Shown piece by piece: positions 1-64,000 of a stretch of DNA of 64,000 bases. The notes beneath the pieces were generated by a model. The model was not told the DNA's origin, ran no database searches, and saw only the letters and a program-made list of their open reading frames with translations. Within the stretch, counting starts at the first letter, position 1, and each line of letters starts with the position of its first letter. The stretch is from a virus: IMG/VR virus record IMGVR_UViG_3300037504_000618, positions 8,038 to 72,037 of that record; one strand, 5' to 3'. The position numbers and the translations under genes were made by a program.

Positions 1-1
1 C

Positions 2-1084
2 CTGGGCGACGGGGGCGGTCGCGAGCCGGGATTGCTGACGCTGTTCTCGTCGATCATCGGGCCGCCGGCGGGGGTGACGGAGTGGTACAAAAACGCCTAC
101 GTCGATGGCGTGGGGCAGGATATCTACAGTACGATATCATTAGTGGATGGGGACACGATCAGCGTCACCGACTGGATCACGGCAACCTCAGCGTTCACGC
201 TGACGGAGGCTTGGTCCACCACGGCGATCTCGTTGACGGACTGGATCACGGCCAGCGGGGGGACCGTCACGACGGGCAGCGGTGTGCTGACGTGGACGGT
301 CAGTTCCCCGATCTCGACGACGGCCTACGGGCTGACCAAGACCTGGAGCACGGTCGCGGGGACCTGGACGGCGTCCACGTTGGTGGAGACCTTGCAGACG
401 GCGAGCGAAAGCAAGACGGTCACGCTCACGTTGGGGCACACGGCCTCCACGGCGACGCCCACGCCCTATCCGACCTACAGCACGGCCATGCCGACGATTG
501 AGCCGACGGTGACGGCCTCGCCCACGCCGGTACCGACGTTCACGCCGTATTACACGCCCGAAGGATGGCGGCAGCAGCGGGCGGCGATGACGTCCACGGC
601 GACGCCCACGCCGTGTATCTTCGGCTGTGAGCCGGTCAGCGGGACGGTGGTGCTCACGGATACTATCCCGGTGTATCTGACCTATTTGCCGGTCGTGGCT
701 AAAAACTACCGGGCCGTCAGTTGGGCTACGTCGTTGTATGTTAATGGCGTACTGACGGCGACGGGGCAGTATTCGTACACCGTCGCGACCGGGGATTCCC
801 TGATCGTGGTGGATACGCTGCTGACCGGGCGCGGCTATACGTTCACGCTGGTCAGCAATGCCAGCGCGGGGCTGAGCCTGACAGATACGCTGACCAACAC
901 GGCGGGGGCGACGCTCACAACGGGCGCGCGGTCGTACACGTGGAGCGTCACGGGCTACGGTGGAGGGACCATCGCCGGGACGTATAGCGTGGGGGCGGGG
1001 GGGACGGAATACATTACGCGCGTACTCAGTTTGTACGGGGATGCCATGACCACTTATACGAAGACCCTGCGGTTGTATCGGTAA
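2..1084 (+). CDS. Thr-rich beta-strand protein, 5'-truncated (tail-region or surface protein)
   Basis: Frame is open from the window start; Thr/Ser/Gly-rich repeats, TPTP linker and YLPVV motif like Chloroflexota surface proteins. Confidence 0.7.
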   Translation: MGDGGGREPGLLTLFSSIIGPPAGVTEWYKNAYVDGVGQDIYSTISLVDGDTISVTDWITATSAFTLTEAWSTTAISLTDWITASGGTVTTGSGVLTWTVSSPISTTAYGLTKTWSTVAGTWTASTLVETLQTASESKTVTLTLGHTASTATPTPYPTYSTAMPTIEPTVTASPTPVPTFTPYYTPEGWRQQRAAMTSTATPTPCIFGCEPVSGTVVLTDTIPVYLTYLPVVAKNYRAVSWATSLYVNGVLTATGQYSYTVATGDSLIVVDTLLTGRGYTFTLVSNASAGLSLTDTLTNTAGATLTTGARSYTWSVTGYGGGTIAGTYSVGAGGTEYITRVLSLYGDAMTTYTKTLRLYR

Positions 1085-1097
1085 TTAGGCTTATCGG

Positions 1098-1196
1098 AAA
1101 ACGCCCGTTAATGGTGATTAACGGGCGTTTTTGTTGTGATTACGCGCGTTTTCGGCGGGTTGGGACGGGATTAGGGGCATGAAAAACGTCTGTTAA
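1098..1196 (+). repeat. Tripartite dif-like element copy 1
   Basis: AAAACGCCCGTTAA-tggtga-TTAACGGGCGTTTT, TGATTACGCGCGTTTT, lone arm AAAACGTCTGTTAA ending 1196. Confidence 0.9.
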
Positions 1197-1220
1197 TATG
1201 TATGAGCACGATATAGAAAT

Positions 1221-1320
1221 TTGTACTCAAGTACAATCTTTCCCGGAAAGCAAAATTCCCTCTTGACAGTCATAGAATTCTATGTATAATATAGATAGTT
1301 GGTTACATAGAATTCTATAC
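1221..1320 (+). promoter_or_regulatory. Sigma70-type promoter with upstream TTGTAC-N4-GTACAA box and two ATAGAATTCTAT operators
   Basis: TTGACA 1263-1268, 16-nt spacer, TATAAT 1285-1290; palindrome in the spacer and repeated near 1308-1319. Confidence 0.8.
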
Positions 1321-1333
1321 CAGAAAGGGAAAA

Positions 1334-1933
1334 ATGATGAGGACAGCGAAGGAAAATTACGAGATCAGGAATAATATAGGTCAAGCAGGTGAAATGGAAG
1401 AGGAAGAAAAGTGGGAGATGGCGGAGAGCTTGTTCGCCAATCCCGAAGCTGTCCCTGAAATCATCGGGCGTGAGGAACGTGAGGAAGAGGAAACTGAGGA
1501 ATTCACCCACGTGACCAGCGAAGAGGCTGCCGAGGCCATCTTGGACTCGGGCTTCAGCCTGGACACCACCGACAGCCAAGGCGGAAGCCAGCTTGGAGTC
1601 GGGATCTACTTAAGCCAGGCGCCCGACTACTGGGCCGGGCTACTGAACCTGCACAGCTACTTAAGAGTCACGGTGCGGATGGATCGCATCGTGACAGACG
1701 TAAACGAAGTCGAGGGATTTGGCGCTTGGTTGGAAGCCGAGGGCTGGATGAAGGATGGAGGTCCCACGGAAAAGGCAAATGAATTCATAGCCAAGTTCCA
1801 GTTGCCTGAAGAGGCAGTGGGTAGGCTTCAGGTAGAGTGGCTGGCAGAGATTGGATACGATGGATTGTGGGATCGCGAGTTTAATAATCTCGTGATCTGG
1901 AATCTGGATGCGATCAAAAGTGTGCGTAGATAG
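1334..1933 (+). CDS. Putative ADP-ribosyltransferase-fold protein
   Basis: H-x-T...AILDSGF...GxGIY and GYDG...VIW motifs resemble PARP-like ART folds; acidic N-terminus. Confidence 0.5.
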   Translation: MMRTAKENYEIRNNIGQAGEMEEEEKWEMAESLFANPEAVPEIIGREEREEEETEEFTHVTSEEAAEAILDSGFSLDTTDSQGGSQLGVGIYLSQAPDYWAGLLNLHSYLRVTVRMDRIVTDVNEVEGFGAWLEAEGWMKDGGPTEKANEFIAKFQLPEEAVGRLQVEWLAEIGYDGLWDREFNNLVIWNLDAIKSVRR

Positions 1934-1951
1934 TAGAAAGGAGTTAGAGAG

Positions 1952-2404
1952 ATGGATCAGAGAGCAGAGTGGTTAGCGTATCAAGTCGGTAAAATTGGGG
2001 TAGGGGATTTAGTTTATCCTGAGAATCAGGCCAAGGCTAAAGCTAAGATGGAAGCCAAAGCGGTCAGTGATCGCGAGCGTGATATTTTCTTGTTGGGGTA
2101 TCACGCAGCGTTGCTTGAGTGGGCAGAGCTCCCCCTCGCACGGGGGGACGATGATATTCTCACGCGCGAGCGGGTGGAGAGTATTATCCAGGAGATTATG
2201 GAGCGTAATGATCTCTTGTCACTGAGCCCAGGCGTCAAGAAGATCGCCGGGCCATTTGATACCCGTGCTCAAGCTGATGCTTGGTATTGGAGCAATGAGG
2301 AGAATTATGAGCCATATCTTCGTATAGTGCATGGCTTCGATGGTAAGTATTATGTCGCCGATCCTCAAGAGGCTGATGCTAAGCGTGAGCATTTGTTTGT
2401 TTAG
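1952..2404 (+). CDS. Hypothetical protein
   Basis: ORF with AAGGAG RBS. Confidence 0.7.
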   Translation: MDQRAEWLAYQVGKIGVGDLVYPENQAKAKAKMEAKAVSDRERDIFLLGYHAALLEWAELPLARGDDDILTRERVESIIQEIMERNDLLSLSPGVKKIAGPFDTRAQADAWYWSNEENYEPYLRIVHGFDGKYYVADPQEADAKREHLFV

Positions 2405-2457
2405 AAATTGTGCCGGGCGCGCTGGTGCACGCGCCCGGCTTACCAGAAAGGAGTAAG

Positions 2458-3180
2458 ATGTATATCAAGCATGCGGAAGCATATAGAAAGCATTGTGAGG
2501 GGCAAGCGGTTTATTTGTGTCCCGAAGGTTTCTGGGTAGAGGAAGAGGGAGATCCGGTTCCCGAAGATGCCCATGAGGTCGTCTTCGAGCTCACGTTGAG
2601 CGAGGCCGCCGATCTATATCCGGTGGCCTACTCGACACTGGCCCAGTACGCCCGTGAGGGCAAGCTGGAAGCCCGTCGCTCCGGGGCGACGTGGCTGACA
2701 ACGCGCTGGGGGGTGGAGAAGGCGATCAATCCCCCGGAGGTGGATCTGCGGGCGTTTCTCGCGGAAGTTTTGGGGAAGGCGCGGGAGAATTATGAGGCAG
2801 CAGCGCAGGATGAGGAGTATCGCCCCGCCGATGCGTCGCGGGATGCGCTTGAGGCTATGCCGGAATCCCCGCTCGCGATTAAGGCGTTGGGTGGGGAGGA
2901 GAAGATCGTGCAGCGCGTGGAGCACGCGCTGGCCGGGGGACTGGCCACGCTGGAGCGGCTGTACGATGATGCGCAATGGCGCGCGGCGATCCGTGAGGCG
3001 GCCGGCACGGAGCGCCAACGCGAGGTCGTGGCGCAGCACGTCAACGCGCTCGTATTCTACTGGGATACGGGCGGGGAGGAGACGTTTGGACTGCGCTGCG
3101 ACGTTTGCAGCGCGGCGGACGTGGTAAGCGTTTCCTCCACTGGTGAAGTGTTGTGCGAGGAGCATTTGATTAAAGCGTAG
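2458..3180 (+). CDS. Excisionase-like HTH_17 domain protein
   Basis: LTLSEAADLYPVAYSTLAQYAREGKLEARRSGATW; ATG 2458 after AGAAAGGAG. Confidence 0.75.
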   Translation: MYIKHAEAYRKHCEGQAVYLCPEGFWVEEEGDPVPEDAHEVVFELTLSEAADLYPVAYSTLAQYAREGKLEARRSGATWLTTRWGVEKAINPPEVDLRAFLAEVLGKARENYEAAAQDEEYRPADASRDALEAMPESPLAIKALGGEEKIVQRVEHALAGGLATLERLYDDAQWRAAIREAAGTERQREVVAQHVNALVFYWDTGGEETFGLRCDVCSAADVVSVSSTGEVLCEEHLIKA

Positions 3181-3191
3181 TAGTTGTCATT

Positions 3192-3220
3192 AGAGCCCGC
3201 TCGATTTGGAGCGGGCTTTT
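3192..3220 (+). terminator. Intrinsic terminator
   Basis: AGAGCCCGCTC/GAGCGGGCTTTT hairpin with T tract. Confidence 0.8.
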
Positions 3221-3303
3221 GCTTTTAAGGGCTATCCTTCTTTAAAGATATATATTTCTTTAGCTATAATTTCTTTCTTTTCTTTTTCTTACCCCCCGCT
3301 ATA

Positions 3304-3509
3304 GGTTAACCCGTCACCCTAATTAAGTTAACTTTTCACCCTAATTATCGTGAAGACTTCGTAATCTTTCACACCTAACGGCGTGCAATTTCGCAACTTT
3401 TCACTGCGTGGGGGAGACATAAAAGAAGGGCTAGCGGTTAAGCTAGCCCTTGTGTGTGTGGGTGAATAGGTTAACTTTTCACCCTAATTAAGGTGAAATT
3501 TCACCCTAT
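3304..3509. repeat. 22-bp iterons beside an AT-rich tract: probable replication origin
   Basis: RGTTAACYYKTCACCCTAATTA at 3304, 3326 and 3469, variant at 3491; T-rich 3240-3290; abuts the initiator gene 3' end. Confidence 0.75.
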
Positions 3510-4484
3510 CCGCCATTGGGTAGGGTCCAGGCCCATCTCGGCCACGAAGGCGTCGTGCTCTTCCTGGACCTCGGCGGGGAGGGTGGTGAGTTGCGCCGGG
3601 GTGAGCCAACCGAGGTTGGTTACGACGCTGACTTCGTAGACCTTGCGGCTGCGGGTGCCCTCGATATTGACGTGGGCGATTCCGGCATCCACCAGGCGTT
3701 CCAGCAGACCCTTGCGGCGGCGGAAGTATTCAGGCTCCGGTTCCTCGCCCTCGGCGTGGAAGGTATCCTTGGGAGTGCGTAAGACTGCGCCATCGTCCTC
3801 GGCCTCACAGCGTCGCCATGTGCCGCTGATCGTCTGACGGCAGCAGCCGAGCTCCTGGGCCAGGGTGGGCGCGGAAAAACGGCGGGGAGGGGTCCATTCC
3901 GACTTCTTCCGGCGCTTGTCGGTGCGGAAGATTATTTCCCATAAGCGGAAGACGCGCGCGCCTAAGTATGGCCCCCAAAACTTGCTGGCATACTGGCTGA
4001 TGCGATACCAGCCCCGGTCCAAGACTTTCTTTTCGGGCGGTTGCCAGCCGGTGGGGGAGGGGGGTGGAAGGGGGGCACCTTGGAGCTCGGCCAGCTTTTG
4101 TTGGATGAGGAGTTTGGCTTCGCGATCCCCGACCTGGTCCAGGAGATCGTAGAGAGTCTGGGTTAGTTGTTGAGGTTCTGGTGGCGGTGGTGGGTCTGAA
4201 GTTTCGCGGGGCGATTCAAGCGTCTCCTGCTCGGCGGCGACGTAGACGGCCTGCGTACCGTTGCCCGTGAGGCGTTGCAAGGTGCGCTCGATGGGATTCT
4301 TGAGGCGATGCTCTAGCCACTCCACGGCATACTCGTTCTTGACCTCGACGATGAGGTTGCCGTCTTCGTCCACGCCCGTGCAATGTGTATCGCGCAGCCA
4401 CGTATCGAAGGTGGCGCGCGTCATCTGGAGCTCAAGATCGCCGAGGGCAGATTGCCAGAGGGCGGTTGGATCTGTGATACTCAT
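3501..4484 (-). CDS. Replication initiator with DnaA N-terminal domain and HTH
   Basis: MSITDPTALWQSALGDLELQMTRATFDTWL...NEYAVEWLE is DnaA domain I-like; no AAA+ domain; ATGA overlap at 4481-4484. Confidence 0.75.
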   Translation of the reverse strand: MSITDPTALWQSALGDLELQMTRATFDTWLRDTHCTGVDEDGNLIVEVKNEYAVEWLEHRLKNPIERTLQRLTGNGTQAVYVAAEQETLESPRETSDPPPPPEPQQLTQTLYDLLDQVGDREAKLLIQQKLAELQGAPLPPPSPTGWQPPEKKVLDRGWYRISQYASKFWGPYLGARVFRLWEIIFRTDKRRKKSEWTPPRRFSAPTLAQELGCCRQTISGTWRRCEAEDDGAVLRTPKDTFHAEGEEPEPEYFRRRKGLLERLVDAGIAHVNIEGTRSRKVYEVSVVTNLGWLTPAQLTTLPAEVQEEHDAFVAEMGLDPTQWRIG

Positions 4485-4708
4485 GCGGTTTCCTCTGGCA
4501 CCGGTAGCCAGATCTCGCACAACAGCGGCACGCTGTTGTGCTTGACCACGATCCCGTCGGGGACCAAGTCCTCCGCCTCGGCCTCCCACTTGGGGTGGAC
4601 GCGGAGGTGGTCGGGGTGGGTGCCGAAGCGCTCCTTATACGCCTCTAGCGCTGCGGGCATTAGCTTTTCTATGTCTGTTGATCCTCGGTAATTCAGGTAT
4701 GTGCTCAT
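4481..4708 (-). CDS. Hypothetical protein
   Basis: ORF with GAGGA RBS, coupled to the initiator. Confidence 0.65.
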   Translation of the reverse strand: MSTYLNYRGSTDIEKLMPAALEAYKERFGTHPDHLRVHPKWEAEAEDLVPDGIVVKHNSVPLLCEIWLPVPEETA

Positions 4709-4728
4709 CGAATTCCTCTCTATCCTAC

Positions 4729-4998
4729 CTAAAACATTTCGTCTAGCAAAGCCCCGGCTTGGGGATCGACATCCTGCAAGATGGGGGCTGCGGTTTCCGT
4801 TGTGCTGATCGTGGCCCGCGCAAGTTCCTCACGTATGATGCGGCGCACAGTTTCGGCGTCGAGTTGGCGGGTGGAATGGATATACTCGCGAAGGGCCGCG
4901 CGCACCGTGGCGCTATTGTTCGGCTGTTCGTCGAGATAGGCCAGTAGATCAGCGTCCTGTATATTGTCGAATGTAATCGTTCGTCTAATTGCTGTCAT
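4729..4998 (-). CDS. Ribbon-helix-helix protein, ParR-like adaptor
   Basis: RRTITFD...DADLLAYLD...SATVRAALREY; directly downstream of the ParM-like gene. Confidence 0.65.
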   Translation of the reverse strand: MTAIRRTITFDNIQDADLLAYLDEQPNNSATVRAALREYIHSTRQLDAETVRRIIREELARATISTTETAAPILQDVDPQAGALLDEMF

Positions 4999-5040
4999 GG
5001 TGTCACCATGGCGTCATGCTCCTTCATGCTCATAGCGTCA

Positions 5041-6042
5041 TTATGGCGCTATGAATTTACGGATAGCGTAACGATGGAATCCCTGGGCATTCGCCATCTG
5101 GGGATCGTCGACCAGGTGGGCGTGGGAGTAGATTTGCTGCACGTAGGGGAAGAGGGCTTGTCCGCCGCCGCCGGTGACCAGGATAGCGGCCAGACCATCC
5201 CCGTATCCCCACTGTGTTTTGGCCTCGCTCAAAATCGCCGTGGCGATGGAGCTGAGGGCGCTGCCAATCAAGTCCGCGATGCTATGCATTTTACCCTTCC
5301 CGCGTATCTGCTGCTGTTCGTTGATTACAAGGTCCTCGGCCTCTCTGAAAGAAAGCTCGCGTTCGCAGCGGGCGTACACGGTCTCCTGTAGCTGCTCATA
5401 GACGCGGCCCATCCCCACTTTGATGCTGTGGGATCCGTCCTCGGCATAGCGTGGGCCGGGGGCGATATGGATATAGTTGGTGGTGAAGGTACCGATATCT
5501 AAGATCCCCACGTCGGCATTGCGTAAGCCTTCGGCATCGACGAATACACCGTTCTCATTGACAATCGTTTTATAGTACGTGCCGAATGCCTCCGGGACAA
5601 CGACCACCTTGGGGATGTAGAGGGAATGGCGCACGCCTTCGACCGCAAAGCCATGCGTCCCCATCAGCATGGCGGCCAGCTCGTCTTTATCCTGCTCATA
5701 CCAGCGGACGGGCAGGCCCGTGACGAGATTCACTTCGCCAGATTTGATCCCCAATTTGTACAGCGCAGCCAGCGTTAAGACCCGCTGCATGGTCTTGTCA
5801 CGGGCTCGTGCCCGTGGTTCGATCTCGATGGAGGAATGCAAGCGGGCCATGCTCCCCACGAACCACTCTTGACCATGATATCCTATTTTTACACCGCCAT
5901 TTCCACCGATCATCATGTCCTCAGTGGGCTTGAATTTGAGGTCGGTCGCCGGGGCGATCACGCTCTCAAAGCATACGCTCGCGGCCCCTGAGATTGCTTT
6001 CGTCCATCCATATCCTGTGTTTATTCCTGCTATGTTTTTCAT
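5041..6042 (-). CDS. parM: ParM/StbA family actin-like ATPase
   Basis: INTGYGWTK, VTGLP, PEA, DIGTFTT and TGGG actin-fold motifs. Confidence 0.88.
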   Translation of the reverse strand: MKNIAGINTGYGWTKAISGAASVCFESVIAPATDLKFKPTEDMMIGGNGGVKIGYHGQEWFVGSMARLHSSIEIEPRARARDKTMQRVLTLAALYKLGIKSGEVNLVTGLPVRWYEQDKDELAAMLMGTHGFAVEGVRHSLYIPKVVVVPEAFGTYYKTIVNENGVFVDAEGLRNADVGILDIGTFTTNYIHIAPGPRYAEDGSHSIKVGMGRVYEQLQETVYARCERELSFREAEDLVINEQQQIRGKGKMHSIADLIGSALSSIATAILSEAKTQWGYGDGLAAILVTGGGGQALFPYVQQIYSHAHLVDDPQMANAQGFHRYAIRKFIAP

Positions 6043-6072
6043 GTTTTCCTTTCTCCTTTCTGGTGATGGTGA

Positions 6073-6210
6073 TTATTTTAGATGTAGAAGGCCCCGTAGA
6101 AGGCCCCCTAGTATTTCGTACTTATCGGGCTTGGCCGCCGGGATCATCGCCACCAGCAGCCACGGCCCGAACAACGCCAGCCATACAAGGTACTCTCCCA
6201 GATTAACCAC
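6073..6210 (-). CDS. Small membrane peptide (45 aa)
   Basis: GTG start after GGGGAGG RBS; hydrophobic LVWLALFGPWLLVAM. Confidence 0.5.
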   Translation of the reverse strand: MVNLGEYLVWLALFGPWLLVAMIPAAKPDKYEILGGLLRGLLHLK

Positions 6211-6290
6211 TTCTATCCTCCCCTAATCTATAGTGTGCTTTGCGTGTTTGGTACCCCGTCTCACTCACACTGCATACACACACACGGGTA

Positions 6291-6791
6291 TCACACACGC
6301 AAACGTGTAACATCTATCTTATCCTCAACGGCTGCGCGCAGAAGCGCATACCCTGGACCGGTCCAGCGGGTCCCTACCCGTGGGTCATCCCCAGCCCATT
6401 CGAGGAATTTGTGACGCATCAAGGCGTCGCGAAATCCCTCGAATTCGCTGCGACTTAATACGGGCAACAGCTCACGCAGTGAGAAGCCGCGCCCTTCTTT
6501 TTCCAGGTAGTAGGCACGCTTGAGCGCATCGTGGAGTTTGTGCGGGGGGGCCTGGACGGTGCGCCCATCGGACGTATACAGATAGACGGTCCGGCGAATT
6601 GGCTTGACCGTATTCTCGTTAATCTCCACAGCGAGAGGTGGGTATGCCTTATCGTTACGCGCTTTGCGCACTTCTGCTTCCAACTCATCCATGCGCTGCT
6701 TATCGACGATGGACATGAAGACGCCCCCGCCGAAGAATCCGATTACTGCACTTAGCATACATATTCCACTCCAAATAAAGAAGTTGTCCAT
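6291..6791 (-). CDS. Single-pass membrane protein with possible winged-helix C-terminus
   Basis: N-terminal hydrophobic helix; FSLRELL...LSRSEFE. Confidence 0.6.
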   Translation of the reverse strand: MDNFFIWSGICMLSAVIGFFGGGVFMSIVDKQRMDELEAEVRKARNDKAYPPLAVEINENTVKPIRRTVYLYTSDGRTVQAPPHKLHDALKRAYYLEKEGRGFSLRELLPVLSRSEFEGFRDALMRHKFLEWAGDDPRVGTRWTGPGYALLRAAVEDKIDVTRLRV

Positions 6792-6878
6792 TCCGACCCC
6801 CTTTGTTATAATCTCTGTGGGGCGGAAGGTTGACCCCGCCGTCCCAGGGGCGCGTGGTTGAGACGCGCCCCGTTTTCT

Positions 6879-7310
6879 TTACCTCCGTTGTGCCGGTTCG
6901 CCGAGCATGGCTGTGTATAGCCATAGCTCTAACAACTGAGACGAGGCCGGCGAGATCAGACCGTCGAATGCCTCTAAGACCTCGGATAAACATTTATCGG
7001 TCCTTTGATGTTGGTGCTTTCTTTCGCGTGCCGGACTGTTTAGCAACTCCAATAGTTGATAGTAGAATGCACGTAGCTTATTCCAAGCCTCAGTGTGCTC
7101 TATCTCAACCAAGGGAATCGGTAAGAATGGGTCAGGGTTTTCATGAGGGAGCACGCGCACGACGGCCAGCTCCTCATAAACCCCGACCATCTGGATGTTG
7201 TCTACCGGCCCACATACCGCGCCGACACGGGCCGCGATATCTAAGCTGAGGACGGTTGAAGCTGTCTTGACCGCTCGCGGTTCAGTTTTTGTTATGGTTT
7301 GTATGTTCAT
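6879..7310 (-). CDS. Hypothetical protein
   Basis: ORF with AAGGAG RBS. Confidence 0.65.
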   Translation of the reverse strand: MNIQTITKTEPRAVKTASTVLSLDIAARVGAVCGPVDNIQMVGVYEELAVVRVLPHENPDPFLPIPLVEIEHTEAWNKLRAFYYQLLELLNSPARERKHQHQRTDKCLSEVLEAFDGLISPASSQLLELWLYTAMLGEPAQRR

Positions 7311-7322
7311 AGTTTCTCCTTA

Positions 7323-7422
7323 TTAACGGACGTTTTTTAAGTTCGTTATTTATGTCACTAAGTCGCTACTTGCTACATTTTACGGTTAGAAATGACTGTT
7401 AAATCTTCTTAGCGGTCATTTT
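7323..7422 (-). repeat. Tripartite dif-like element copy 2
   Basis: TTAACGGACGTTTT 7323; GAAATGACTGTTAA-atcttc-TTAGCGGTCATTTT 7389-7422. Confidence 0.85.
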
Positions 7423-7553
7423 TTTAGTAGCTTTCGCACCTTGGCTCGCCGTTTAGCTCGTCGCCGTCGCTTTCTTCCAGACGCGGCCTTACCGCTAGCT
7501 TTAGCGGCTGCTTTTACTATAGCCTTAATCGCTTCTAGTTGTTCGTTTGCCAT
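7416..7553 (-). CDS. Very basic 45-aa peptide
   Basis: MANEQLEAIKAIVKAAAKASGKAASGRKRRRRAKRRAKVRKLLKK after a GGAGG RBS. Confidence 0.65.
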   Translation of the reverse strand: MANEQLEAIKAIVKAAAKASGKAASGRKRRRRAKRRAKVRKLLKK

Positions 7554-7579
7554 ATTAAACCTCCTATATTTTGAAATAT

Positions 7580-8020
7580 CTATTTTGCTTCTTGTATGAC
7601 GACACCCGGTCCCCCGAAATGATAGAAGTACTGGGGGGAGTTGCGCTTTCGCCAGTTGCGCAGGATGTCGTTGGCTATATGCCGTATAGTTTCGTAGCAT
7701 CGGATCCGCGCTATGGTGCGGCAGTCTATATCGCGCCATGGCCTGTCGTTATGGCAGGATAATAGCGCGTTATAGCAGAGATCCATATACATTTCTCCGT
7801 TCAGGAGTAGGCCGGCTGCTTGGGCTGCCTTGAACATCTCGTCGTGAAGGTGGGCGTCGAGTTCATCGTAGCAGTCCGTAATCTGATTCCGTCGTCGGCT
7901 GTATTGATCATGGCAGCGCTTTATTTCCCGGCGAGTCGCGCTCGCTGGCCAGGTGAAATCCTGCCGCGTGAGTGCTGATAGCGGTTTAAGGAGTTCGATG
8001 AGCGGCTGTCTAGTCTGCAT
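7580..8020 (-). CDS. Hypothetical protein
   Basis: Coupled ORF in the leftward operon. Confidence 0.6.
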   Translation of the reverse strand: MQTRQPLIELLKPLSALTRQDFTWPASATRREIKRCHDQYSRRRNQITDCYDELDAHLHDEMFKAAQAAGLLLNGEMYMDLCYNALLSCHNDRPWRDIDCRTIARIRCYETIRHIANDILRNWRKRNSPQYFYHFGGPGVVIQEAK

Positions 8021-8192
8021 CCTGCACCTCCGTCAGCGCCTTGATCAACGCGGGGAGCTCCGCTTGGCGAATGCCGACACGCTCCGCGCGCTCCATGCCC
8101 TCCTCGAAGATCCAGATCTCGACGAAGTTATCCTCGTCGCGGTAGATCTTCAGCGAGATGCACTCGCTGACTTTTTGTTGTTCTATAGTCAT
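8010..8192 (-). CDS. Hypothetical protein
   Basis: AAGGAGG RBS; coupled. Confidence 0.6.
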   Translation of the reverse strand: MTIEQQKVSECISLKIYRDEDNFVEIWIFEEGMERAERVGIRQAELPALIKALTEVQDAD

Positions 8193-8350
8193 AGATCCTC
8201 CTTTAATTCAAAACCAATTTGGCAAATGGGACTTGAACCCATAGTGCGCCACTTCGACTCCATATTTAGTGATGCTATCACTAGTCGTCCGTTCCACGGC
8301 CCAGGCAGGCGCTTCTCATCCGTAGCCCCCAACAGGCAATTGCCAATCAT
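8189..8350 (-). CDS. Small hypothetical protein
   Basis: ATGA overlaps with both neighbours. Confidence 0.45.
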   Translation of the reverse strand: MIGNCLLGATDEKRLPGPWNGRLVIASLNMESKWRTMGSSPICQIGFELKEDL

Positions 8351-10377
8351 CGTTCCTTCTCCCAAGGTCTGGCCCAGTCGGCGGGCCAGTTGCGCACTTG
8401 CCAGCTCCGCACCTGCGTAAGCGGAAAGGGGAGCGAGCACCAGATCTCTTCCCTTCCGCTCATAGGATTGAGGAGCGGGGCGGGCTTATTATCGTTTAAT
8501 TCGCGTCGCCAGCGGCCTTCATTGACGATGAGATCCATGAGCTGTATCAGGCCGGCATCACGGCCCAGCTCGTTGAAGTGCTCCGCGAGATAATCCGTCA
8601 GGGCGCTAAAGTTGCGTTTCCAGGCGGGTGACTCGTTGCCAATGGTGCGTTGATAAGGCAGCCAGCCCAGCGGAGCCCAGACCGCGTGACGGGCAAACTT
8701 GCTCTTCCACAAGATCGGCATCCAGTTATAGAACTCGGTGCGTGTGAAGAGATCGACGTGGATGTCGTATTGACTACTGGGGAGTTGGGGTAGCGCAGAT
8801 TCGGCGAAGGAGAACAGCTCGCAGCGTGTGAGCAAGGTTCCGCCCTGACTGACCAGCAGGCCCATTGCGGGCGCCCGGGGTTCATCGCTTTGAATGACAG
8901 GCTCACGGGCGAAGACGCAAGGCGTGCCCCATTCCTCGATATAGTGGCGGCACTTCTCGCACGTGTGCGCCTGGAAGTGCTGGCGCGTCTCGGCGTCCAT
9001 TTGATAGAGCTGGAACTTGTAGAACGCGGCCAACTTCTCGCGTATTCGATGTAATCTCGTTGTTTTGTGGGACTCATTATCACTATTATGATATGGATGG
9101 GCCTTGCAGGCTGCGTCATAAAGCTTGAGATAGTCCGGGATATTATCGACATAGTAGAATCCATTTCTACGAATTCTTTTTATGTCGATACCAAGCCGGA
9201 GAGCCTGTGACCGCATCTGATAATCCGCGTGCGGCATTACAGGATCCTGCGATCCAATATAATTCCGGCAGATGGGAATGGCGATCCGTTCTGGGAGTGA
9301 TATGTGAGGACGCGGGCAGTGGGAGCTTACCAATGGATGGCGCTCGCGTTCGACGTTGCTGAAAATGCAATCGTGACACGTAAGCCCTTCGGCTTCCACG
9401 TAGTGATTCCACGATGGAACACGTCCCTTGGCTTTCAGTGCTTTAACGACCTCTGTTACACTATCATAACGAATGATATCCTTAACATGAGCATATAAGC
9501 AGGAGATCTGGAGTAATGGCTCCACGTCCGGCTCGCGTGAGCTGGCGTGCCAGAGTTTTAGCGCCCACTGGATCCAGCGCAAGCTATTGCGCTCGCGTGG
9601 CGTGTACTCCTGCGCGGGGTTGATGGCCCAGCGGTTCACATCCGTGAAGCGGGCCACGGCTTTGGTCAACGCCTCGATGTCGCGTGTCGTGGCCCCGTCC
9701 ACGTCCACCTTGCGGATCACGGCCTCCGTCATGCCCTTCTGGAGTTTCTCGGGCACGGAGGCCAGTGCACGCGCGTGGGCCAGACCCAATACGCGCGTAT
9801 TCAGCGCCTCGTGGGCCTGCTCATTGAGCTGAAGCAAGCTCAGACGCTGCGCGATGTAACCCTGGGATTTATTGACGTACTGCGCCAGCTCGCGTTGGGA
9901 CCAGCCATAAGCGTCAATGAGGCCCTGATAGCCGTGGGCCTCTTCCAGGGGGTTGAGGTTGGCACGGTCCAAGTTCTCGACGATGGCGAGGACGTGCAGA
10001 TCCTCCATGGCCATCCCGCGCTTGATGATCGCGGGGACCATGACCTGCGCATCTTTGAGCGTGGCGATCTCCTGGGCGTTGAGGCCCTGCAGGCCCACGT
10101 GGGCCAGGCGACGCACGTATTGCTCCGGGCCATGATTGTCGTAGCGCTCGCCCAGGGCCAGGCCCAGCAGGGCGCGGGTGCGACGCTCCCCGGCGACCAG
10201 CTCGTAGACGGTATAGCCGTCCGCGTCCGGCTCGTCAAAGACGGTCACGGGGTTGATGAGTCCGTGGTCGTCAATGGACTGCGCCAGCTCCCAGAGCGCG
10301 TCCTCGTCGAACGCGCGTCGGGGTTGCCAACGCGAGGGCTTGATCAGCCAAGCGGGGACTTGTTCGATCTCTGTCAT
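8347..10377 (-). CDS. ParB/Spo0J-family protein with long Cys-rich C-terminal extension
   Basis: QPRRAFD, LAQSI..HGLINP, AGERR, ENLDRANLNPLEEA, HTH; two CxxC clusters in the C-terminal half. Confidence 0.85.
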   Translation of the reverse strand: MTEIEQVPAWLIKPSRWQPRRAFDEDALWELAQSIDDHGLINPVTVFDEPDADGYTVYELVAGERRTRALLGLALGERYDNHGPEQYVRRLAHVGLQGLNAQEIATLKDAQVMVPAIIKRGMAMEDLHVLAIVENLDRANLNPLEEAHGYQGLIDAYGWSQRELAQYVNKSQGYIAQRLSLLQLNEQAHEALNTRVLGLAHARALASVPEKLQKGMTEAVIRKVDVDGATTRDIEALTKAVARFTDVNRWAINPAQEYTPRERNSLRWIQWALKLWHASSREPDVEPLLQISCLYAHVKDIIRYDSVTEVVKALKAKGRVPSWNHYVEAEGLTCHDCIFSNVERERHPLVSSHCPRPHISLPERIAIPICRNYIGSQDPVMPHADYQMRSQALRLGIDIKRIRRNGFYYVDNIPDYLKLYDAACKAHPYHNSDNESHKTTRLHRIREKLAAFYKFQLYQMDAETRQHFQAHTCEKCRHYIEEWGTPCVFAREPVIQSDEPRAPAMGLLVSQGGTLLTRCELFSFAESALPQLPSSQYDIHVDLFTRTEFYNWMPILWKSKFARHAVWAPLGWLPYQRTIGNESPAWKRNFSALTDYLAEHFNELGRDAGLIQLMDLIVNEGRWRRELNDNKPAPLLNPMSGREEIWCSLPFPLTQVRSWQVRNWPADWARPWEKER

Positions 10378-10674
10378 AATGCTCCTAATTCCTTTCTGAT
10401 GATGAGTGAAGCCCCCTCTTGCCCGGCGGATGGTGGGCCGCCGGGCTTTGTAAGGAGGGTCCCCGGTATCACGTAAGCCGGGGAGCTAGAGGGCGTATGA
10501 TAAGGCCATACGCCCTCTAGCTCCCATTCCTGCGTGAGCTGCGGGATCGTCACTTGGCGACGACTCCGTAGCGCGTCTGCGGCGTGATGCGACCGGTTTG
10601 CACGTCGTACCATGCGCGCAGGTGGCCCAGGAGATCGCCGGTGATTAAGCTGTCCAATATGACTCTGAGTAATT

Positions 10675-10914
10675 CTAACATTGTGCCCCTCCCAGATATT
10701 TATTGATAGCGCTTTGCCTAAGATCGTAGAAATCTAAGGCCCATTCGCGCCTGATTGGATTCATCCGACGCTGAATTTCAGCATAAACGCAAGGGTCAAT
10801 AAAACCACCTTCGTATAAGTTCTGTAGTAATTCGGCGTCACTCATTTTTCTGACGCGCGCTTCCTCGCCCGGAGGCGCTGTTATCGGACCGATTGGTGTT
10901 TGCAGGGTCAACAT
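10675..10914 (-). CDS. Hypothetical protein
   Basis: Coupled ORF. Confidence 0.5.
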   Translation of the reverse strand: MLTLQTPIGPITAPPGEEARVRKMSDAELLQNLYEGGFIDPCVYAEIQRRMNPIRREWALDFYDLRQSAINKYLGGAQC

Positions 10915-11189
10915 GATTCTTCCTCCAATACTTGGCGTGCTGCATCGAGAAGGACACGCAATACGCGGACGTTGACTAGGGCCAGCATCCCCGGATATTG
11001 CTCATAGTCCGGCGGGGTCAGGTGGACCGGAATATCCTTTTCGACGATGCGCGCGGCGCAATGCTCAAAGTGCGCCAAGTGCTCCGGCGTCAACTCGAAC
11101 GGGTTTTGGTCAACGTACTGGCGTCGCTGTCGGCGGGATGCCACCCCCGTTTTCTGTCCGATGAGACGATATGACGATGATCCTTTCAT
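10908..11189 (-). CDS. Hypothetical protein
   Basis: Coupled ORF with GGAGG RBS. Confidence 0.6.
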   Translation of the reverse strand: MKGSSSYRLIGQKTGVASRRQRRQYVDQNPFELTPEHLAHFEHCAARIVEKDIPVHLTPPDYEQYPGMLALVNVRVLRVLLDAARQVLEEESC

Positions 11190-11416
11190 CGTGTTTGCCT
11201 CCTTAGCCCCTTGAGGAAGCGGGCTTTTAAGCTTTTGCGGGTCATTTGATTGTAGGCGCTGAGGACGTTCAGCGCTCTAATGAGCTGCGCTTGGAGCGCG
11301 ATGACGTAGGCCAAGATGCCCAGGGCTTCCTCGCGGGTGAGGCTGTCGCGCTCACCGTCGAGGAGCGCGTCAAAGAGGGCGTCGATTTCGTTTTTGGCTA
11401 GCATCAGTCGCTCCAA
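11186..11416 (-). CDS. Hypothetical protein
   Basis: Coupled ORF; start uncertain. Confidence 0.55.
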   Translation of the reverse strand: MERLMLAKNEIDALFDALLDGERDSLTREEALGILAYVIALQAQLIRALNVLSAYNQMTRKSLKARFLKGLRRQTR

Positions 11417-12435
11417 TTGGTCTTTTCGACGGCGGCTTGTAAGTCCGCCTCGCTGGGCATCGTATACAAGCGTGTGGTGTCCAGATTCTCATGGCCCATC
11501 AGTGCGGCCACGCGCTCCAGGCCCACGCCCGCGTCCACGAGATTCTTGCCGAAGCAATGGCGCAGGGTGTGCGGATGGATGTCCTCCATCCCGCCGCGAT
11601 CCGCCAGAACGTAGATGCGCCCGGCGCAGGCGCGCTTGCTTAAGCGCCCGCCCTTCTGCGAGATGAAGAGGGCCGTCTCGTCGTCCGCTGCGACGTGACC
11701 GCGCACTTCAAGCCACGCGCTGAGGGCTTTGCGCGTGTCCTTGTTCAGGGGGACGGTGCGCGTTTTGTTGCCCTTGCCCTGCCGCACGATTAGCTTGCCG
11801 CTGCGGGGGTTGATCTCGATGTCTCCCACGTCCAAGGCTGCGGCTTCGCTGATGCGCAAGCCCGCGCCGAAAAGGACGTAGAAGATGGCCTTATCCCGCT
11901 TGGGCCAGAGGTTGCTAGGCGCGGCCTCATCCCCGGCAGCACGCAGCTCGCCAAGCTGGACGTTCTCATCAATAGCGCGCAGGAGCTTGTATTGCTCCGG
12001 GCGCTCAAGCCACTTGAGGGGCTTGTCCTGGATCTTGAGGCCGCCGATGCCGTCCGTGGGGTCGTGCTGGGCATGGCCCGTGGTCTGTGCCCAGGCGGCG
12101 AAGGCGGAGAACCCGCTCAAGTAGTTGTTGACGCTGGCAGCGGCAAGGCGTTTCGCCAGATCGTCGCGCCACATCCGCACATCGAAGGACGTGACGTTGA
12201 CCGGCTGAAAGCCTTTCCCATTATTCAGTTCAAACCATTCCACGAAATTGCTTGCTCCTATGACGTAAGCCCGAACCGTCGCTGAGGAGATATCTCTTCC
12301 TCGCAAATGCGCCTCGAACTCCGCCATGTAGTCGACCGTCTCGGCGACCGGCAGGTCGAGGATCGAGGGCGCTTTTTCCTCGATTGACAATTCGCACGTT
12401 TGTTCTATAATCTCTGTTGAGTGTCTCTTTCCCAT
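11404..12435 (-). CDS. XerC/D-like tyrosine recombinase
   Basis: GLRISE, GKGNK, HTLRH, MGH and RLY catalytic set intact; AAAGGAG RBS before ATG 12435. Confidence 0.93.
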   Translation of the reverse strand: MGKRHSTEIIEQTCELSIEEKAPSILDLPVAETVDYMAEFEAHLRGRDISSATVRAYVIGASNFVEWFELNNGKGFQPVNVTSFDVRMWRDDLAKRLAAASVNNYLSGFSAFAAWAQTTGHAQHDPTDGIGGLKIQDKPLKWLERPEQYKLLRAIDENVQLGELRAAGDEAAPSNLWPKRDKAIFYVLFGAGLRISEAAALDVGDIEINPRSGKLIVRQGKGNKTRTVPLNKDTRKALSAWLEVRGHVAADDETALFISQKGGRLSKRACAGRIYVLADRGGMEDIHPHTLRHCFGKNLVDAGVGLERVAALMGHENLDTTRLYTMPSEADLQAAVEKTNWSD

Positions 12436-12486
12436 CGGATACTCCTTTTTCCGTGATGGCCCTGCCCCAAGCAGGGCCATTTTTTA
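12384..12486 (+). ncRNA. Candidate LexA-controlled antisense sRNA unit (promoter to terminator)
   Basis: TTGACA 12384, TATAAT 12406, GAAC-N4-GTGC box in the spacer, hairpin plus T tract 12456-12486. Confidence 0.5.
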
Positions 12487-12795
12487 TAGGCTGGGTTTCT
12501 GTTGATTAAGCCAGCGTATAATAATGGATGAGTTCGCGTCCACATCTTGACGATAGCGTGCTTGCGCCGCTACGTTCAATGCTAGCTTATCAAGGTTGCC
12601 CATAGCGTGGATCGCCAATGAAACCATGTCCATGGCCCAGGTATTTATGCTTGCCATTTTCTCAACGTGAGCCACATGACCAGGTTCATATTCCACGGCG
12701 GCCACAAATGACATATCGTTATCGGCGCAGCGTTGCGCTAGTTCTCTCAATTTCGGTGCGACTTCGTTATCGTAAAAGTCCTCTTTTGTTTGCAT
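12484..12795 (-). CDS. Hypothetical protein
   Basis: GAGGAG RBS. Confidence 0.7.
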   Translation of the reverse strand: MQTKEDFYDNEVAPKLRELAQRCADNDMSFVAAVEYEPGHVAHVEKMASINTWAMDMVSLAIHAMGNLDKLALNVAAQARYRQDVDANSSIIIRWLNQQKPSL

Positions 12796-12807
12796 GTTCT
12801 CCTCTCT

Positions 12808-13806
12808 TTAAGCGGTGCTTCCCTTCCGATAATGCACCTTATCGGAATGGCCGTTATTTTTCTCCAAGGCGGCCCGCACGGGACCGCCCAAATGCTTCGC
12901 GGGATTGTTGCGTTCTAGATCGCGCACGCGGGCGTAGATCTCGGTGGTCTGGATGCTGGCGTGGCCTAGCATCTCCTTGATGTAGCGCATCTCTTCATGG
13001 TCCATAGCGTGGGTGGCGAAGGAGTGGCGCAGGCTGTGGCATGAGACCCCCGGCCGCTTGAGCCCCGCGAGCTCTAGGTAGTGGTCAACCGTGAGGCGCA
13101 CTGCCCGCAGGCTGAGACGCTGCGGTAGGCCCTCACGATTGTGATGCATATTCACGAAGACGGCCTTTGTTTCCGGCCCCATGAGCATACGATACTTGAG
13201 CCACAGCTTCATGATGCTGTGGAGCTCCTCATTCATGGGGACCGCGCGCATCTTGCGACCTTTGCCCACGATGGTAAGCCGCTTGTTCTCCAGGTCCACG
13301 TCGCCAACGTTCATACCTGCGACCTCCATCGTGCGCAGCCCGCCCAGGTACATGCAGGCCAGCATGGCGAGGTCACGGACGCCTTTGGGTGTGTGGGGAT
13401 TGGGCAGCTCGAAGAGGCGGGTGATGTCGCGCTCCGACAAGTACTTGATCTTAGCGGCGCGATCTTTCTTGTCCTCTGGGGCTTCGAGATCGTGGGCGGG
13501 GTTGCGGTCGAGGAGATCGCGGGCGGTGAGCATGTCGTAGTAGGTGCGCAGGCTGGCGATCTTGCGGGCGACGGTACTGGCGGCGTATTCCTCCACCAGC
13601 CAGGCGCGATAGTCGGCCAGGTCCTCGGCATCCACGGCGAGGAAGGGGACGCCCTCCTCGTCGAGCCAGGTGAGATGCTGCGCGACGTCCGTGCTGTAGT
13701 TGCGCAGGGTGATCGGCGCGGGGTTGCCGCGCGCGACGTGGCCCTTGCACCACTGGCGGAATTCCCCCAGGAGTTTTCCGGAGGTGATGAGTTCAGCCGC
13801 TTGCAT
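12808..13806 (-). CDS. XerC/D-like tyrosine recombinase
   Basis: GLRTME, GKGRK, HSLRH, LGH and EIY motifs intact. Confidence 0.93.
   Translation of the reverse strand: MQAAELITSGKLLGEFRQWCKGHVARGNPAPITLRNYSTDVAQHLTWLDEEGVPFLAVDAEDLADYRAWLVEEYAASTVARKIASLRTYYDMLTARDLLDRNPAHDLEAPEDKKDRAAKIKYLSERDITRLFELPNPHTPKGVRDLAMLACMYLGGLRTMEVAGMNVGDVDLENKRLTIVGKGRKMRAVPMNEELHSIMKLWLKYRMLMGPETKAVFVNMHHNREGLPQRLSLRAVRLTVDHYLELAGLKRPGVSCHSLRHSFATHAMDHEEMRYIKEMLGHASIQTTEIYARVRDLERNNPAKHLGGPVRAALEKNNGHSDKVHYRKGSTA
12824..12847. other. dif-like site TTCCGATAA-tgcacc-TTATCGGAA
   Basis: Perfect 9-bp inverted arms with a 6-bp spacer in the 3' end of the recombinase gene. Confidence 0.65.
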
Positions 13807-14368
13807 GGCCGTCCTCGGCTTCCGGCATGCGCCACTGTGTGGCGAGACGACAGATCGCTTGGGAGATCATGGCCTCGTGTTCGCGGTCGATCTCGTGCTC
13901 GTGTTTGAGCCCCTTGAGATCCTCGAGACACTGCTTGAATTCCTCTTGGGGCAGCTTGGTGAGCTGCTCGATGATTCTGAGCAATTCGCGCAAGAGCATC
14001 TCGTATTCCTCGCGCTTCTTGATGTCCACGACGTGGCCCTCGAAGGCCAGCGTCAGTGCGCCTTTCGGCAGGCCGATGACGCGCTCGGCGAAGGTCCAGG
14101 CGTTTTCCCCATCCGCGCTTTGTAGCAGATAGGAGAGGGAATTTTCCTGGAGCATGTGGGCGCGTTGTTCATCGCCATCCCGCGTGAGCAGGAGAGCGAA
14201 CTCGCGTTCATCCAGCAGCATGCTGTATTTGTCGTGTCCCGCTTCCTCGTGTGTGAGGTGCTGCGCACAGAGCTTCTGCGGGATCACGTGCCGCAGCGAT
14301 ATCTTCACGCCCATCTGCTGCACGTGGTCGTTGTTTCTGGTTTCAAAGACTACGGTTCTGGCTGTCAT
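13793..14368 (-). CDS. Hypothetical protein
   Basis: AGAAAGGAG RBS; coiled-coil C-terminus. Confidence 0.7.
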   Translation of the reverse strand: MTARTVVFETRNNDHVQQMGVKISLRHVIPQKLCAQHLTHEEAGHDKYSMLLDEREFALLLTRDGDEQRAHMLQENSLSYLLQSADGENAWTFAERVIGLPKGALTLAFEGHVVDIKKREEYEMLLRELLRIIEQLTKLPQEEFKQCLEDLKGLKHEHEIDREHEAMISQAICRLATQWRMPEAEDGHASG

Positions 14369-14369
14369 C

Positions 14370-14639
14370 TTACTCCTTTCTGTTGTGATACCGCCGCTCG
14401 GCTTGTTTCTGGGCCAGTAGCTCGCCCAGGAGTTCCTGCGCGCGGTCGGCTTGATCTACGATCCGGGAGAGTTCTGCTTGTCCCGGATCCACAAGCGCGC
14501 TCAACTGTGGCGCGCGCCTGTGGATCTGGCGCAAGCGGATGGCTAAGAAGCCGGTGGCCTTGAGGACGTCGGCCAGGGCCATGCTGGCCGACTCCAAGCG
14601 CTTGAGTTCCTCGGATTGGGCCTTGGTGGGTCTAGCCAC
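14370..14639 (-). CDS. Hypothetical helical protein
   Basis: GTG start at 14639 after GAGGAG. Confidence 0.55.
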   Translation of the reverse strand: MARPTKAQSEELKRLESASMALADVLKATGFLAIRLRQIHRRAPQLSALVDPGQAELSRIVDQADRAQELLGELLAQKQAERRYHNRKE

Positions 14640-14997
14640 GGGCCAGCTCCTCGAGGTCATGCACGTCCTCCGTGAGGGCGCGTTTCTCGTGAAGCGTGTC
14701 GATGACGTAGGGGATGACAGTGCCGATGCCCGCTGAGCAGGCGCAGGCACAGAGGTAGAGGACGGCGTGCCAGATGTTGACGGTGAGGATGCCTTCCTCG
14801 ACGCGCAGGAGCGCGCCCAGAGCACAGCCGATAATAATGGTCAGCGTGCCGTGGGTGTAGGCAGGCACGCGCCGGAGTCTCCCGCACGCGTTGGTGATCC
14901 CCGGGATGATGGCCCAGGGGAACCAGTGCGCGCCCCAGTTGAGTGAGGCGACGACCAAGAATACTATGCCGTCTGCCCTGTTTAGTTCAATTCCCAT
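14632..14997 (-). CDS. Multi-pass membrane protein
   Basis: Three hydrophobic segments. Confidence 0.65.
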   Translation of the reverse strand: MGIELNRADGIVFLVVASLNWGAHWFPWAIIPGITNACGRLRRVPAYTHGTLTIIIGCALGALLRVEEGILTVNIWHAVLYLCACACSAGIGTVIPYVIDTLHEKRALTEDVHDLEELARG

Positions 14998-15134
14998 CGT
15001 AAACCCCCATTTTTCGTTAAGTTCTCGTATAATGAATATAGAACCTTAAAACTTTGTTTGTGGGCGGTCGGGTCTACGTCCGACCGCCCCGGTTGATATG
15101 TCCCAAACCTAAACCAACACTTCTGCTACTTCTC

Positions 15135-15252
15135 CCGCGCCACACGGGGATAGAATCGTTGCAGGCCGTGGCCGCCTATCAAGCTTAAAGCACAGATTTT
15201 GTTTACACTCCGCGCCACACGGAGATAGAATCGTTTTAGGCCGTGGCCGCCT
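15135..15252. repeat. Two 43-bp direct repeats separated by a 32-bp unique spacer
   Basis: CCGCGCCACACGGRGATAGAATCGTTnnAGGCCGTGGCCGCCT at 15135 and 15210. Confidence 0.85.
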
Positions 15253-15478
15253 CTTCAGATATATCCCTAAGATTATTCGCTTGGGTGCTGAGCGTGTTTG
15301 CTCGGTAGCAACTCCTTTCTGGGTTTCTAAGTGTTTCCCTCTCGGTGCCGGGCCGGGTGCCCCAACCCGACCCGACACCTTCACAAAAAGGAGGAAAACA
15401 GATGAACAGCCCCGGCGTGAGCGGGGGCGGGCGGCGGCCCACGTCACTTGATGCGGGTGGGTCGCTCCCCGCCACGGC

Positions 15479-15784
15479 TCACGCTTCCATGTCGGCATCG
15501 GCGGCTCCTGCGGGGACGGGGGCGACTTTGTTTTGTTGAAGCACTTCATTTAATTCTTGGGCAATAGCTTCGGCGGTGATTTGCCGAACTGATCTCTCAT
15601 CACCCGCAAGCACGCGAACGGCGCGCTCTACGGGAGGGTTGATGCGTTCGTAGTAGGCGATGCCGATGTCGATGAGGTTCCGCAGCATGCTGGAGCGGGT
15701 GCGCCCCTCTTGCTGTGCCAGATCGTCAATGGTCCGGATCTGCTGCTTATTTGATACGAACGCTATGGTGTATTCACTTGGCAT
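15479..15784 (-). CDS. Ribbon-helix-helix (CopG-like) regulator in the Cro position
   Basis: TIAFV...IDDLAQQEGRTRSSMLRNLI; divergent from the XRE repressor. Confidence 0.75.
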   Translation of the reverse strand: MPSEYTIAFVSNKQQIRTIDDLAQQEGRTRSSMLRNLIDIGIAYYERINPPVERAVRVLAGDERSVRQITAEAIAQELNEVLQQNKVAPVPAGAADADMEA

Positions 15785-15794
15785 TATTGCCTCC

Positions 15795-15860
15795 TGTTCT
15801 CTTTTGAGATTAATTGTCCTCTTTAGAGAACAGTATACATCAAGCGGTTTTATTTGTCAA
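15795..15860 (-). promoter_or_regulatory. Leftward early promoter with operator-like repeats
   Basis: TTGACA-17-TATACT on the minus strand; TGTYCTC-N4-GAGA repeats at 15795 and 15815. Confidence 0.7.
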
Positions 15861-15916
15861 TACCCAAAAACGCTTTGTATACAAAAAAGGACGGATTTTA
15901 TGGGACAATGTAATAA

Positions 15917-16306
15917 ATGAGTGACACTTTGTCAACTTGGGTGAACAGTGAATTGGGAAAACGTGGTTGGTCAATCCGTGAATTGGCGCGTCGTGCTGAT
16001 ATATCGCCATCTTATGCATCACGGATTGCCAATGGTGAAGTGACGCCTAGCGCGGATATATGTGTGAGTATTGCTAAGGCATTAAGTATACCACCGGGGA
16101 TTGTTTTCCAGAAAGCGGGTTACTTACCAAAAACTCCTGCAGGTGAAGATGACGATGAACTGCAGGAGCTTTATATGGCGGCTAAGCTACTGGATCACAA
16201 GGGCCGGCGTCAGGTTCGCGAGTACATTGAGTTTTGCTATCAGAAGCAAATAGAACGCGAGCGTACAGCCAACGACGGAAGCCTGCCGGCCACCTCCGAC
16301 GCATAA
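15917..16306 (+). CDS. XRE-family HTH repressor (CI-like, no S24 domain)
   Basis: WSIRELARRADISPSYASRIANG...IAKAL. Confidence 0.88.
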   Translation: MSDTLSTWVNSELGKRGWSIRELARRADISPSYASRIANGEVTPSADICVSIAKALSIPPGIVFQKAGYLPKTPAGEDDDELQELYMAAKLLDHKGRRQVREYIEFCYQKQIERERTANDGSLPATSDA

Positions 16307-16452
16307 GCCACCAGTATCCGGCGCTTAGACAAGGACAACGATCAATGATGTTAAAGATGAAACGACGCATAAACACACCTCCTTGATAGTAAGATTGAGG
16401 CATGTTATTAAGAAATATTGTCATGTGTACCCCGAAATAACAAAGGAGATCT

Positions 16453-17313
16453 ATGAAACGCTATCGTTTGCTGGCCCTGCTGTTTATTGCTCTGCTCTGC
16501 GCGTGTGGGGGGAAAGACACGCCTGAATCGACCGCGACGTCCAGGCCCACAAACACGCTGGTGGTTAGGCAGGTTTCGCCCACGCCTTCAGCGACGATAT
16601 TTTTCGCACCCACGGCAACGCCGGTACCAACCGCGACGCCAGTGCCTACAGCGGTGCCGACGGATACACCGATGCCGCCCGACACGCCCACCGCGACGGT
16701 GCAGGCCACTGCGACCGAGGAGGCTACAGCCTTGCCAGAGGATTGTTGGGACGCGCAATACGTCGCCGACGTGACGATCCCGGACGGGACGCGCCTGGAT
16801 CCGGGGGAGGTGTTCGTCAAGACGTGGCGGGTGCGCAATACGGGCGCGTGTGCGTGGGAAGGGGTGACGTTGCAGGCTAAGGGGCTTTCGCCCGTGGACG
16901 TGCCAGAGGTGGCGGTGGGTGCGGAGGCGGAGGTCAGTGTACAGTTGCAAGCCCCTGCGGCGGAGGGGGAGTATACCGCCGTGTGGTATTTCGTGGCCCC
17001 GGACGGGACCAACTTCGGGCGCTTGACGAGCGTGATCAGGGTAGGGGACCCGGCGACGGCTGTACCACGGGCCACGGCAACGAGCGCCCCGGCAGCACCA
17101 CCGCCCACGGCGACGAGTGCACCAGTGGCCCCGCAGCCGACGGCGACCACGGCGGCGGTGTGTGAGTGTGGCGGTGATACGTACAACTGTGGGGATTTTT
17201 CAAGGCAAGCGCAGGCGCAGGCCTGCTATAACTACTGCGTTTCGATAGGGCGTGGTGATATTCACCGCCTGGATCGGGATAATGATGGGGTGGTGTGCGA
17301 GAGTTTGCCTTAG
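16453..17313 (+). CDS. Lipoprotein with NBR1-Ig-like and Excalibur-like Ca-binding domains
   Basis: Lipobox LCAC, PTATP linkers, ADVTIPDGT..KTWRVRNTG, LDRDNDGVVCE. Confidence 0.8.
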   Translation: MKRYRLLALLFIALLCACGGKDTPESTATSRPTNTLVVRQVSPTPSATIFFAPTATPVPTATPVPTAVPTDTPMPPDTPTATVQATATEEATALPEDCWDAQYVADVTIPDGTRLDPGEVFVKTWRVRNTGACAWEGVTLQAKGLSPVDVPEVAVGAEAEVSVQLQAPAAEGEYTAVWYFVAPDGTNFGRLTSVIRVGDPATAVPRATATSAPAAPPPTATSAPVAPQPTATTAAVCECGGDTYNCGDFSRQAQAQACYNYCVSIGRGDIHRLDRDNDGVVCESLP

Positions 17314-17335
17314 TATGAAGATTATCGGAATGTAG

Positions 17336-17360
17336 AAAACGCCCCGTTAAGGGGCGTTTT
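17336..17360. terminator. Bidirectional terminator-like hairpin
   Basis: AAAACGCCCC-gttaa-GGGGCGTTTT. Confidence 0.65.
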
Positions 17361-17457
17361 GATGCTGTTAGCGTCTACACGGGGGAAGATCTGGGCAGGT
17401 AACACGGCTTGGCGAAAATGGTACCCGTGTGGCGTGGTGCGTGGGCTAGCGGGTAAC

Positions 17458-17503
17458 CGGTTCACATCCGTGAGGTCCAGAGTTCGAGTCTCTGCTCGCC
17501 CAC
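17458..17503 (+). other. attP core: 3' half of tRNA-Val(CAC)
   Basis: CGG-TTCACAT-CCGTG-AGGTC-CAGAG-TTCGAGT-CTCTG-CTCGCCC-AC; no D arm or 5' acceptor strand; 174 bp before the integrase. Confidence 0.85.
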
Positions 17504-17676
17504 TTTTAGCCACACGGAAAGGGCTTTTTAGTAGCCGTGTGGTCCCCACGAAGTAAATGCCCGCCTGGGCAGGCAGCACGGTTCCGGTGATCTTCTCTTA
17601 AAAAAAACGCTATGGGGCTTTATCGGAAGTCAATAAGCGTTTTATCGGAAGCATACAAGAAGAGGAGGTTACACGG

Positions 17677-18678
17677 ATGGGAAAATTGATGTTGTTTGAT
17701 GCGTATAAGTCCTTTATGCACTATAAGGAGGCGGCGGGTCTGAGTAAGTATACGATCCGCAACTACGGGAACACGTTGAAGAAGCTGGCGCTGTTCTTCG
17801 ACGAGGAGCCTTCGCTTGAGGACGTCGCGTTCGATGACTGGGTGGAGTTTTTCCACTGGCTTCAGGAGGATTACACGCCCGCGATGAACGGGGTAGCCCC
17901 TCGAAAGGTGAAGACACTCTCGCCCAAGACGGTGCGGAATATCCACACGAATCTGAGCGCTTTCTATACCTGGGCGCTAGAGTTCGAGCTGGTAGAGGAG
18001 CACTTGATCCGCAAGATCGAACAGCCGCGCTATGAGCCCCCCGTGATTGAGCCCTTTACAGAGGAGGATATCGCCGCGATGCTCAAGGCGTGTAATCATA
18101 CCAGTGCGTATGATACGCGGCCCAATGTGCGCAACTCACGTCCGACGGCGGAGCGGGATCGTCTGATTATCGCGCTGCTGTGGTCCACGGGCCTGCGGGC
18201 TTCGGAGCTCTGCGATGTCCGTTTTGGCGATCTCAATATGAGTCGCCGTGCCATCCGCGTGCGCGGGAAGGGCGGGGGCCGGGGGAACAAGGAGCGCATT
18301 GTCCACTTCGGCAAGAAGACTGAGAAGCTCCTGTGGAAATGGCTGACTCCGCGCATCTCGGAGCTGGAGGAGGATGATCACATTATCACGGTCAGCGAGG
18401 GGACGGTGAATGAAGGCCCTATGCACCGTAACGTCCTCACAAAGTTGATCCGCCGGATCGGGGAGCGTGCGGGGATCAAGGATGCGTATCCGCACCGCTT
18501 CCGGCATACATTCGCGATCTGGTACATCCGCAACGGCGGCGATCTGTTCACGTTGCAGGGGTTGCTAGGGCATAGCGACCTGGCCATGGTGCGACGTTAC
18601 GCGCGGCTCGCGGCGGCGGATTACGCAGCAGCCCACGAGCGTGCAGACCCTTTGGATAATTCCAAGATCAGATTATAG
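17677..18678 (+). CDS. int: Tyrosine integrase
   Basis: GLRASE, GKG..K, HRFRH, LGH, RRY; adjacent to the attP-like site. Confidence 0.92.
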   Translation: MGKLMLFDAYKSFMHYKEAAGLSKYTIRNYGNTLKKLALFFDEEPSLEDVAFDDWVEFFHWLQEDYTPAMNGVAPRKVKTLSPKTVRNIHTNLSAFYTWALEFELVEEHLIRKIEQPRYEPPVIEPFTEEDIAAMLKACNHTSAYDTRPNVRNSRPTAERDRLIIALLWSTGLRASELCDVRFGDLNMSRRAIRVRGKGGGRGNKERIVHFGKKTEKLLWKWLTPRISELEEDDHIITVSEGTVNEGPMHRNVLTKLIRRIGERAGIKDAYPHRFRHTFAIWYIRNGGDLFTLQGLLGHSDLAMVRRYARLAAADYAAAHERADPLDNSKIRL

Positions 18679-18693
18679 CATCTGAGGAATGAT

Positions 18694-18719
18694 AGAGCCC
18701 GGCTTAGACCGGGCTTTTT
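18694..18719 (+). terminator. Intrinsic terminator
   Basis: AGCCCGG-cttaga-CCGGGCTTTTT. Confidence 0.8.
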
Positions 18720-18726
18720 CTATGTT

Positions 18727-18827
18727 AAAAACAGCCGTTAATTAGGGTTAACGGTCGTTTTCCCTCTGATTACGCGCGTTTTCACCGCGTTGGGGCGGGG
18801 GTAACGCGCTCAAAAAACGTCCGTTAA
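18727..18827 (+). repeat. Tripartite dif-like element copy 3
   Basis: AAAACAGCCGTTAA-ttaggg-TTAACGGTCGTTTT, TGATTACGCGCGTTTT, AAAACGTCCGTTAA. Confidence 0.9.
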
Positions 18828-18948
18828 TTCGGTGTGATTGGTGCTTTACTTTTGCAGGGATTGGTGGTATGATGGGGGTATCAAAATAAAAGCGCCCCGG
18901 CGCTGCATACACAGCCCGGGGCTTTGGCTCACCAGAAAGGAGTTTTCG

Positions 18949-19188
18949 ATGAGCAACCACATTATACCACAGAATTTATCCAGTGGTAGCCCTGATTTGC
19001 AGGCGCTACTGCTACGGTTGACGTTGGCCGAGATCAACGCCTATCCTCTCACGGCACAGGGCGATTGGTTGCTAACTTTGTCTGATATTGAGGGGCTTTC
19101 CCTTGAGGATGGATGGGCATTGGTCTACGCGGCGCGGCTGCTGGCGGACAATCCTGATCCTGATTTCTGGCAGCGCAAGTTAGTATAA
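18949..19188 (+). CDS. Small hypothetical protein
   Basis: AGAAAGGAG RBS; TTTACT-17-TATGAT upstream. Confidence 0.6.
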   Translation: MSNHIIPQNLSSGSPDLQALLLRLTLAEINAYPLTAQGDWLLTLSDIEGLSLEDGWALVYAARLLADNPDPDFWQRKLV

Positions 19189-19190
19189 AG

Positions 19191-19290
19191 TTGTACCGTG
19201 GTACAATCTTTTTCAAATAGTCAAACTCGCCCTTGACAAATAGCGATACCGCTATATAATGATAGCGTAGGGTAGCGATAACGCTATAAT
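19191..19290 (+). promoter_or_regulatory. Promoter with TTGTAC-N4-GTACAA box and two TAGCG-N4-CGCTA operators
   Basis: TTGACA 19233, TATAAT 19255; same architecture as 1221-1320. Confidence 0.8.
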
Positions 19291-19313
19291 ATTACTAAAA
19301 GGGGAGGATATAG

Positions 19314-20306
19314 ATGCAAGCAAGGCAAGTGCTGAAGAATAAGCATTTTAATCGTCTGGCAGCCATAATCCGCGTTCCGTTTCATTCGTCTGAATGGCGG
19401 CAGGAGCACTACAGAGTTGATTTCTGGAGTATGATAGAATCACTTGATGGGGCTATTGAAATTGATAGCCCCGAATATATCCTGGAGACGCTCACCAGCC
19501 TGCTGGTGGCGATTACCAAGGCCGACAGCAACCTAAGTTATTCCCCGGAGGACTTCGATTGGATTGTTGAGGTCCTCGAGGATGGGGATCGCGAAATGGT
19601 GTTCAGGCTGTTCCAGGCCTGGTATGCCGCAGAGGATAAAGTGGTCACCAGCGAGGAGGCCGCCGAGATCACCGGCGAGGCCGCATCGACATGGCGCAAT
19701 CGCGCCAACCGGGGTGAGGTCCCCGGCGCGCGGAAGATGGGCAAGACGTGGCTCTTGCCCGTCAGCGCATTACGGATGATGGGGGTAGCCCCCATCGCTC
19801 GTGGTACGCGGGGGAAGGATCCAGATGTGGCGCTAGTGTTCGATGAATCCAAGTTTGAGATCGTCAAGGATATGCGCTCTCAAGATCTCGACTGGCTGGC
19901 ATCCTCGTTACTGGCCCGTCGCAATGAAATCATGGCAGCGCGGTTGGAGAAGCGCGGCCTTCAGACGCGGACCAAGGCGGAGCTCGGCGAGCATACGATT
20001 TATTTCCGCTATATCCTGGTCTATGATCCTACTGGGGAATCGCCAGCAGAGTGGGCGACCCTGGAGGAAGCCCGGATATTGTTAGACACGGTTCGCGAGC
20101 TGGAGCCAGCCGAAGCGTTTGCCCGTTGGCAGCCGAAGGTGACCCCGCTTGAGCGTGAGCCATATACGCGCGATGAGGCACTGCGCGATATGCAGGCCGA
20201 ACGCGCGGAGGCCAAGCGCTTGTATGAGGCGGGGGAGCTAGACGCAGAGATGTATCAGTTGTTTCATTCAGGTGCGCGCGATTATCTCGATCTGGTAGAG
20301 GATTAA
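19314..20306 (+). CDS. HTH_17 (excisionase-like) domain protein
   Basis: VTSEEAAEITGEAASTWRNRANRGEVPGARKMGKTWLLP. Confidence 0.75.
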   Translation: MQARQVLKNKHFNRLAAIIRVPFHSSEWRQEHYRVDFWSMIESLDGAIEIDSPEYILETLTSLLVAITKADSNLSYSPEDFDWIVEVLEDGDREMVFRLFQAWYAAEDKVVTSEEAAEITGEAASTWRNRANRGEVPGARKMGKTWLLPVSALRMMGVAPIARGTRGKDPDVALVFDESKFEIVKDMRSQDLDWLASSLLARRNEIMAARLEKRGLQTRTKAELGEHTIYFRYILVYDPTGESPAEWATLEEARILLDTVRELEPAEAFARWQPKVTPLEREPYTRDEALRDMQAERAEAKRLYEAGELDAEMYQLFHSGARDYLDLVED

Positions 20307-20307
20307 G

Positions 20308-20508
20308 ATGCCGCTATATGTTGATGAGTATGTAACTGTGGATCCAGGAGTGCCGCTCGCCGAGTGGCGCACATGGGAAGAAGCGGGGATCACGGAGCAT
20401 TCGCAGTCCGTAGTCAAAGTAGCTCCGTCAGAATGGCATGATAGGCTGCGTGAGTATGCGCGGCAGCCCGTGGGTTTCTGGGGCGAAAGCCAGTTATTCA
20501 CGGAATAG
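20308..20508 (+). CDS. Small hypothetical protein
   Basis: Coupled ORF with GAGGA RBS. Confidence 0.55.
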   Translation: MPLYVDEYVTVDPGVPLAEWRTWEEAGITEHSQSVVKVAPSEWHDRLREYARQPVGFWGESQLFTE

Positions 20509-20594
20509 CTATCGAGGCGGGGGCTACGGTCCCCGCCTCTACCAGGGCAACGGACGGGGCTCCGAGGTCCTGGTAGAGGTAAAGGAGGAAGAGG

Positions 20595-21428
20595 ATGGGA
20601 TTGGAGAAAAATTTAAAGAAAGCGGGTTATATCGCCCGCCCACAGGAACTTTTAGCCCTGCGGGCAATGACCGCCCGCAGGAACGGGGCGAACGTCCTGA
20701 TCCTGGAAGGCGCGCCCGGCACGGGCAAGACCTTCCTGGGTGAAGCGTTCGCCCAGGCGATGGACGCAGAGGCCATTTACTATCTCTGCCACCATTGGAC
20801 ATCAGAGGAGGAGATGTTCATTGGCGTGGACGTCGGGGCCGTGGCCGCGGGCGTCGAGAAGGCGGCTGATGCGTACCGACCTGGATTCCTCCTGCGCGCA
20901 GTGCAAGCTTCGCAGCAGGGGCCGGTCGTCGTCGTGATCGACGAGATCGACAAAGCCCCGGAGCGCGCCGAGGCCCTGCTGTTGGACTTCCTGCAATCGG
21001 GCCGGGTGCATGGCCCGAACGGGGAAGTCTGGCAGGGGGACCTGGCCAATATGTTCGTGTTCATTACCACGAACGGCCTGCGTCCCTTGATGGAGCCCAC
21101 GCTGCGGCGCGGGTTCCGGCTGACGATGGAGTTTCTACCTGCCCACGTCGAGGCGGATGTGCTGCGCAAGGCCACGGGCGCGCCCACAGGGGCAATCCGG
21201 GCCGTGGTGCGGATGGCGAATGTGATCCGCACGCAGGGCACGACCTCCGTCTCGCTCCAGGAGATGCGCCATCTCCTGGAGGACATGACAGTGGCCACGT
21301 CGGCGCGTGACGTGGAGATCTTGCTGAGCGGCTGGCTGGTGAAGGAGCCCGCCGATCGCGAGGCTTTAGACGCGGAGTTTGGCGGCAAGGCGGCCGCCGT
21401 GCTCTGGGGGGAGTGGAAACGTGGGTAA
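20595..21428 (+). CDS. MoxR/AAA_5-like ATPase
   Basis: Walker A GAPGTGKT, Walker B VVIDEIDKA, TTN, RR finger. Confidence 0.88.
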   Translation: MGLEKNLKKAGYIARPQELLALRAMTARRNGANVLILEGAPGTGKTFLGEAFAQAMDAEAIYYLCHHWTSEEEMFIGVDVGAVAAGVEKAADAYRPGFLLRAVQASQQGPVVVVIDEIDKAPERAEALLLDFLQSGRVHGPNGEVWQGDLANMFVFITTNGLRPLMEPTLRRGFRLTMEFLPAHVEADVLRKATGAPTGAIRAVVRMANVIRTQGTTSVSLQEMRHLLEDMTVATSARDVEILLSGWLVKEPADREALDAEFGGKAAAVLWGEWKRG

Positions 21429-23190
21429 TAAGTTGGAGCTCCCGCTGAGCGTGCGGGATGCGCAGAAGCTTTTCCCGCGCCTCACAGCCAGGTCCTGGTT
21501 TGTGGAAGAGCGCAACCAAATTGAGCGCATTGCGTTTGCCGTCGGCGTGAAGCCGTTTCATCGCGGTTACGCGGATGCGGTCAGGGCTGAGCTTGCGCGT
21601 CTCGCGCAGCAGCGGGGGCCGAAGGCAGTGCTTTTGCCTTCGCCAGAGTCCGAGTCTCAGGGGGAGGCGCAGCCTTCCCCCACATCCGACCGTGAGCATC
21701 AGATCGGGACGGATGAGGTAGCCGAGCAATCTGAGAATCCCAGCGAGGATTCACAGATGCACGGCGGGGACTCGGCCTCTGGCGAGGTCGAAAGTGGGAC
21801 CTCAGAAGGGGGTGATAACGAATCAGGAGCCCCCTCCGCCGACAGCGTTCAGACCTTCACGGGATCTGGAACCGGTGGCGGTGAGATGGGGCAAGGCGCG
21901 GGGCAGGGCTCCGCACAAGCAGGGACGCGCTTCTCTGCACAATCCGGCAAGGCTGACGCGGGCGAGGAGCCCGGTGAGTCGGCTGGCGAGACGGGGGCTG
22001 AAGACTCAGCAAGGGCTGAGAGCACTGCAGCTTTCACGTCGCCAGAGGCACACACCAAGCCTACTGGAGGGTCAAACGGCCTACGGGCCGATGCGCAGGC
22101 AAGGCAACGTAGCCAGGAGGACGAGTCGGCTCCGTCCTCCCAATCTGCAAAGAACGCCGGTGGGCAGAATGCCCTTAATCGTGCCTCCTCGGAGGAGACC
22201 GGCGCAGAAGAAAAGGGCGACGCCATGCCTAAGGCTGACGAGCATGCAGCGCGTGACACCGACGCGCTCCGCGCTGCGCTCACCGGACGGGCCAACGCCG
22301 CTGATGCGGTGGATGCAAGCCCAGGCGCTCAGGGCAAGGAGTCCGGCGACCCCGACGAGGCCAAGGGGTCGGAAAAGATCAGCTATCGCTATCGCAGTGT
22401 CAAGCGCGGTAGCGGTAAGCAAGCCTCCGTTTCCGCCAAGCGAGAATTTGGCGGCGTGACCGCCGAGCTGAGTCGCGCGGGCCTGGACCCGCACATCGCG
22501 AAAGAAGCGCGTCGAGCGCTGGCGCGACTCATCGAGGGCGGGGAATCCCAAGCCGGGCCGCGCTGGGACTGGGTGGAGTTTAGCAAGCGGTTGAAGACCG
22601 CACGCTCCGTCTATCCCGCGCGCAAGGAAGAGGAAGGTCGCCCGGCGATCTTGGTGCTAGCCGATGTATCAGGTTCCTGTCAAGGATTTTCGGATGAGAG
22701 CTTGATCGTAGCGCAGGCGGCAGCCTCGTTAGGCGTGCGCGGTGCGGATGTAATCGTCGTGGCGCATTCCAACGGCTACCCGCAGCAAGTCAAGATCAAT
22801 CGCGATGCCGTCGAGGAAGTCGGGCGGATGGCGGAAGGCGCGGATATCGCTTGGTATGAGGATCTCATCAAGCGCTTCGATATCCAGGCCGTGGTGGCCC
22901 TCGGCGATTGGGATGCCGAGTGGCTATATCACAAGCTGGCCGATCTCCCGCGCGTGCGACGCTTCGTGTGGCTCGATAACTGGAGCAATTCAGTGATGGA
23001 GCCGACGGTACGCGCTGATCTATTCAGCAAAGCGGCGCGAAGCACGTGGGATGATTGCTCATGGCATAGCCCATGGCACTTCGAGTCGGCTTGGTCCCCG
23101 CAGGCACAGCGCAAGGCGACGTATGTCGTGGGCTGTAGCCACGCGGAGGATTTTGTGAAGGGCCTGGAACTGGCCCTGAGGAGGAAATAA
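21421..23190 (+). CDS. vWA-domain protein with long disordered acidic linker
   Basis: LADVSGS MIDAS motif; follows the AAA ATPase; GTG start overlaps the upstream stop. Confidence 0.75.
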   Translation: MGNKLELPLSVRDAQKLFPRLTARSWFVEERNQIERIAFAVGVKPFHRGYADAVRAELARLAQQRGPKAVLLPSPESESQGEAQPSPTSDREHQIGTDEVAEQSENPSEDSQMHGGDSASGEVESGTSEGGDNESGAPSADSVQTFTGSGTGGGEMGQGAGQGSAQAGTRFSAQSGKADAGEEPGESAGETGAEDSARAESTAAFTSPEAHTKPTGGSNGLRADAQARQRSQEDESAPSSQSAKNAGGQNALNRASSEETGAEEKGDAMPKADEHAARDTDALRAALTGRANAADAVDASPGAQGKESGDPDEAKGSEKISYRYRSVKRGSGKQASVSAKREFGGVTAELSRAGLDPHIAKEARRALARLIEGGESQAGPRWDWVEFSKRLKTARSVYPARKEEEGRPAILVLADVSGSCQGFSDESLIVAQAAASLGVRGADVIVVAHSNGYPQQVKINRDAVEEVGRMAEGADIAWYEDLIKRFDIQAVVALGDWDAEWLYHKLADLPRVRRFVWLDNWSNSVMEPTVRADLFSKAARSTWDDCSWHSPWHFESAWSPQAQRKATYVVGCSHAEDFVKGLELALRRK

Positions 23191-23609
23191 TGAATGAAGT
23201 AATAGTAATGCCCGCGAGGGCATGGCAGTTTCCGGTGAAAGTTGAGATGCCGCAGTTCTCGGCGGCATTGGCGAGGCTAGAGGCGCAAGGTCTCGGCCGC
23301 GCCAACTTCAAAGTGTTGGTGCGTGAGGCAGCGAAGCGGCATCCGCTGTATCACACGCCAGTGCAGCTTGATCCGCAGGTGGCCGGACGTTCGGATCAAG
23401 GCGAAGAGATCCCGGTCAATACGTTGGGGCGCTGGTTATTTGGCGTCCCCGGCTACCAAGGCAACGCTCGGTTCGTGGGGTGGGATGAGGTACCTCACGT
23501 CGAGTTACCTGAGGATTGCCCGGTGCACGTAGTTGCGTTGCTCCAGGGATTAAGCCTTGGAGCTATATACGATGCATTATCGAGATTGCTTGAGGCGGTG
23601 CGGTCATGA
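23190..23609 (+). CDS. Hypothetical protein
   Basis: Coupled ORF. Confidence 0.65.
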   Translation: MNEVIVMPARAWQFPVKVEMPQFSAALARLEAQGLGRANFKVLVREAAKRHPLYHTPVQLDPQVAGRSDQGEEIPVNTLGRWLFGVPGYQGNARFVGWDEVPHVELPEDCPVHVVALLQGLSLGAIYDALSRLLEAVRS

Positions 23610-23893
23610 ACCGCAAGCAAGTGCTTCTCTGCGTCAATGGCGCAGAGACAGCGCGAGATGATGGTGATCCGGCTGTGGATATAATCGCGGCCCCGCCGAC
23701 TGGCTGGCGAATTGAGTTCGTCAGCAAAGACGAGTTCGGCCGTCTCCATTTGCGCTTTGTCAAGCCTGAAGGAAACGGGCGTATGTGGCTACGGGATGAG
23801 GCGCGGATGCGACAGGCGGAAGCTGAGCTGGCGGCGTGGCTGGCTGATTTATGGCGGCTGGTTATGCCGGTGGAGGAGGATGACGACAAATGA
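23606..23893 (+). CDS. Hypothetical protein
   Basis: Coupled ORF. Confidence 0.65.
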   Translation: MNRKQVLLCVNGAETARDDGDPAVDIIAAPPTGWRIEFVSKDEFGRLHLRFVKPEGNGRMWLRDEARMRQAEAELAAWLADLWRLVMPVEEDDDK

Positions 23894-26514
23894 CCCTCAC
23901 CATCCGCACCCACCAGACCCCATCACACCAGGTCGCTACTATCGCCCTGGAGGATGGCGTGATCCAGACACGCCTCCCCCAGCGGGATGACGATTTCGTG
24001 GACCTCGTTCGCGAGCTCCACTACCGTTGTGATGGGGCCTGGTGGGCGCGCCGCCCCTCGGAGCGCTCCGGCCCCTTGCTGCACCGTGCAGCGGAGTTGG
24101 GCCGGGCGCTCTTAGAGGCCGGTTATATCGTGACGTTCCCCGCTGAGGATGTGCAGGCCCTTGCTGTCAGTGGGGACTATGAGCCGGAATGCCGCCGGTG
24201 GATCTTGCGGGATGAGGATAAGTTCCGCGTCTGGTGGGGCTACGAGCTGGACTATTACAACGAGGCGCGCGAGATCACGGGTAGCTTCTACGATAGCACG
24301 CGCAGCGCCGTGCTGGTCCCCCGCGAGAATTTCGCCGAGGTACTGGATTTCGCGGAGGCGTATGGTTTCAGCCTCACGGAAGCGGCACAGCGTCTCGTTG
24401 CTGAAGTGCAGGCGTGGTTCGAGGCGTTGCCCGTCGTATCCCTAGGGGAGGCGGAGCTGGTCGCCAGGCCAGAGACGCCCACGTCAGCCTTGACCGCCGT
24501 GATAGAGATCGACGATCACGCGGTGCGCGTGCGTTTATCGCGCAAGGACGAGCGCTTCGTCGAGATCGTCAAATGCCTGCATTATGTCTGGAACGGCGCG
24601 TGGTGGGCCAGGGTGCTCAAGCCGCGTATGGGGCGCGTGTCCCATCGGGCGGCCGAGTTGGGCCAGGCGTTGCTGGCGGCGGGCTACATGGTGGAATTCC
24701 CCAACGAGGCCATACGCGCGCTGGCGATCAGCGGCGCGTATGAGCCCGAATGTCGCAAGTGGATCTTGTGGCATGAGCGGGGCTTCCGCGTTTGGTGGGG
24801 GCCGGAGCTCGACTTCTTCCACGAGGCCAAGCGCATCGCGGCCAGCACGTATGATGCTTCATCGTATTCCGTGATCGTGCCCCGTGAGTATTTCAATGAG
24901 GTGCTCGGCTTCGCGGAGACCTACGATTTCCGCATCGCGGCCAAGGCGCAGCAGCAGATCGACCAGGCGCGCGCTTGGTACGACGGCGCGCAGGTCGTGG
25001 ACGTGGCTTATGACCCCGCGAATCAACAGACGGCTTACGTCCGGCCCAAGCTCAAGACCCCGGCGCACGTGGATGTGCCGGTGCGCCTGCTCGATTATGC
25101 CGGGCTGGATTTCGGCGTGACAACGCGCCTCTATAGCCATCAACAGCGCGCCGTGGACAAACTGCGCGATCTGCGCGTGGGTGCGCTGTTTATGGCTATG
25201 GGGACGGGTAAAACGCGCACGGCGATTGAGTTAGTGCATCGCCGTCGCCAGCGCATCAGGAACGTGGTGTGGTTCTGTCCGGTCTCGCTCAAGGAGACGA
25301 TTGCCTACGAGATCGACAAGCACACCGACACGCCCCCGAACCAGATCTATATCTTCGATGACACGACTACCATGCGCACGCTGCCGCGCGCGTTCTGGTA
25401 CATCGTGGGCCTGGAATCCATCAGCGGCAGTGACCGCGTGACGCTCACGGCCCATAATTTGATTGACGCGGATTCATTTGTGATCGTGGATGAGTCCTCG
25501 TATATCAAAGGGCACAACTCGCTGCGCACGCAGCGGGTGACGCGCATGGGGCACAAGGCGCGCTACCGCTTGATCCTCACGGGCACGCCTGTGAGTCAGG
25601 GCGTGGTGGATCTTTTCGCTCAGATGCGCTTTCTCGATCCGGCGATCCTGGGCTACAATTCTTTCTACTCGTTCGAGGCCAACCACCTTGAATACTCGGA
25701 GAAGTATCCGGGCTTGGTCGTGCGCTCGCACAACGAAGCGTGGCTCGCGGCCAAGATGCAGCCGTATGTCTATCAGGTCACGAAGGAGGAATGCCTGGAT
25801 CTGCCGGATAAGTTGTTCGATACGCGCTATTATCGGATGACGTCCGAGCAGCGCGACCTCTATGAGCAGGCAAAATACGATATCCTGTTTAGCCTGCCGG
25901 ATGAGGACATCGACAGCTACGTGATCTTCCAACTGTTCACAGCGTTGCAGCAGATCGTCTCCGGCTTTTGGCAACAGGGCGAGACGCTGTGGGAGGTACC
26001 GCATTATCGCCTGGAACATCTGGTCCAGGCGCTTGAGGATCTCCCCGACGGCAAGAAGGTCGTGATCTGGTGCAAATATCGTTATAGCGTGCGCGCGATT
26101 GCCGACCGCCTGCGGGAGGATTACGGTGAGGACGCGGTGGCGTTATTCTATGGCGATCTGAATGAGCACGCGCGTAATCAAGAGCTGGCGCGCTGGCGGG
26201 CTGAGGCGCGCTTCCTGGTGGCGACAATGGCCACGGGAGGCTACGGCCTCGATCTGACGGCGGCGCATTATAGCATCTTTTATGAGAATGATTTTAAGTA
26301 TAGCCTCAGGCTTCAGTCCGAGGATCGTATCCACCGCATCGGGCAGGATAAGCACCCGACGTATATTGACCTGGTCTGCCGGCAGAGCATCGACGAGCGG
26401 ATCCAGGACGCGCTAGCCACGAAAGGCAACGCGGCGGATGCGTTCCGTCGCGAGGTGGAGCGGGTGAAGGACGCGGGGCGTGAGGCGTTGGAGAGGATGG
26501 TGAAGGCGTTATGA
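23890..26514 (+). CDS. SNF2-family helicase with tandemly duplicated N-terminal domain
   Basis: MGTGKT, DESS, LTGTP, GGYGLDL, QSEDRIHRIGQ; two homologous ~185-aa N-terminal units. Confidence 0.9.
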   Translation: MTLTIRTHQTPSHQVATIALEDGVIQTRLPQRDDDFVDLVRELHYRCDGAWWARRPSERSGPLLHRAAELGRALLEAGYIVTFPAEDVQALAVSGDYEPECRRWILRDEDKFRVWWGYELDYYNEAREITGSFYDSTRSAVLVPRENFAEVLDFAEAYGFSLTEAAQRLVAEVQAWFEALPVVSLGEAELVARPETPTSALTAVIEIDDHAVRVRLSRKDERFVEIVKCLHYVWNGAWWARVLKPRMGRVSHRAAELGQALLAAGYMVEFPNEAIRALAISGAYEPECRKWILWHERGFRVWWGPELDFFHEAKRIAASTYDASSYSVIVPREYFNEVLGFAETYDFRIAAKAQQQIDQARAWYDGAQVVDVAYDPANQQTAYVRPKLKTPAHVDVPVRLLDYAGLDFGVTTRLYSHQQRAVDKLRDLRVGALFMAMGTGKTRTAIELVHRRRQRIRNVVWFCPVSLKETIAYEIDKHTDTPPNQIYIFDDTTTMRTLPRAFWYIVGLESISGSDRVTLTAHNLIDADSFVIVDESSYIKGHNSLRTQRVTRMGHKARYRLILTGTPVSQGVVDLFAQMRFLDPAILGYNSFYSFEANHLEYSEKYPGLVVRSHNEAWLAAKMQPYVYQVTKEECLDLPDKLFDTRYYRMTSEQRDLYEQAKYDILFSLPDEDIDSYVIFQLFTALQQIVSGFWQQGETLWEVPHYRLEHLVQALEDLPDGKKVVIWCKYRYSVRAIADRLREDYGEDAVALFYGDLNEHARNQELARWRAEARFLVATMATGGYGLDLTAAHYSIFYENDFKYSLRLQSEDRIHRIGQDKHPTYIDLVCRQSIDERIQDALATKGNAADAFRREVERVKDAGREALERMVKAL

Positions 26515-26888
26515 AGGCGCTGTCAATACGCCCTCCTTGGGGCAATATGATCTTTGATTCGTCTAATCCCAAGGACGTGGAGAATCGTAGCTGGTCCACG
26601 AAGTATCGAGGGCGCTTCTGGGTCCATGTAGGGAAGACTTTTGATAGCGCGGGGTATCACTGGATCACGACAATGGGGATAGCGTTGCCTACGCCGTCCG
26701 CATTTATTCGCGGGGGAATTATCGGCTCGGTGTGCTTGGTGGATGTGGTCACGGAGAGTGATAGCCCATGGTTCATAGGGCCTTATGGTTTCGTGTTGGA
26801 GGATCCGCGCCCGTGCGAGTTTGTGCCGTTGCGGGGGCGGTTGGGGTTTTTTGAGTTTGAGGGGGAAGAATGCCCAAGCGATATTTGA
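26511..26888 (+). CDS. ASCH domain protein
   Basis: MKALSIRPPW...KDVENRSW.T.YRG...H. Confidence 0.88.
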   Translation: MKALSIRPPWGNMIFDSSNPKDVENRSWSTKYRGRFWVHVGKTFDSAGYHWITTMGIALPTPSAFIRGGIIGSVCLVDVVTESDSPWFIGPYGFVLEDPRPCEFVPLRGRLGFFEFEGEECPSDI

Positions 26889-28255
26889 GCATTAATGTAC
26901 TTACGGCTGCGCGCCAACGTCTCGAGCTGATATTTGACGAGTTCGAGACGCTGGTAGTCTCCTATTCTGGGGGGAAGGATTCAACCGTGTTGCTTGAGTT
27001 GGCACGTCGCGAGGCCCAGAGACGGGGACGCAAGATCTATGCCTTGTTTATAGATCTTGAGGCGCAGTATCAGGCGACGATAGCGCAGGTCGAGCGGCAG
27101 ATGCTCAATGATCCGGTCATTGAGCCGATTTGGGTAGCAGTGCCGCTTAATCTACGCAATGCTGTATCGGTTTTTCAGCCCCATTGGGCATGCTGGGATC
27201 CGCAGGCTCGCGATATGTGGGTGCGACCGATGCCGGAGTATGATTGCGTGTTGAAAGATTACGAGGCGCTGCCTTTCTTTCGCTATCGGATGGAATTCGA
27301 GGAATTCATCGTTGAATTCCCCCGTTGGTTTTGCGAGACGCGGGGCTTGAATAATTACGCCAGCCTCGTGGCGATTCGGAGTGATGAATCTTTGAACCGC
27401 TATAAGGCTGTAGCACGCCGTCTCGATGGGCCGAAGAAGAGCGCGTATTATGATCGCGCCGGGGAGATTCGACGGTGGGGCACGGTACAGGATAAGGAGC
27501 CGAGTATTGTGGCTTTCTATCCCATCTATGATTGGCGCGTTGAGGATGTCTGGCGCTTCATCGGCGGGGAGCGCTTGCCCTATAATCGGATTTATGACCA
27601 GATGTACTGGGCCGGCTTGCCCCTCTCTGAGCAGCGCATTTGTCAGCCCTACGGCGATGATCAGCGCAAGGGCTTGGATCTATGGGCCAAGTCTGAGCCG
27701 GAGACTTGGCAGCGTGTGCTGGACCGCGTGCGCGGGGTCAATTATGGGGCGCGGTATGCCGGGCAAAAGCTCCTAGGGTATCATCGGGGCGTCGCTTTGC
27801 CAGAGGGGCATACATGGAAGAGCTACACGTTCTTCTTGCTCGCGACGCTCCCGGACGTGATGCGGGAGCGATACCTGAGTAACTTTGCCGTGTTCTTAGA
27901 GTGGTGGATGCGGCATGGTTACGACAATCTGGAAACGGTCCACGATGACGAGACCGCGCCGCTTAAGCAAAGTGACTGGCGGCGGCTGCCTTCGTGGCGG
28001 CGGCTGGCGTTGGCAATTCTCAAGAATGATTTCCTGTGCAAGTCACTCTGCATTGGTCGGATCAAGAATGTGTATGCCGATGTGTATGAGCGTGTAGCGG
28101 CGGGGAAGCCGGTGAAGGTGCGCAAGAGCGTGAAGCCCGTATATGCCTACTTGCGCAAACAGTATCAAGCCTATCTTGATGGGGGAATTGAGCAGGTAGA
28201 TGTGGATTTTGTGTTACCTGAGCACCCCATGAAGAAACGATATCGGGACATTTAG
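26870..28255 (+). CDS. PAPS-reductase-like/DUF3440 protein (IbrA/YbdN-like)
   Basis: PP-loop SYSGGKDS, IRSDESLNR, YPIYDW, QRICQPYGD. Confidence 0.85.
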   Translation: MPKRYLSINVLTAARQRLELIFDEFETLVVSYSGGKDSTVLLELARREAQRRGRKIYALFIDLEAQYQATIAQVERQMLNDPVIEPIWVAVPLNLRNAVSVFQPHWACWDPQARDMWVRPMPEYDCVLKDYEALPFFRYRMEFEEFIVEFPRWFCETRGLNNYASLVAIRSDESLNRYKAVARRLDGPKKSAYYDRAGEIRRWGTVQDKEPSIVAFYPIYDWRVEDVWRFIGGERLPYNRIYDQMYWAGLPLSEQRICQPYGDDQRKGLDLWAKSEPETWQRVLDRVRGVNYGARYAGQKLLGYHRGVALPEGHTWKSYTFFLLATLPDVMRERYLSNFAVFLEWWMRHGYDNLETVHDDETAPLKQSDWRRLPSWRRLALAILKNDFLCKSLCIGRIKNVYADVYERVAAGKPVKVRKSVKPVYAYLRKQYQAYLDGGIEQVDVDFVLPEHPMKKRYRDI

Positions 28256-28260
28256 GAGGA

Positions 28261-28665
28261 ATGATGATAACGTATAAGACTTTGGAGCAAGGACGTGAGT
28301 TTTACGTACTGATGGGACCTTTCCTGGTAAGTCGAGCCGTGCGTCGCGAGTTGGGCATTGCTATTAGCAGTGATGAGCACTATCGCTGGGTGTTGGCGCT
28401 GGACGGCGATACCGTTGCCGGGTTTGCAGCGGTGGAGTTGTACGGGGATACAGCGCAGCTTAGGCACGTTTATGTTGTGCCAGAGTATCGCGGGCGTGGG
28501 GTTTGCAGTGAGCTAGTAGAAGCCCACGAGGAGATTGCCCGGAAAGCTGGCTTTGCCAGTATTGAGGCTGTGGTGGCTCCTACACTACGGGCGCTTTTAG
28601 ATAAGCGGGGGTATGAGCAAGTCGGGAATCGCGGTAAGTACGCGATTATGGAGAAAAGCTTATGA
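28261..28665 (+). CDS. GNAT acetyltransferase
   Basis: VYVVPEYRGRGV acetyl-CoA motif. Confidence 0.85.
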   Translation: MMITYKTLEQGREFYVLMGPFLVSRAVRRELGIAISSDEHYRWVLALDGDTVAGFAAVELYGDTAQLRHVYVVPEYRGRGVCSELVEAHEEIARKAGFASIEAVVAPTLRALLDKRGYEQVGNRGKYAIMEKSL

Positions 28666-29300
28666 AATCCTTATTTGCCCCTTTAGTTGAGGATGTGGTA
28701 GCGCAGGCCCGTGAGCTGGCGGCGGCTATAGAGGAATTGCCGTTGGAGCAGAAAGTGGAAGCGTTGAATCAGGTGCGCGCCCTGCTTCATGCGGTCAGTC
28801 CTTTCTGCGAGCAACCGGTGGACTATGTGGCATGGGTTCCCGCTGATGAGGTCGAGGGCAACGACTATAATCCGAATAACGTTGCGCCCCCGGAGATGCG
28901 CTTGCTTAAGATTTCTGTGGATCACGATGGCTTCACGCAGCCTATCGTGACGTGGCCCAGGGGGGACGGGATGCTTGAGGTCGTGGATGGGGAGCACCGC
29001 ACCCGCGTGGGACGGGAGCGGGAGGAGCTGCATGGCTATCTCCCTGTTACGCGGGTCTCGGCGGGTAGGCAGGGCCGCAAGGATCGTATGGCTGCTACGA
29101 TTCGGCATAATCGCGCGCGCGGTGTACACGCGGTGATGTCGATGACGGACATCGTGGCCGAGTTGGTCAGCCTCGGTTGGACGGATGATGAGGTAGCGCG
29201 GGAGTTGGGGATGGACGCCGACGAGGTACTGCGATTCAAGCAGACGGCGGGAATTGCCGATCTGTTTGAGGATCGTGAGTACAGTAAGGCTTGGGAGTAG
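28662..29300 (+). CDS. ParB-like protein (IbrB/YbdM-like)
   Basis: NDYNPNNVAPPEM, DGFTQPIV, VDGEHR, ATIRHNRARG. Confidence 0.88.
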   Translation: MKSLFAPLVEDVVAQARELAAAIEELPLEQKVEALNQVRALLHAVSPFCEQPVDYVAWVPADEVEGNDYNPNNVAPPEMRLLKISVDHDGFTQPIVTWPRGDGMLEVVDGEHRTRVGREREELHGYLPVTRVSAGRQGRKDRMAATIRHNRARGVHAVMSMTDIVAELVSLGWTDDEVARELGMDADEVLRFKQTAGIADLFEDREYSKAWE

Positions 29301-29380
29301 TAACGGTTAGCCGTTCGTACCAACGGTTAGCCGTCTCGGTAGTAACGGTTAGCCGTTCGTACCAACGGTTAGCCGTCCCG
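29297..29380. repeat. Four near-palindromic AACGGTTAGCCGT boxes (2 x 42-bp tandem)
   Basis: Copies at 29302, 29322, 29344 and 29364. Confidence 0.9.
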
Positions 29381-29388
29381 GATGTAAA

Positions 29389-29489
29389 TTAACAGTCGTT
29401 TTTTACCCGCGTTATCCCGCCTCAGACCCCCATCTGGGGCGGGGTTGCGTAAGAGAAACAGCCGTTAAGATAAGTTAACGGCTGTTTTT
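29389..29489 (-). repeat. Tripartite dif-like element copy 4
   Basis: TTAACAGTCGTTTT 29389; GAAACAGCCGTTAA-gataag-TTAACGGCTGTTTT. Confidence 0.9.
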
Positions 29490-29521
29490 GCTTAGTGTAG
29501 ACTGCACGGTAGTGACCCGTG

Positions 29522-29549
29522 TTGCACAAATGTTCTATCCGTTTATAAT
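29522..29549 (+). promoter_or_regulatory. Promoter overlapped by a LexA-like box
   Basis: TTGCAC-16-TATAAT with GCAC-AAAT-GTTC; ATG 6 nt after the -10 (leaderless). Confidence 0.6.
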
Positions 29550-29555
29550 GGCAGT

Positions 29556-29804
29556 ATGGAGCAGATTGTATGGACACCCAAGAGTCACGGTCACAGTTTG
29601 GCGCGCGAGCTGCTGAGCTGGTTGCTCAGGTTGCGTAACTACGGGCTGCTTGTGATCTATGCGGATGAGATCGAGGGCCGTTATTGTTATGTTATGTTAC
29701 GGGCCAGACCCGCGGATGCGTTGGTCGGTGCATCGACACAACAGCGCGTTTTAGGGGACTTCAGAAGATTTCTCATAGGAGCGCTGCATTGGGGACTCCA
29801 GTGA
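29556..29804 (+). CDS. Hypothetical protein
   Basis: ORF directly after the promoter. Confidence 0.55.
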   Translation: MEQIVWTPKSHGHSLARELLSWLLRLRNYGLLVIYADEIEGRYCYVMLRARPADALVGASTQQRVLGDFRRFLIGALHWGLQ

Positions 29805-30001
29805 AGCCGTCCTTGGCGGCGGCGACGGATAGCGACGATATTGAGGCCATCGTGCGCGACATGGTGACCGGGCTGCGGTTCATACGCAGCGCCGAGGGCT
29901 ATGGGGAGTTGGTGGTCGAGATCCAGGTGCGGCCCCACGGCATCGCGCAGTGGCGCGTCGCCCCGGCTTTCTCGCGAAAGCCTCGGTTTAGAGAATCTTA
30001 G
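29801..30001 (+). CDS. Small hypothetical protein
   Basis: GTGA overlap; GYGELVVEIQ. Confidence 0.5.
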   Translation: MKPSLAAATDSDDIEAIVRDMVTGLRFIRSAEGYGELVVEIQVRPHGIAQWRVAPAFSRKPRFRES

Positions 30002-30203
30002 GAGTGACCCCAAATGTTATCGGAGCAAGCCCAGACTATTTTTCGTAAGTATCTGACGCGCGAGCCGTACCGGCTGCCCCAAATCCGTATTATGGGGCGG
30101 GGATCATTGGAGGAGTTAGACGCGGAGATCTACGGCTATGACCACCACCCCGCCATCAAGGTGGACGTGATAGCTTGATAATCACCAGAAAGGAGAATGA
30201 GAG

Positions 30204-31028
30204 ATGGATGAACGAACGTTAGTGCTCAGGGGCGCGCGGGTAGCATGGTGTGATTCAAAGTGTCCGCAGTGTGGTGGCATCTATTTTGATGCTGCGTTGG
30301 AGAAAGCCCAAGCTTTGCATGATGAGCAGTTCCCTGCTTGCGGGGGCCAACTTGTCATTACAGGGGCTTCTTGGACTGCGTCTCGCGAGTTGGATTTAGA
30401 ACAAGCGCAGAGTATCGCAAACGTGATCTGTGCCAAGCTGTCGCCCGTCTGCGAGAAGGTCGCCGTCGCGGGCAGTGTGCGCCGGGGGAAGGACAAGGTC
30501 AAAGATATCGAGATTGTCTACGTCTCCAAAATGGAGGAACGGCGGCAGGATCTTTTTAACTGGGCGCCATTCCCCATCGCGGAGGATCGCATCGACGATC
30601 TGCGGTATGCCGGTTTCTGGCAACTCGATACGCAGGTCAAGCGCAACGGGTCGTTGTATAAGCGTTTCCGCCTGGGCCGCGAGGGCGCGGGGCCAGTGAT
30701 CGAGCTCTTCCGCGCGCGCCCGGAGAACTGGGGCTTGATCTATGCCCTGCGCACGGGATCGAGCGAGTTTATGAAGGCCGTCGTGACGCGTCGCGATGCA
30801 CGCTGGGCCATCGGCTGTATGCCTACGGATATGTTTATGCGCGACGGCGACCTGTGGAAAATGACCCCGCAGGGACGGCAAGTTATCCCCACGCCCACGG
30901 AGGAAGCCTTCTTCGGAGCGTTAGCATTGCCCGTATTCCCCCCATCGGAGCGTGAGTATGAGCGGCTGCTGGCGTGGGGCGTGGCGCGGGGGTTGAAGCG
31001 GATGGAGGGAGAAGTGAGGATATTTTAA
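30204..31028 (+). CDS. PolX-like nucleotidyltransferase (core only)
   Basis: AGSVRRGK..KDIEIV, RTGS, TEEAFF; N-terminal Cys cluster. Confidence 0.8.
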   Translation: MDERTLVLRGARVAWCDSKCPQCGGIYFDAALEKAQALHDEQFPACGGQLVITGASWTASRELDLEQAQSIANVICAKLSPVCEKVAVAGSVRRGKDKVKDIEIVYVSKMEERRQDLFNWAPFPIAEDRIDDLRYAGFWQLDTQVKRNGSLYKRFRLGREGAGPVIELFRARPENWGLIYALRTGSSEFMKAVVTRRDARWAIGCMPTDMFMRDGDLWKMTPQGRQVIPTPTEEAFFGALALPVFPPSEREYERLLAWGVARGLKRMEGEVRIF

Positions 31029-31357
31029 TGGATTCCACTGAACAATCTTTACGCGCGTATCTCTACGAGCGATACGCTGCCGAGGGCATTACGGAGCGGA
31101 TGATACGCCTGGTAGAACCTAAAGTCGGCGACAAGGTATATCCGCACCCGCTCCCGCCATATTTGTATCAGTGCGAACCCTGGACTCTAAAGGCGCAGCT
31201 CCGTAACGGCCAATTTGTGGCTGAGTATGTGCGTTATTCTTTGGACGGGAAAGGGACCGCGCTAAAGACCTTGACGTCGGATGGGGCGCGGGTGGCACGC
31301 CTGCGTTACATCTTATGCCATGAATGGCCGGATGTGGCGAAGTTGATGATGCTTTAG
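31028..31357 (+). CDS. Hypothetical protein
   Basis: Coupled ORF. Confidence 0.6.
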   Translation: MDSTEQSLRAYLYERYAAEGITERMIRLVEPKVGDKVYPHPLPPYLYQCEPWTLKAQLRNGQFVAEYVRYSLDGKGTALKTLTSDGARVARLRYILCHEWPDVAKLMML

Positions 31358-31375
31358 GCTTTCCCTAAACTTTTA

Positions 31376-31411
31376 ACAGCCCAACCTTATCACAAGGTTG
31401 GGCTGTTTTTT
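31376..31411 (+). terminator. Intrinsic terminator
   Basis: AACAGCCCAACCTT/AAGGTTGGGCTGTT with T tract. Confidence 0.85.
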
Positions 31412-31610
31412 TGTCTCCCCCGCGTTTTTTCGCCGTCCGGGGCCATTGGTGTCCTAGACCATATAAAACTATGCGTCCCCCCCTCAAAACGTCTCCCTAT
31501 GCTTTTCTGGCGCGCTCTTAGCACACGTGTGCTAGTTTTTGGCGCTGATCCTTTCTGGAATCCTCGGCGTCCCTCACAAAACTCGTGGAAAATTAAGGGA
31601 TATTTTGGGT

Positions 31611-31652
31611 AATCTCGTGATTGACAACTAAAGTTGACTGTGAGAGAGTGAG
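31611..31652 (+). promoter_or_regulatory. Conserved promoter/operator copy A
   Basis: TCGTGA-TTGACA-N17-GAGAGT-GA. Confidence 0.8.
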
Positions 31653-31684
31653 GACATCAAACAAAAACCAGAAAGGAGTAAGCA

Positions 31685-32602
31685 ATGGCAAAAAATGGAG
31701 CGTCACGTAGGGTCGAAGTCAACACGGACACAATCACTTTCGGGGTGGAGATCGAGTGCACATTACCGGAGTCCTTCATCCAGGAGCGCGGTATCGAGAT
31801 CGGTAGTTATCGACACGGGGCTGCGTTGCCTGCGCCCTTCCCCATCGGATGGGTGGCGAAATACGATAGCTCGGTGCGGGAGAACGATTTGCGATATGAA
31901 GCTCTCGAAATCGTCTCCCCGGTCCTCAAGGGCAAGGACGGTTTGGAGGAGGTCCTGGCGGTCTATGACATCCTCAACGAGGCGGGCGCCACGGTGAACA
32001 CCAGTTGCGGGTTCCACGTCCACGTCGGGGTGGAATCGGTCCTGGGGGACAAGGCGGAGGTCGAGGGTATCCTGGTGCGGTGGGTGCGGCGGATGCTGAA
32101 CCTGGTGAGCAATCACGAACTGGGCCTTTTCGCCATCACGGGGCGCACTTCACGGTTTAATAACCACTATTGCAACACAATCACTCATAAGTGGGACGGG
32201 AAGTTAACGACCCAGAGTTCAGTGAAGGTCATCGAGGACGAGACAGCGGGGCACAGTCAACGGTATTACACGTTGAATCTCTGTAACTTAAACGCAGCCT
32301 CCAAGCGCACGGTGGAATTTCGGCTGTTCGGGGCGACCTTGAACGGATACCAGGCCATCGGGTACATTATCACCGCCATGGGTATTGCGCACCGGGCCGC
32401 GCAGGTGGGGACCGCGCCGAAGTTTAAGGCGTCCTACAGCACGGCGGACGTCCCGGACGCGGTGCGCGACCTTCAAAAACTCCTCCGTAACTACGGGTGG
32501 CCGTCGGGGGCGAAAAAGGCGTGGGGGCGGGAAATCCGCCAGGTACAGCGGGAGGCCGCCGAGCGCTTTGACCGAGATTTGGTCCAGGGGGTAACACGAT
32601 GA
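31685..32602 (+). CDS. Putative amidoligase (COOH-NH2 ligase, Amidoligase_2-like)
   Basis: TFGVEIE, YDSSV, EIVSP, SCGFHVHVG, RY..LNL, TVEFR. Confidence 0.88.
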   Translation: MAKNGASRRVEVNTDTITFGVEIECTLPESFIQERGIEIGSYRHGAALPAPFPIGWVAKYDSSVRENDLRYEALEIVSPVLKGKDGLEEVLAVYDILNEAGATVNTSCGFHVHVGVESVLGDKAEVEGILVRWVRRMLNLVSNHELGLFAITGRTSRFNNHYCNTITHKWDGKLTTQSSVKVIEDETAGHSQRYYTLNLCNLNAASKRTVEFRLFGATLNGYQAIGYIITAMGIAHRAAQVGTAPKFKASYSTADVPDAVRDLQKLLRNYGWPSGAKKAWGREIRQVQREAAERFDRDLVQGVTR

Positions 32603-33228
32603 AAACGGTTCTCATTACACAGGGGTCTTGGGCGCGGGAAATCGCCCGGACGTTACAGGGTCTAGGGGCAAGGACACACGTCCTTGCCCCCCACGAAAAC
32701 GACCTCGAGCAATATGATGCGTACAGCCATATCCTTATCCCCGGCGGGGCGGACATCCATCCCCAGCACTACGGGGAGGACGTGGTGTGGGCGCGGCCCT
32801 ACGCGCCGGAGCGCGACCAGGGGGAGATCCCTCTGGTGAAACGCGCCTTGGCGGGGGGGAAACCCGTGCTGGGTATCTGTCGCGGACACCAGGTCATCAC
32901 GGTGGCGGCGGGGGGCAGTCTATATCAGGATATCCAACTAGACCTGGACCTCAGCCACGACGCGCACACGCATTTGGTGCGGGTCGCGCCCTGGTCGCGG
33001 CTGTCCACGTGGTTAGGAGTAGCGGGGCGGTATCGGGTCAATTCTTTCCATCACCAGGCGGTGAAGCGGGTCCCGGCAGGGTGGCACGTGGCGGCGGAAT
33101 CCTTCACGGGCGTGGTCGAGGCCATCGAGCACCCGCACCTTCCCGTTATTTCGGTGCAGTGGCACCCAGAGCAATTATCGGACCCCGCGTCCCGCAATCT
33201 CTTCGTTAAATTCCTGGCATTTGAGTAA
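32599..33228 (+). CDS. Peptidase C26 / class I glutamine amidotransferase
   Basis: PGGADI.P..Y, GICRG, VNSFHHQ, VQWHPE. Confidence 0.9.
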   Translation: MKTVLITQGSWAREIARTLQGLGARTHVLAPHENDLEQYDAYSHILIPGGADIHPQHYGEDVVWARPYAPERDQGEIPLVKRALAGGKPVLGICRGHQVITVAAGGSLYQDIQLDLDLSHDAHTHLVRVAPWSRLSTWLGVAGRYRVNSFHHQAVKRVPAGWHVAAESFTGVVEAIEHPHLPVISVQWHPEQLSDPASRNLFVKFLAFE

Positions 33229-33288
33229 TGGCGCCGCCCCCACCTTCCGGGAAGCTATGACGCAGCTTCCCGGAAGGTTGACCATTAA

Positions 33289-33329
33289 AATCTCGTGATT
33301 GACAACAAAAGTTGTCTGTGGGAGAGTGA
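33289..33329 (+). promoter_or_regulatory. Conserved promoter/operator copy B
   Basis: TTGACA 33299, GAGAGT 33322, palindrome GACAAC-AAAA-GTTGTC. Confidence 0.8.
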
Positions 33330-33357
33330 TGACATCTTAACCGGAAAGGAGTTTGCA

Positions 33358-34344
33358 ATGACAACACAGGTACAAAACATTCGAGTGGATCAGATCGTTC
33401 CCGGTGACAACGACCGGGAACGTTTTGACCCGGAGGGGCTGCGGGAACTGGCCGACAGCATCAAGCAGCACGGTCTGGCCCAGCCGATCACGCTGCGGAT
33501 CTTGTTTCACTGTCAGCGCTGTCAGATTTACGTGACGGCTACGCCCGGCGATCCTTATGAGTATTGTGAGTGTTTCGGGGGGCAGTCGTGGACGCCGCGT
33601 TATCAGATCGTGGCCGGGGAGCGGCGGTGGCGCGCAGTGCAATTATTGGGGTGGGCACACATTCCCGCCCTGGTGCGCACCCTGGACGACGAGGCCGCGA
33701 GTTCCATTATGCTGTTGGAGAACATCCAGCGCGCGGAGCTGAATCCTATGGAGGAGGCGCGCGCGTACCAAAAGCGCATGGATCAATTCGGGTGGGACGA
33801 GGAGCAGGTGGCGCAGGTGGCCAACGTCCCGGTGCAGCGGGTGCGGTTGCGCCTGGTGCTCCTGGACCTGGTCCCCGAAGCCCAGGATTTGGTGCGCAAC
33901 GGGAATCTGGGCGTGAAGTACGGGTACGTGATGCGTGACCTGGACGTGAACCGGCAGCGCATCGCGTTGCGGTATCTCAACCAGGTGGACACGCCCCGTC
34001 TGCGGGAGTTCCGGCAGTTGTGCGCCGATCTCCTGGCGCAACAGGCACAGGAGGCCATGTTCGATATGGCCGCGTTTATGAGCGAGGTCCAGGACCTCCG
34101 CGAGGCAGAGGCGGCGAATCGCGGGGAGCGCATCATTCCCGTCTCCGAGGACCTGCCCGGGGTGCGCAAGGCCAGTTCGGTGAGTCAGGCGTTGGAGCGG
34201 TATATCCGCGATCTATTGGACGGGGGGCACAAGGACGCGGCCATGGTGGTGGGGACCGTGTATCGGGGGTTGCTGTCGCAGCACCTGGTGGGATTCCCCA
34301 AGGGACCGAGTCCCCTAATCCCCGGTGAGACGTTGGAGGCGTGA
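33358..34344 (+). CDS. ParB/Spo0J-family protein with Cys-rich insertion
   Basis: LADSIKQHGLAQPI, CxxC..CxC insert, AGERRWRA, ENIQR..LNPMEEA; ATG 33358 after AAAGGAG. Confidence 0.88.
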   Translation: MTTQVQNIRVDQIVPGDNDRERFDPEGLRELADSIKQHGLAQPITLRILFHCQRCQIYVTATPGDPYEYCECFGGQSWTPRYQIVAGERRWRAVQLLGWAHIPALVRTLDDEAASSIMLLENIQRAELNPMEEARAYQKRMDQFGWDEEQVAQVANVPVQRVRLRLVLLDLVPEAQDLVRNGNLGVKYGYVMRDLDVNRQRIALRYLNQVDTPRLREFRQLCADLLAQQAQEAMFDMAAFMSEVQDLREAEAANRGERIIPVSEDLPGVRKASSVSQALERYIRDLLDGGHKDAAMVVGTVYRGLLSQHLVGFPKGPSPLIPGETLEA

Positions 34345-34345
34345 G

Positions 34346-34579
34346 ATGAAAAAGCAACAGCGGTTATTCGGTGAGGAAACGCTACCTTTGTTTTCCGGTG
34401 TCCCGCAGCGTGGCGCGGTGGGGGTCTTTGATCCCCGCCCCGCCGTTACGCAGGAGACGTTTGTGACGTGCCGTTTCTGTCGGGACACGGGCCGGGTGGG
34501 TGAGGGGTTCTGTTGGTGTGCGGCCGGGCAACGGGCACGGGCGCGACAATCTAAAAAAGCAGGGGGTGAATTATGTTAG
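34346..34579 (+). CDS. Small Zn-finger protein
   Basis: CRFCRDTG...FCWC. Confidence 0.6.
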   Translation: MKKQQRLFGEETLPLFSGVPQRGAVGVFDPRPAVTQETFVTCRFCRDTGRVGEGFCWCAAGQRARARQSKKAGGELC

Positions 34580-34902
34580 CACAGGTGGAACAATTGAGCT
34601 TGGCGGTCAAGATCCGGCGGGCGGTCGCGGCTGCGTCGCGGTACAGCGAAGCCCACGACTGTGAGACCTTCGTGGTGGTGGATGAGGGCGTCGTCTGGGG
34701 GACCGGGCGGGACTATCGGTATGGGCATTTACAGGGGGTCCCGGAGTACAACGTCATTTGGAACCGGTACGACGGGTACTATCCGGAGTGGTATTGGGTG
34801 CTGGATTTGGATGCAGATTGGTGCGCACGTTTGGCGCGTCAACTCGTGGACGTGCAAGCTGATCTGGCGCAGCTCCAAACTTTCCTACAGGAGGAGGGCT
34901 GA
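34573..34902 (+). CDS. Hypothetical protein
   Basis: Coupled ORF. Confidence 0.65.
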   Translation: MLAQVEQLSLAVKIRRAVAAASRYSEAHDCETFVVVDEGVVWGTGRDYRYGHLQGVPEYNVIWNRYDGYYPEWYWVLDLDADWCARLARQLVDVQADLAQLQTFLQEEG

Positions 34903-34932
34903 GCAATCAGCCCTCACTTTTAAAACTCGTGT

Positions 34933-34974
34933 AATTTCGTGATTGACAAACAGAGTTGACCGTGGGAGAGTGAG
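34933..34974 (+). promoter_or_regulatory. Conserved promoter/operator copy C
   Basis: TTGACA 34943, GAGAGT 34966. Confidence 0.8.
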
Positions 34975-35003
34975 AGTATCTTATAAACCCAAGGAGGTTG
35001 TAA

Positions 35004-35225
35004 ATGTCGGAGCAAATCATTATTTTGAACGAGGAGAGCAGCAGTCCGGTGGTGGTGAGCCGTTACGTGTTGCACGGTGGCGAGCGTTTGGGGATTCGGT
35101 TGTACCATCGTTCGGAGGACGGGGAGTTACTCGCCACGCGGAGCGGCGTGGACCTGTTGATCGAGGGCGGTCTGGCTGCCCAGGCCGTTGAGGCGTTACA
35201 AACGTTGTTAAAGGGCGCGTCCTAG
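35004..35225 (+). CDS. PC4-like ssDNA-binding protein, divergent paralog
   Basis: Clear paralog of 35294-35518. Confidence 0.7.
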   Translation: MSEQIIILNEESSSPVVVSRYVLHGGERLGIRLYHRSEDGELLATRSGVDLLIEGGLAAQAVEALQTLLKGAS

Positions 35226-35293
35226 TACGCGCGACATCAATCAGGGGGACCGAGGACAATCCCGGTCCCCCAACGAAACCAAGGAGGTTTTCA

Positions 35294-35518
35294 ATGTCGG
35301 AGCAGAAGGTCGTTTTGAATGGTGAGAGCAGTAGTCCTATTGTGGTCAGTCGCAGTGTGTATCGCGGGGTGGAGCGTTTGGACATCCGCCGCTATTACTA
35401 TGCAACGGGGGATGGGGAATTGCGCCCCACCAAAAAGGGCGTGAGCCTGCCCATTGAGAGTGGTTTAGCGGCCCAGGCCGTGCAAGTCTTGCAGGCCATG
35501 TTGAACGGAAGTGACTGA
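35294..35518 (+). CDS. PC4/p15-like ssDNA-binding protein
   Basis: YRG..RLDIRRYY...GELRPTKKGVSL. Confidence 0.85.
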   Translation: MSEQKVVLNGESSSPIVVSRSVYRGVERLDIRRYYYATGDGELRPTKKGVSLPIESGLAAQAVQVLQAMLNGSD

Positions 35519-35750
35519 GATGTCTACAGCATACGCGCTTAATCAGAAAGCACAAGTAACACGTGAGGATTTGCAGGATATTTGGAGACGACTACGCGGT
35601 AAGCCTTTGGCACAGGAGCACATAGGCGGAATGCTACGCTTCGCAAATGGACTGTTGCGGGATTGCAAGCGACGTCATCCACACAGCGTTCAATGTATTG
35701 CGGAAGTCGAATTTGGTGGCGTGGACTTTCGTTTTTGCCGTCCAATGTAG
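35511..35750 (+). CDS. Hypothetical protein
   Basis: Coupled ORF. Confidence 0.5.
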   Translation: MTEMSTAYALNQKAQVTREDLQDIWRRLRGKPLAQEHIGGMLRFANGLLRDCKRRHPHSVQCIAEVEFGGVDFRFCRPM

Positions 35751-35832
35751 ATGCGCTTTAGTACGCGCGTAATCAAGGGGGACCTAGTGTCATCGCGGTC
35801 CCCCTCACAAACACCAGAAAGGAGATGTTGAA

Positions 35833-36420
35833 ATGTTTGAGGAAGTTAAGCAGTTACGGGAGAAGGCAGCCCAGATCGTGCGGTATCTATCCCCGTGGGA
35901 GTTGGCCCCGGTGAATCCCCGGGTTGACAACCTGGTGCAGCTCGTCAATACTCAGGTGGAGGGGCCGGCGATCATGCTGCGGTTGCGCAAAGGACGCATC
36001 AGCTTCTCCGGGCAGTATCCGCACCCGTATTACCCCTCCGACCCGGCCGAGCGGGCCTACATCACGGTGAGCGCGAGCCGGTCCCCGCAGTCCATCGCCG
36101 GGGACGTGCAGCGGCGGCTTCTGCCGAGGTATCAGAAAAGTTACGCGGCGGCCGTCGCGCGGCAGGAGGCGGACGAGGCGTATGAGCGGCGCCGGTGCGA
36201 CGCCTTGGAGATGCTGGCGGCGATCAGCCAGATGCCGATCTCCCATCACAACGACCGTGAGCCGCAGATCTATCACTATGCTCATCCTCCGGGGACCCTG
36301 GCCCGGATCAAGATCCGCACCTATTCCCTGGACGATACTATGCAGGTGGACTTAGACCTCGACGGTATCCCCTTCGACGTGGCCAAGCAACTGTGTCGGG
36401 TTTTAAGTACGATTTCCTAA
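35833..36420 (+). CDS. Hypothetical protein
   Basis: AGAAAGGAG RBS. Confidence 0.7.
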   Translation: MFEEVKQLREKAAQIVRYLSPWELAPVNPRVDNLVQLVNTQVEGPAIMLRLRKGRISFSGQYPHPYYPSDPAERAYITVSASRSPQSIAGDVQRRLLPRYQKSYAAAVARQEADEAYERRRCDALEMLAAISQMPISHHNDREPQIYHYAHPPGTLARIKIRTYSLDDTMQVDLDLDGIPFDVAKQLCRVLSTIS

Positions 36421-36429
36421 TCTCCAAAT

Positions 36430-36460
36430 AAAAAGGGGGGCGAAATTTCGCCCCCCTTTT
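36430..36460. terminator. Bidirectional terminator
   Basis: AAAAGGGGGGCGAA/TTCGCCCCCCTTTT. Confidence 0.85.
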
Positions 36461-36465
36461 CTTAT

Positions 36466-36507
36466 AATTTCGTGATTGACAACAAAAGTTGTCTGTGAGA
36501 GAGTGAG
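36466..36507 (+). promoter_or_regulatory. Conserved promoter/operator copy D
   Basis: TTGACA 36476, GAGAGT 36499. Confidence 0.8.
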
Positions 36508-36533
36508 AGCAACTTAATCAAACAGAAAGGAGC

Positions 36534-37241
36534 TTGAAGATGGAGCAGACAACTTTTTTACAGGTAGAGAGCGGGTATCGGGTGGCGGACTTTCCGGCGT
36601 CCGAGCGTCCGGTCAATCGGCTGCGGGAGGTGGGGCCGCGTGCGGTCTCCAACGCGGAGCTGCTGGCGTGCATCTTGCAATCGAGGGAGGCCCTGGATCA
36701 GGCGAACGCGCTGTTGGTGGAGATGGGGGGACTGGCGGGCCTGGTGCACGCGGACGCGGTGATGTTCGAGGCCATTCGGGGGATCGGACCGGCGCAGGCC
36801 GCGCGGCTGTACGCGGCAGTGGAACTGGGGCGGCGTCTCAAGGCTGAGGCCCCGTTGGAGGTACAGATCCGCGCCCCGGCGGACGCGGCCAACTTCCTAT
36901 TCCCGTTGATCAGCATGGAGGAACAGGAGAACTTCGTGGTACTGTACCTCAACACGCGGAACCAGGTGATGACCCACGAGGTCCTCTATCGAGGGACCCT
37001 AAATACTTCCGTCGTGCGGGCTGCGGAAGTCTTTAGGGGCGCAATTCGGCGCAACAGCGCGACCATCGTCGTGGCGCACAATCACCCCTCGGGTAACCCG
37101 GACCCCTCGGCGGAGGACATCGGGCTGACGCGCCGCTTGGTGGAGGCGGGACGCTTGGTGGAGGTGGAGGTGCTGGATCACCTGGTCATCGGGCACGGGC
37201 GGTATGTGAGTTTAAAGGAGCGGCAGTTGGGGTTTGATTAA
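36534..37241 (+). CDS. radC: RadC/JAB domain protein
   Basis: ERP..RL, GIGPA, QENF, AHNHPSGNPDPSAED, LDHLVIG. Confidence 0.93.
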   Translation: MKMEQTTFLQVESGYRVADFPASERPVNRLREVGPRAVSNAELLACILQSREALDQANALLVEMGGLAGLVHADAVMFEAIRGIGPAQAARLYAAVELGRRLKAEAPLEVQIRAPADAANFLFPLISMEEQENFVVLYLNTRNQVMTHEVLYRGTLNTSVVRAAEVFRGAIRRNSATIVVAHNHPSGNPDPSAEDIGLTRRLVEAGRLVEVEVLDHLVIGHGRYVSLKERQLGFD

Positions 37242-37336
37242 CGGACGTTTTTCAGCGCATTAAACGGGGCAAAAACCGCAGTTTTAGCCCCGTTTCCCCT
37301 TAATAACTTCCGTTAATTTGACTTATCAGACGTTTT
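37238..37336 (-). repeat. Tripartite dif-like element copy 5
   Basis: TTAACGGACGTTTT (contains the radC stop); ATAACTTCCGTTAA-tttgac-TTATCAGACGTTTT overlapping a TTGACT-17-TATAAT promoter. Confidence 0.85.
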
Positions 37337-37434
37337 CTTCTATAATGAAGGTAATAGGTTAGCCTGTCAGTAGATATAAATTCCGGGGCGATCCGCTTAG
37401 GCGGGTCGCCCCTTTTCGTTTTCTGAGGTACTTA

Positions 37435-38196
37435 ATGACTGAAGACAGTGCAAAAGGGAAAAGGGACATCCACAGCCTCGATGATTTGATCCTCGACGAC
37501 CACAACGCCAACCAGGGGACCGAGCGGGGGATGTGGTCATTGCAGGAGAGCCTCATTCGCTTTGGCGTGGGGCGCGGGGTCCTGGTGGACCGCCTGGGGC
37601 AGGTGATCGGCGGCAATAAGACCATCGAGACCCTGGCGAAGCTGAATCCCGACGTTAAGGTCGTGGTGGTCCCCAGCGACGGGGACACGTTGGTCGTCAC
37701 GCAGCGCGTGGACCTGGACCGCGAGACGGACCCGGCAGCGCGCGAGCTGGCGGTTGCGGATAACCGCGTGGCCGAGCTCAACCTGGCCTGGGACGCGCAG
37801 CAGATCGTCCAGGGCGTGGAGGATGGGCTGGACTTGGCGGCCTTTTTCCATCAGGATGAGATCCGCCGCCTGGGGCTGGAGGCCGATGAGGAGGAGGATG
37901 AGGACCTCGACGAAGAGCCCGACTACGACCCCGTGCCGGAGATGGAGATTCAGCCCTTCGAGCACTATGATTATGTGATGGTGGTTTTCCGAAATACCTG
38001 GGACTGGGCCAAGGCTGTGGATTTCCTGGGTATCGAGGATAGGGCTTTCGCGTTTACGTCGAGTAAGGGGAAGCCCCATCGTAAAGTGGGTTTATGCCGC
38101 GTGCTGGATGGCGCGCGGTTCTTAGAACTTTTACAGAACAAATGCGAATCGTCATCCCCAGCAGAAAGCGCGTCAACGCCTGCCGCGACGTCCTGA
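37435..38196 (+). CDS. ParB-like N-terminal domain protein
   Basis: NAN, SL.RFG.GR..LVD..G.VIGGN, LAVADNRVAEL, acidic linker. Confidence 0.75.
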   Translation: MTEDSAKGKRDIHSLDDLILDDHNANQGTERGMWSLQESLIRFGVGRGVLVDRLGQVIGGNKTIETLAKLNPDVKVVVVPSDGDTLVVTQRVDLDRETDPAARELAVADNRVAELNLAWDAQQIVQGVEDGLDLAAFFHQDEIRRLGLEADEEEDEDLDEEPDYDPVPEMEIQPFEHYDYVMVVFRNTWDWAKAVDFLGIEDRAFAFTSSKGKPHRKVGLCRVLDGARFLELLQNKCESSSPAESASTPAATS

Positions 38197-38879
38197 AGCT
38201 TTTTCCGGGGGCGCTGGTTGTGGTGCACCAGGAGGAAGTGGAAGACTACGGCGTGCTGGACGCTGAGTTACTTGCGCACCCGCCGGAGGTGGCCGGGATC
38301 GCGCCGTTGAAGAATTGGATCTTGGACAACGTGCCGGATGAGACGGTCTTTATCGTGGACGACGACATCAGCATGCTCAAGGCCATGGGCGGCCGACCTC
38401 GGAAGTCGGCGCCGATCCGTGATCCAGCGGTGATCCGTCAGGTCGTCGAGAACGCCGCGCAGGCGGCCCGGGTGCTGGGCACGCCGGTCTTCGGCTTCAA
38501 TCAGAACGGCGGCGACGTGCGGAAGTTCAGCAATCAGGACCCTGTCGGGATGAGCGGGTGGGTCGGGGGCGCGATGGGCATCATCGGGCGCGAGCTGCGC
38601 TATGACTCCAATCTCAAGCTCCGAGCCGACATTGACTTCTGCTTGCAGGCGCAGCTTCGCTTTCGCTGCATCTACTCTGACCTGCGCTTTGCCTTCGTCG
38701 AGCAGCGCTTCAACAACACGGGCGGTAACGCCCACATGCGCAGCGCGGAGCGGAATCGGCGCGAGCTGGCGTATCTCAAGCAGAAGTGGGGGCGCTGGAT
38801 CAGCCTCCGCGAGGGCAAGGGGACCGTGATGATCAAGGTCCACGTCAAGCGGCGGCAAAATCTGGTGATAATTTCGTGA
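38142..38879 (+). CDS. GREB1/TET-associated-type glycosyltransferase
   Basis: MRIVIPSRKR, NWILD, VDDDI, DIDFCLQ, NTGGN. Confidence 0.72.
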   Translation: MRIVIPSRKRVNACRDVLKLFPGALVVVHQEEVEDYGVLDAELLAHPPEVAGIAPLKNWILDNVPDETVFIVDDDISMLKAMGGRPRKSAPIRDPAVIRQVVENAAQAARVLGTPVFGFNQNGGDVRKFSNQDPVGMSGWVGGAMGIIGRELRYDSNLKLRADIDFCLQAQLRFRCIYSDLRFAFVEQRFNNTGGNAHMRSAERNRRELAYLKQKWGRWISLREGKGTVMIKVHVKRRQNLVIIS

Positions 38880-38882
38880 GCT

Positions 38883-38921
38883 TTCGTGCTTGACAACCAA
38901 AGTTTCCTGTGAGAGAGTGAG
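38883..38921 (+). promoter_or_regulatory. Conserved promoter/operator copy E
   Basis: TCGTGC-TTGACA 38890, GAGAGT 38913. Confidence 0.75.
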
Positions 38922-38952
38922 AAAAGTACAAACTATCTCATAGGAGGTTGCA

Positions 38953-39585
38953 ATGGAAGGGAGTTATCGGCCATACACACAAAACGGTTACCCGTTGGGG
39001 GACGTGATCAGCGCTCTGCAAAAGGACATCCGGCGGGGCAACGAGGAACAGGCGTTGTACTGGTGCTTGGAGCTGTTGCCGCGATACGAGATGTATCTCT
39101 GGCGGCGGCTGATGGTGATCTGTAATGAGGACATCGGCCTCGGTAACCCGGATATCCTAGTCCAGATCCCGATGCTGCGGGCGCAGTATTTCGAGTTTCG
39201 TGGGTTGGGCAAGAATGGAACGTGTCGGCTGATTTTGGCTAATGCCATTATGCTGATGTGCCGGTCGCCCAAGGCGCGCACGGCGGATCACTTTCAACGG
39301 GTGGTCACGCAGCAATGGGTGGAGGACAGTCGGGCCAAGCAGACCCGCCCTATCCCGGACTATGCTTTCGACAAACACACTAATAAAGGGAAAACGTTGA
39401 AGCGGGGCTTTGATCATTGGTTGGACGTAGGCTGTCAGTTGGACGACCCCGCCGAGGTTGAGGATCCGTATCAGGAGCGCGCGGAGGCACTGTGGCGCAG
39501 TGGGAAAAACGACGCGCCGGAGTGGGGCAAACGCCGGAAGCGCAAGGATGATGATGTCACGCAGTTGAATCTGTTTAATAGTTAG
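38953..39585 (+). CDS. Stand-alone MgsA/RarA C-terminal-like domain protein
   Basis: ISALQKDIRRG..ALYW..RRL....EDIG; no Walker motifs. Confidence 0.75.
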   Translation: MEGSYRPYTQNGYPLGDVISALQKDIRRGNEEQALYWCLELLPRYEMYLWRRLMVICNEDIGLGNPDILVQIPMLRAQYFEFRGLGKNGTCRLILANAIMLMCRSPKARTADHFQRVVTQQWVEDSRAKQTRPIPDYAFDKHTNKGKTLKRGFDHWLDVGCQLDDPAEVEDPYQERAEALWRSGKNDAPEWGKRRKRKDDDVTQLNLFNS

Positions 39586-39609
39586 CTAGTCCGTCAGTGG
39601 CAGTGATCC

Positions 39610-39649
39610 CGGGACGATTCACCTCTAAGGTGAATCGTCCCCTTTTTTT
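39610..39649 (+). terminator. Intrinsic terminator
   Basis: GGGACGATTCACC/GGTGAATCGTCCC with T tract. Confidence 0.85.
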
Positions 39650-39667
39650 ATCTTATAGGAGGTTGCG

Positions 39668-40078
39668 TTGAAGAAAAGATTGGGAATATCGTTGTTAGTT
39701 GCCGTTTTGATGTCGGTTATGGCCGTGGGCGCGGTAGCAGCGCAAGGAGAGCCTCCTATCGCCGGGCCGGATAATCCCACGGATTTGCTGGCCGTGTTGG
39801 GGTGGCTGGCTGCCGGTGGCGCAGGGCCGGCAATTGCCTTCGCGTTGAATAAGCTGCCGTGGTTCCGGGCTATCGAAAACGACAATGTTAAGTTGGGCAT
39901 TGTGGTTACCTGCGTCGTGATCGTGCCGTTGACGGCGAAGGTCGCGATTGACTTGGTGCCTCCGCACATTTGGCCTCTCGTTCAGCCCTACTGGGCCACG
40001 GCGGTGGGGGCGTTGCTCCTCGGCTGGCCTGCTTCGCAGATCACGTTCGAGACGTTTATTAAGCCGAAGAAGGGATAG
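39668..40078 (+). CDS. Membrane protein, holin candidate
   Basis: Signal-like N-terminus plus 3 hydrophobic segments, basic C-terminus; upstream of a peptidase. Confidence 0.55.
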   Translation: MKKRLGISLLVAVLMSVMAVGAVAAQGEPPIAGPDNPTDLLAVLGWLAAGGAGPAIAFALNKLPWFRAIENDNVKLGIVVTCVVIVPLTAKVAIDLVPPHIWPLVQPYWATAVGALLLGWPASQITFETFIKPKKG

Positions 40079-40080
40079 GT

Positions 40081-40479
40081 GTGGAAGCTGGCGGCGGTTT
40101 CGATACGTTTATAGAAATCGCCAACGGGATAACGGCTCTGGCCCTCTCGTTGGCCTGTCTCTATGCTTTTTTTAAAGGGCTCGTTATCCCTGCGCCAGTC
40201 GTGGAGGCCATTATTCAAAAGACTGTTGCTGCCGTCTTGAAGGAGACGCGCGAAGATTATGAGCAAATGCTCATGGAGATGATGGCTGAGATCACGGCGC
40301 GCACCCTGAAGGCCATCGACGAGATGGAGCGTGAGCAAATGACGGCGATGCAGCGCAGTTTGAAGGAGCTCCGCGAGTTCCTGGAACGCGAGATGGATCG
40401 TGCGGAATGGCGTGAGCTGCGCCGTCAGACCAGCCCGTTAGATACAGGGATACTTGAAAGGAGCGCTAAAGATGACTAA
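40081..40479 (+). CDS. Membrane-anchored coiled-coil protein (lysis module)
   Basis: One TM segment plus charged helix. Confidence 0.55.
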   Translation: MEAGGGFDTFIEIANGITALALSLACLYAFFKGLVIPAPVVEAIIQKTVAAVLKETREDYEQMLMEMMAEITARTLKAIDEMEREQMTAMQRSLKELREFLEREMDRAEWRELRRQTSPLDTGILERSAKDD

Positions 40480-41194
40480 AAATCCGGCTACATTAGCAAC
40501 GCAAGTTTCCAGCGCTATTGGGACTTTGGACGCTGTACGTGATGGACTTTTTCAACTGGCTACGGAAGGGGCGGAAGAGCAAATTCGCCGTCCTCCCGCA
40601 TTCTGGCAACGCGACCGGCTGCGTTGGGCGTCACATCAGTACGCGCGGCAGTGTGGCGGCTGGCATACGATTGAGAGCGCCGGTTGCCTGGTCTGCTGCG
40701 TCTCCATGCTGGCGGCCTGGGCGGGATATGACACGGATCCCAAACGCACGGCGCAGGGCTTGGACGAGGCCAAGGCTTTTGTAGGGGACAATCTGAGTCA
40801 CCCTTCGCGCGTTGAGGAAGTTTTCCACACGCTGCGCTGGCATCATAATGCCGACCTTCTGGGGAAATACAGCTCCTACATTAACTGGCGCAAGGCGGCG
40901 GTGGATCTGGAGGCCCTGCAAGCATTACTCAGGGAGTATCCGGTGACGGTCGAGGTGGATATGTCGCCGGGAGGCGCGGTGCAGCAGCATTTCGTTCTAG
41001 CGTATGAGTATGTGCCTGATCCTGACGGGGGACTCTATGACGATCTCCTGATCGCGGACCCCTGGACCGGGGGCTATGGCTCCATCCTGGATTATTTCCA
41101 TCCGGCGTGGTTGAGCTGGTGTGAGCGCGTCTCGATTACGCGCGTACAGCGGGCGGTCACCGGCGCGCGGGTGTGGGAGGTCCTACCGTTCTGA
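40472..41194 (+). CDS. Papain-like (C39-like) peptidase, endolysin candidate
   Basis: Q..D..W, GCLVCCVSM, QHFVL, IADPW. Confidence 0.65.
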   Translation: MTKNPATLATQVSSAIGTLDAVRDGLFQLATEGAEEQIRRPPAFWQRDRLRWASHQYARQCGGWHTIESAGCLVCCVSMLAAWAGYDTDPKRTAQGLDEAKAFVGDNLSHPSRVEEVFHTLRWHHNADLLGKYSSYINWRKAAVDLEALQALLREYPVTVEVDMSPGGAVQQHFVLAYEYVPDPDGGLYDDLLIADPWTGGYGSILDYFHPAWLSWCERVSITRVQRAVTGARVWEVLPF

Positions 41195-41415
41195 TGAGCA
41201 GGCTCAGGCTAACACGCTTACAGCGTGAGGAAGAGAAAGCACAGGAGTGGTTGGGCGTCCTCAAGAAACTGGAGGCTCAGGGCCACGTCGAGCCGTGGCG
41301 CGCGGAGATTATCCGCCTGACCGCCGATATCTATCTGGGTTCAGAGCGCGTGGCTTATCTGCTGCGCGCGCTTGATTGGATCCAGATGCATGGAGTGGCT
41401 GACGCATGTACATAA
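41194..41415 (+). CDS. Hypothetical protein
   Basis: Coupled ORF. Confidence 0.55.
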   Translation: MSRLRLTRLQREEEKAQEWLGVLKKLEAQGHVEPWRAEIIRLTADIYLGSERVAYLLRALDWIQMHGVADACT

Positions 41416-42593
41416 CAGTTTTTGGGCTTGGACGCGCCGGAGCAGTGACTGCGGCACTATTAGCTCATCTTGGCCATAATGTCTATGGGGTGGATACAGA
41501 TTTAGACAAGTTAGCCCTGTTGCGCTTGGGGCGCATTCCATTCTATGAGCCAGATCTTTCGCAGTATGTCTATGAGGGATTGGACACCGGTCGCCTTAGC
41601 ATTACGACGGATGGAGAAGATGCTGTAAGACACAGCGAGTTTTCCTTGATCTGTGTGGGAACGCCCAACTGTGATGGAGGTGTAGAGTTATCTGCCGTCT
41701 ACAATGTTTTGGAGACCATCGGCAAGGCATTGCGGGAGCACACTACGTATCACGTGGTAGTTTTGCGTAGCACGGTGCCCATTCCTGAATTGGATAAGCT
41801 GCTTTTGCACCTAGAGATAAAATCCCGACTTGAAGTAGGACAAGACTTCGGTTTTTGTGTCAATCCTGAATTTCTCCGTGAGGGTAGCGCCATTAAGGAT
41901 TTCCTTAATCCGCCCTTTGTGTTGATTGGGCAGGAGAATAAGCGTGCCGGAAAACGCCTGCGTGAACTTTACAATGTCATTATGGCTCCTCAGATTATGA
42001 CCGATTATCGCACCGCTATGTTGGTGAAGTACGTGTCTAACGCCTGGCATGCGTTGAAGATCGTCTTTGCTAATGAAATCGGGGGGATTGCTAACGCGCT
42101 ACATATCGCGCCCCAGGAAGTGATGGGTGTTGTTACACAGGATACCATGCTCAATGTTTCCCCGGCTTATATGCGTCCAGGGGGGCCGTATGGCGGATCC
42201 TGCTTGCCTAAAGATCTTACCGCCTTACTGCGCATGACGATGGTGCAATCCCCCGTTTTGGCCGCGATTCCCCAGAGCAATGCTCTGCACATCTTGGACA
42301 TTATTGAGCGCATTTTAGCGAGCGGGCGGCAACGCATTGGCGTTGTGGGGCTCAGTTTCAAGCCGGACACCGACGACTTACGCGGCAGCCCTTGGGCCGC
42401 CGTCGTCGATGCTTTGCTCAAGGCCGGTCGTGATGTGAAGATCTATGATCCTGATGTCTCCCATGTTATGGCCGGACGCTATCGTGACATGATGGTCGAG
42501 GAGTTTGATGATCTGGAGGCTTGGGCCGAACAGCTATTCTACGCCAAGCCGGAGCTGGTACCCAATTCAACACAGGAGGAAGTTGGTGACTAG
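41406..42593 (+). CDS. UDP-glucose/GDP-mannose 6-dehydrogenase family protein
   Basis: GLGRAG, CVGTP, NPEFLREG, GGSCLPKD, FKPDTDDLR. Confidence 0.93.
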   Translation: MYITVFGLGRAGAVTAALLAHLGHNVYGVDTDLDKLALLRLGRIPFYEPDLSQYVYEGLDTGRLSITTDGEDAVRHSEFSLICVGTPNCDGGVELSAVYNVLETIGKALREHTTYHVVVLRSTVPIPELDKLLLHLEIKSRLEVGQDFGFCVNPEFLREGSAIKDFLNPPFVLIGQENKRAGKRLRELYNVIMAPQIMTDYRTAMLVKYVSNAWHALKIVFANEIGGIANALHIAPQEVMGVVTQDTMLNVSPAYMRPGGPYGGSCLPKDLTALLRMTMVQSPVLAAIPQSNALHILDIIERILASGRQRIGVVGLSFKPDTDDLRGSPWAAVVDALLKAGRDVKIYDPDVSHVMAGRYRDMMVEEFDDLEAWAEQLFYAKPELVPNSTQEEVGD

Positions 42594-42900
42594 TAATCAG
42601 GAAGAAATAAGGCGGTTGCGAGTAGCTTCGCTACACTTACGCGGTTTGACCCCTTTAGAAATTAGCTCTGCCCTCGGACCGGATATGCCGGCTGACGTCG
42701 AGACGGTCTGTGAGGATATTGCTTATCTGGAACGCATTTGGACAACAGAGGTCAAGCCGACCCAGCGTCACTTGGCACGGATGCTCGCGGAAACCCGTGA
42801 GGCCCGACGTGTAGCTTGGGCTAAGGCGGATATGAGTTTGGTATTGGATTTAATCAAGCAAGAGGCGAAGCTATTGAGGATAGACACGCTTCTATTATAA
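42586..42900 (+). CDS. Hypothetical HTH-like protein
   Basis: GTG after GGAGG; VASLHLRGLTPLEIS. Confidence 0.55.
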   Translation: MTSNQEEIRRLRVASLHLRGLTPLEISSALGPDMPADVETVCEDIAYLERIWTTEVKPTQRHLARMLAETREARRVAWAKADMSLVLDLIKQEAKLLRIDTLLL

Positions 42901-42950
42901 GAAACGTCTGCTAATGGAAATTAACGGCTGTTTTATTTCGCGTAATCATG
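42899..42950 (+). repeat. Tripartite dif-like element copy 6 (third arm degenerate or absent)
   Basis: GAAACGTCTGCTAA-tggaaa-TTAACGGCTGTTTT then CGCGTAATCA. Confidence 0.75.
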
Positions 42951-43025
42951 CGATATCGAGGGGGAAAAGCGGAACCTCTCCCGGAATAAAACGCACAATT
43001 GTTACATATGGGGAGTTGAGGGGTT

Positions 43026-43619
43026 GTGGAGGATGATCGGAGCACGGCATTTCCGGCCAACGAAAAGACGCCGGGGCAGCGCAAGAGTCGCACTGCCTAT
43101 CAGAAGTTTAGCGACCAGTTGGAGTCTTTTCCGTGGATGGAAGAGTATTTGGAGCTACGTCAAATGGAACTGCGAGGGCGCAAGCTGGACTGGCGCAAGG
43201 CGGTCTACGTCGCGTGGGCCAGCATGCCTACGCCCAGACGCCAGCCGGAGACGCAGGATGAGCTGGCGACGCAGGTCTTGGGGCTTAGCTCCTATCGCAC
43301 GATCAGCCGGTGGAAGAAGAAGTACCCGGAGCTGGAGGAGCTGGTGGCCGAGCGGCAGGCCGCGCCGTTGCTCAAGTATCGGGCGGACGTGTTCGAGGCG
43401 CTGGGCCAGGTGGCCCGTATGCCTGACCCGAAGGCCCATCGGGACCGCAAGCTTTTCTTGGAGATGTCGGGGGACTATAGCCCCCGCAAGGCCGTCGAGG
43501 TGACCGGTGAAGATGGTGAAGCTGTTCAACAGGTGGTGGCTTTTGACCTTAGCGATATCCCTTCTGACATCCTACGGCATATCGCCAACGGCAACGCAGA
43601 TCACGAGCCTGAAGACTGA
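43026..43619 (+). CDS. Terminase small subunit candidate
   Basis: HTH (TQDELA...RTISRWK); directly upstream of TerL. Confidence 0.7.
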   Translation: MEDDRSTAFPANEKTPGQRKSRTAYQKFSDQLESFPWMEEYLELRQMELRGRKLDWRKAVYVAWASMPTPRRQPETQDELATQVLGLSSYRTISRWKKKYPELEELVAERQAAPLLKYRADVFEALGQVARMPDPKAHRDRKLFLEMSGDYSPRKAVEVTGEDGEAVQQVVAFDLSDIPSDILRHIANGNADHEPED

Positions 43620-45066
43620 AGCGCGCCGCGAGTTGGCCCGCCGGCACCTCGTGGACTTCACCTGTTGGACGTATCCGCAGTACGTGGACGACCCGGCACA
43701 CTGGCTGATCGCGGAGCATCTGGAGAAGGTGCTCACGGGCCAGATCAAGCGGCTGATGATCTTCGCCCCTCCGCAGCATGGGAAGTCGGAGCTGGTCTCT
43801 ATTCGTTTCCCGGCCTTTTGGCTAGGGCACCGGCCCGATGACCCCGTGATCTTGGCTTCTTATGGAGCCAGCCTAGCGGAGCGGCATAGCAGTGAGGCAC
43901 GGGCGGCGGTGGAGAGTCAGGAATATCAGGATATCTTCACCGAGACGCGCACGCGGCAGGACAGCCGATCCAAGCAACTCTGGCGTATCCAGGATCATCG
44001 CGGGGGGCTATTAGCCGCCGGTGTAGGTGGCCCTATCACGGGCCATGGGGCTGTGCTGGGCATCATTGACGACCCGTTTGAGAACTGGCGGCAGGCGCAG
44101 TCCCTCACGGTGCGCAATCACGTCTGGGATTGGTGGCGGGGTACATTTAGGACGCGGATCTGGGAGGACGGCGCGATTATCCTGGTGATGACGCGCTGGC
44201 ATGAGGATGATCTCGCGGGGCGGCTCTTATCGGAGCAGGGCGACCGCTGGACCGTGCTCCGGCTCCCGGCGATTGCTGAGACGCAGGAGGATCGCGATAA
44301 GAGCAATGCGTTGCTAGGACTTCCGACAGGGGAGCCCGACCCGCTAGGCCGTGCGCCGGGCGAGGCGCTGTGTCCGCAGCGCTTCAGCACGGAGGCGCTC
44401 ACGGTCATTCGCTACGATGTGGGCAGCATGGTCTGGTATGCGGAATACGTGGGCGTGCCCCGGTCGCCGGAGGGGAACAAGTTCAAGCGGTCGTGGTTTG
44501 AGGGACGGATGGTTGAGGCGGTGCCCTCCGAAGGGCGGCGGGTGCGCTATTGGGACAAGGGCGGGACGCAGGGCGGCGGCGATTATACCGCCGGGGTGTT
44601 GATGGTGCTGCACGAGGGGCGGTTCTTCGTCGCGGACGTTGTCCATGGGCAATGGTCTGACTACGAACGCGATAAGACGATCAAGGCCACGGCTGAATTG
44701 GATGGCGTGGAGACCGTGACGTGGGTCGAGCAGGAACCGGGCAGTGGTGGGAAGGATTCAACAAACGCCACGATCCGCAAGCTGGCGGGCTTCAACGTGC
44801 ACGCGCATCGGCCCAGTGGGGATAAGGAAGTCCGAGCCAGCCCCTTCGCGGCGCAGTGCGAAGCGGGGAACGTGTTCCTCAAGCGCGCGCACTGGAACGC
44901 GCAGTATCTCGCGGAGCTGACAGCCTTCCCCAACGGCGCGCACGATGACCAGGTGGACGCCAGCAGCGGCGCGTTTAACCGGCTGGCCCCAGCGGGGGGA
45001 CAGTCTTATTTGGATTGGATGAAACAGCGCGTTGCGAAGGAACAGGAAGCGCAACAAGGGAATTAA
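43507..45066 (+). CDS. terL: Terminase large subunit (start uncertain, possibly TTG 43543)
   Basis: PPQHGKS, IIDDP, MTRWHEDDL, DYTA, HDDQVDA. Confidence 0.93.
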   Translation: MKMVKLFNRWWLLTLAISLLTSYGISPTATQITSLKTEARRELARRHLVDFTCWTYPQYVDDPAHWLIAEHLEKVLTGQIKRLMIFAPPQHGKSELVSIRFPAFWLGHRPDDPVILASYGASLAERHSSEARAAVESQEYQDIFTETRTRQDSRSKQLWRIQDHRGGLLAAGVGGPITGHGAVLGIIDDPFENWRQAQSLTVRNHVWDWWRGTFRTRIWEDGAIILVMTRWHEDDLAGRLLSEQGDRWTVLRLPAIAETQEDRDKSNALLGLPTGEPDPLGRAPGEALCPQRFSTEALTVIRYDVGSMVWYAEYVGVPRSPEGNKFKRSWFEGRMVEAVPSEGRRVRYWDKGGTQGGGDYTAGVLMVLHEGRFFVADVVHGQWSDYERDKTIKATAELDGVETVTWVEQEPGSGGKDSTNATIRKLAGFNVHAHRPSGDKEVRASPFAAQCEAGNVFLKRAHWNAQYLAELTAFPNGAHDDQVDASSGAFNRLAPAGGQSYLDWMKQRVAKEQEAQQGN

Positions 45067-45163
45067 CGGATGTTTTTATGAGAGTTTACGGAGGGTTTTT
45101 GGGCGTGAAAACGCGCGTAATCAGGGGAGAAATAACCGATAATGCCTATTAACGGCTATTTTT
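45063..45163 (-). repeat. Tripartite dif-like element copy 7
   Basis: TTAACGGATGTTTT (contains the terL stop), AAAACGCGCGTAATCA, GAAATAACCGATAA-tgccta-TTAACGGCTATTTT. Confidence 0.9.
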
Positions 45164-45175
45164 ACGGGGGGCACA

Positions 45176-47293
45176 ATGGCCTTCTTAGATAATGCGCTGC
45201 GCTGGCTAGGGTTGCAGCGCGTCGCGGACGAGCCGCCTCAGATGCCCACGCCGCCGGTGGACGTCAATGAGCTGGAGCAAAAGCAGACGCTCACGACGGG
45301 ACGGCGCAACGTCTCCCTGCTGCGCGCTGCGGCGGATAACGTGGACGTGATCCGCGCGGCTATCAACGCCAAGAAGCGGCACGTCACGGCCCTGCGCTAC
45401 GCCGTGAGCGGCCCGGACGACGACGTGGCGCAGGACCTCACGCGGTTGCTGGCCAAGCCGGTGCCGGGGATGACCTGGCGGCAATGGCTTGGGCTGGTCC
45501 TGGAAGATGTGTTGGTCCTGGACGCGGGCGCGGTGTACGTCTGGCGCACGCGGGGCGGGGGGCTTTATGGCCTGCTGCCGATTGACGGGAGTACGATCCG
45601 GCCCGTGAGCGCGGGGTTGATCCCGCAGCCGCCGGAGATTGCGTATGAGCAGTATATCGCCGGGGGAAAGGTGGCGGCGCTGACCACGGAAGAGTTGCTC
45701 TACGCGGTGATGAATCCGCGCACGCACACGCGCTATGGTTTTTCGCCCACCGAAGCGGTGTTACACACGGCCAGTATCGCGCTGCGGCGGATGGACGGCT
45801 TCGCCGATGAGCTGGATGACAGCAACGTGCCGGCCTTCTTCGGGGAGGTTCCCGAAGGCTGGCAGCCCAACCAGATCGAGGAATGGCAGACGTACTGGGA
45901 CGCGCTGACGAAGAACAAACCACACCGGGGCGTGTGGGGACCGGCAGGGTCCAACGTAGCATTTCCGCCCCGGGTGAATGTGGATACTGATTTTGACCTG
46001 TGGCTGGTGCAGTTGATCCTGGCCATCTTCGAGGTGCAGCCCCAGGAGCTCGGCTTGACGGCGGACGTGAACCGGGCCACGGGTGAGGTCCAAGAGACGA
46101 TCACGCAACGGCGCAGCGTGCGCCCGCTGGCGATGTTGATCAAGGAGATGATCGACGACGCCTTCAGTGTGACCGGCTACGCGGACTATGAACTCCTCTG
46201 GCCGGAGCTGGAGGAGCGCAGCCGCGAGGAGATCCGCAGCGACGCGGAGAGCTTCGTGCCATTGGGCGTGATGCTGGTCAACGAGGTGCGCGAGGAACTG
46301 GCGCTTGAACCACTGGCGAAGGGGGACTTGCCTCAGCAAGCCCCGGCGTTGGACCGCCTACAGCGTGACCGCCCCAAGCGCAACTATGACGTGGACGTGC
46401 CGGGGCCGGACGATAATCCGACGCTGATGCGCCTGCAGGATGCGCTGCGGCAGGCGTTCCTGGATGCGGGGACGCGGGTCAAACTGCAAACGCTTCTCGA
46501 CGAGGTGCGCGAGGCGGTGAACGCGGGGGAGACGGTCGGCGATAACTTGATCCAGGCCATCGCGACGCTGATCGGGGAGGCGCACGCCGAGGAGCTGCGC
46601 CGGTTGATCCCGCTCCTGGCCGATATGGCCGGGGTAGGGGCGGAGGCCGTGGGCGAGGTGTTCAACGCGGCGGTCAACATCGAATTGGATTGGGGGTTGG
46701 CGAACGCGGCAGCGGCGGAATGGGCGCGGGAGTATGGCTACGAGCTGATCAAAGGCCTGGGCCAGACCACGCGCGACGAGATCGCGGCGGCCATGGGGAC
46801 GTGGGTGGAGGCGCAAGAGACTTACCCTGACCTGGTGCGACGCTTGGAGGAGATCCTGGGCGACCCCCGGCGCGCGGACCTGGTGGCCAGTACAGAGGCC
46901 ACGCGCGTCTACGCGGAGGGCAACAAGGCTGCCTGGGCGCAGGTGGAGACGGAGCTGGGCGTGCAGACGGTGATGGTCTGGCATACAGCGGCGGATGATC
47001 TCGTGTGCCCGATCTGTCAGCCGTTGAACGGGAAGACGGCCCCTCTGGGAGAAAATTTTCCGGGCGGGATCAAGTCGCCCCCGGCGCATCCACGCTGCCG
47101 CTGCTGGCTGACGGCGAAGGTGATCTTCCCCACACAGCGGGTACGGCGGCGGCGGTCGCCCTTTACGCAGGCGGCGATCTTCGCAACGCTGATGCGCGGC
47201 GGCTTGCGGGTGACGGATTACGGGCAAGCGGTCCCCACCGTATGCGACTGTGGGCATACGCACGACCACGCTCACGAGGTGGCGCATGAGTGA
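45176..47293 (+). CDS. Portal protein fused to MuF-like minor head domain
   Basis: YGFSP, FEVQPQELG, NEVR; C-terminal ASTE..R, CPIC..LNG, PPAHPRCRC. Confidence 0.85.
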   Translation: MAFLDNALRWLGLQRVADEPPQMPTPPVDVNELEQKQTLTTGRRNVSLLRAAADNVDVIRAAINAKKRHVTALRYAVSGPDDDVAQDLTRLLAKPVPGMTWRQWLGLVLEDVLVLDAGAVYVWRTRGGGLYGLLPIDGSTIRPVSAGLIPQPPEIAYEQYIAGGKVAALTTEELLYAVMNPRTHTRYGFSPTEAVLHTASIALRRMDGFADELDDSNVPAFFGEVPEGWQPNQIEEWQTYWDALTKNKPHRGVWGPAGSNVAFPPRVNVDTDFDLWLVQLILAIFEVQPQELGLTADVNRATGEVQETITQRRSVRPLAMLIKEMIDDAFSVTGYADYELLWPELEERSREEIRSDAESFVPLGVMLVNEVREELALEPLAKGDLPQQAPALDRLQRDRPKRNYDVDVPGPDDNPTLMRLQDALRQAFLDAGTRVKLQTLLDEVREAVNAGETVGDNLIQAIATLIGEAHAEELRRLIPLLADMAGVGAEAVGEVFNAAVNIELDWGLANAAAAEWAREYGYELIKGLGQTTRDEIAAAMGTWVEAQETYPDLVRRLEEILGDPRRADLVASTEATRVYAEGNKAAWAQVETELGVQTVMVWHTAADDLVCPICQPLNGKTAPLGENFPGGIKSPPAHPRCRCWLTAKVIFPTQRVRRRRSPFTQAAIFATLMRGGLRVTDYGQAVPTVCDCGHTHDHAHEVAHE

Positions 47294-47774
47294 GGATATT
47301 CGTGTGGAGATGGTGGGGCTGAGCGAGCTGGTGCGGCGGTATCAGAACGGGGATGTACGGGCAAGGCTGGGGTTGTATCGGGCGACCCAGAGCGCTTTAG
47401 AGCATCTGCGCACCAAGGTGGCGGATTATCCGAGCAAGCAATCGTCCGTCCCGCGTTCGATGCGGGGGAAGTGGTTCAAGTCCGAGCGGCAGCGGCGTTG
47501 GTTCTTCGCAGCGCTGCGCAATGGAGAGATCACGGTCCCCTACCGTCGGACGGGGACTCTGGGCCGCCGGTGGACGATTGATGTGCGCATGGCGGATGAC
47601 GTGCTGGGCCTGATGGGGAACGCCACCCCGTATGCGCCCTACGTGCAGGACTTGGAGAACCAGGCGCGCATCCATCAGGGGAATTGGCAGACGGTGCAGC
47701 AGGTGGTCGAGGAAGAACGGGAAGCGGTAGTGGACTATTACGCTGAGGAAATTAAGACTTTAGTTTCACCATGA
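47286..47774 (+). CDS. HK97 gp10-like / neck protein
   Basis: YRRTGTLGRRW, N.TPYAPYVQ. Confidence 0.6.
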   Translation: MSEDIRVEMVGLSELVRRYQNGDVRARLGLYRATQSALEHLRTKVADYPSKQSSVPRSMRGKWFKSERQRRWFFAALRNGEITVPYRRTGTLGRRWTIDVRMADDVLGLMGNATPYAPYVQDLENQARIHQGNWQTVQQVVEEEREAVVDYYAEEIKTLVSP

Positions 47775-47784
47775 GGGGGTGGGT

Positions 47785-48129
47785 ATGGCAGCAACAGAGT
47801 TGACGGTGCAGGATATGAGCCGGGATGGGCTGGAGGCGACGTACTCGGCGGCCAACGCCGACGGGCACGTAGTCGATAATCAGGCCGACCGGCGGATGTT
47901 TCTCCATGTAAAGAATGGAGATAGCGGCTCGCATACCGTGACGGTGGCGACGCCCAATACGGTGGACGGGCTGGCGATCACGGATTTGGCGGTCGCGGTC
48001 CCCGCAGGGGAGGACCGGTTCATCGGGCCGTTCCCGGCCCCGGTGTATAACACGTCGGGGCAGATCACGGTCTCGTTTGACGCGGTGACCAGCGTCACGA
48101 TTGCCGCGATCCGCCTGCCGAATAGCTAG
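47785..48129 (+). CDS. Small beta-rich virion protein
   Basis: Position and composition. Confidence 0.6.
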   Translation: MAATELTVQDMSRDGLEATYSAANADGHVVDNQADRRMFLHVKNGDSGSHTVTVATPNTVDGLAITDLAVAVPAGEDRFIGPFPAPVYNTSGQITVSFDAVTSVTIAAIRLPNS

Positions 48130-48142
48130 AGGAGATTTGCCT

Positions 48143-49315
48143 ATGCCTTATGAGAGTTGGGACGAAGTTAACGAGGCAATTCAGGGGATTGATCCCCCGG
48201 TCACGCTAGAGCAGGCCAACTTAATTGCAGAGTGGGCCGATGCGCTGGCAGATGAGGAGGACGGGCCGGAGAATCCCTGGGCGGTGGCGATTGCACAGTT
48301 TAAGGATTTGTACGAGGTGCAGGAGGGGGAATGGGTCAAGAAGGAAACTGAGGGAAGGTTGAAGAAGCGCGCTGTGCAATTGCAGCGCTTGACGCTCTAC
48401 GGGCAGATTCAGCGCGTGGCGGATGAGGAACGGATGGTCTATGGGGTCGCCACCACGGAGACGCCCGTCGAGGACCTGCCGGGGCTGAACGTGACATTGA
48501 CCTATGAGGCCACGCGGCGCGCAGCGTTGCAGTGGGCCGAGTGGGGCAATATCCGCGAGATGCATCAGCCTAGCGCGGTGGGCGTGGCGCGGGAGATCAC
48601 GCCGCGTGAGGATCAGCGCGATTTATTCATCGGGGCCTATATCTCCGATGATGGCGCGTGGCGGAAAGTGAAGGACGGGGTGTATCGCGGCTTCTCGATC
48701 AATGCCGATCCATTGACGTGGGAGGAGTCGCGGGATGATGAGGTGGTACGAGTAACGGAGTATGAAATCATAGAGGTGAGCTTGGTTGATCGGCCCCACG
48801 ATCCGCAGGCGCGGATCACGGTGTGGCGTAACAAGCCGCCCAGAGGAGATGAGCGAGTGAGTGCATTAGATGAAATGTGGAAGCAAGTTATGGGGGACGC
48901 CGAAGTCCCCGACGATCCAGCGGAGGCGCGCGCGATGCTGGCGGAGCAATTAGCGCCGGAAGAGGACGAGGAGCCGGAAGAGGGAGAGGCCGCGACCTCG
49001 GTCCCGGAGCCGGTGCCCGAAGTGGACGCGGAGCCGGAGACGGCCACCGAACCCCCGATGGAGCGCATCGCGCGCCTGGGGGGACGGGTAGACGGGCTGC
49101 GTGAGCAGATCCAGGCGTTGGAGGCGCGGATCGCGCGGCTGGAAGCGCAACCGGCAGCGGTGCCGGTGCAGGTAACCGGACCAAGCGAGCCGACGGTGGA
49201 GGAACAGATTGAGGAACTGGAACGTGCGGTAAAAGGCAAGGGCCTTCCGCCCGATAATCCAGACGTGAAGCGGCTGTTGCGGTTGTATGCGCAGGCGCGC
49301 CAACAGGCCGGGTAA
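48143..49315 (+). CDS. Prohead protease with C-terminal scaffold
   Basis: IREMHQ, YRGFSI, EVSLVDRP; acidic coiled-coil C-terminus. Confidence 0.8.
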   Translation: MPYESWDEVNEAIQGIDPPVTLEQANLIAEWADALADEEDGPENPWAVAIAQFKDLYEVQEGEWVKKETEGRLKKRAVQLQRLTLYGQIQRVADEERMVYGVATTETPVEDLPGLNVTLTYEATRRAALQWAEWGNIREMHQPSAVGVAREITPREDQRDLFIGAYISDDGAWRKVKDGVYRGFSINADPLTWEESRDDEVVRVTEYEIIEVSLVDRPHDPQARITVWRNKPPRGDERVSALDEMWKQVMGDAEVPDDPAEARAMLAEQLAPEEDEEPEEGEAATSVPEPVPEVDAEPETATEPPMERIARLGGRVDGLREQIQALEARIARLEAQPAAVPVQVTGPSEPTVEEQIEELERAVKGKGLPPDNPDVKRLLRLYAQARQQAG

Positions 49316-49346
49316 AACGGCCTTATATTTGGGGGAGGATTAGATT

Positions 49347-50330
49347 ATGAGTGGACAAGATTGGAATGCGTTATTTGGGGACGTTAATGCGCGGATTCAG
49401 CAACTCGAACGCGCGGTGACGACCTCGTCGGGGTTTCCGATTCGTGAGAACCTGCTGCCGGAGGCGCAAGTCGTCACACCGGCGGAGACTCCGGTTTTGA
49501 ATCGGTTGGAGCGGATACCGGGATCGGGGAAGGCGGCAGCGTGGAAGGAGATCACATCGTTCGCCACTTTAGGGGCCGCCAATGTCTTTTATGCCGAAGG
49601 GGGCTCGCCCACCGAACGGACGACGACCTATAGCGAGAAGTCGGCTACCTACAAGCTGATGGGCAATGAGTTCGGCATCACCGGGCTGGCCCGGGCAGCG
49701 GGGGAGTCGCTAGGGGATGCGCTGGTGAATGAGCGGGAGAACGCCATTATCTCGCTGAAGTTGGATATCGAGAATGCGATCCTCAACGCGGACGGCACCG
49801 GCAACAGCTTCGAAGGGTTGGTCACGCAGACGGCTGCCGCGAACGGGGCCTACGTGGCTGACATCGGCGGGGCGCTGGTGCTGGATGATCTCAACGACGC
49901 TTTAAAGGACTGTTGGGACGACGGGTATCAGATCACGTTTATGCTGTGCAATTCACTACAAGCCCAGCAGATCAACGATCTGGTGCTCAATGCGGGAACG
50001 CACTCGATCACGGTCTTGAGAGACCAGCAGGGGATGATGGCCGGGATGGGCCGCGTGACGCACATTATTGATCCCATTACGGGCTACCCGATAGAGTTAA
50101 TCGCGCACCGCAACCTGGCGGCAGGGACGATCTTGGGTGTGCCGGAGAAGTTACCGGCCCCGGTCCCCGGTCGGCAGGGGCAGCGCGGCATTTGGTGGGA
50201 CGAGCTGTTGGGGATCACGGAGATGGAGGTGGGCATCACGGCAGATGCAATGATGTACTACCTCAAGACTTATGCGACGTTGGTATACCCCGCGCGGCGT
50301 GGTGCGTTTAAGCTGACGGGGATCACGTAG
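49347..50330 (+). CDS. Major capsid protein
   Basis: Position after the protease; ETPVLNRL, ENAILNAD...FEGL HK97-type signatures. Confidence 0.8.
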   Translation: MSGQDWNALFGDVNARIQQLERAVTTSSGFPIRENLLPEAQVVTPAETPVLNRLERIPGSGKAAAWKEITSFATLGAANVFYAEGGSPTERTTTYSEKSATYKLMGNEFGITGLARAAGESLGDALVNERENAIISLKLDIENAILNADGTGNSFEGLVTQTAAANGAYVADIGGALVLDDLNDALKDCWDDGYQITFMLCNSLQAQQINDLVLNAGTHSITVLRDQQGMMAGMGRVTHIIDPITGYPIELIAHRNLAAGTILGVPEKLPAPVPGRQGQRGIWWDELLGITEMEVGITADAMMYYLKTYATLVYPARRGAFKLTGIT

Positions 50331-50366
50331 GTATTACATAGCACTGAATATTAGCAGGAGGTTGAT

Positions 50367-51029
50367 ATGAAGAGGCGAGTTTTAAGTGTGCTGACCGTGG
50401 CGGTGCTATTAGCCGCGTTGTTGGTCGGTTCGATAGGGGCAACCGGGCCGGGGGATCCTAACCCGGGGACGGTGTTGGGGATCGGGAGTTATACGTTGTA
50501 CTCTCAGACGTTTGTGACCAATACCACCACGCTTTACGGTGGCAGTAGTTCAGGGGAGGCAACGCGGTTTCAGAGCTTCAATGCGCTGGACGTGTTCGTG
50601 ACCGGTGACATCAGCGGCACGCGCACGACCACAGTGACGATGCAGGTGAGCGCGGATGGTAGCAATTGGGTGGATGCATCGTATACCTACGTGGGGACGC
50701 CATTGAGCTATTCGTCCACCAGCACGAACACGCAAACGCTGAGCGATTCCTCGACGGTGACGGCGACCACGACCAGCACATCCACGGCGACGGTGACGGG
50801 GACCATGAGCACCAGCGGCACCTCGTCCGTTACCTCGACGGTGACGGCCAGCGGGACGCCCACGGAATATGAGTCCGAGTATCAGATCGTGTTGAGCTCG
50901 GATAGCACCGACTATCTCCGTATGCCCGTGGTGGGGATGTACGTGCGGCCTAAGATAGAATTCAGCGGGACCGTGACACAGAACCAGGGAATCACGTTGA
51001 CTATTAAGGCCGTCGCGCGGAATAATTAG
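50367..51029 (+). CDS. Signal-peptide-bearing Thr/Ser-rich protein
   Basis: MKRRVLSVLTVAVLLAALLVGSIGA; QVSADG.NW motif. Confidence 0.7.
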   Translation: MKRRVLSVLTVAVLLAALLVGSIGATGPGDPNPGTVLGIGSYTLYSQTFVTNTTTLYGGSSSGEATRFQSFNALDVFVTGDISGTRTTTVTMQVSADGSNWVDASYTYVGTPLSYSSTSTNTQTLSDSSTVTATTTSTSTATVTGTMSTSGTSSVTSTVTASGTPTEYESEYQIVLSSDSTDYLRMPVVGMYVRPKIEFSGTVTQNQGITLTIKAVARNN

Positions 51030-51098
51030 CGTGAGGCATAGTGAGCGCAGGCGGCAGCAGCGGGCGGCTGTCGCCCTGCGCTCCTGGAGGGGGATGCT

Positions 51099-51407
51099 AT
51101 GAGCGTAGCAACTGCGCGGATTTTGACGCGCGCGTTGGTGGTGAAGGGCTTTGAGTCCATCACGGCCACCACCGGCGTGAAGACCTTGTCCCCGGCAAGC
51201 GGGACGGTGCAGGCGGTGTGTCAGGTGCAAGATGAGCCGATTCGCTTCCGGCTGGACGGCGCCGACCCGACCAGCGCGACGGGGCAAGAGGCGTTCGCCG
51301 GGGACGTGATCACGATTGACGGGCCTGACGATATCGCCGCGTTTGAGTTCATCCGGCACGCCGACTCTTCCCCCAACGGGAAGCTGGTGTGCCATTACTA
51401 CGGGTAG
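51099..51407 (+). CDS. Small virion protein
   Basis: IRFRLDG.DPT..TG; position. Confidence 0.6.
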   Translation: MSVATARILTRALVVKGFESITATTGVKTLSPASGTVQAVCQVQDEPIRFRLDGADPTSATGQEAFAGDVITIDGPDDIAAFEFIRHADSSPNGKLVCHYYG

Positions 51408-51414
51408 GTGAGAT

Positions 51415-51987
51415 ATGAGCGTTGACGTGACACCGGGCTTAGGGGAGCTGCAAAAGCTGGATAAGAAGGCGACGGATGGATTGAATGGCGTCTATGGCAG
51501 CATCGCGCATACGGTGAATGAGATCGAGGAGCATCTGCACAGCCCGGCGCGTTGGTTGGGGAAGAGCGCGGATCAATCCGGTGACGATTGGGCAGCAGAT
51601 AATCTGACACCATTCCAGGCGATCAGCGGGAACGGGGACTATGGCAGCGACGCCGACGATGAGGCCAAGGTTCTGGGGCCGGACGATACGCCCCTCTTCA
51701 GCGGCTCGGCCTACTTCGATATGCACCGGATGCTGGTCTCCGGCGCTTCGTCCACGTCGCCGTATAAGCTGCGTATCATCTATGGCGCGGGGACCATGGC
51801 CGATGCAATCACGGCGGGGCAGTATAGCGAGGTGATGTTTACCGTCGTGGCTTCATCGCGACGCACGCCGATTGAACTACAGATGGCGCGCGTGGCCGTC
51901 GGCTCCAAGATGTGGGTGCAGGCGAAGAACGACACGGACGACGCGACGGTGTATTTCTTCGTCGAAGTCCATGAATACGAGGGCTAG
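51415..51987 (+). CDS. Hypothetical virion protein
   Basis: Position in the head module. Confidence 0.6.
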   Translation: MSVDVTPGLGELQKLDKKATDGLNGVYGSIAHTVNEIEEHLHSPARWLGKSADQSGDDWAADNLTPFQAISGNGDYGSDADDEAKVLGPDDTPLFSGSAYFDMHRMLVSGASSTSPYKLRIIYGAGTMADAITAGQYSEVMFTVVASSRRTPIELQMARVAVGSKMWVQAKNDTDDATVYFFVEVHEYEG

Positions 51988-51990
51988 CGG

Positions 51991-52524
51991 ATGGCTTATT
52001 GCACCGTAGCGGACGTGCAGGCGCGGATACGGAGCGCGTTTGATGATCGCGACCTGGAGAACGCTATCGAAGCCGCGACGACGCGCATTGAGAAGGAGAC
52101 GGGGCGCGTCTTTGCGGCCAGCGCTAGCGAGAGCCGCACCTTTGAGGCGGTGCGGGACTACTTCTGCGCGATTGACGATCTACTAACGGTCTCCGCCGTC
52201 GTCTGGGAGGATGCGGAAGTAGATGAGGATTCGTATTCCTTCAAGCCGGGGGGCTCACGCACGCCGAAGTATGCGATTGTGAACGGGCCATGGCTGGAGG
52301 GCGACGAGGTGACCATCACGGGGACGTGGGGCTATGCGGAGAGTTGTCCCGCTGACATCCGTGATGCTTGCGTTGAGTGGGTCGTGCGGGCGATCAAGCG
52401 CGCGGATCAGGGCTATCGGGATGCCTCCGCGATCCCCGAATTGGGGGAGCTGGTGTACTCGAAGGCGGTGCCGGCAGAGGTGCGCAGGGTCCTGGATCGC
52501 TATACCCGGTGGGTGCCATCATGA
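51991..52524 (+). CDS. Head-tail adaptor (gp6-like)
   Basis: MAYCTVADV, IEAAT..IE..TGR.F, WGY...P.DI..AC. Confidence 0.78.
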   Translation: MAYCTVADVQARIRSAFDDRDLENAIEAATTRIEKETGRVFAASASESRTFEAVRDYFCAIDDLLTVSAVVWEDAEVDEDSYSFKPGGSRTPKYAIVNGPWLEGDEVTITGTWGYAESCPADIRDACVEWVVRAIKRADQGYRDASAIPELGELVYSKAVPAEVRRVLDRYTRWVPS

Positions 52525-52679
52525 TCATTAAGCTCGAACGACGGCGGGGTTTGCGCCTGGCATGGGCCTTATTGTCGCGTAGCGTGCCGGCCTGTTATGT
52601 GATTTTTCGTTCTGCTGGTCGTGGAAGATGGGAGTCTTTAGTCTCTGCTTTGCGGCTCGCGGTGGCGGTCTATGAGTGA
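52521..52679 (+). CDS. Small hypothetical protein
   Basis: Fills the gap with overlaps at both ends. Confidence 0.4.
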   Translation: MIIKLERRRGLRLAWALLSRSVPACYVIFRSAGRGRWESLVSALRLAVAVYE

Positions 52680-53106
52680 GATTATCGCGGATGCTATCGC
52701 GCGCACGCTGCGTCTGGACGAGGACATCGCGCACGTGTTCGCCGATCCCCCGGAGGGGGTGCACGACTTCCCCACGGCCATTGTCCTGGAGACAAGCGGG
52801 GATACCAACCGCGCGGGATATCGCGGGCTGTGGGAGATTGAGAGCGAGACGCGCGTGTGGCTATTGGTGGAGACGCGGCGCGACTTGGAGCCGAACGTGA
52901 ACGTCACGCGGCCTTGGGAGTTCCGCCTACTGAATCTGTTCGCGGAGAACGACACGTTCTGCGACGAAGACGGCACGATCTTCGGGGAGATCACGCGGCT
53001 ACGCTTCAGGACCGGGCAGCTCACCTATGGTGACATCAATCACCTGGGGGTGGAGCTGACGATCAACGCGCGGGTGGATATTCAGGTGGCGGTGGGGTGT
53101 AGCTGA
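52672..53106 (+). CDS. Tail terminator/completion candidate
   Basis: Position, size, PTAIV motif. Confidence 0.55.
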   Translation: MSEIIADAIARTLRLDEDIAHVFADPPEGVHDFPTAIVLETSGDTNRAGYRGLWEIESETRVWLLVETRRDLEPNVNVTRPWEFRLLNLFAENDTFCDEDGTIFGEITRLRFRTGQLTYGDINHLGVELTINARVDIQVAVGCS

Positions 53107-54653
53107 TGGGCCTACGCAAGAGCGGGACGAACGCCTTGATCCGGCTGACTGCCCCTGACGGCAGTTACATCGACTTGAGCGGGGTAGCCTTGGACGGGCG
53201 CAGCCGGGCGAACAACTTCGCTTTTGAGATCGGGGCCAACGTCCTGGAGGCCGTGGGCTACAACGAGGACTGGGTTGAGCACGTGCCGGCCGGGTCCTCG
53301 TTCTGGAAGGCGGCGGTCAGCGTCTTCTATAACGCGGCGGCAGACGAGGTGGAGGAATTCCTCAACGCCATGCACGTGGCGCAGCACGCGGTGGCGGATT
53401 GCGCGGACGCGGGGGTGTATACGCTGCGCATTATGCCGGAGGGCGATTGCGAGGGCGTGACGGATTGGCGGGGGGAGCACGCGGTGCTGCTGACGCGCAC
53501 AGTGCACGCGCTGCCCCACGAGCTGCTGATGATCGAGGCGGCCTTCGGCGGGTGGATCTTCCGGCAGGAGGATGCGGAGGTGGGCATGCTGGTAGCCACG
53601 ACGGCCTCCGGGCTGTATTATGCGCAGTCCTTCACGTTTGATGACAGCGACCCGACGTGGTCGCCGTTGGGCCAGGCGCTGCCGATCTCGCAGATCTCGT
53701 ATGACAAAAGCGCGCCCGCCGCGCGGCAGGTGTGCCGTTCCGGGGGGAGTGTATGGCTGCGCCGTCCGGCGGTGAGCGGGGATAACTGGATCCAGATCTT
53801 GACCGGGGCGGAGGCGCAGTCGCTGATCGGCGACGCCGACAATGGGGAATTCACTTGGGCGGAATATAACACGGTCAAGCAGCATATCTACGCGTTGTGG
53901 AACTATAGCCTTACGGCGGGCGGGATCTGGTTTCTGAAAAGCACGGATTGGGGGGCGTCATGGACGGCGGTCAACGTCTACAGCAATATCTTCAATTACG
54001 AGGGCGGCAATATCGCCGTTGGGTTGCAGACGGGGAATGTGGTGTACGTGACGGCGCAGACGGAATCCGGCGGCAAGGGGACGGTCTGGGTGAGCGAGGA
54101 CGCGGGGGACTCGTTTACGCTGGCTTACCGAGATTATGGGGGCGGTTGGACGCCCTATTTGTTCGTCGATCCGGCGGATGAGGACACGGCATATTTGGGC
54201 ATCCACTTGGGCGTATTTGAGGAGTACGAATTGTGGAAATGCACGTTGCCGGGCTTTAGTTGTACGGAAATAGACGGCGACCTGCACGCGGGGACCCTGC
54301 TCATCGGCTTCTCCAGTGCGGGGTGGATCAGCCCGGAGGATAGCCAGATCATCCGCACGACGCGCAACGGAGCGTTGTTCGCGGGGGATGCGGGGGTGAT
54401 CACGGCGCGGCGTGAGCTGAACGTGTTCGAGGTGCGCGCGCTGGCGGGGTGGCACCCGCACGATTTGGTATACGGAACGTACATTGAGGCGGCGGTGGAC
54501 AATCCCCATCTGGTCTTTGCGACCCCCGACGATGGGGTGACGATCTATAACAAGGGGGGCGCGAATGCAAATCAGGCGGACGGGGGCGGGGATAGTATTC
54601 CCTATACCGCACGCCGGGTTTCTCAGAATGGCATTGCCATTATCGAAAGTTAG
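53106..54653 (+). CDS. Tail-tube paralog fused to a BNR/Asp-box beta-propeller
   Basis: N-terminal ~150 aa homologous to 54665-55144; STDWGASW and SEDAGDSF Asp boxes. Confidence 0.7.
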   Translation: MGLRKSGTNALIRLTAPDGSYIDLSGVALDGRSRANNFAFEIGANVLEAVGYNEDWVEHVPAGSSFWKAAVSVFYNAAADEVEEFLNAMHVAQHAVADCADAGVYTLRIMPEGDCEGVTDWRGEHAVLLTRTVHALPHELLMIEAAFGGWIFRQEDAEVGMLVATTASGLYYAQSFTFDDSDPTWSPLGQALPISQISYDKSAPAARQVCRSGGSVWLRRPAVSGDNWIQILTGAEAQSLIGDADNGEFTWAEYNTVKQHIYALWNYSLTAGGIWFLKSTDWGASWTAVNVYSNIFNYEGGNIAVGLQTGNVVYVTAQTESGGKGTVWVSEDAGDSFTLAYRDYGGGWTPYLFVDPADEDTAYLGIHLGVFEEYELWKCTLPGFSCTEIDGDLHAGTLLIGFSSAGWISPEDSQIIRTTRNGALFAGDAGVITARRELNVFEVRALAGWHPHDLVYGTYIEAAVDNPHLVFATPDDGVTIYNKGGANANQADGGGDSIPYTARRVSQNGIAIIES

Positions 54654-54664
54654 GGAGGTCAATC

Positions 54665-55144
54665 ATGGGTTTACGGGTAAGCGGTAAGAAAGCGCTGATT
54701 CAGTTGCAGCGCGGGAGCGGGACGGAGTTTGACATCAGCGGCGCGGACACCGATGGACGGGGACGCGCCAACGATTTCCAGTTCGAGATCAGCGGCAACG
54801 TCGTGGACGCCGTCGGCTACAACGAGGATTGGACGGAGGACGTGCCCACGGGCCAGAGCAACGTCACCGGCAGCATGACGGTGTTCTACAACGCGGCGGC
54901 AGACGAGGTGGAGGAATATCTCTGGACGATGTGGGACGAGGAACATGCGACGGCGGATTGTACCGACGTGCAGGAATATACGATGTATATCATGCCAGAG
55001 GGTAACTGCGCGGGAAAGACCAAGTGGACGATCTCCAACGTGATCTTGCGCACGCTGACGTTCCCGATCCAACACCAGGAGGTCTTGGTGATTCAGTTCA
55101 CGTGGGGCGGTTGGCAGGTGAGTCGCGCGACGATTAGCGCTTAA
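54665..55144 (+). CDS. Major tail tube protein
   Basis: Size, position, beta-rich, PEG motif. Confidence 0.7.
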   Translation: MGLRVSGKKALIQLQRGSGTEFDISGADTDGRGRANDFQFEISGNVVDAVGYNEDWTEDVPTGQSNVTGSMTVFYNAAADEVEEYLWTMWDEEHATADCTDVQEYTMYIMPEGNCAGKTKWTISNVILRTLTFPIQHQEVLVIQFTWGGWQVSRATISA

Positions 55145-55611
55145 TGTGGGAGGGGCTTATGCGGTGGATAGCTAAATCGCGGCTGGTGCGCCCGGACGGG
55201 ACCGTTATTGAGCCGGGTGCGCCCCTACCCCCGATGCCGCAGAGCGCGATCAACGCGCTGCTGCGCGGGGGGCACATCGCGCAGGTGGTGGAGGAGGACG
55301 CCCCCTCTGTGAAGCTGGAGCACGTTGTAGCTTTCAATGTGGGGCCAACGGCCTCTGGCGTGACGACGATACCGGGGATCGGGACGGAGCGCGCGGCAGA
55401 TCTGGCCGCGATGGAGATTTACGCACTGCGGGATTTGGTGGCTGCGGATCCCGCCGTGATTGCAGAGCAGTTGGCTAAGGTAAATGTGGACATGGTGCGG
55501 GATTGGCAGGACTTTGCCCGCATGGAATTAGAAGGAGATGAGGATGGAGCAGAACGAGATCAAGCAAGCACCGAAGAAGAGAACGCGCCCTGTGCGCACT
55601 GCGGAGATTGA
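55144..55611 (+). CDS. Helix-hairpin-helix domain protein
   Basis: TTIPGIG..RAADL...I..LRDL. Confidence 0.65.
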   Translation: MWEGLMRWIAKSRLVRPDGTVIEPGAPLPPMPQSAINALLRGGHIAQVVEEDAPSVKLEHVVAFNVGPTASGVTTIPGIGTERAADLAAMEIYALRDLVAADPAVIAEQLAKVNVDMVRDWQDFARMELEGDEDGAERDQASTEEENAPCAHCGD

Positions 55612-55888
55612 ACTGGCGGAGCCTTACGAGGGCTGGCGGGCGACGATCCGCACGAACATTCCCATGGCGACGTATAACGCGCTGGTGGGGGGCACGTGGG
55701 AGGAGAAGGCCCAGGCGCTGATTGCAACGATCCTGGAATGGAACTACGTAGACGACGAAGGGGAGCCGATTCCTCTGGAACCCGCCGCGTTGCGGACGCG
55801 CTTGGGCTTCGACGAGGTCAAGCTCACGGTGGCGGCGATTGATCAGGCGATTGGCGATTTTTTACGCCAACTGAGTACGCGCGACTGA
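55544..55888 (+). CDS. Tail assembly chaperone; -1 frameshift form extends to 56058
   Basis: ILEWNY.D..GEP; slippery T TTT TTA 55858-55864 with an open -1 frame. Confidence 0.75.
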   Translation: MEQNEIKQAPKKRTRPVRTAEIELAEPYEGWRATIRTNIPMATYNALVGGTWEEKAQALIATILEWNYVDDEGEPIPLEPAALRTRLGFDEVKLTVAAIDQAIGDFLRQLSTRD

Positions 55889-56043
55889 TTCAGTATATCA
55901 GCGTGGGGACCGGGAGCCCCCCGCCGATCTACACGAAGGTCAAGGTATGTGAGCGGATGCACTGGACGTTGTTGGAATACGATCAGCAACCGGCGGATGA
56001 GATGGCGGCCATGGTGGCGATCTTGAATATCACCAGGTCGGAG

Positions 56044-56144
56044 AAAAACAACCGTTAAGGGGTATTAACGGCTGTTTCTACGCGGTAAATAGGGGGATTT
56101 GGCCCCTGAGCACGCGCGTAATCACGGTAAAAAATAGCCGTTAA
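56044..56144 (+). repeat. Tripartite dif-like element copy 8
   Basis: AAAACAACCGTTAA-ggggta-TTAACGGCTGTTTC, ACGCGCGTAATCA, AAAATAGCCGTTAA. Confidence 0.9.
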
Positions 56145-56159
56145 TACTATAAGGAGCGT

Positions 56160-58715
56160 ATGGCTGAAGAGCTACAGGTTAGGCTAGTCGCCAAGGACTT
56201 GCTATCGAATGTGATGGCAAAAGCCGGCGAGGCCATGGGCGACCTGGAGGGCAAGTCCGAAGATCTGAAGAGCGGCTTCCAGAGTCTCTCAATGGAGCAA
56301 CAAGATCTCATTGAGGGCCTGGGGATGCTGGCCGGGCAGGCGTTATTGTCGGCCGGCAATGCGGCGCTGGAATTCGGCGGGGACATGAACCGCGCGATGG
56401 GCGTCGTCGCGGCCCAGACGGGCATGGCGGGCGAGGAGCTGGAGGAATTCCGCGCGTCGGCGCTGGCGATCTACGAGACCGGCGCAGGGGAGAGCGTGGA
56501 GCAGGTGGCGCAGGCCATGAGCCTGGTGCAACGCCAGACCGAAGCCACCGGCGCTACGCTGGAGGACCTGACGGCCAACGCGCTGACGTTAGCGTCGGCG
56601 TTCGACGCTGACGTGCAGGAATCGACGCGCGCCGTCCGCCAGATGATGACTAATCTGGGCGTGGACGGGGAGGCCGCGTTCGACCTGGTGACGGTCGCCA
56701 TGCAACGCACGGGGGACCCGGCCAACGATCTCCTGGATACGATCAATGAGTATAGCGCGGTCTTCGGGGAGGCGGGCTTCTCCGCCGAGGAGATGACGGC
56801 AACGCTGATCGCGGGCTTGGAGAATGGGGTGTTCAACGCAGATAAAGTGGGCGATACCGTCAATGAGTTCATGACGCGCCTGACGGACGGCTCGGAGACG
56901 ACGCGGCAGGCGTTGGATACGCTCACCGGCAGCGCGGATAACTTCCTTGGGGCTTTAGACAGCGGGGCTGTATCGGGCAAGGAAGCGCTAGACCTGGTGA
57001 TCGACGGGCTGCGCGGGATAGAATCGCCCCTGGAACGGGACCAAACGGCCGTGATGCTCTTCGGTTCGATGTGGGAGGACCTGGGGCCGCAGGCGATCAT
57101 GGCCCTGGGGGACGTGGAGGGTGGCCTAGAGAACGTTGCCGGGGCGACGGACAAGGCAGCGGAGGCTATGGCGCAGGGGCCAGAGGCGGCCATTGAGCGC
57201 CTGCAGCGCAAGGCGCTGACGATGATCACGCCCGTGGTGGACGGGATCAACAGTCTGGAGGATTCGACGATTGTGGCCGGGCTGGCCGTGGCCGGGATAG
57301 GCAAGGCAGCGGTGATGGCGGCGGGAGGAACCCAAGCGCTGGCCACGGCGCTAGGCACGACGCAAGTCGCATTGGGCGCGGTGGCGCTGGCCGTGGGTGC
57401 GGTGCTCTTGGCCTACGAGAAGTGGAAGGATCTCCAAAACACCATCGCGGAGGGGCAGGCGTTAGTCAACGAGCAACTGGATACCTGGACACAGAGCGCA
57501 TCCGAGATGACGTCCGAGGGTATGAACCTTAGTGAGGTCTCGTTGGAACTGGCGGATAGCATCAACGCGGCCAACGCGGAATATGAGAATGCGAACTTTG
57601 CCGTAAAGGCGTTCATTGATAATGAGCAGATCCAAACCGATGCAGCGGTCTCGGCAGAGGCGGCGATCCGGTCGCAGGCCTCGTCGTATCAGGAATACGT
57701 TGCGGCGGTCGAGACGGCCAACGCGACGATTGAGAATCGTGCGGGCCAGCTCCAAGTGATCACTGAGGCGGAGTTCAACGCGACGGCGGCGGTACAGACG
57801 CAGACCGAGGCCCACAACCTGAACGTGGAGGCGATGCAGGAAGAGGCCGCTACGTCCCAGGCGCTCACCGGGTTCCTGGAAGGCGTCGTGGATTCGTCGG
57901 TCTCCGCTGCGACCACAATGGCTGAGGCGCATCGTGAGGCGGCAGCCGCCGCCGCCGAGCACGCCGAACAAACGGCGGGGCTGGCTGAGAGCCTGATGGA
58001 CGCCACGAATCAGCAAATTGCCAGTCAGTTGGTGGGGATGCTGGACCCGGAGAAGATGGGGGCCGAGGCATACAGCGCCGCCGTGCAGGAGATCGGGGTC
58101 ACATTTGGCATTATGGACGAGGAGAGCATCGCGCTGGCCGAGAATATGGATGACTTGGCGGCAGCGATTGAGAGCGGCGTGATCCCGGCAGAGAACGCCG
58201 ATGAGGCATTGCAGGCGTTGATCGAGGACGCCAAGGACGGCAAGGTCTCGATGCGGGATCTAACGGATGAGTTCGGCAACAGCGTCGGCGGTTTGCGCAA
58301 TACCGAGTCCGCCTTCCGAGGGATCGGCTCCGGCATGCGTTCTGTGAGCGATAACGCTGGGGGCGTGGAGGAGGGTATCCGGGGCACTGCGGGGGCCTTC
58401 AGTGAGGGCGCGCCCGCCGTTGAGGAGTTCGCCAGCAATCTGGGGACGACCCAAGATTCATTGATGGCGCTGGTCGCGGGGTCGCCGTGGACCTTGACCG
58501 TCAACGCCAATGAGGGAGACGGTGGGGGGGGAGGCGAAGAGATGGAGACGCCTGGTAGACCGGGGGGACCGGGAGGATATTCCAGAGCGTCGGGGAGTGG
58601 CGGGATCTCCATCGGTGAGATCAATATCACGGTCTCGGACGAGGCCAGCGCGACGGCTATCGCCGACGTGATCTATGAGGAGCTGGCCTCGCGGCTGGCA
58701 TTGCTGAGGGCCTGA
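56160..58715 (+). CDS. Tape measure protein
   Basis: Ala-rich helical; DLLDTINEYS, DKVGD..NEF, LFGSMWEDLG. Confidence 0.88.
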   Translation: MAEELQVRLVAKDLLSNVMAKAGEAMGDLEGKSEDLKSGFQSLSMEQQDLIEGLGMLAGQALLSAGNAALEFGGDMNRAMGVVAAQTGMAGEELEEFRASALAIYETGAGESVEQVAQAMSLVQRQTEATGATLEDLTANALTLASAFDADVQESTRAVRQMMTNLGVDGEAAFDLVTVAMQRTGDPANDLLDTINEYSAVFGEAGFSAEEMTATLIAGLENGVFNADKVGDTVNEFMTRLTDGSETTRQALDTLTGSADNFLGALDSGAVSGKEALDLVIDGLRGIESPLERDQTAVMLFGSMWEDLGPQAIMALGDVEGGLENVAGATDKAAEAMAQGPEAAIERLQRKALTMITPVVDGINSLEDSTIVAGLAVAGIGKAAVMAAGGTQALATALGTTQVALGAVALAVGAVLLAYEKWKDLQNTIAEGQALVNEQLDTWTQSASEMTSEGMNLSEVSLELADSINAANAEYENANFAVKAFIDNEQIQTDAAVSAEAAIRSQASSYQEYVAAVETANATIENRAGQLQVITEAEFNATAAVQTQTEAHNLNVEAMQEEAATSQALTGFLEGVVDSSVSAATTMAEAHREAAAAAAEHAEQTAGLAESLMDATNQQIASQLVGMLDPEKMGAEAYSAAVQEIGVTFGIMDEESIALAENMDDLAAAIESGVIPAENADEALQALIEDAKDGKVSMRDLTDEFGNSVGGLRNTESAFRGIGSGMRSVSDNAGGVEEGIRGTAGAFSEGAPAVEEFASNLGTTQDSLMALVAGSPWTLTVNANEGDGGGGGEEMETPGRPGGPGGYSRASGSGGISIGEINITVSDEASATAIADVIYEELASRLALLRA

Positions 58716-60031
58716 TGCTGGAAATACGATTCGCACGCATTGAGTGGACGACGGACGGGGAGATCACGACGACGGAGGACCTGGTCCCCCCGTGCAAGCT
58801 GCTCTCTTATGTCCCCCAGGGGCCGGGAGAGCGGCGGCCCACGCAGATCAACGAGCGGCTCTCGCTGGTGCTGCGGCGGGATGCGCCGACGTGGTTACGT
58901 ATCCTGAACGCGACGTTCGCGCGGGCGCGCTACTGGGCCGAAGAGCAGAAGTTCCGCCGGGACATGCGGACGGTACTCTTGATCCGCGACGACAATCGCC
59001 ACGACGCCGACACGTGGTTCGAGGCCCCGTTGTACGACGGGCGGGTGAACTTCCGGGATTCGCAGGGGCGCGTGCTGGATCTGAGCATCACGCGCGGCCC
59101 CTACTGGAAGGGACCAGAGACGGCCTTGCAGGTGATGAACACGGGCACGAGCCTCGCCTGGGCCAACACGGCCACGATCTACAACCACGACGACGATATG
59201 CCGGGGCATAACAACTGGGTGCTGGTGGAAGCGCCCGCCGGGGACGTGCCCACGCCGGCGCGGCTGTTGGTCCATAATACATACGATAGCGGGCGACGCT
59301 TGCGCCGCATCTACGCGGGCTGGTACAACCGCCCGCAGCAGTTGACGTTAGACGTGGCCGACGCCGACGGCGCGACGTTATTTCCGGATGACACAGACTA
59401 CAGCTACGACAAACGCGGCAGCGGAACGACGTTTACCTGGGACGTGGATAACGACGTCTTTCTGGATTACACCGGGATGTTCAAGGTGCTGGCCAATGGT
59501 GACCTCAGTGCCGGGAACTGGCGCGTGGCGGTGGGGTACGTGATGACGCGCTTACAGCAGAACGCGCGCGTCCCCGGCGCGGACGGGTGGACGGACCTGG
59601 GCAATGTGATGCTGCCCCCGGGTCCCTACTCCCACCCGACACGGTATCCGATGAAGGTGTGGCTGGAGGGGACAGCGAGCGGGATGTTGGATTTCCTGCT
59701 CTTTATCCCGGTGAGTTGGGATACGCAACTGCGGCAACTTATTTTCCAAGGCTACAACGCCGTGAACGGCACGTGCGTGGAGGACGACGGCGTGAACGAT
59801 GAGCTGGTGTATCAGTTCGGCGATCAGCGCTTGCCTATCCTCTATTCCTTCGGGCAGCCGATCTTCTTGCAGCCGGAGACGATGCTGCCGCAGGCGTTGG
59901 ACCCGTCGAGCAGCGTGCCTAACGCGCAGATGCTATCTTTTGCGTTGGAGAACGACGTGGGCGGCGCGGAGGCGCTGCGCACGGCGGAGATCGCGGTGTA
60001 TGCGCGCCCGTGGTACGAGTTGCTGCCATGA
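58715..60031 (+). CDS. Distal tail-like protein
   Basis: Follows the TMP; PYWKG, GDVPTP. Confidence 0.6.
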   Translation: MLEIRFARIEWTTDGEITTTEDLVPPCKLLSYVPQGPGERRPTQINERLSLVLRRDAPTWLRILNATFARARYWAEEQKFRRDMRTVLLIRDDNRHDADTWFEAPLYDGRVNFRDSQGRVLDLSITRGPYWKGPETALQVMNTGTSLAWANTATIYNHDDDMPGHNNWVLVEAPAGDVPTPARLLVHNTYDSGRRLRRIYAGWYNRPQQLTLDVADADGATLFPDDTDYSYDKRGSGTTFTWDVDNDVFLDYTGMFKVLANGDLSAGNWRVAVGYVMTRLQQNARVPGADGWTDLGNVMLPPGPYSHPTRYPMKVWLEGTASGMLDFLLFIPVSWDTQLRQLIFQGYNAVNGTCVEDDGVNDELVYQFGDQRLPILYSFGQPIFLQPETMLPQALDPSSSVPNAQMLSFALENDVGGAEALRTAEIAVYARPWYELLP

Positions 60032-60060
60032 GAACTTAGAACTGAGGATTGAGAATTAAG

Positions 60061-61797
60061 ATGGACTTACAATTCATCGTGGAGAGCGAAGGGACGGGCT
60101 GGTGGGATGTCACCGGCCTGGTGCGTCGCTTTCAGTTCGGGACGCGCACGCCGGGCGGGTTCTGGGAGGCGCGCGTGACGTTGGACGCGGCGGCGCGCGA
60201 CATCTGGCAGTATTATCACGGGTGGCCGGGGGGCACGTTGACGGTGCGGGCGGTGGGCCTGCTGGTCTGGGAGGGGGATTTGGCGGGCTTCCGCTCCCTG
60301 GATCCGCTGACGCTGGTGGCGCGGGGGGAGGTGCTGCGCCTGCGGGGGCCGGAACTGTGGCGCGCATACGCGGACGCCAGCTTCGCGAGTTGGGAGCCGG
60401 TGCGCACCGACTCGATGACGTTCAACGTGGATAACAATAACCGCCTGTACGTCGAGGCGGTTAGCAGCGTGGTCTACGAGGCAGGAGACGAGGGACAGGT
60501 CACCTATCCGGAGGATTTGGTGCTGGGGGCGGGGATCACGTACTTTGAGGCCCACGCGCTGATCGTGCTGCGCTATGGCCCGTGGATCGTCGAGGTGCGG
60601 GACGACGCGGGGAGCGTGCTCTGGTCCACGACGAGCAGCGTGGAGACCGACGTGGCCGTGGCCGTGAGCAGCGCCAGCGGCTTGATCTTTGCACTGCGGG
60701 CGACGGTGGACGCGGAACTGACGCCTCCGGCGCTGGTGGTGGATCTGGCGGGGGCGGTGGGGGCGCTGAGCAACGGGGATTATCAATACGTCGTGACGTT
60801 CGTGGACGCCAACGGGGAATCCGCGCCCAGCAATGGCGCCCGGGTCACGGTCAGTGACGCGGGGAGCGACGGGCAGGTGAGCGTGACCGAGATCCCTACG
60901 GGATATAGTGGGACGACGGCGCGGCGGCTGTATCGCACCAAGGCCGACGGCAACACCTATTACTATCTCGCGGAGATCGCGGATAACACCACGACGACGT
61001 ATACGGATAACACCGCCGACGGCTCCCTGGGGGCGGAGCTGAGCACGGAGACCACCAGCGCGCGCTTGACGCAGGTGGTGGTGCGCACGCTGCACCCGAC
61101 TTATAGTGAGAGCGTGGTGGAGGATGTCCTGGATCTCAAGTCCATTGCATCCTTCGACGTACAGGCCACGGGCTTGACGCTGGATAGCGCCGTGTGGCAG
61201 GGGGAGAAGGCGTTGAAGGCGTTGGAGGACGTCGTTGAACTGGGGGATGGGGCGTTCCCTTGGGTGTTTGTGGTCTACGAACACGGGGCCATCTTTCGCG
61301 CCTGGGCTACGGAGGCAGACTGGGTGCTGCTTCCGGAGGACGTGGGCGGGCGGTGGAAATTGCAGCTCGACCGCGACGATGTGCGCAACGCGGTGCGCGC
61401 CCAATTGCCGGACAACACGTTCACCGCCTGGCAGACGGACGACGACAGCATCGCGCTTTACGGACGGCACGAAGCGACGATTGACGTACCGCAGACGAGC
61501 CAAGCGGAGGCGGTACGCTATGCGCAGGTGTATCTCGAATCGCATGCCGACCCGCTCAGCTCCATTGAGGCAGACGCGGGGGCCACGATCCACAAGCCGG
61601 ATCTGACGCCGTGGCCCGCGTATCTGGTACGCGCGGGGGACGTGATCACCGTGCGCGACATCGTGCCGGGCGAGGACCTCAGCGTGCGGGTGAAGGAAAC
61701 GACGTTCGACGGCAAGCGGCTGCGCTTGATTCCCATGGGGAGTGACAACCGCTTGGAGATTATCCTGGCGGCATTGGAACGGCAGGCGAAGGGGTAA
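60061..61797 (+). CDS. Baseplate hub/tail tip protein with Ig/Fn3-like insert
   Basis: Position; YQYVVTFV..GESAPS...RRLYRT. Confidence 0.6.
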   Translation: MDLQFIVESEGTGWWDVTGLVRRFQFGTRTPGGFWEARVTLDAAARDIWQYYHGWPGGTLTVRAVGLLVWEGDLAGFRSLDPLTLVARGEVLRLRGPELWRAYADASFASWEPVRTDSMTFNVDNNNRLYVEAVSSVVYEAGDEGQVTYPEDLVLGAGITYFEAHALIVLRYGPWIVEVRDDAGSVLWSTTSSVETDVAVAVSSASGLIFALRATVDAELTPPALVVDLAGAVGALSNGDYQYVVTFVDANGESAPSNGARVTVSDAGSDGQVSVTEIPTGYSGTTARRLYRTKADGNTYYYLAEIADNTTTTYTDNTADGSLGAELSTETTSARLTQVVVRTLHPTYSESVVEDVLDLKSIASFDVQATGLTLDSAVWQGEKALKALEDVVELGDGAFPWVFVVYEHGAIFRAWATEADWVLLPEDVGGRWKLQLDRDDVRNAVRAQLPDNTFTAWQTDDDSIALYGRHEATIDVPQTSQAEAVRYAQVYLESHADPLSSIEADAGATIHKPDLTPWPAYLVRAGDVITVRDIVPGEDLSVRVKETTFDGKRLRLIPMGSDNRLEIILAALERQAKG

Positions 61798-61800
61798 GAC

Positions 61801-64000
61801 ATGACAAACATAGACGTGACGCTTCCCAAGCACGCGGTGGATGGGCCGCAGCACGCGACCCATGAGACGGATACGGCGAAGGTGCTGCGCCCGGATGGGA
61901 ACGGCGGGGTGCGGTGGGCCTCCGCTGCTGGCGGCGGGGATATGTACAAATCCACCTACGACACCGATGATGACGGGGTCGTGGATAACGCCGAGCAACT
62001 GGGCGGTGTGGCGGCGGCGGATTATCTGACGGAGGCGGAGCACACGGCGATAGGGGACGCGGCCCCCCATCACGCGCGGTATACGGACGTGGAGGCGGTG
62101 GCGGCGATCTTAGCGGCGGATGGGCCGGGGAGTGGCTTGGATGCGGACACGCTCGACGGGCAGCATTACGCGGACATCAGCAACGAAATCGACGGGGATA
62201 TTTCGACGCACGCGGGGGTCTCCGATGCGCATCATTCGCGCTATACGGATGGGGAGGCGGTGGCGGCGGTCCTGGCAGCGGATGGGCCGGGGAGTGGGTT
62301 GGATGCGGACACCGTGGACGGGCAGCATTACACAGACATCAGCAGCGAGATTGACGGGGATATTTCGACGCACGCGGGGGTCTCCGATGCGCATCACGCG
62401 CGGTATACGGACGCGGAGGCGGTGGCGGCGGTCCCGCAAGCGACGACCGCAACGCAAGGGAAGGCGGAGCTCGCGACTGAGTCGGAGATGGATACCGGCA
62501 CGGATACAGAGCGGATTATCACGCCTGCCTTGTTAAGGACGCGAGAACTGGACATCGCGGAGCTGATCTTCACCGAGGATGATGGGCTGCTGTTACTCGG
62601 TCCCGGCTGTCCGATGACGCCGGATAGCTGGATTTCGCTGCGGGGGCAAGAAGCTGCGATCAGCGGGGCGTTCCATCAGGTGGCTGGGAGATGGCCCCAA
62701 ACACTCGCTCTAACGATAGAACGCGCCACTACAAATCTGTTCACGAATCCCTCTATGGAAACTGGGAGCTCAGTACCTACAGGGTATGCAGAATGGTGGC
62801 CTTCTAATGTTGTAGCGTCTAAATCGGCAGAAGAGACGCGGTTTGGTCATTACTCAGCTAAATGCATAACCGATGGTTCCCGAGCTGCTGGTATATATGA
62901 CGATGTTACAGTTACACACGGACATATCTATACATTCTCAGCATACGTGAAAGCGCCCCCAGGAACAACTATACACTATGGATGTGATAGAGGGTGGATG
63001 GGTGACAGTGTTCATACTGCTACAGGAGGATGGGATCGTGTCGTAGCAGTTGGAACAGCAGATACCTCTACATACTCGTATGGCCGTTTTTACGTGGCGA
63101 GCCCAGACGCAACTACGTTCTATACAGATGGTTGGCAGTTAGAGGCCGTCAGTGTAGAAACATCGTATTGCGATGGCTCACTGGGCTCTGGCTATAGCTG
63201 GAGTGGGATTCCCCATTCCAGCACCAGTTCAAGACCGCAGACCAGAGTGGATGTTGACGGTGATCATGGTATCTCTGAGTCTACTGGTTCAATTGCTATT
63301 TGGGTACGTGGTGAACGGCAAGGCTACTGGTCCGATACGGATGCGCGATATTTTTGGGGTATTGGGGGAAGTCACAATGTTGCAAACACATGCGTATTAT
63401 GGATGTATAATTCATACTTATATATAGCTTGGAATGGAACGCAGAATCAATGCCTATGGTATTTGTCATCTGCTCCCAACGATGGTTGGCATCACATTGT
63501 TGTTACTTGGGAGCAATCCACTACTACATTGAAATTGTATTTTGATGGCGAATTAAAGAACGCCGATACCAGTATTCCAACTATTGCATCTTGGGCTAGT
63601 GATGTACTGCAAATCGGCGGGCGTGAGTTGGGATCATATGAAGCAGAAGCTAGTTTTTCTGAGTTGTCCGTATTTGACCGTGTGCTTACATTATCAGAGA
63701 TTTCGGCCCTTTACGCTGCTGGAAAACCGTTAGTTGATGAGTCCCCAAATATCGCTAGTCCAGTCGATAATCTCGGTCCACTCGCCGGGGCATGGCCTAT
63801 CTTGTTTGGCTCGCAAACGCACACAGGCGATACCTCATATTCCGAGGCGGGGAGCAATCAAGAAAGCCGCTTCGGATGGGGAACGTGGGTGTCCGGCTCG
63901 CTGCAATTCGAGGCGGTGATTAAAATAAGTGATAGCGGAGACACCGGATATGCCATGCTGCAATGGAACGATTCCGGCACGTGGCGCGACGTGGAGGGAA
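61801..64000 (+). CDS. Tail fibre/receptor-binding protein, 3'-truncated
   Basis: ORF runs off the window (not in the track); GSGLDAD repeats, CBM-like TNLFTNPSME, LamG-like WHHIVVTW..LYFDG. Confidence 0.8.
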   Translation, partial: MTNIDVTLPKHAVDGPQHATHETDTAKVLRPDGNGGVRWASAAGGGDMYKSTYDTDDDGVVDNAEQLGGVAAADYLTEAEHTAIGDAAPHHARYTDVEAVAAILAADGPGSGLDADTLDGQHYADISNEIDGDISTHAGVSDAHHSRYTDGEAVAAVLAADGPGSGLDADTVDGQHYTDISSEIDGDISTHAGVSDAHHARYTDAEAVAAVPQATTATQGKAELATESEMDTGTDTERIITPALLRTRELDIAELIFTEDDGLLLLGPGCPMTPDSWISLRGQEAAISGAFHQVAGRWPQTLALTIERATTNLFTNPSMETGSSVPTGYAEWWPSNVVASKSAEETRFGHYSAKCITDGSRAAGIYDDVTVTHGHIYTFSAYVKAPPGTTIHYGCDRGWMGDSVHTATGGWDRVVAVGTADTSTYSYGRFYVASPDATTFYTDGWQLEAVSVETSYCDGSLGSGYSWSGIPHSSTSSRPQTRVDVDGDHGISESTGSIAIWVRGERQGYWSDTDARYFWGIGGSHNVANTCVLWMYNSYLYIAWNGTQNQCLWYLSSAPNDGWHHIVVTWEQSTTTLKLYFDGELKNADTSIPTIASWASDVLQIGGRELGSYEAEASFSELSVFDRVLTLSEISALYAAGKPLVDESPNIASPVDNLGPLAGAWPILFGSQTHTGDTSYSEAGSNQESRFGWGTWVSGSLQFEAVIKISDSGDTGYAMLQWNDSGTWRDVEG
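62068..62432 (+). repeat. 162-bp (54-aa) tandem repeat, about 2.2 copies
   Basis: HHxRYTDxEAVAA units begin at 62068, 62230 and 62392. Confidence 0.88.

Follow-up and report, generated by a model that had tools for sequence, protein, structure and literature searches.

Eight dispersed three-arm elements with locus-specific 6-bp spacers, candidate tyrosine-recombinase sites of a phage clade

Phage-plasmid P1 encodes Cre, a simple tyrosine recombinase whose inverted-arm site, loxP, is used for dimer resolution and for the circularisation of terminally redundant DNA; P1 possesses one loxP, of 13-8-13 layout and without accessory arm. XerH, XerS and XerA represent single-recombinase systems. Dispersed sites of the XerC/XerD type, termed pdif, are found on Acinetobacter plasmids, and these are described as recombining only with sites that harbor an identical or near-identical 6-bp spacer (PMC13141974). 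The IRS of the Tn4430 recombinase TnpI is a larger assembly of ~116 bp in total, comprising 14-bp motifs IR1 and IR2, a 6-bp stagger and accessory repeats sharing 9 bp, and its accessory motifs are reported to be bound by the same tyrosine recombinase as the core (PMC2847244). Dispersed sites are also known from transcriptional control in temperate phages: the C1 operators of P1 (PMC8546580) and the stoperators of mycobacteriophages (PMC9283540) amount to tens of asymmetric intergenic sites of 13-17 bp. Finally, the PeSL promoter-terminator cassettes of T4-like phages are small conserved composite motifs at gene boundaries, for which modular shuffling has been proposed (PMC4122927).

The window analyzed here, a 64-kb stretch of viral DNA (64,000 nucleotides), contains 20 exact matches to RAAAYRNCYGWTAA for 0.01 expected, a number that none of 100 shuffled sequences reaches. 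A matrix built from these 20 matches retrieves 23 arms scoring at least 18.4, located in eight intergenic loci (Table 1), and the next match below them (31593-31606) scores 16.2. The three arms beyond the exact set, 7409-7422(-), 37303-37316(+) and 42901-42914(+), are each one or two positions off the written consensus. The part of the record that precedes the window (8,037 bases) contains no arm match. Exact and matrix searches thereby agree with the original prediction of 23 arms in eight intergenic loci, and its description of the anatomy is also correct: inverted arms around exactly 6 bp at every locus, a third arm at seven of them, and successive orientations F,R,F,R,R,F,R,F.

Each element is ~100 bp long and reads arm1-N6-arm2, the two arms being inverted, followed by an interior of 51-53 bp and by arm3. 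The 14-6-14 core is found at 8 of 8 loci and displays the expected dif-type geometry, TAA|N6|TTA, similar to that of a tyrosine-recombinase core. Arm3 is located 65-66 bp from arm2 (start to start) at 7 of 8 loci, while at locus 6 it is decayed, with 10 of 14 consensus positions kept at ~42988-43001 by our own reading of the sequence. Across the wider set of elements described below, this distance is 66 bp in 30 of 37 (range 65-68), and T12 A13 A14 / T22 A23 are invariant in all 46 aligned elements. Arms 1 and 2 share one common consensus, with no distinct XerC and XerD half-sites. Within genomes, identity reaches 0.75-0.93 for arm2 and arm3, 0.48-0.81 for arm1 and 0.31-0.41 for the interior; the best conserved arm is arm3, the unpaired one. 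The interiors fall into unrelated classes, yet their length stays at 51-54 bp. As anticipated, five loci hold all or part of TGATTACGCGCGT (loci 1, 3, 7, 8, where it is reversed, and 6, where it is partial), and the interiors carry further signals: a ParB-type palindrome, heptad arrays and hairpins. Three arms supply stop codons, as had been noted, to RadC (37239-37241) and TerL (45064-45066), both within arm3, and to ORF 7416-7739(-). Read on the + strand, the spacers of loci 1-8 are tggtga, atcttc, ttaggg, gataag, tttgac, tggaaa, tgccta and ggggta, exactly as listed in the original prediction.

Table 1. Coordinates in the window of the eight elements and of candidate binding proteins.
Feature	Position	Strand	Details
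Element 1 (F)	1098-1196	+	arm1 1098-1111, spacer TGGTGA, arm2 1118-1131, arm3 1183-1196; interior holds TGATTACGCGCGT; consensus promoter 1263-1290, 67 bp downstream
Element 2 (R)	7323-7422	-	arm3 7323-7336, arm2 7389-7402, arm1 7409-7422; on the minus strand, ATG at 7310 comes 12 nt after arm3, with AAGGAG between
Element 3 (F)	18728-18827	+	follows the integrase gene and the terminator hairpin of that gene; interior paralogous to that of element 1
Element 4 (R)	29389-29488	-	adjoins four copies of AACGGTTAGCCGT (29302-29376)
Element 5 (R)	37238-37336	-	RadC stop codon within arm3; core overlaps promoter 37318-37346; position also occupied in relatives G006 and G010
Element 6 (F)	42901-43001	+	core 42901-42934, upstream of terS; arm3 decayed
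Element 7 (R)	45063-45162	-	between TerL and portal; TerL stop codon within arm3; kept in relatives of runs X2 and X4 at ~91-92% identity
Element 8 (F)	56045-56144	+	15 nt upstream of an 851-aa ORF; interior motif inverted relative to elements 1, 3 and 7
Xer-like tyrosine recombinase, 358 aa	11404-12480	-	candidate arm binder
Second Xer-like recombinase, 332 aa	12808-13806	-	adjacent to the 358-aa recombinase
ParB-family protein (ParB676), 676 aa	8347-10377	-	candidate binder of the ATTACGCGCGT palindrome and not of the arms

These features bring together traits of two of the systems above. As in the published description of the Acinetobacter pdif/dif modules, a single replicon carries numerous Xer-type sites, scattered between its gene modules in either orientation, with a 6-bp spacer that varies from site to site. 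Unlike pdif, the present sites have a single arm consensus without XerC/XerD asymmetry, arms of 14 bp instead of 11 bp, a third arm at a fixed distance of 52 bp, an even spacing and a phage-encoded candidate recombinase; the replicon is a tailed phage or phage-plasmid, and rearrangement at the sites has not been seen. The resemblance to the TnpI IRS resides in the 14-bp inverted core motifs and in an accessory motif of the same core sequence at a fixed distance. The IRS, as described, is however present once per transposon, serves to resolve cointegrates and has two direct accessory repeats, whereas here 6-8 sites occur per genome, each with a single accessory arm placed 52 bp from the nearest core arm and in inverted orientation to it. 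As to Cre/loxP, the difference lies in the many sites with different spacers. We tentatively favor, with a confidence close to but short of an even chance, the reading of the eight loci as clade-specific distributed recombinase sites with an accessory arm, pdif- and TnpI-IRS-like. If they are recombinase sites, the common consensus of arm1 and arm2 indicates a system of the single-recombinase kind.

Inverted arms could also form hairpins, and the elements might work as RNA, either through an arm1/arm2 hairpin acting as a bidirectional terminator or through an attenuator in which arm2 pairs alternately with one of the two other arms. Terminator-like scores are indeed obtained for the cores of elements 1 and 3, hairpins in some interiors show compensatory changes between orthologues, and arm1:arm2 pairing over 46 elements is 74.2%, for 71.1% after shuffling, a value reached by 0 of 500 shuffles. 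This excess, however, vanishes with within-genome shuffling (p=0.80), and 7 of the 14 stem positions have 16-23 unpaired cells out of 44. Arm2:arm3 pairing shows no excess (83.4% vs 82.5% shuffled), the outer half of arm1 is unconserved in relatives, both orientations to transcription occur, and it is the unpaired arm3 that is conserved best. Arms drawn from one element resemble each other no more than arms drawn from different elements within a genome (p=0.80, 0.96 and 0.31 by permutation). Since arms do not covary within elements, they are expected to be protein sites and not stems. A role as RNA is thus very improbable: no upkeep of a stem by compensatory changes is detected that would suit an intrinsic terminator or structured RNA, and the earlier argument that arm mismatches speak against plain terminators holds.

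The element defines a phage clade. In total, 48 elements were identified in 14 related phage sequences with TerL identity of ~68-74%; 75 loci from TerL relatives further away yielded none. Large genomes harbor 6-8 sites each, one per ~7.5 kb, all intergenic and filling the gap between genes. Their spacing is even: the coefficient of variation (CV) of the gaps is 0.30-0.40 in the five large genomes vs 0.73-0.84 for random gene boundaries, each of the five is more even than random, and the summed CV of 1.80 vs 3.93 +/- 0.53 in simulations was matched by 0 of 20,000 simulations.

Such a distribution would also suit dispersed operators, roadblocks or insulators of a global DNA-binding regulator, of phage or host origin, not involving any recombination. 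Bound as a dimer to arm1/arm2, the regulator would reach arm3 through a bend of the 52-bp interior, silencing or separating the modules of a plasmid-prophage, on the model of the P1 C1 repressor with its 22 dispersed operators, of stoperators or of KorB. We consider this alternative, raised together with looping in the original prediction, somewhat unlikely. The intergenic position of all elements fits it, as do the even spacing, appropriate for domain barriers, and the proximity to transcription signals: three elements are just upstream of, or on, sigma-70-like promoters, perfect or good promoters follow elements 1 and 3 by 67 and 18 bp, respectively, and the core of element 5 overlaps TTGACT-17-TATAAT (37318-37346), including the -35 box recognized beforehand. 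A second motif, the ATTACGCGCGT palindrome, lies at a fixed 5-6 bp from an arm, as would be the case for cooperating regulators, and the genome encodes plasmid-type functions (an actin-like ParM, ParB and a DnaA_N protein). A precedent is provided by P1 C1, for which 22 dispersed asymmetric 17-bp operators are described (PMC8546580), and intergenic copies all over the genome are common to C1 operators, stoperators and the present arms.

Conversely, the C1 operators and stoperators, as described, are also present at the promoter of the repressor itself, and stoperators follow transcription; neither is true here. The immunity switch region, a gap flanked by CI-like and Arc-like genes (15784-15917), contains no arm scoring above 8, so that this trait of dispersed repressor operators of the C1 or stoperator type is missing. 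By our own count of the 28 elements with same-strand neighbors, 15 are co-oriented with transcription and 13 opposed to it. Elements 7 and 8 are inside the late operon, and the promoter scan at element 7 found none. The fixed tripartite geometry, too, is absent from the descriptions of C1 operators and stoperators, and a regulator provides no reason for a conserved locus-specific spacer. Besides, no candidate regulator is common to all large genomes: ParB676 has no tblastn match in G005, a 91% complete genome with 6-8 elements. Sites of the ParB/parS or KorB operator family are palindromes of 13-16 bp with no spacer, and ParB should be encoded wherever they occur. The missing match in G005, together with the 20 bp separating the arms center to center, led us to discard the arms as such operators, a family that the ATTACGCGCGT motif fits better. 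Were the sites nonetheless those of a regulator, their even spacing and three-arm geometry would point to an unknown partition of a phage-plasmid chromosome into ~7.5-kb domains.

The spacers were announced as unique to each locus, which is true but expected of any unconstrained 6-mer (within-genome spacer identity 0.24-0.36). More telling is their conservation by position, which is positive where the whole element is orthologous. The comparison used 11 pairs picked by hand (66 positions), and spacers agree at 30/36 positions in the six orthologous pairs vs 14/30 in the five paralogous ones (Fisher p=0.0034), with interior identities of 0.78 and 0.72, respectively. The orthologous spacer also exceeds four-fold sites of flanking genes, 0.60 identical (519/871), and the outer half of arm1 in the same pairs is 0.45 identical. 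At locus 5, the spacer matches that of G006 at 5/6 positions and that of G010 at 2/6. The post-TerL locus, at which whole elements occupy one position, displays at least five different spacers in eight genomes.

The element could also be a selfish MITE-like repeat, namely an 80-bp unit bounded by arm2 and arm3 as its 14-bp terminal inverted repeats, each with a TTAA end, and copied to intergenic places beside an arm-like half-site (arm1) by a transposase or recombinase acting in trans, from which the phage would gain nothing. Interior classes recur at non-homologous loci within and between genomes, with 79 of 1035 pairs above the 99.9th percentile of shuffles (for example G008 3414/14662 and G007 3013/9228), and the interior is found in both orientations relative to arm1. 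The TerL-portal junction carries an element in the studied genome (G000) and none in G004, G005, G007, G011 and G012, and the post-TerL element has opposite orientations in G000 (R) and in the other gene-order type (F). We find such a repeat distinctly improbable, because the interior length is fixed across unrelated classes, within-genome identity of the interiors is far below that of arm2 and arm3, and positions are kept over ~70% nucleotide divergence while the interior changes. The even spacing and a spacer conserved above four-fold sites also disagree with it, no target duplication was seen by eye in the flanks, and none of the 401 genomes sampled from a single phylum shows the two-arm pattern, giving no sign of a host repeat in that phylum.

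Coming back to recombinase sites, the genome encodes three Xer-like proteins, in line with the extra recombinases noted beforehand. The 358-aa protein, possibly with its 332-aa neighbor, is the best candidate recombinase and is predicted to bind and cleave the arms. Four orthologues show no variation in its R, K, H, R, H and Y columns, and its nearest solved structures are XerA, XerD and XerH. Orthologues with 44-50% identity (G004, G005, G006 and G010) exist in all related genomes whose sequence includes the region; the sequence of G007 ends inside the gene that neighbors the recombinase orthologue in G005 (66% identity). A profile of these orthologues retrieves only distant recombinases, with 93 bits at best, from five element-free relatives. 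The 332-aa protein, in contrast, has no clear orthologue in relatives. Of the protein families, only TerL and tyrosine recombinases occur in all five large genomes, and the Xer-like recombinase is the sole DNA-binding family common to the clade. This co-occurrence, drawn from the five genomes that are large enough, is confounded by descent, and other clade-specific genes would give the same pattern. In G000, no element is located near the recombinase genes.

On this basis, we infer that the two inverted 14-bp arms would form a crossover core around a 6-bp overlap region, while arm3, at its fixed 52 bp, would be an accessory site for the same protein, shaping the synapse like DR1/DR2 of Tn4430 TnpI. 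Strand exchange in this enzyme family requires matching overlap regions, so that the differing spacers would prevent crossovers among the 7-8 sites within a genome. Exchange would remain possible where one locus is present twice, as with sister copies in plasmid dimers, with the two ends of terminally redundant DNA, or when a relative co-infects the cell. The arms would then form a genome-wide orthogonal set, with one arm sequence and only the 6-bp overlap differing, which would parallel in nature the spacer variants engineered for lox or FRT and carry the dif-module concept beyond small Acinetobacter plasmids into tailed phages. It would provide a concrete mechanism for legitimate module exchange, dimer resolution or Rec-independent circularization, as well as an enzyme and a site set potentially useful as tools.

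A more specific and improbable version is a lox-like system whose distributed sites are addressed by their spacers. If the genome is packaged by headful and circularly permuted, a site every ~7.5 kb would mean that the terminal redundancy often includes one site twice, once at each end, regardless of the permutation; the phage recombinase might then circularize the DNA and, later on, resolve plasmid dimers independently of host RecA. Deletions or inversions between different sites would be forbidden by the locus-specific overlap, and relatives would exchange matching segments only. If true, this would represent a novel mode of viral genome organization, in which the whole chromosome is arranged around site-specific recombination.

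The proposal that related phages swap modules at these sites is supported in part. The geometry, the absence of stems, the recombinases and the positional spacers agree with it; the breakpoints do so weakly. Synteny breaks occur at 68 of 105 element boundaries vs 286 of 536 element-free gene boundaries (OR 1.6, p=0.03, with pairs that are not independent). Homology in TerL with the other gene-order type breaks off 75-100 bp short of element 7, outside its spacer, and between elements, gene order changes without any element at the junction. Homology is lost on either side alike, with six arm3-only and six arm1-only pairs. Likewise, a search for inversion or excision junctions yielded no joint linking two elements in the contigs of four runs, contigs being a product that drops rare forms. 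The PeSLs differ from the present elements in that, as described, they rely on homologous recombination between promoter/stem-loop repeats, whereas here stem constraint is absent and the geometry is that of a site-specific recombinase. A separate repeat of this genome (33240-33279) behaves more like a PeSL.

The 14-bp arm pattern has 20 exact matches in the window, against 0.01 expected, and a position matrix places the 23 arms of the original prediction in eight intergenic loci, with nothing above 16.2 elsewhere (window plus 8 kb outside). Each locus exhibits two inverted arms around exactly 6 bp (arm1-N6-arm2, the N6 being the spacer), as had been proposed, followed by an interior of 51-53 bp and by arm3 in the arm1 sense. 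The third arm was rightly assigned to seven loci; at locus 6 it is present only in a decayed form. Judged from its sequence, the composite element is real, conserved and specific to a clade, and it would bind protein. The most likely reading, a tentative one, is that of distributed sites for an Xer-like recombinase, each locus having an overlap region of its own.

The source record (72,037 bases, 59% G+C), of which the window takes up 8038-72037, is classed "linear" and ~70% complete. Annotation from Pfam, PHROGs and NCBIfam scans indicates a temperate phage with plasmid-type genes. TerL shares 43% identity with that of the nearest named phage; plasmid recombinases reach 37% at most.

Positions of the elements, genes and other features in the window, and of class B interiors in related phages
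Feature	Positions	Remark
Element 1	1098-1196	
Element 2	7323-7422	
Element 3	18728-18827	
Element 4	29389-29488	
Element 5	37238-37336	
Element 6	42901-43001	
Element 7	45063-45162	
Element 8	56045-56144	
ATTACGCGCGT	1013, 1139, 9788, 18769, 26168, 31048, 35533, 35760, 41135, 45111, 56112, 56447	
GTTAACCCGTCACCCTAATTAA	3305-3347	22-bp unit repeated twice, a short way downstream of the DnaA_N gene
DnaA_N protein	3501-4589	
Actin-like ParM	5041-6042	
ParB-family proteins, several	8347-10377 (-)	largest, 676 aa
Xer-like tyrosine recombinase	11404-12480 (-)	358 aa
Perfect TTGACA-16-TATAAT	12384-12411 (+)	inside 5' end of 358-aa recombinase gene
Terminator-like hairpin	12455-12481	after the promoter
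Xer-like tyrosine recombinase	12808-13806 (-)	332 aa
Arc-like regulator	15479-15784	
CI-like regulator	15917-16306	
Xer-like tyrosine recombinase	17677-18678	
HTH_17 protein	19314-20306	
ParB_N-like gene	28662-29300	
AACGGTTAGCCGT array	29302-29376	four copies
82-aa ORF	29556-29804	
Divergence point of contigs	33239-33279	~40 bp
TET-associated glycosyltransferase (PF20691), MgsA_C protein, UDP-glucose dehydrogenase	38094-42593	block
terS/TerL	43026-45066	
Portal fused to Mu-F domain	45176-47293	
SNF2, PAPS-reductase/DUF3440, RadC		also encoded
Class B interiors in relatives	L131 15294-15345; L195 3027-3078, 9242-9293; L196 19704-19757; L192 8875-8926; L199 7290-7342	examples

Thirteen related sequences (G001-G012 and L200) were gathered by TerL searches and by a two-arm DNA pattern, the latter recruiting G008, G010 and G012. 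TerL identity to the window is 68-71% in seven relatives, 74% in G003 and L200, and 27% in G007. A pair rule retrieves 48 elements across the 14 sequences and none in 75 loci of further TerL relatives (74 at ≤66% identity, one a 1.9-kb fragment inside TerL); by this distribution the element marks out a clade. Metagenome contigs and genome contigs, when searched with TerL, returned one locus each. Locus L136 has no arms, and pattern matches in the large contigs L151 and L168 were dismissed as chance or another repeat. Of 37 elements examined in detail, 30 have an arm2-to-arm3 distance of 66 bp, within an overall range of 65-68, and the extra arm always stands on a single side, at 19-21 bp. Arm3 is the best-conserved arm, while arm1 keeps only its inner half in relatives. 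All elements occupy gaps between called ORFs, with an overlap of 19 nt at most; where both neighbours share a strand (28 elements), 15 are oriented with transcription and 13 against it by our count. Two more distant TerL relatives that are devoid of arms have their own dispersed intergenic repeats in place: a perfect hairpin, AGGGGCGAGGACAAGCCTCGCCCCT, at six places in L207 (2085-20253) and (CGAGGGG)n arrays at five in L232 (4104-13810). The ends of G006 (55,168 bases; L192 1-45 and L194 15140-15168) share ~29 bases and contain the same arm (at 13 and at 55152), so that this record, although classed linear and 48% complete, is probably a closed circle of ~55,139 bp.

Plain terminators had been argued against from the start, and permutation agrees: within a genome, likeness and complementarity are no greater among the arms of a single element than between arms drawn from different elements (p=0.80, 0.96, 0.31). 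In a 46-element alignment, arm1:arm2 pairing amounts to 74.2% against 71.1% in global shuffles (reached by 0/500), a small excess that genome-specific arm variants would give. Pairing is absent from 16-23 of 44 cells at 7 of the 14 stem positions, and arm2:arm3 pairing shows no excess. By these tests the arms are best read as protein sites and not as stems, and readings at the RNA level, which the small pairing excess might favor, are very improbable.

Within-genome identity is 0.73-0.93 for arm2 and arm3, 0.48-0.81 for arm1, 0.31-0.41 for interiors (0.28-0.30 when shuffled) and 0.24-0.36 for spacers; on these values, the elements are not recent copies of one repeat. The interiors nevertheless form classes, among them class A (18 elements), harboring the motif ATTACGCGCGT, and class B (nine elements), with a tandem of four GTAGACG heptads that may point either way. 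Such arrays are bound by ribbon-helix-helix centromere/operator proteins such as omega. The classes recur at non-homologous loci, in both orientations to arm1 (79 of 1035 pairs exceed the 99.9th percentile of shuffles); whole elements have therefore spread. Spreading would suit a MITE-like repeat, a reading that the dissimilar interiors of each genome make improbable. A host repeat was looked for in the only MAG that carries a TerL relative, where the arms gave 2 matches against 12 control matches, and in its phylum, where the two-arm pattern occurs in 0 of 401 genomes, the phage's own host possibly belonging elsewhere. Unrelated interiors of equal length argue for a spacing constraint. An invertible 52-bp arm2-arm3 switch is unlikely, as the segment is very short and contigs contain no strand-changing joint; both interior orientations exist, but at different loci.

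The elements are evenly distributed along the genomes. The CV of the gaps is 0.30-0.40 in the window and in G004, G005, G006 and G007, as compared to 0.73-0.84 for random gene boundaries (P 0.009-0.032 per genome), and the summed CV of 1.80 (against 3.93 ± 0.53) was reached in 0/20,000 simulations. These lists derive from an automatic rule, with one G005 element added and one duplicate from the overlapping G006 ends removed; the raw automatic lists of the five genomes yield P = 0.017, 0.007, 0.070, 0.099 and 0.025. The originally suggested test, whether spacers are conserved by position, came out positive in part. Among clearly homologous interiors, spacers match at 88/102 positions in 17 orthologous-locus pairs against 65/144 in 24 paralogous pairs; hand-picked independent pairs give 30/36 (six orthologous) against 14/30 (five paralogous, p=0.0034), with similar interior identity (0.78 and 0.72). 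Identity is lower in the outer half of arm1 (0.45) and at the four-fold sites of flanking genes, compared between the same genomes (0.60, 519/871). Counter-examples are the place after TerL, where the whole element is replaced and at least five different spacers occur in eight genomes, and locus 5, with matches of 5/6 and 2/6.

The closest known system overall is that of pdif/dif modules, dispersed Xer sites with 6-bp spacers which recombine only between matching spacers (PMC13141974); for the three-arm build it is the TnpI IRS (PMC2847244). What sets the element apart from the two is that its core arms are identical, that a single accessory arm stands at a fixed 52 bp, that the candidate enzyme is encoded by the phage, that the replicon is a tailed phage and that the sites are evenly spaced. 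A literature search by topic (phage intergenic inverted repeats, module boundaries, tyrosine recombinase) found no paper.

Only TerL and tyrosine recombinases are families common to all five large genomes. The 358-aa recombinase, the candidate arm binder, has invariant catalytic columns, and among solved chains it comes closest to XerA, XerD and XerH. The expected co-occurrence with the element is partly upheld: orthologues (44-50% identity) exist in G004, G005, G006 and G010, but the association is confounded by common descent. G007 begins inside the gene adjoining the G005 orthologue (66% identity), and five element-free relatives have distant recombinases only (best 93 bits). The 676-aa ParB was rejected as best arm binder, having no match in G005 and the arm geometry being unlike parS. 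The palindromic ATTACGCGCGT, half of TGATTACGCGCGTAATCA, has 15 matches at ≤1 mismatch against 1.45 expected, inside and outside elements and within genes, including one palindromic copy in that ParB gene. Related 9-mers number 15, 9, 7 and 8 in four genomes encoding this ParB and 2 in G005; their density tracks its presence. ATTACGCGCGT is a likely ParB site, possibly parS-like, which leaves no need to invoke ParB at the arms. The cosB of lambda is laid out as R3-I1-R2-R1; the analogous TerS/pac-site reading was discarded, as terS is not kept across the genomes that have the element, and the element occurs in six to eight copies. Also discarded were a 136-aa protein common to four large genomes, which in alignment seems to have a signal peptide or membrane helix and is not a DNA binder, and the HTH_17 protein, without relatives in the other genomes.

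The core of element 5 overlaps a near-consensus promoter, in line with the -35 box overlap noticed originally, and elements 1 and 3 lie just upstream of promoters. An operator or insulator might be so placed, and P1 C1, with 22 dispersed operators (PMC8546580), offers a precedent. This alternative is less likely than recombinase sites but still plausible; against it, the immunity switch is without any arm and no regulator common to the large genomes was found among the families of the five compared.

Breakpoints, which had been expected to coincide with the putative recombinase sites, are slightly enriched at them. Nucleotide homology breaks at 68/105 element-bearing boundaries and 286/536 others (OR 1.6, p=0.03, the pairs not being independent). 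G006 and G008 share 77-80% identity as far as one element, and right beyond its arm1 they are unrelated. TerL homology stops 75-100 bp before element 7, and gene order between two elements also changes at junctions that carry no element. Homology is lost equally on either side of the core (6 vs 6), and the TerL-portal junction is too diverged for an empty-site comparison. Four sequencing runs were examined as contigs, leaving out uncovered parts; they contain relatives ~91-93% identical that keep elements 5 and 7. Three joints touch an element; they run from 42496 to 42913 (arm1/spacer edge of element 6), from 44960 to 45062 (edge of element 7) and from 29447 to 29900 (starting inside element 4); no joint in these contigs, which hide rare junctions, links two elements.

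Minority contigs of the probable source run skip 452 (29447-29900) or 231 (29560-29792) bases right of element 4; the 231-base deletion, also found in run X2, removes most of the 82-aa ORF. The palindrome-like AACGGTTAGCCGT copies directly follow the ParB_N-like gene, at 13 bp from element 4, and are spaced by 20-22 bp (TRF score 118-163). Their half-sites are similar to the inner arm motif, but everted in order, and the array may be a centromere or a set of iterons. The GTTAACCCGTCACCCTAATTAA repeats are possible origin iterons, and the promoter and hairpin at the 358-aa recombinase gene may produce an antisense RNA. The sugar block, 50-82% conserved among relatives, suggests hypermodification of phage DNA. 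Finally, many contigs of all four runs match the window only at the ~40-bp stretch and diverge on both sides; in run X1 this main site of contig divergence has 5-23 loose ends per place, and the repeat looks like a PeSL-type shuffling point.
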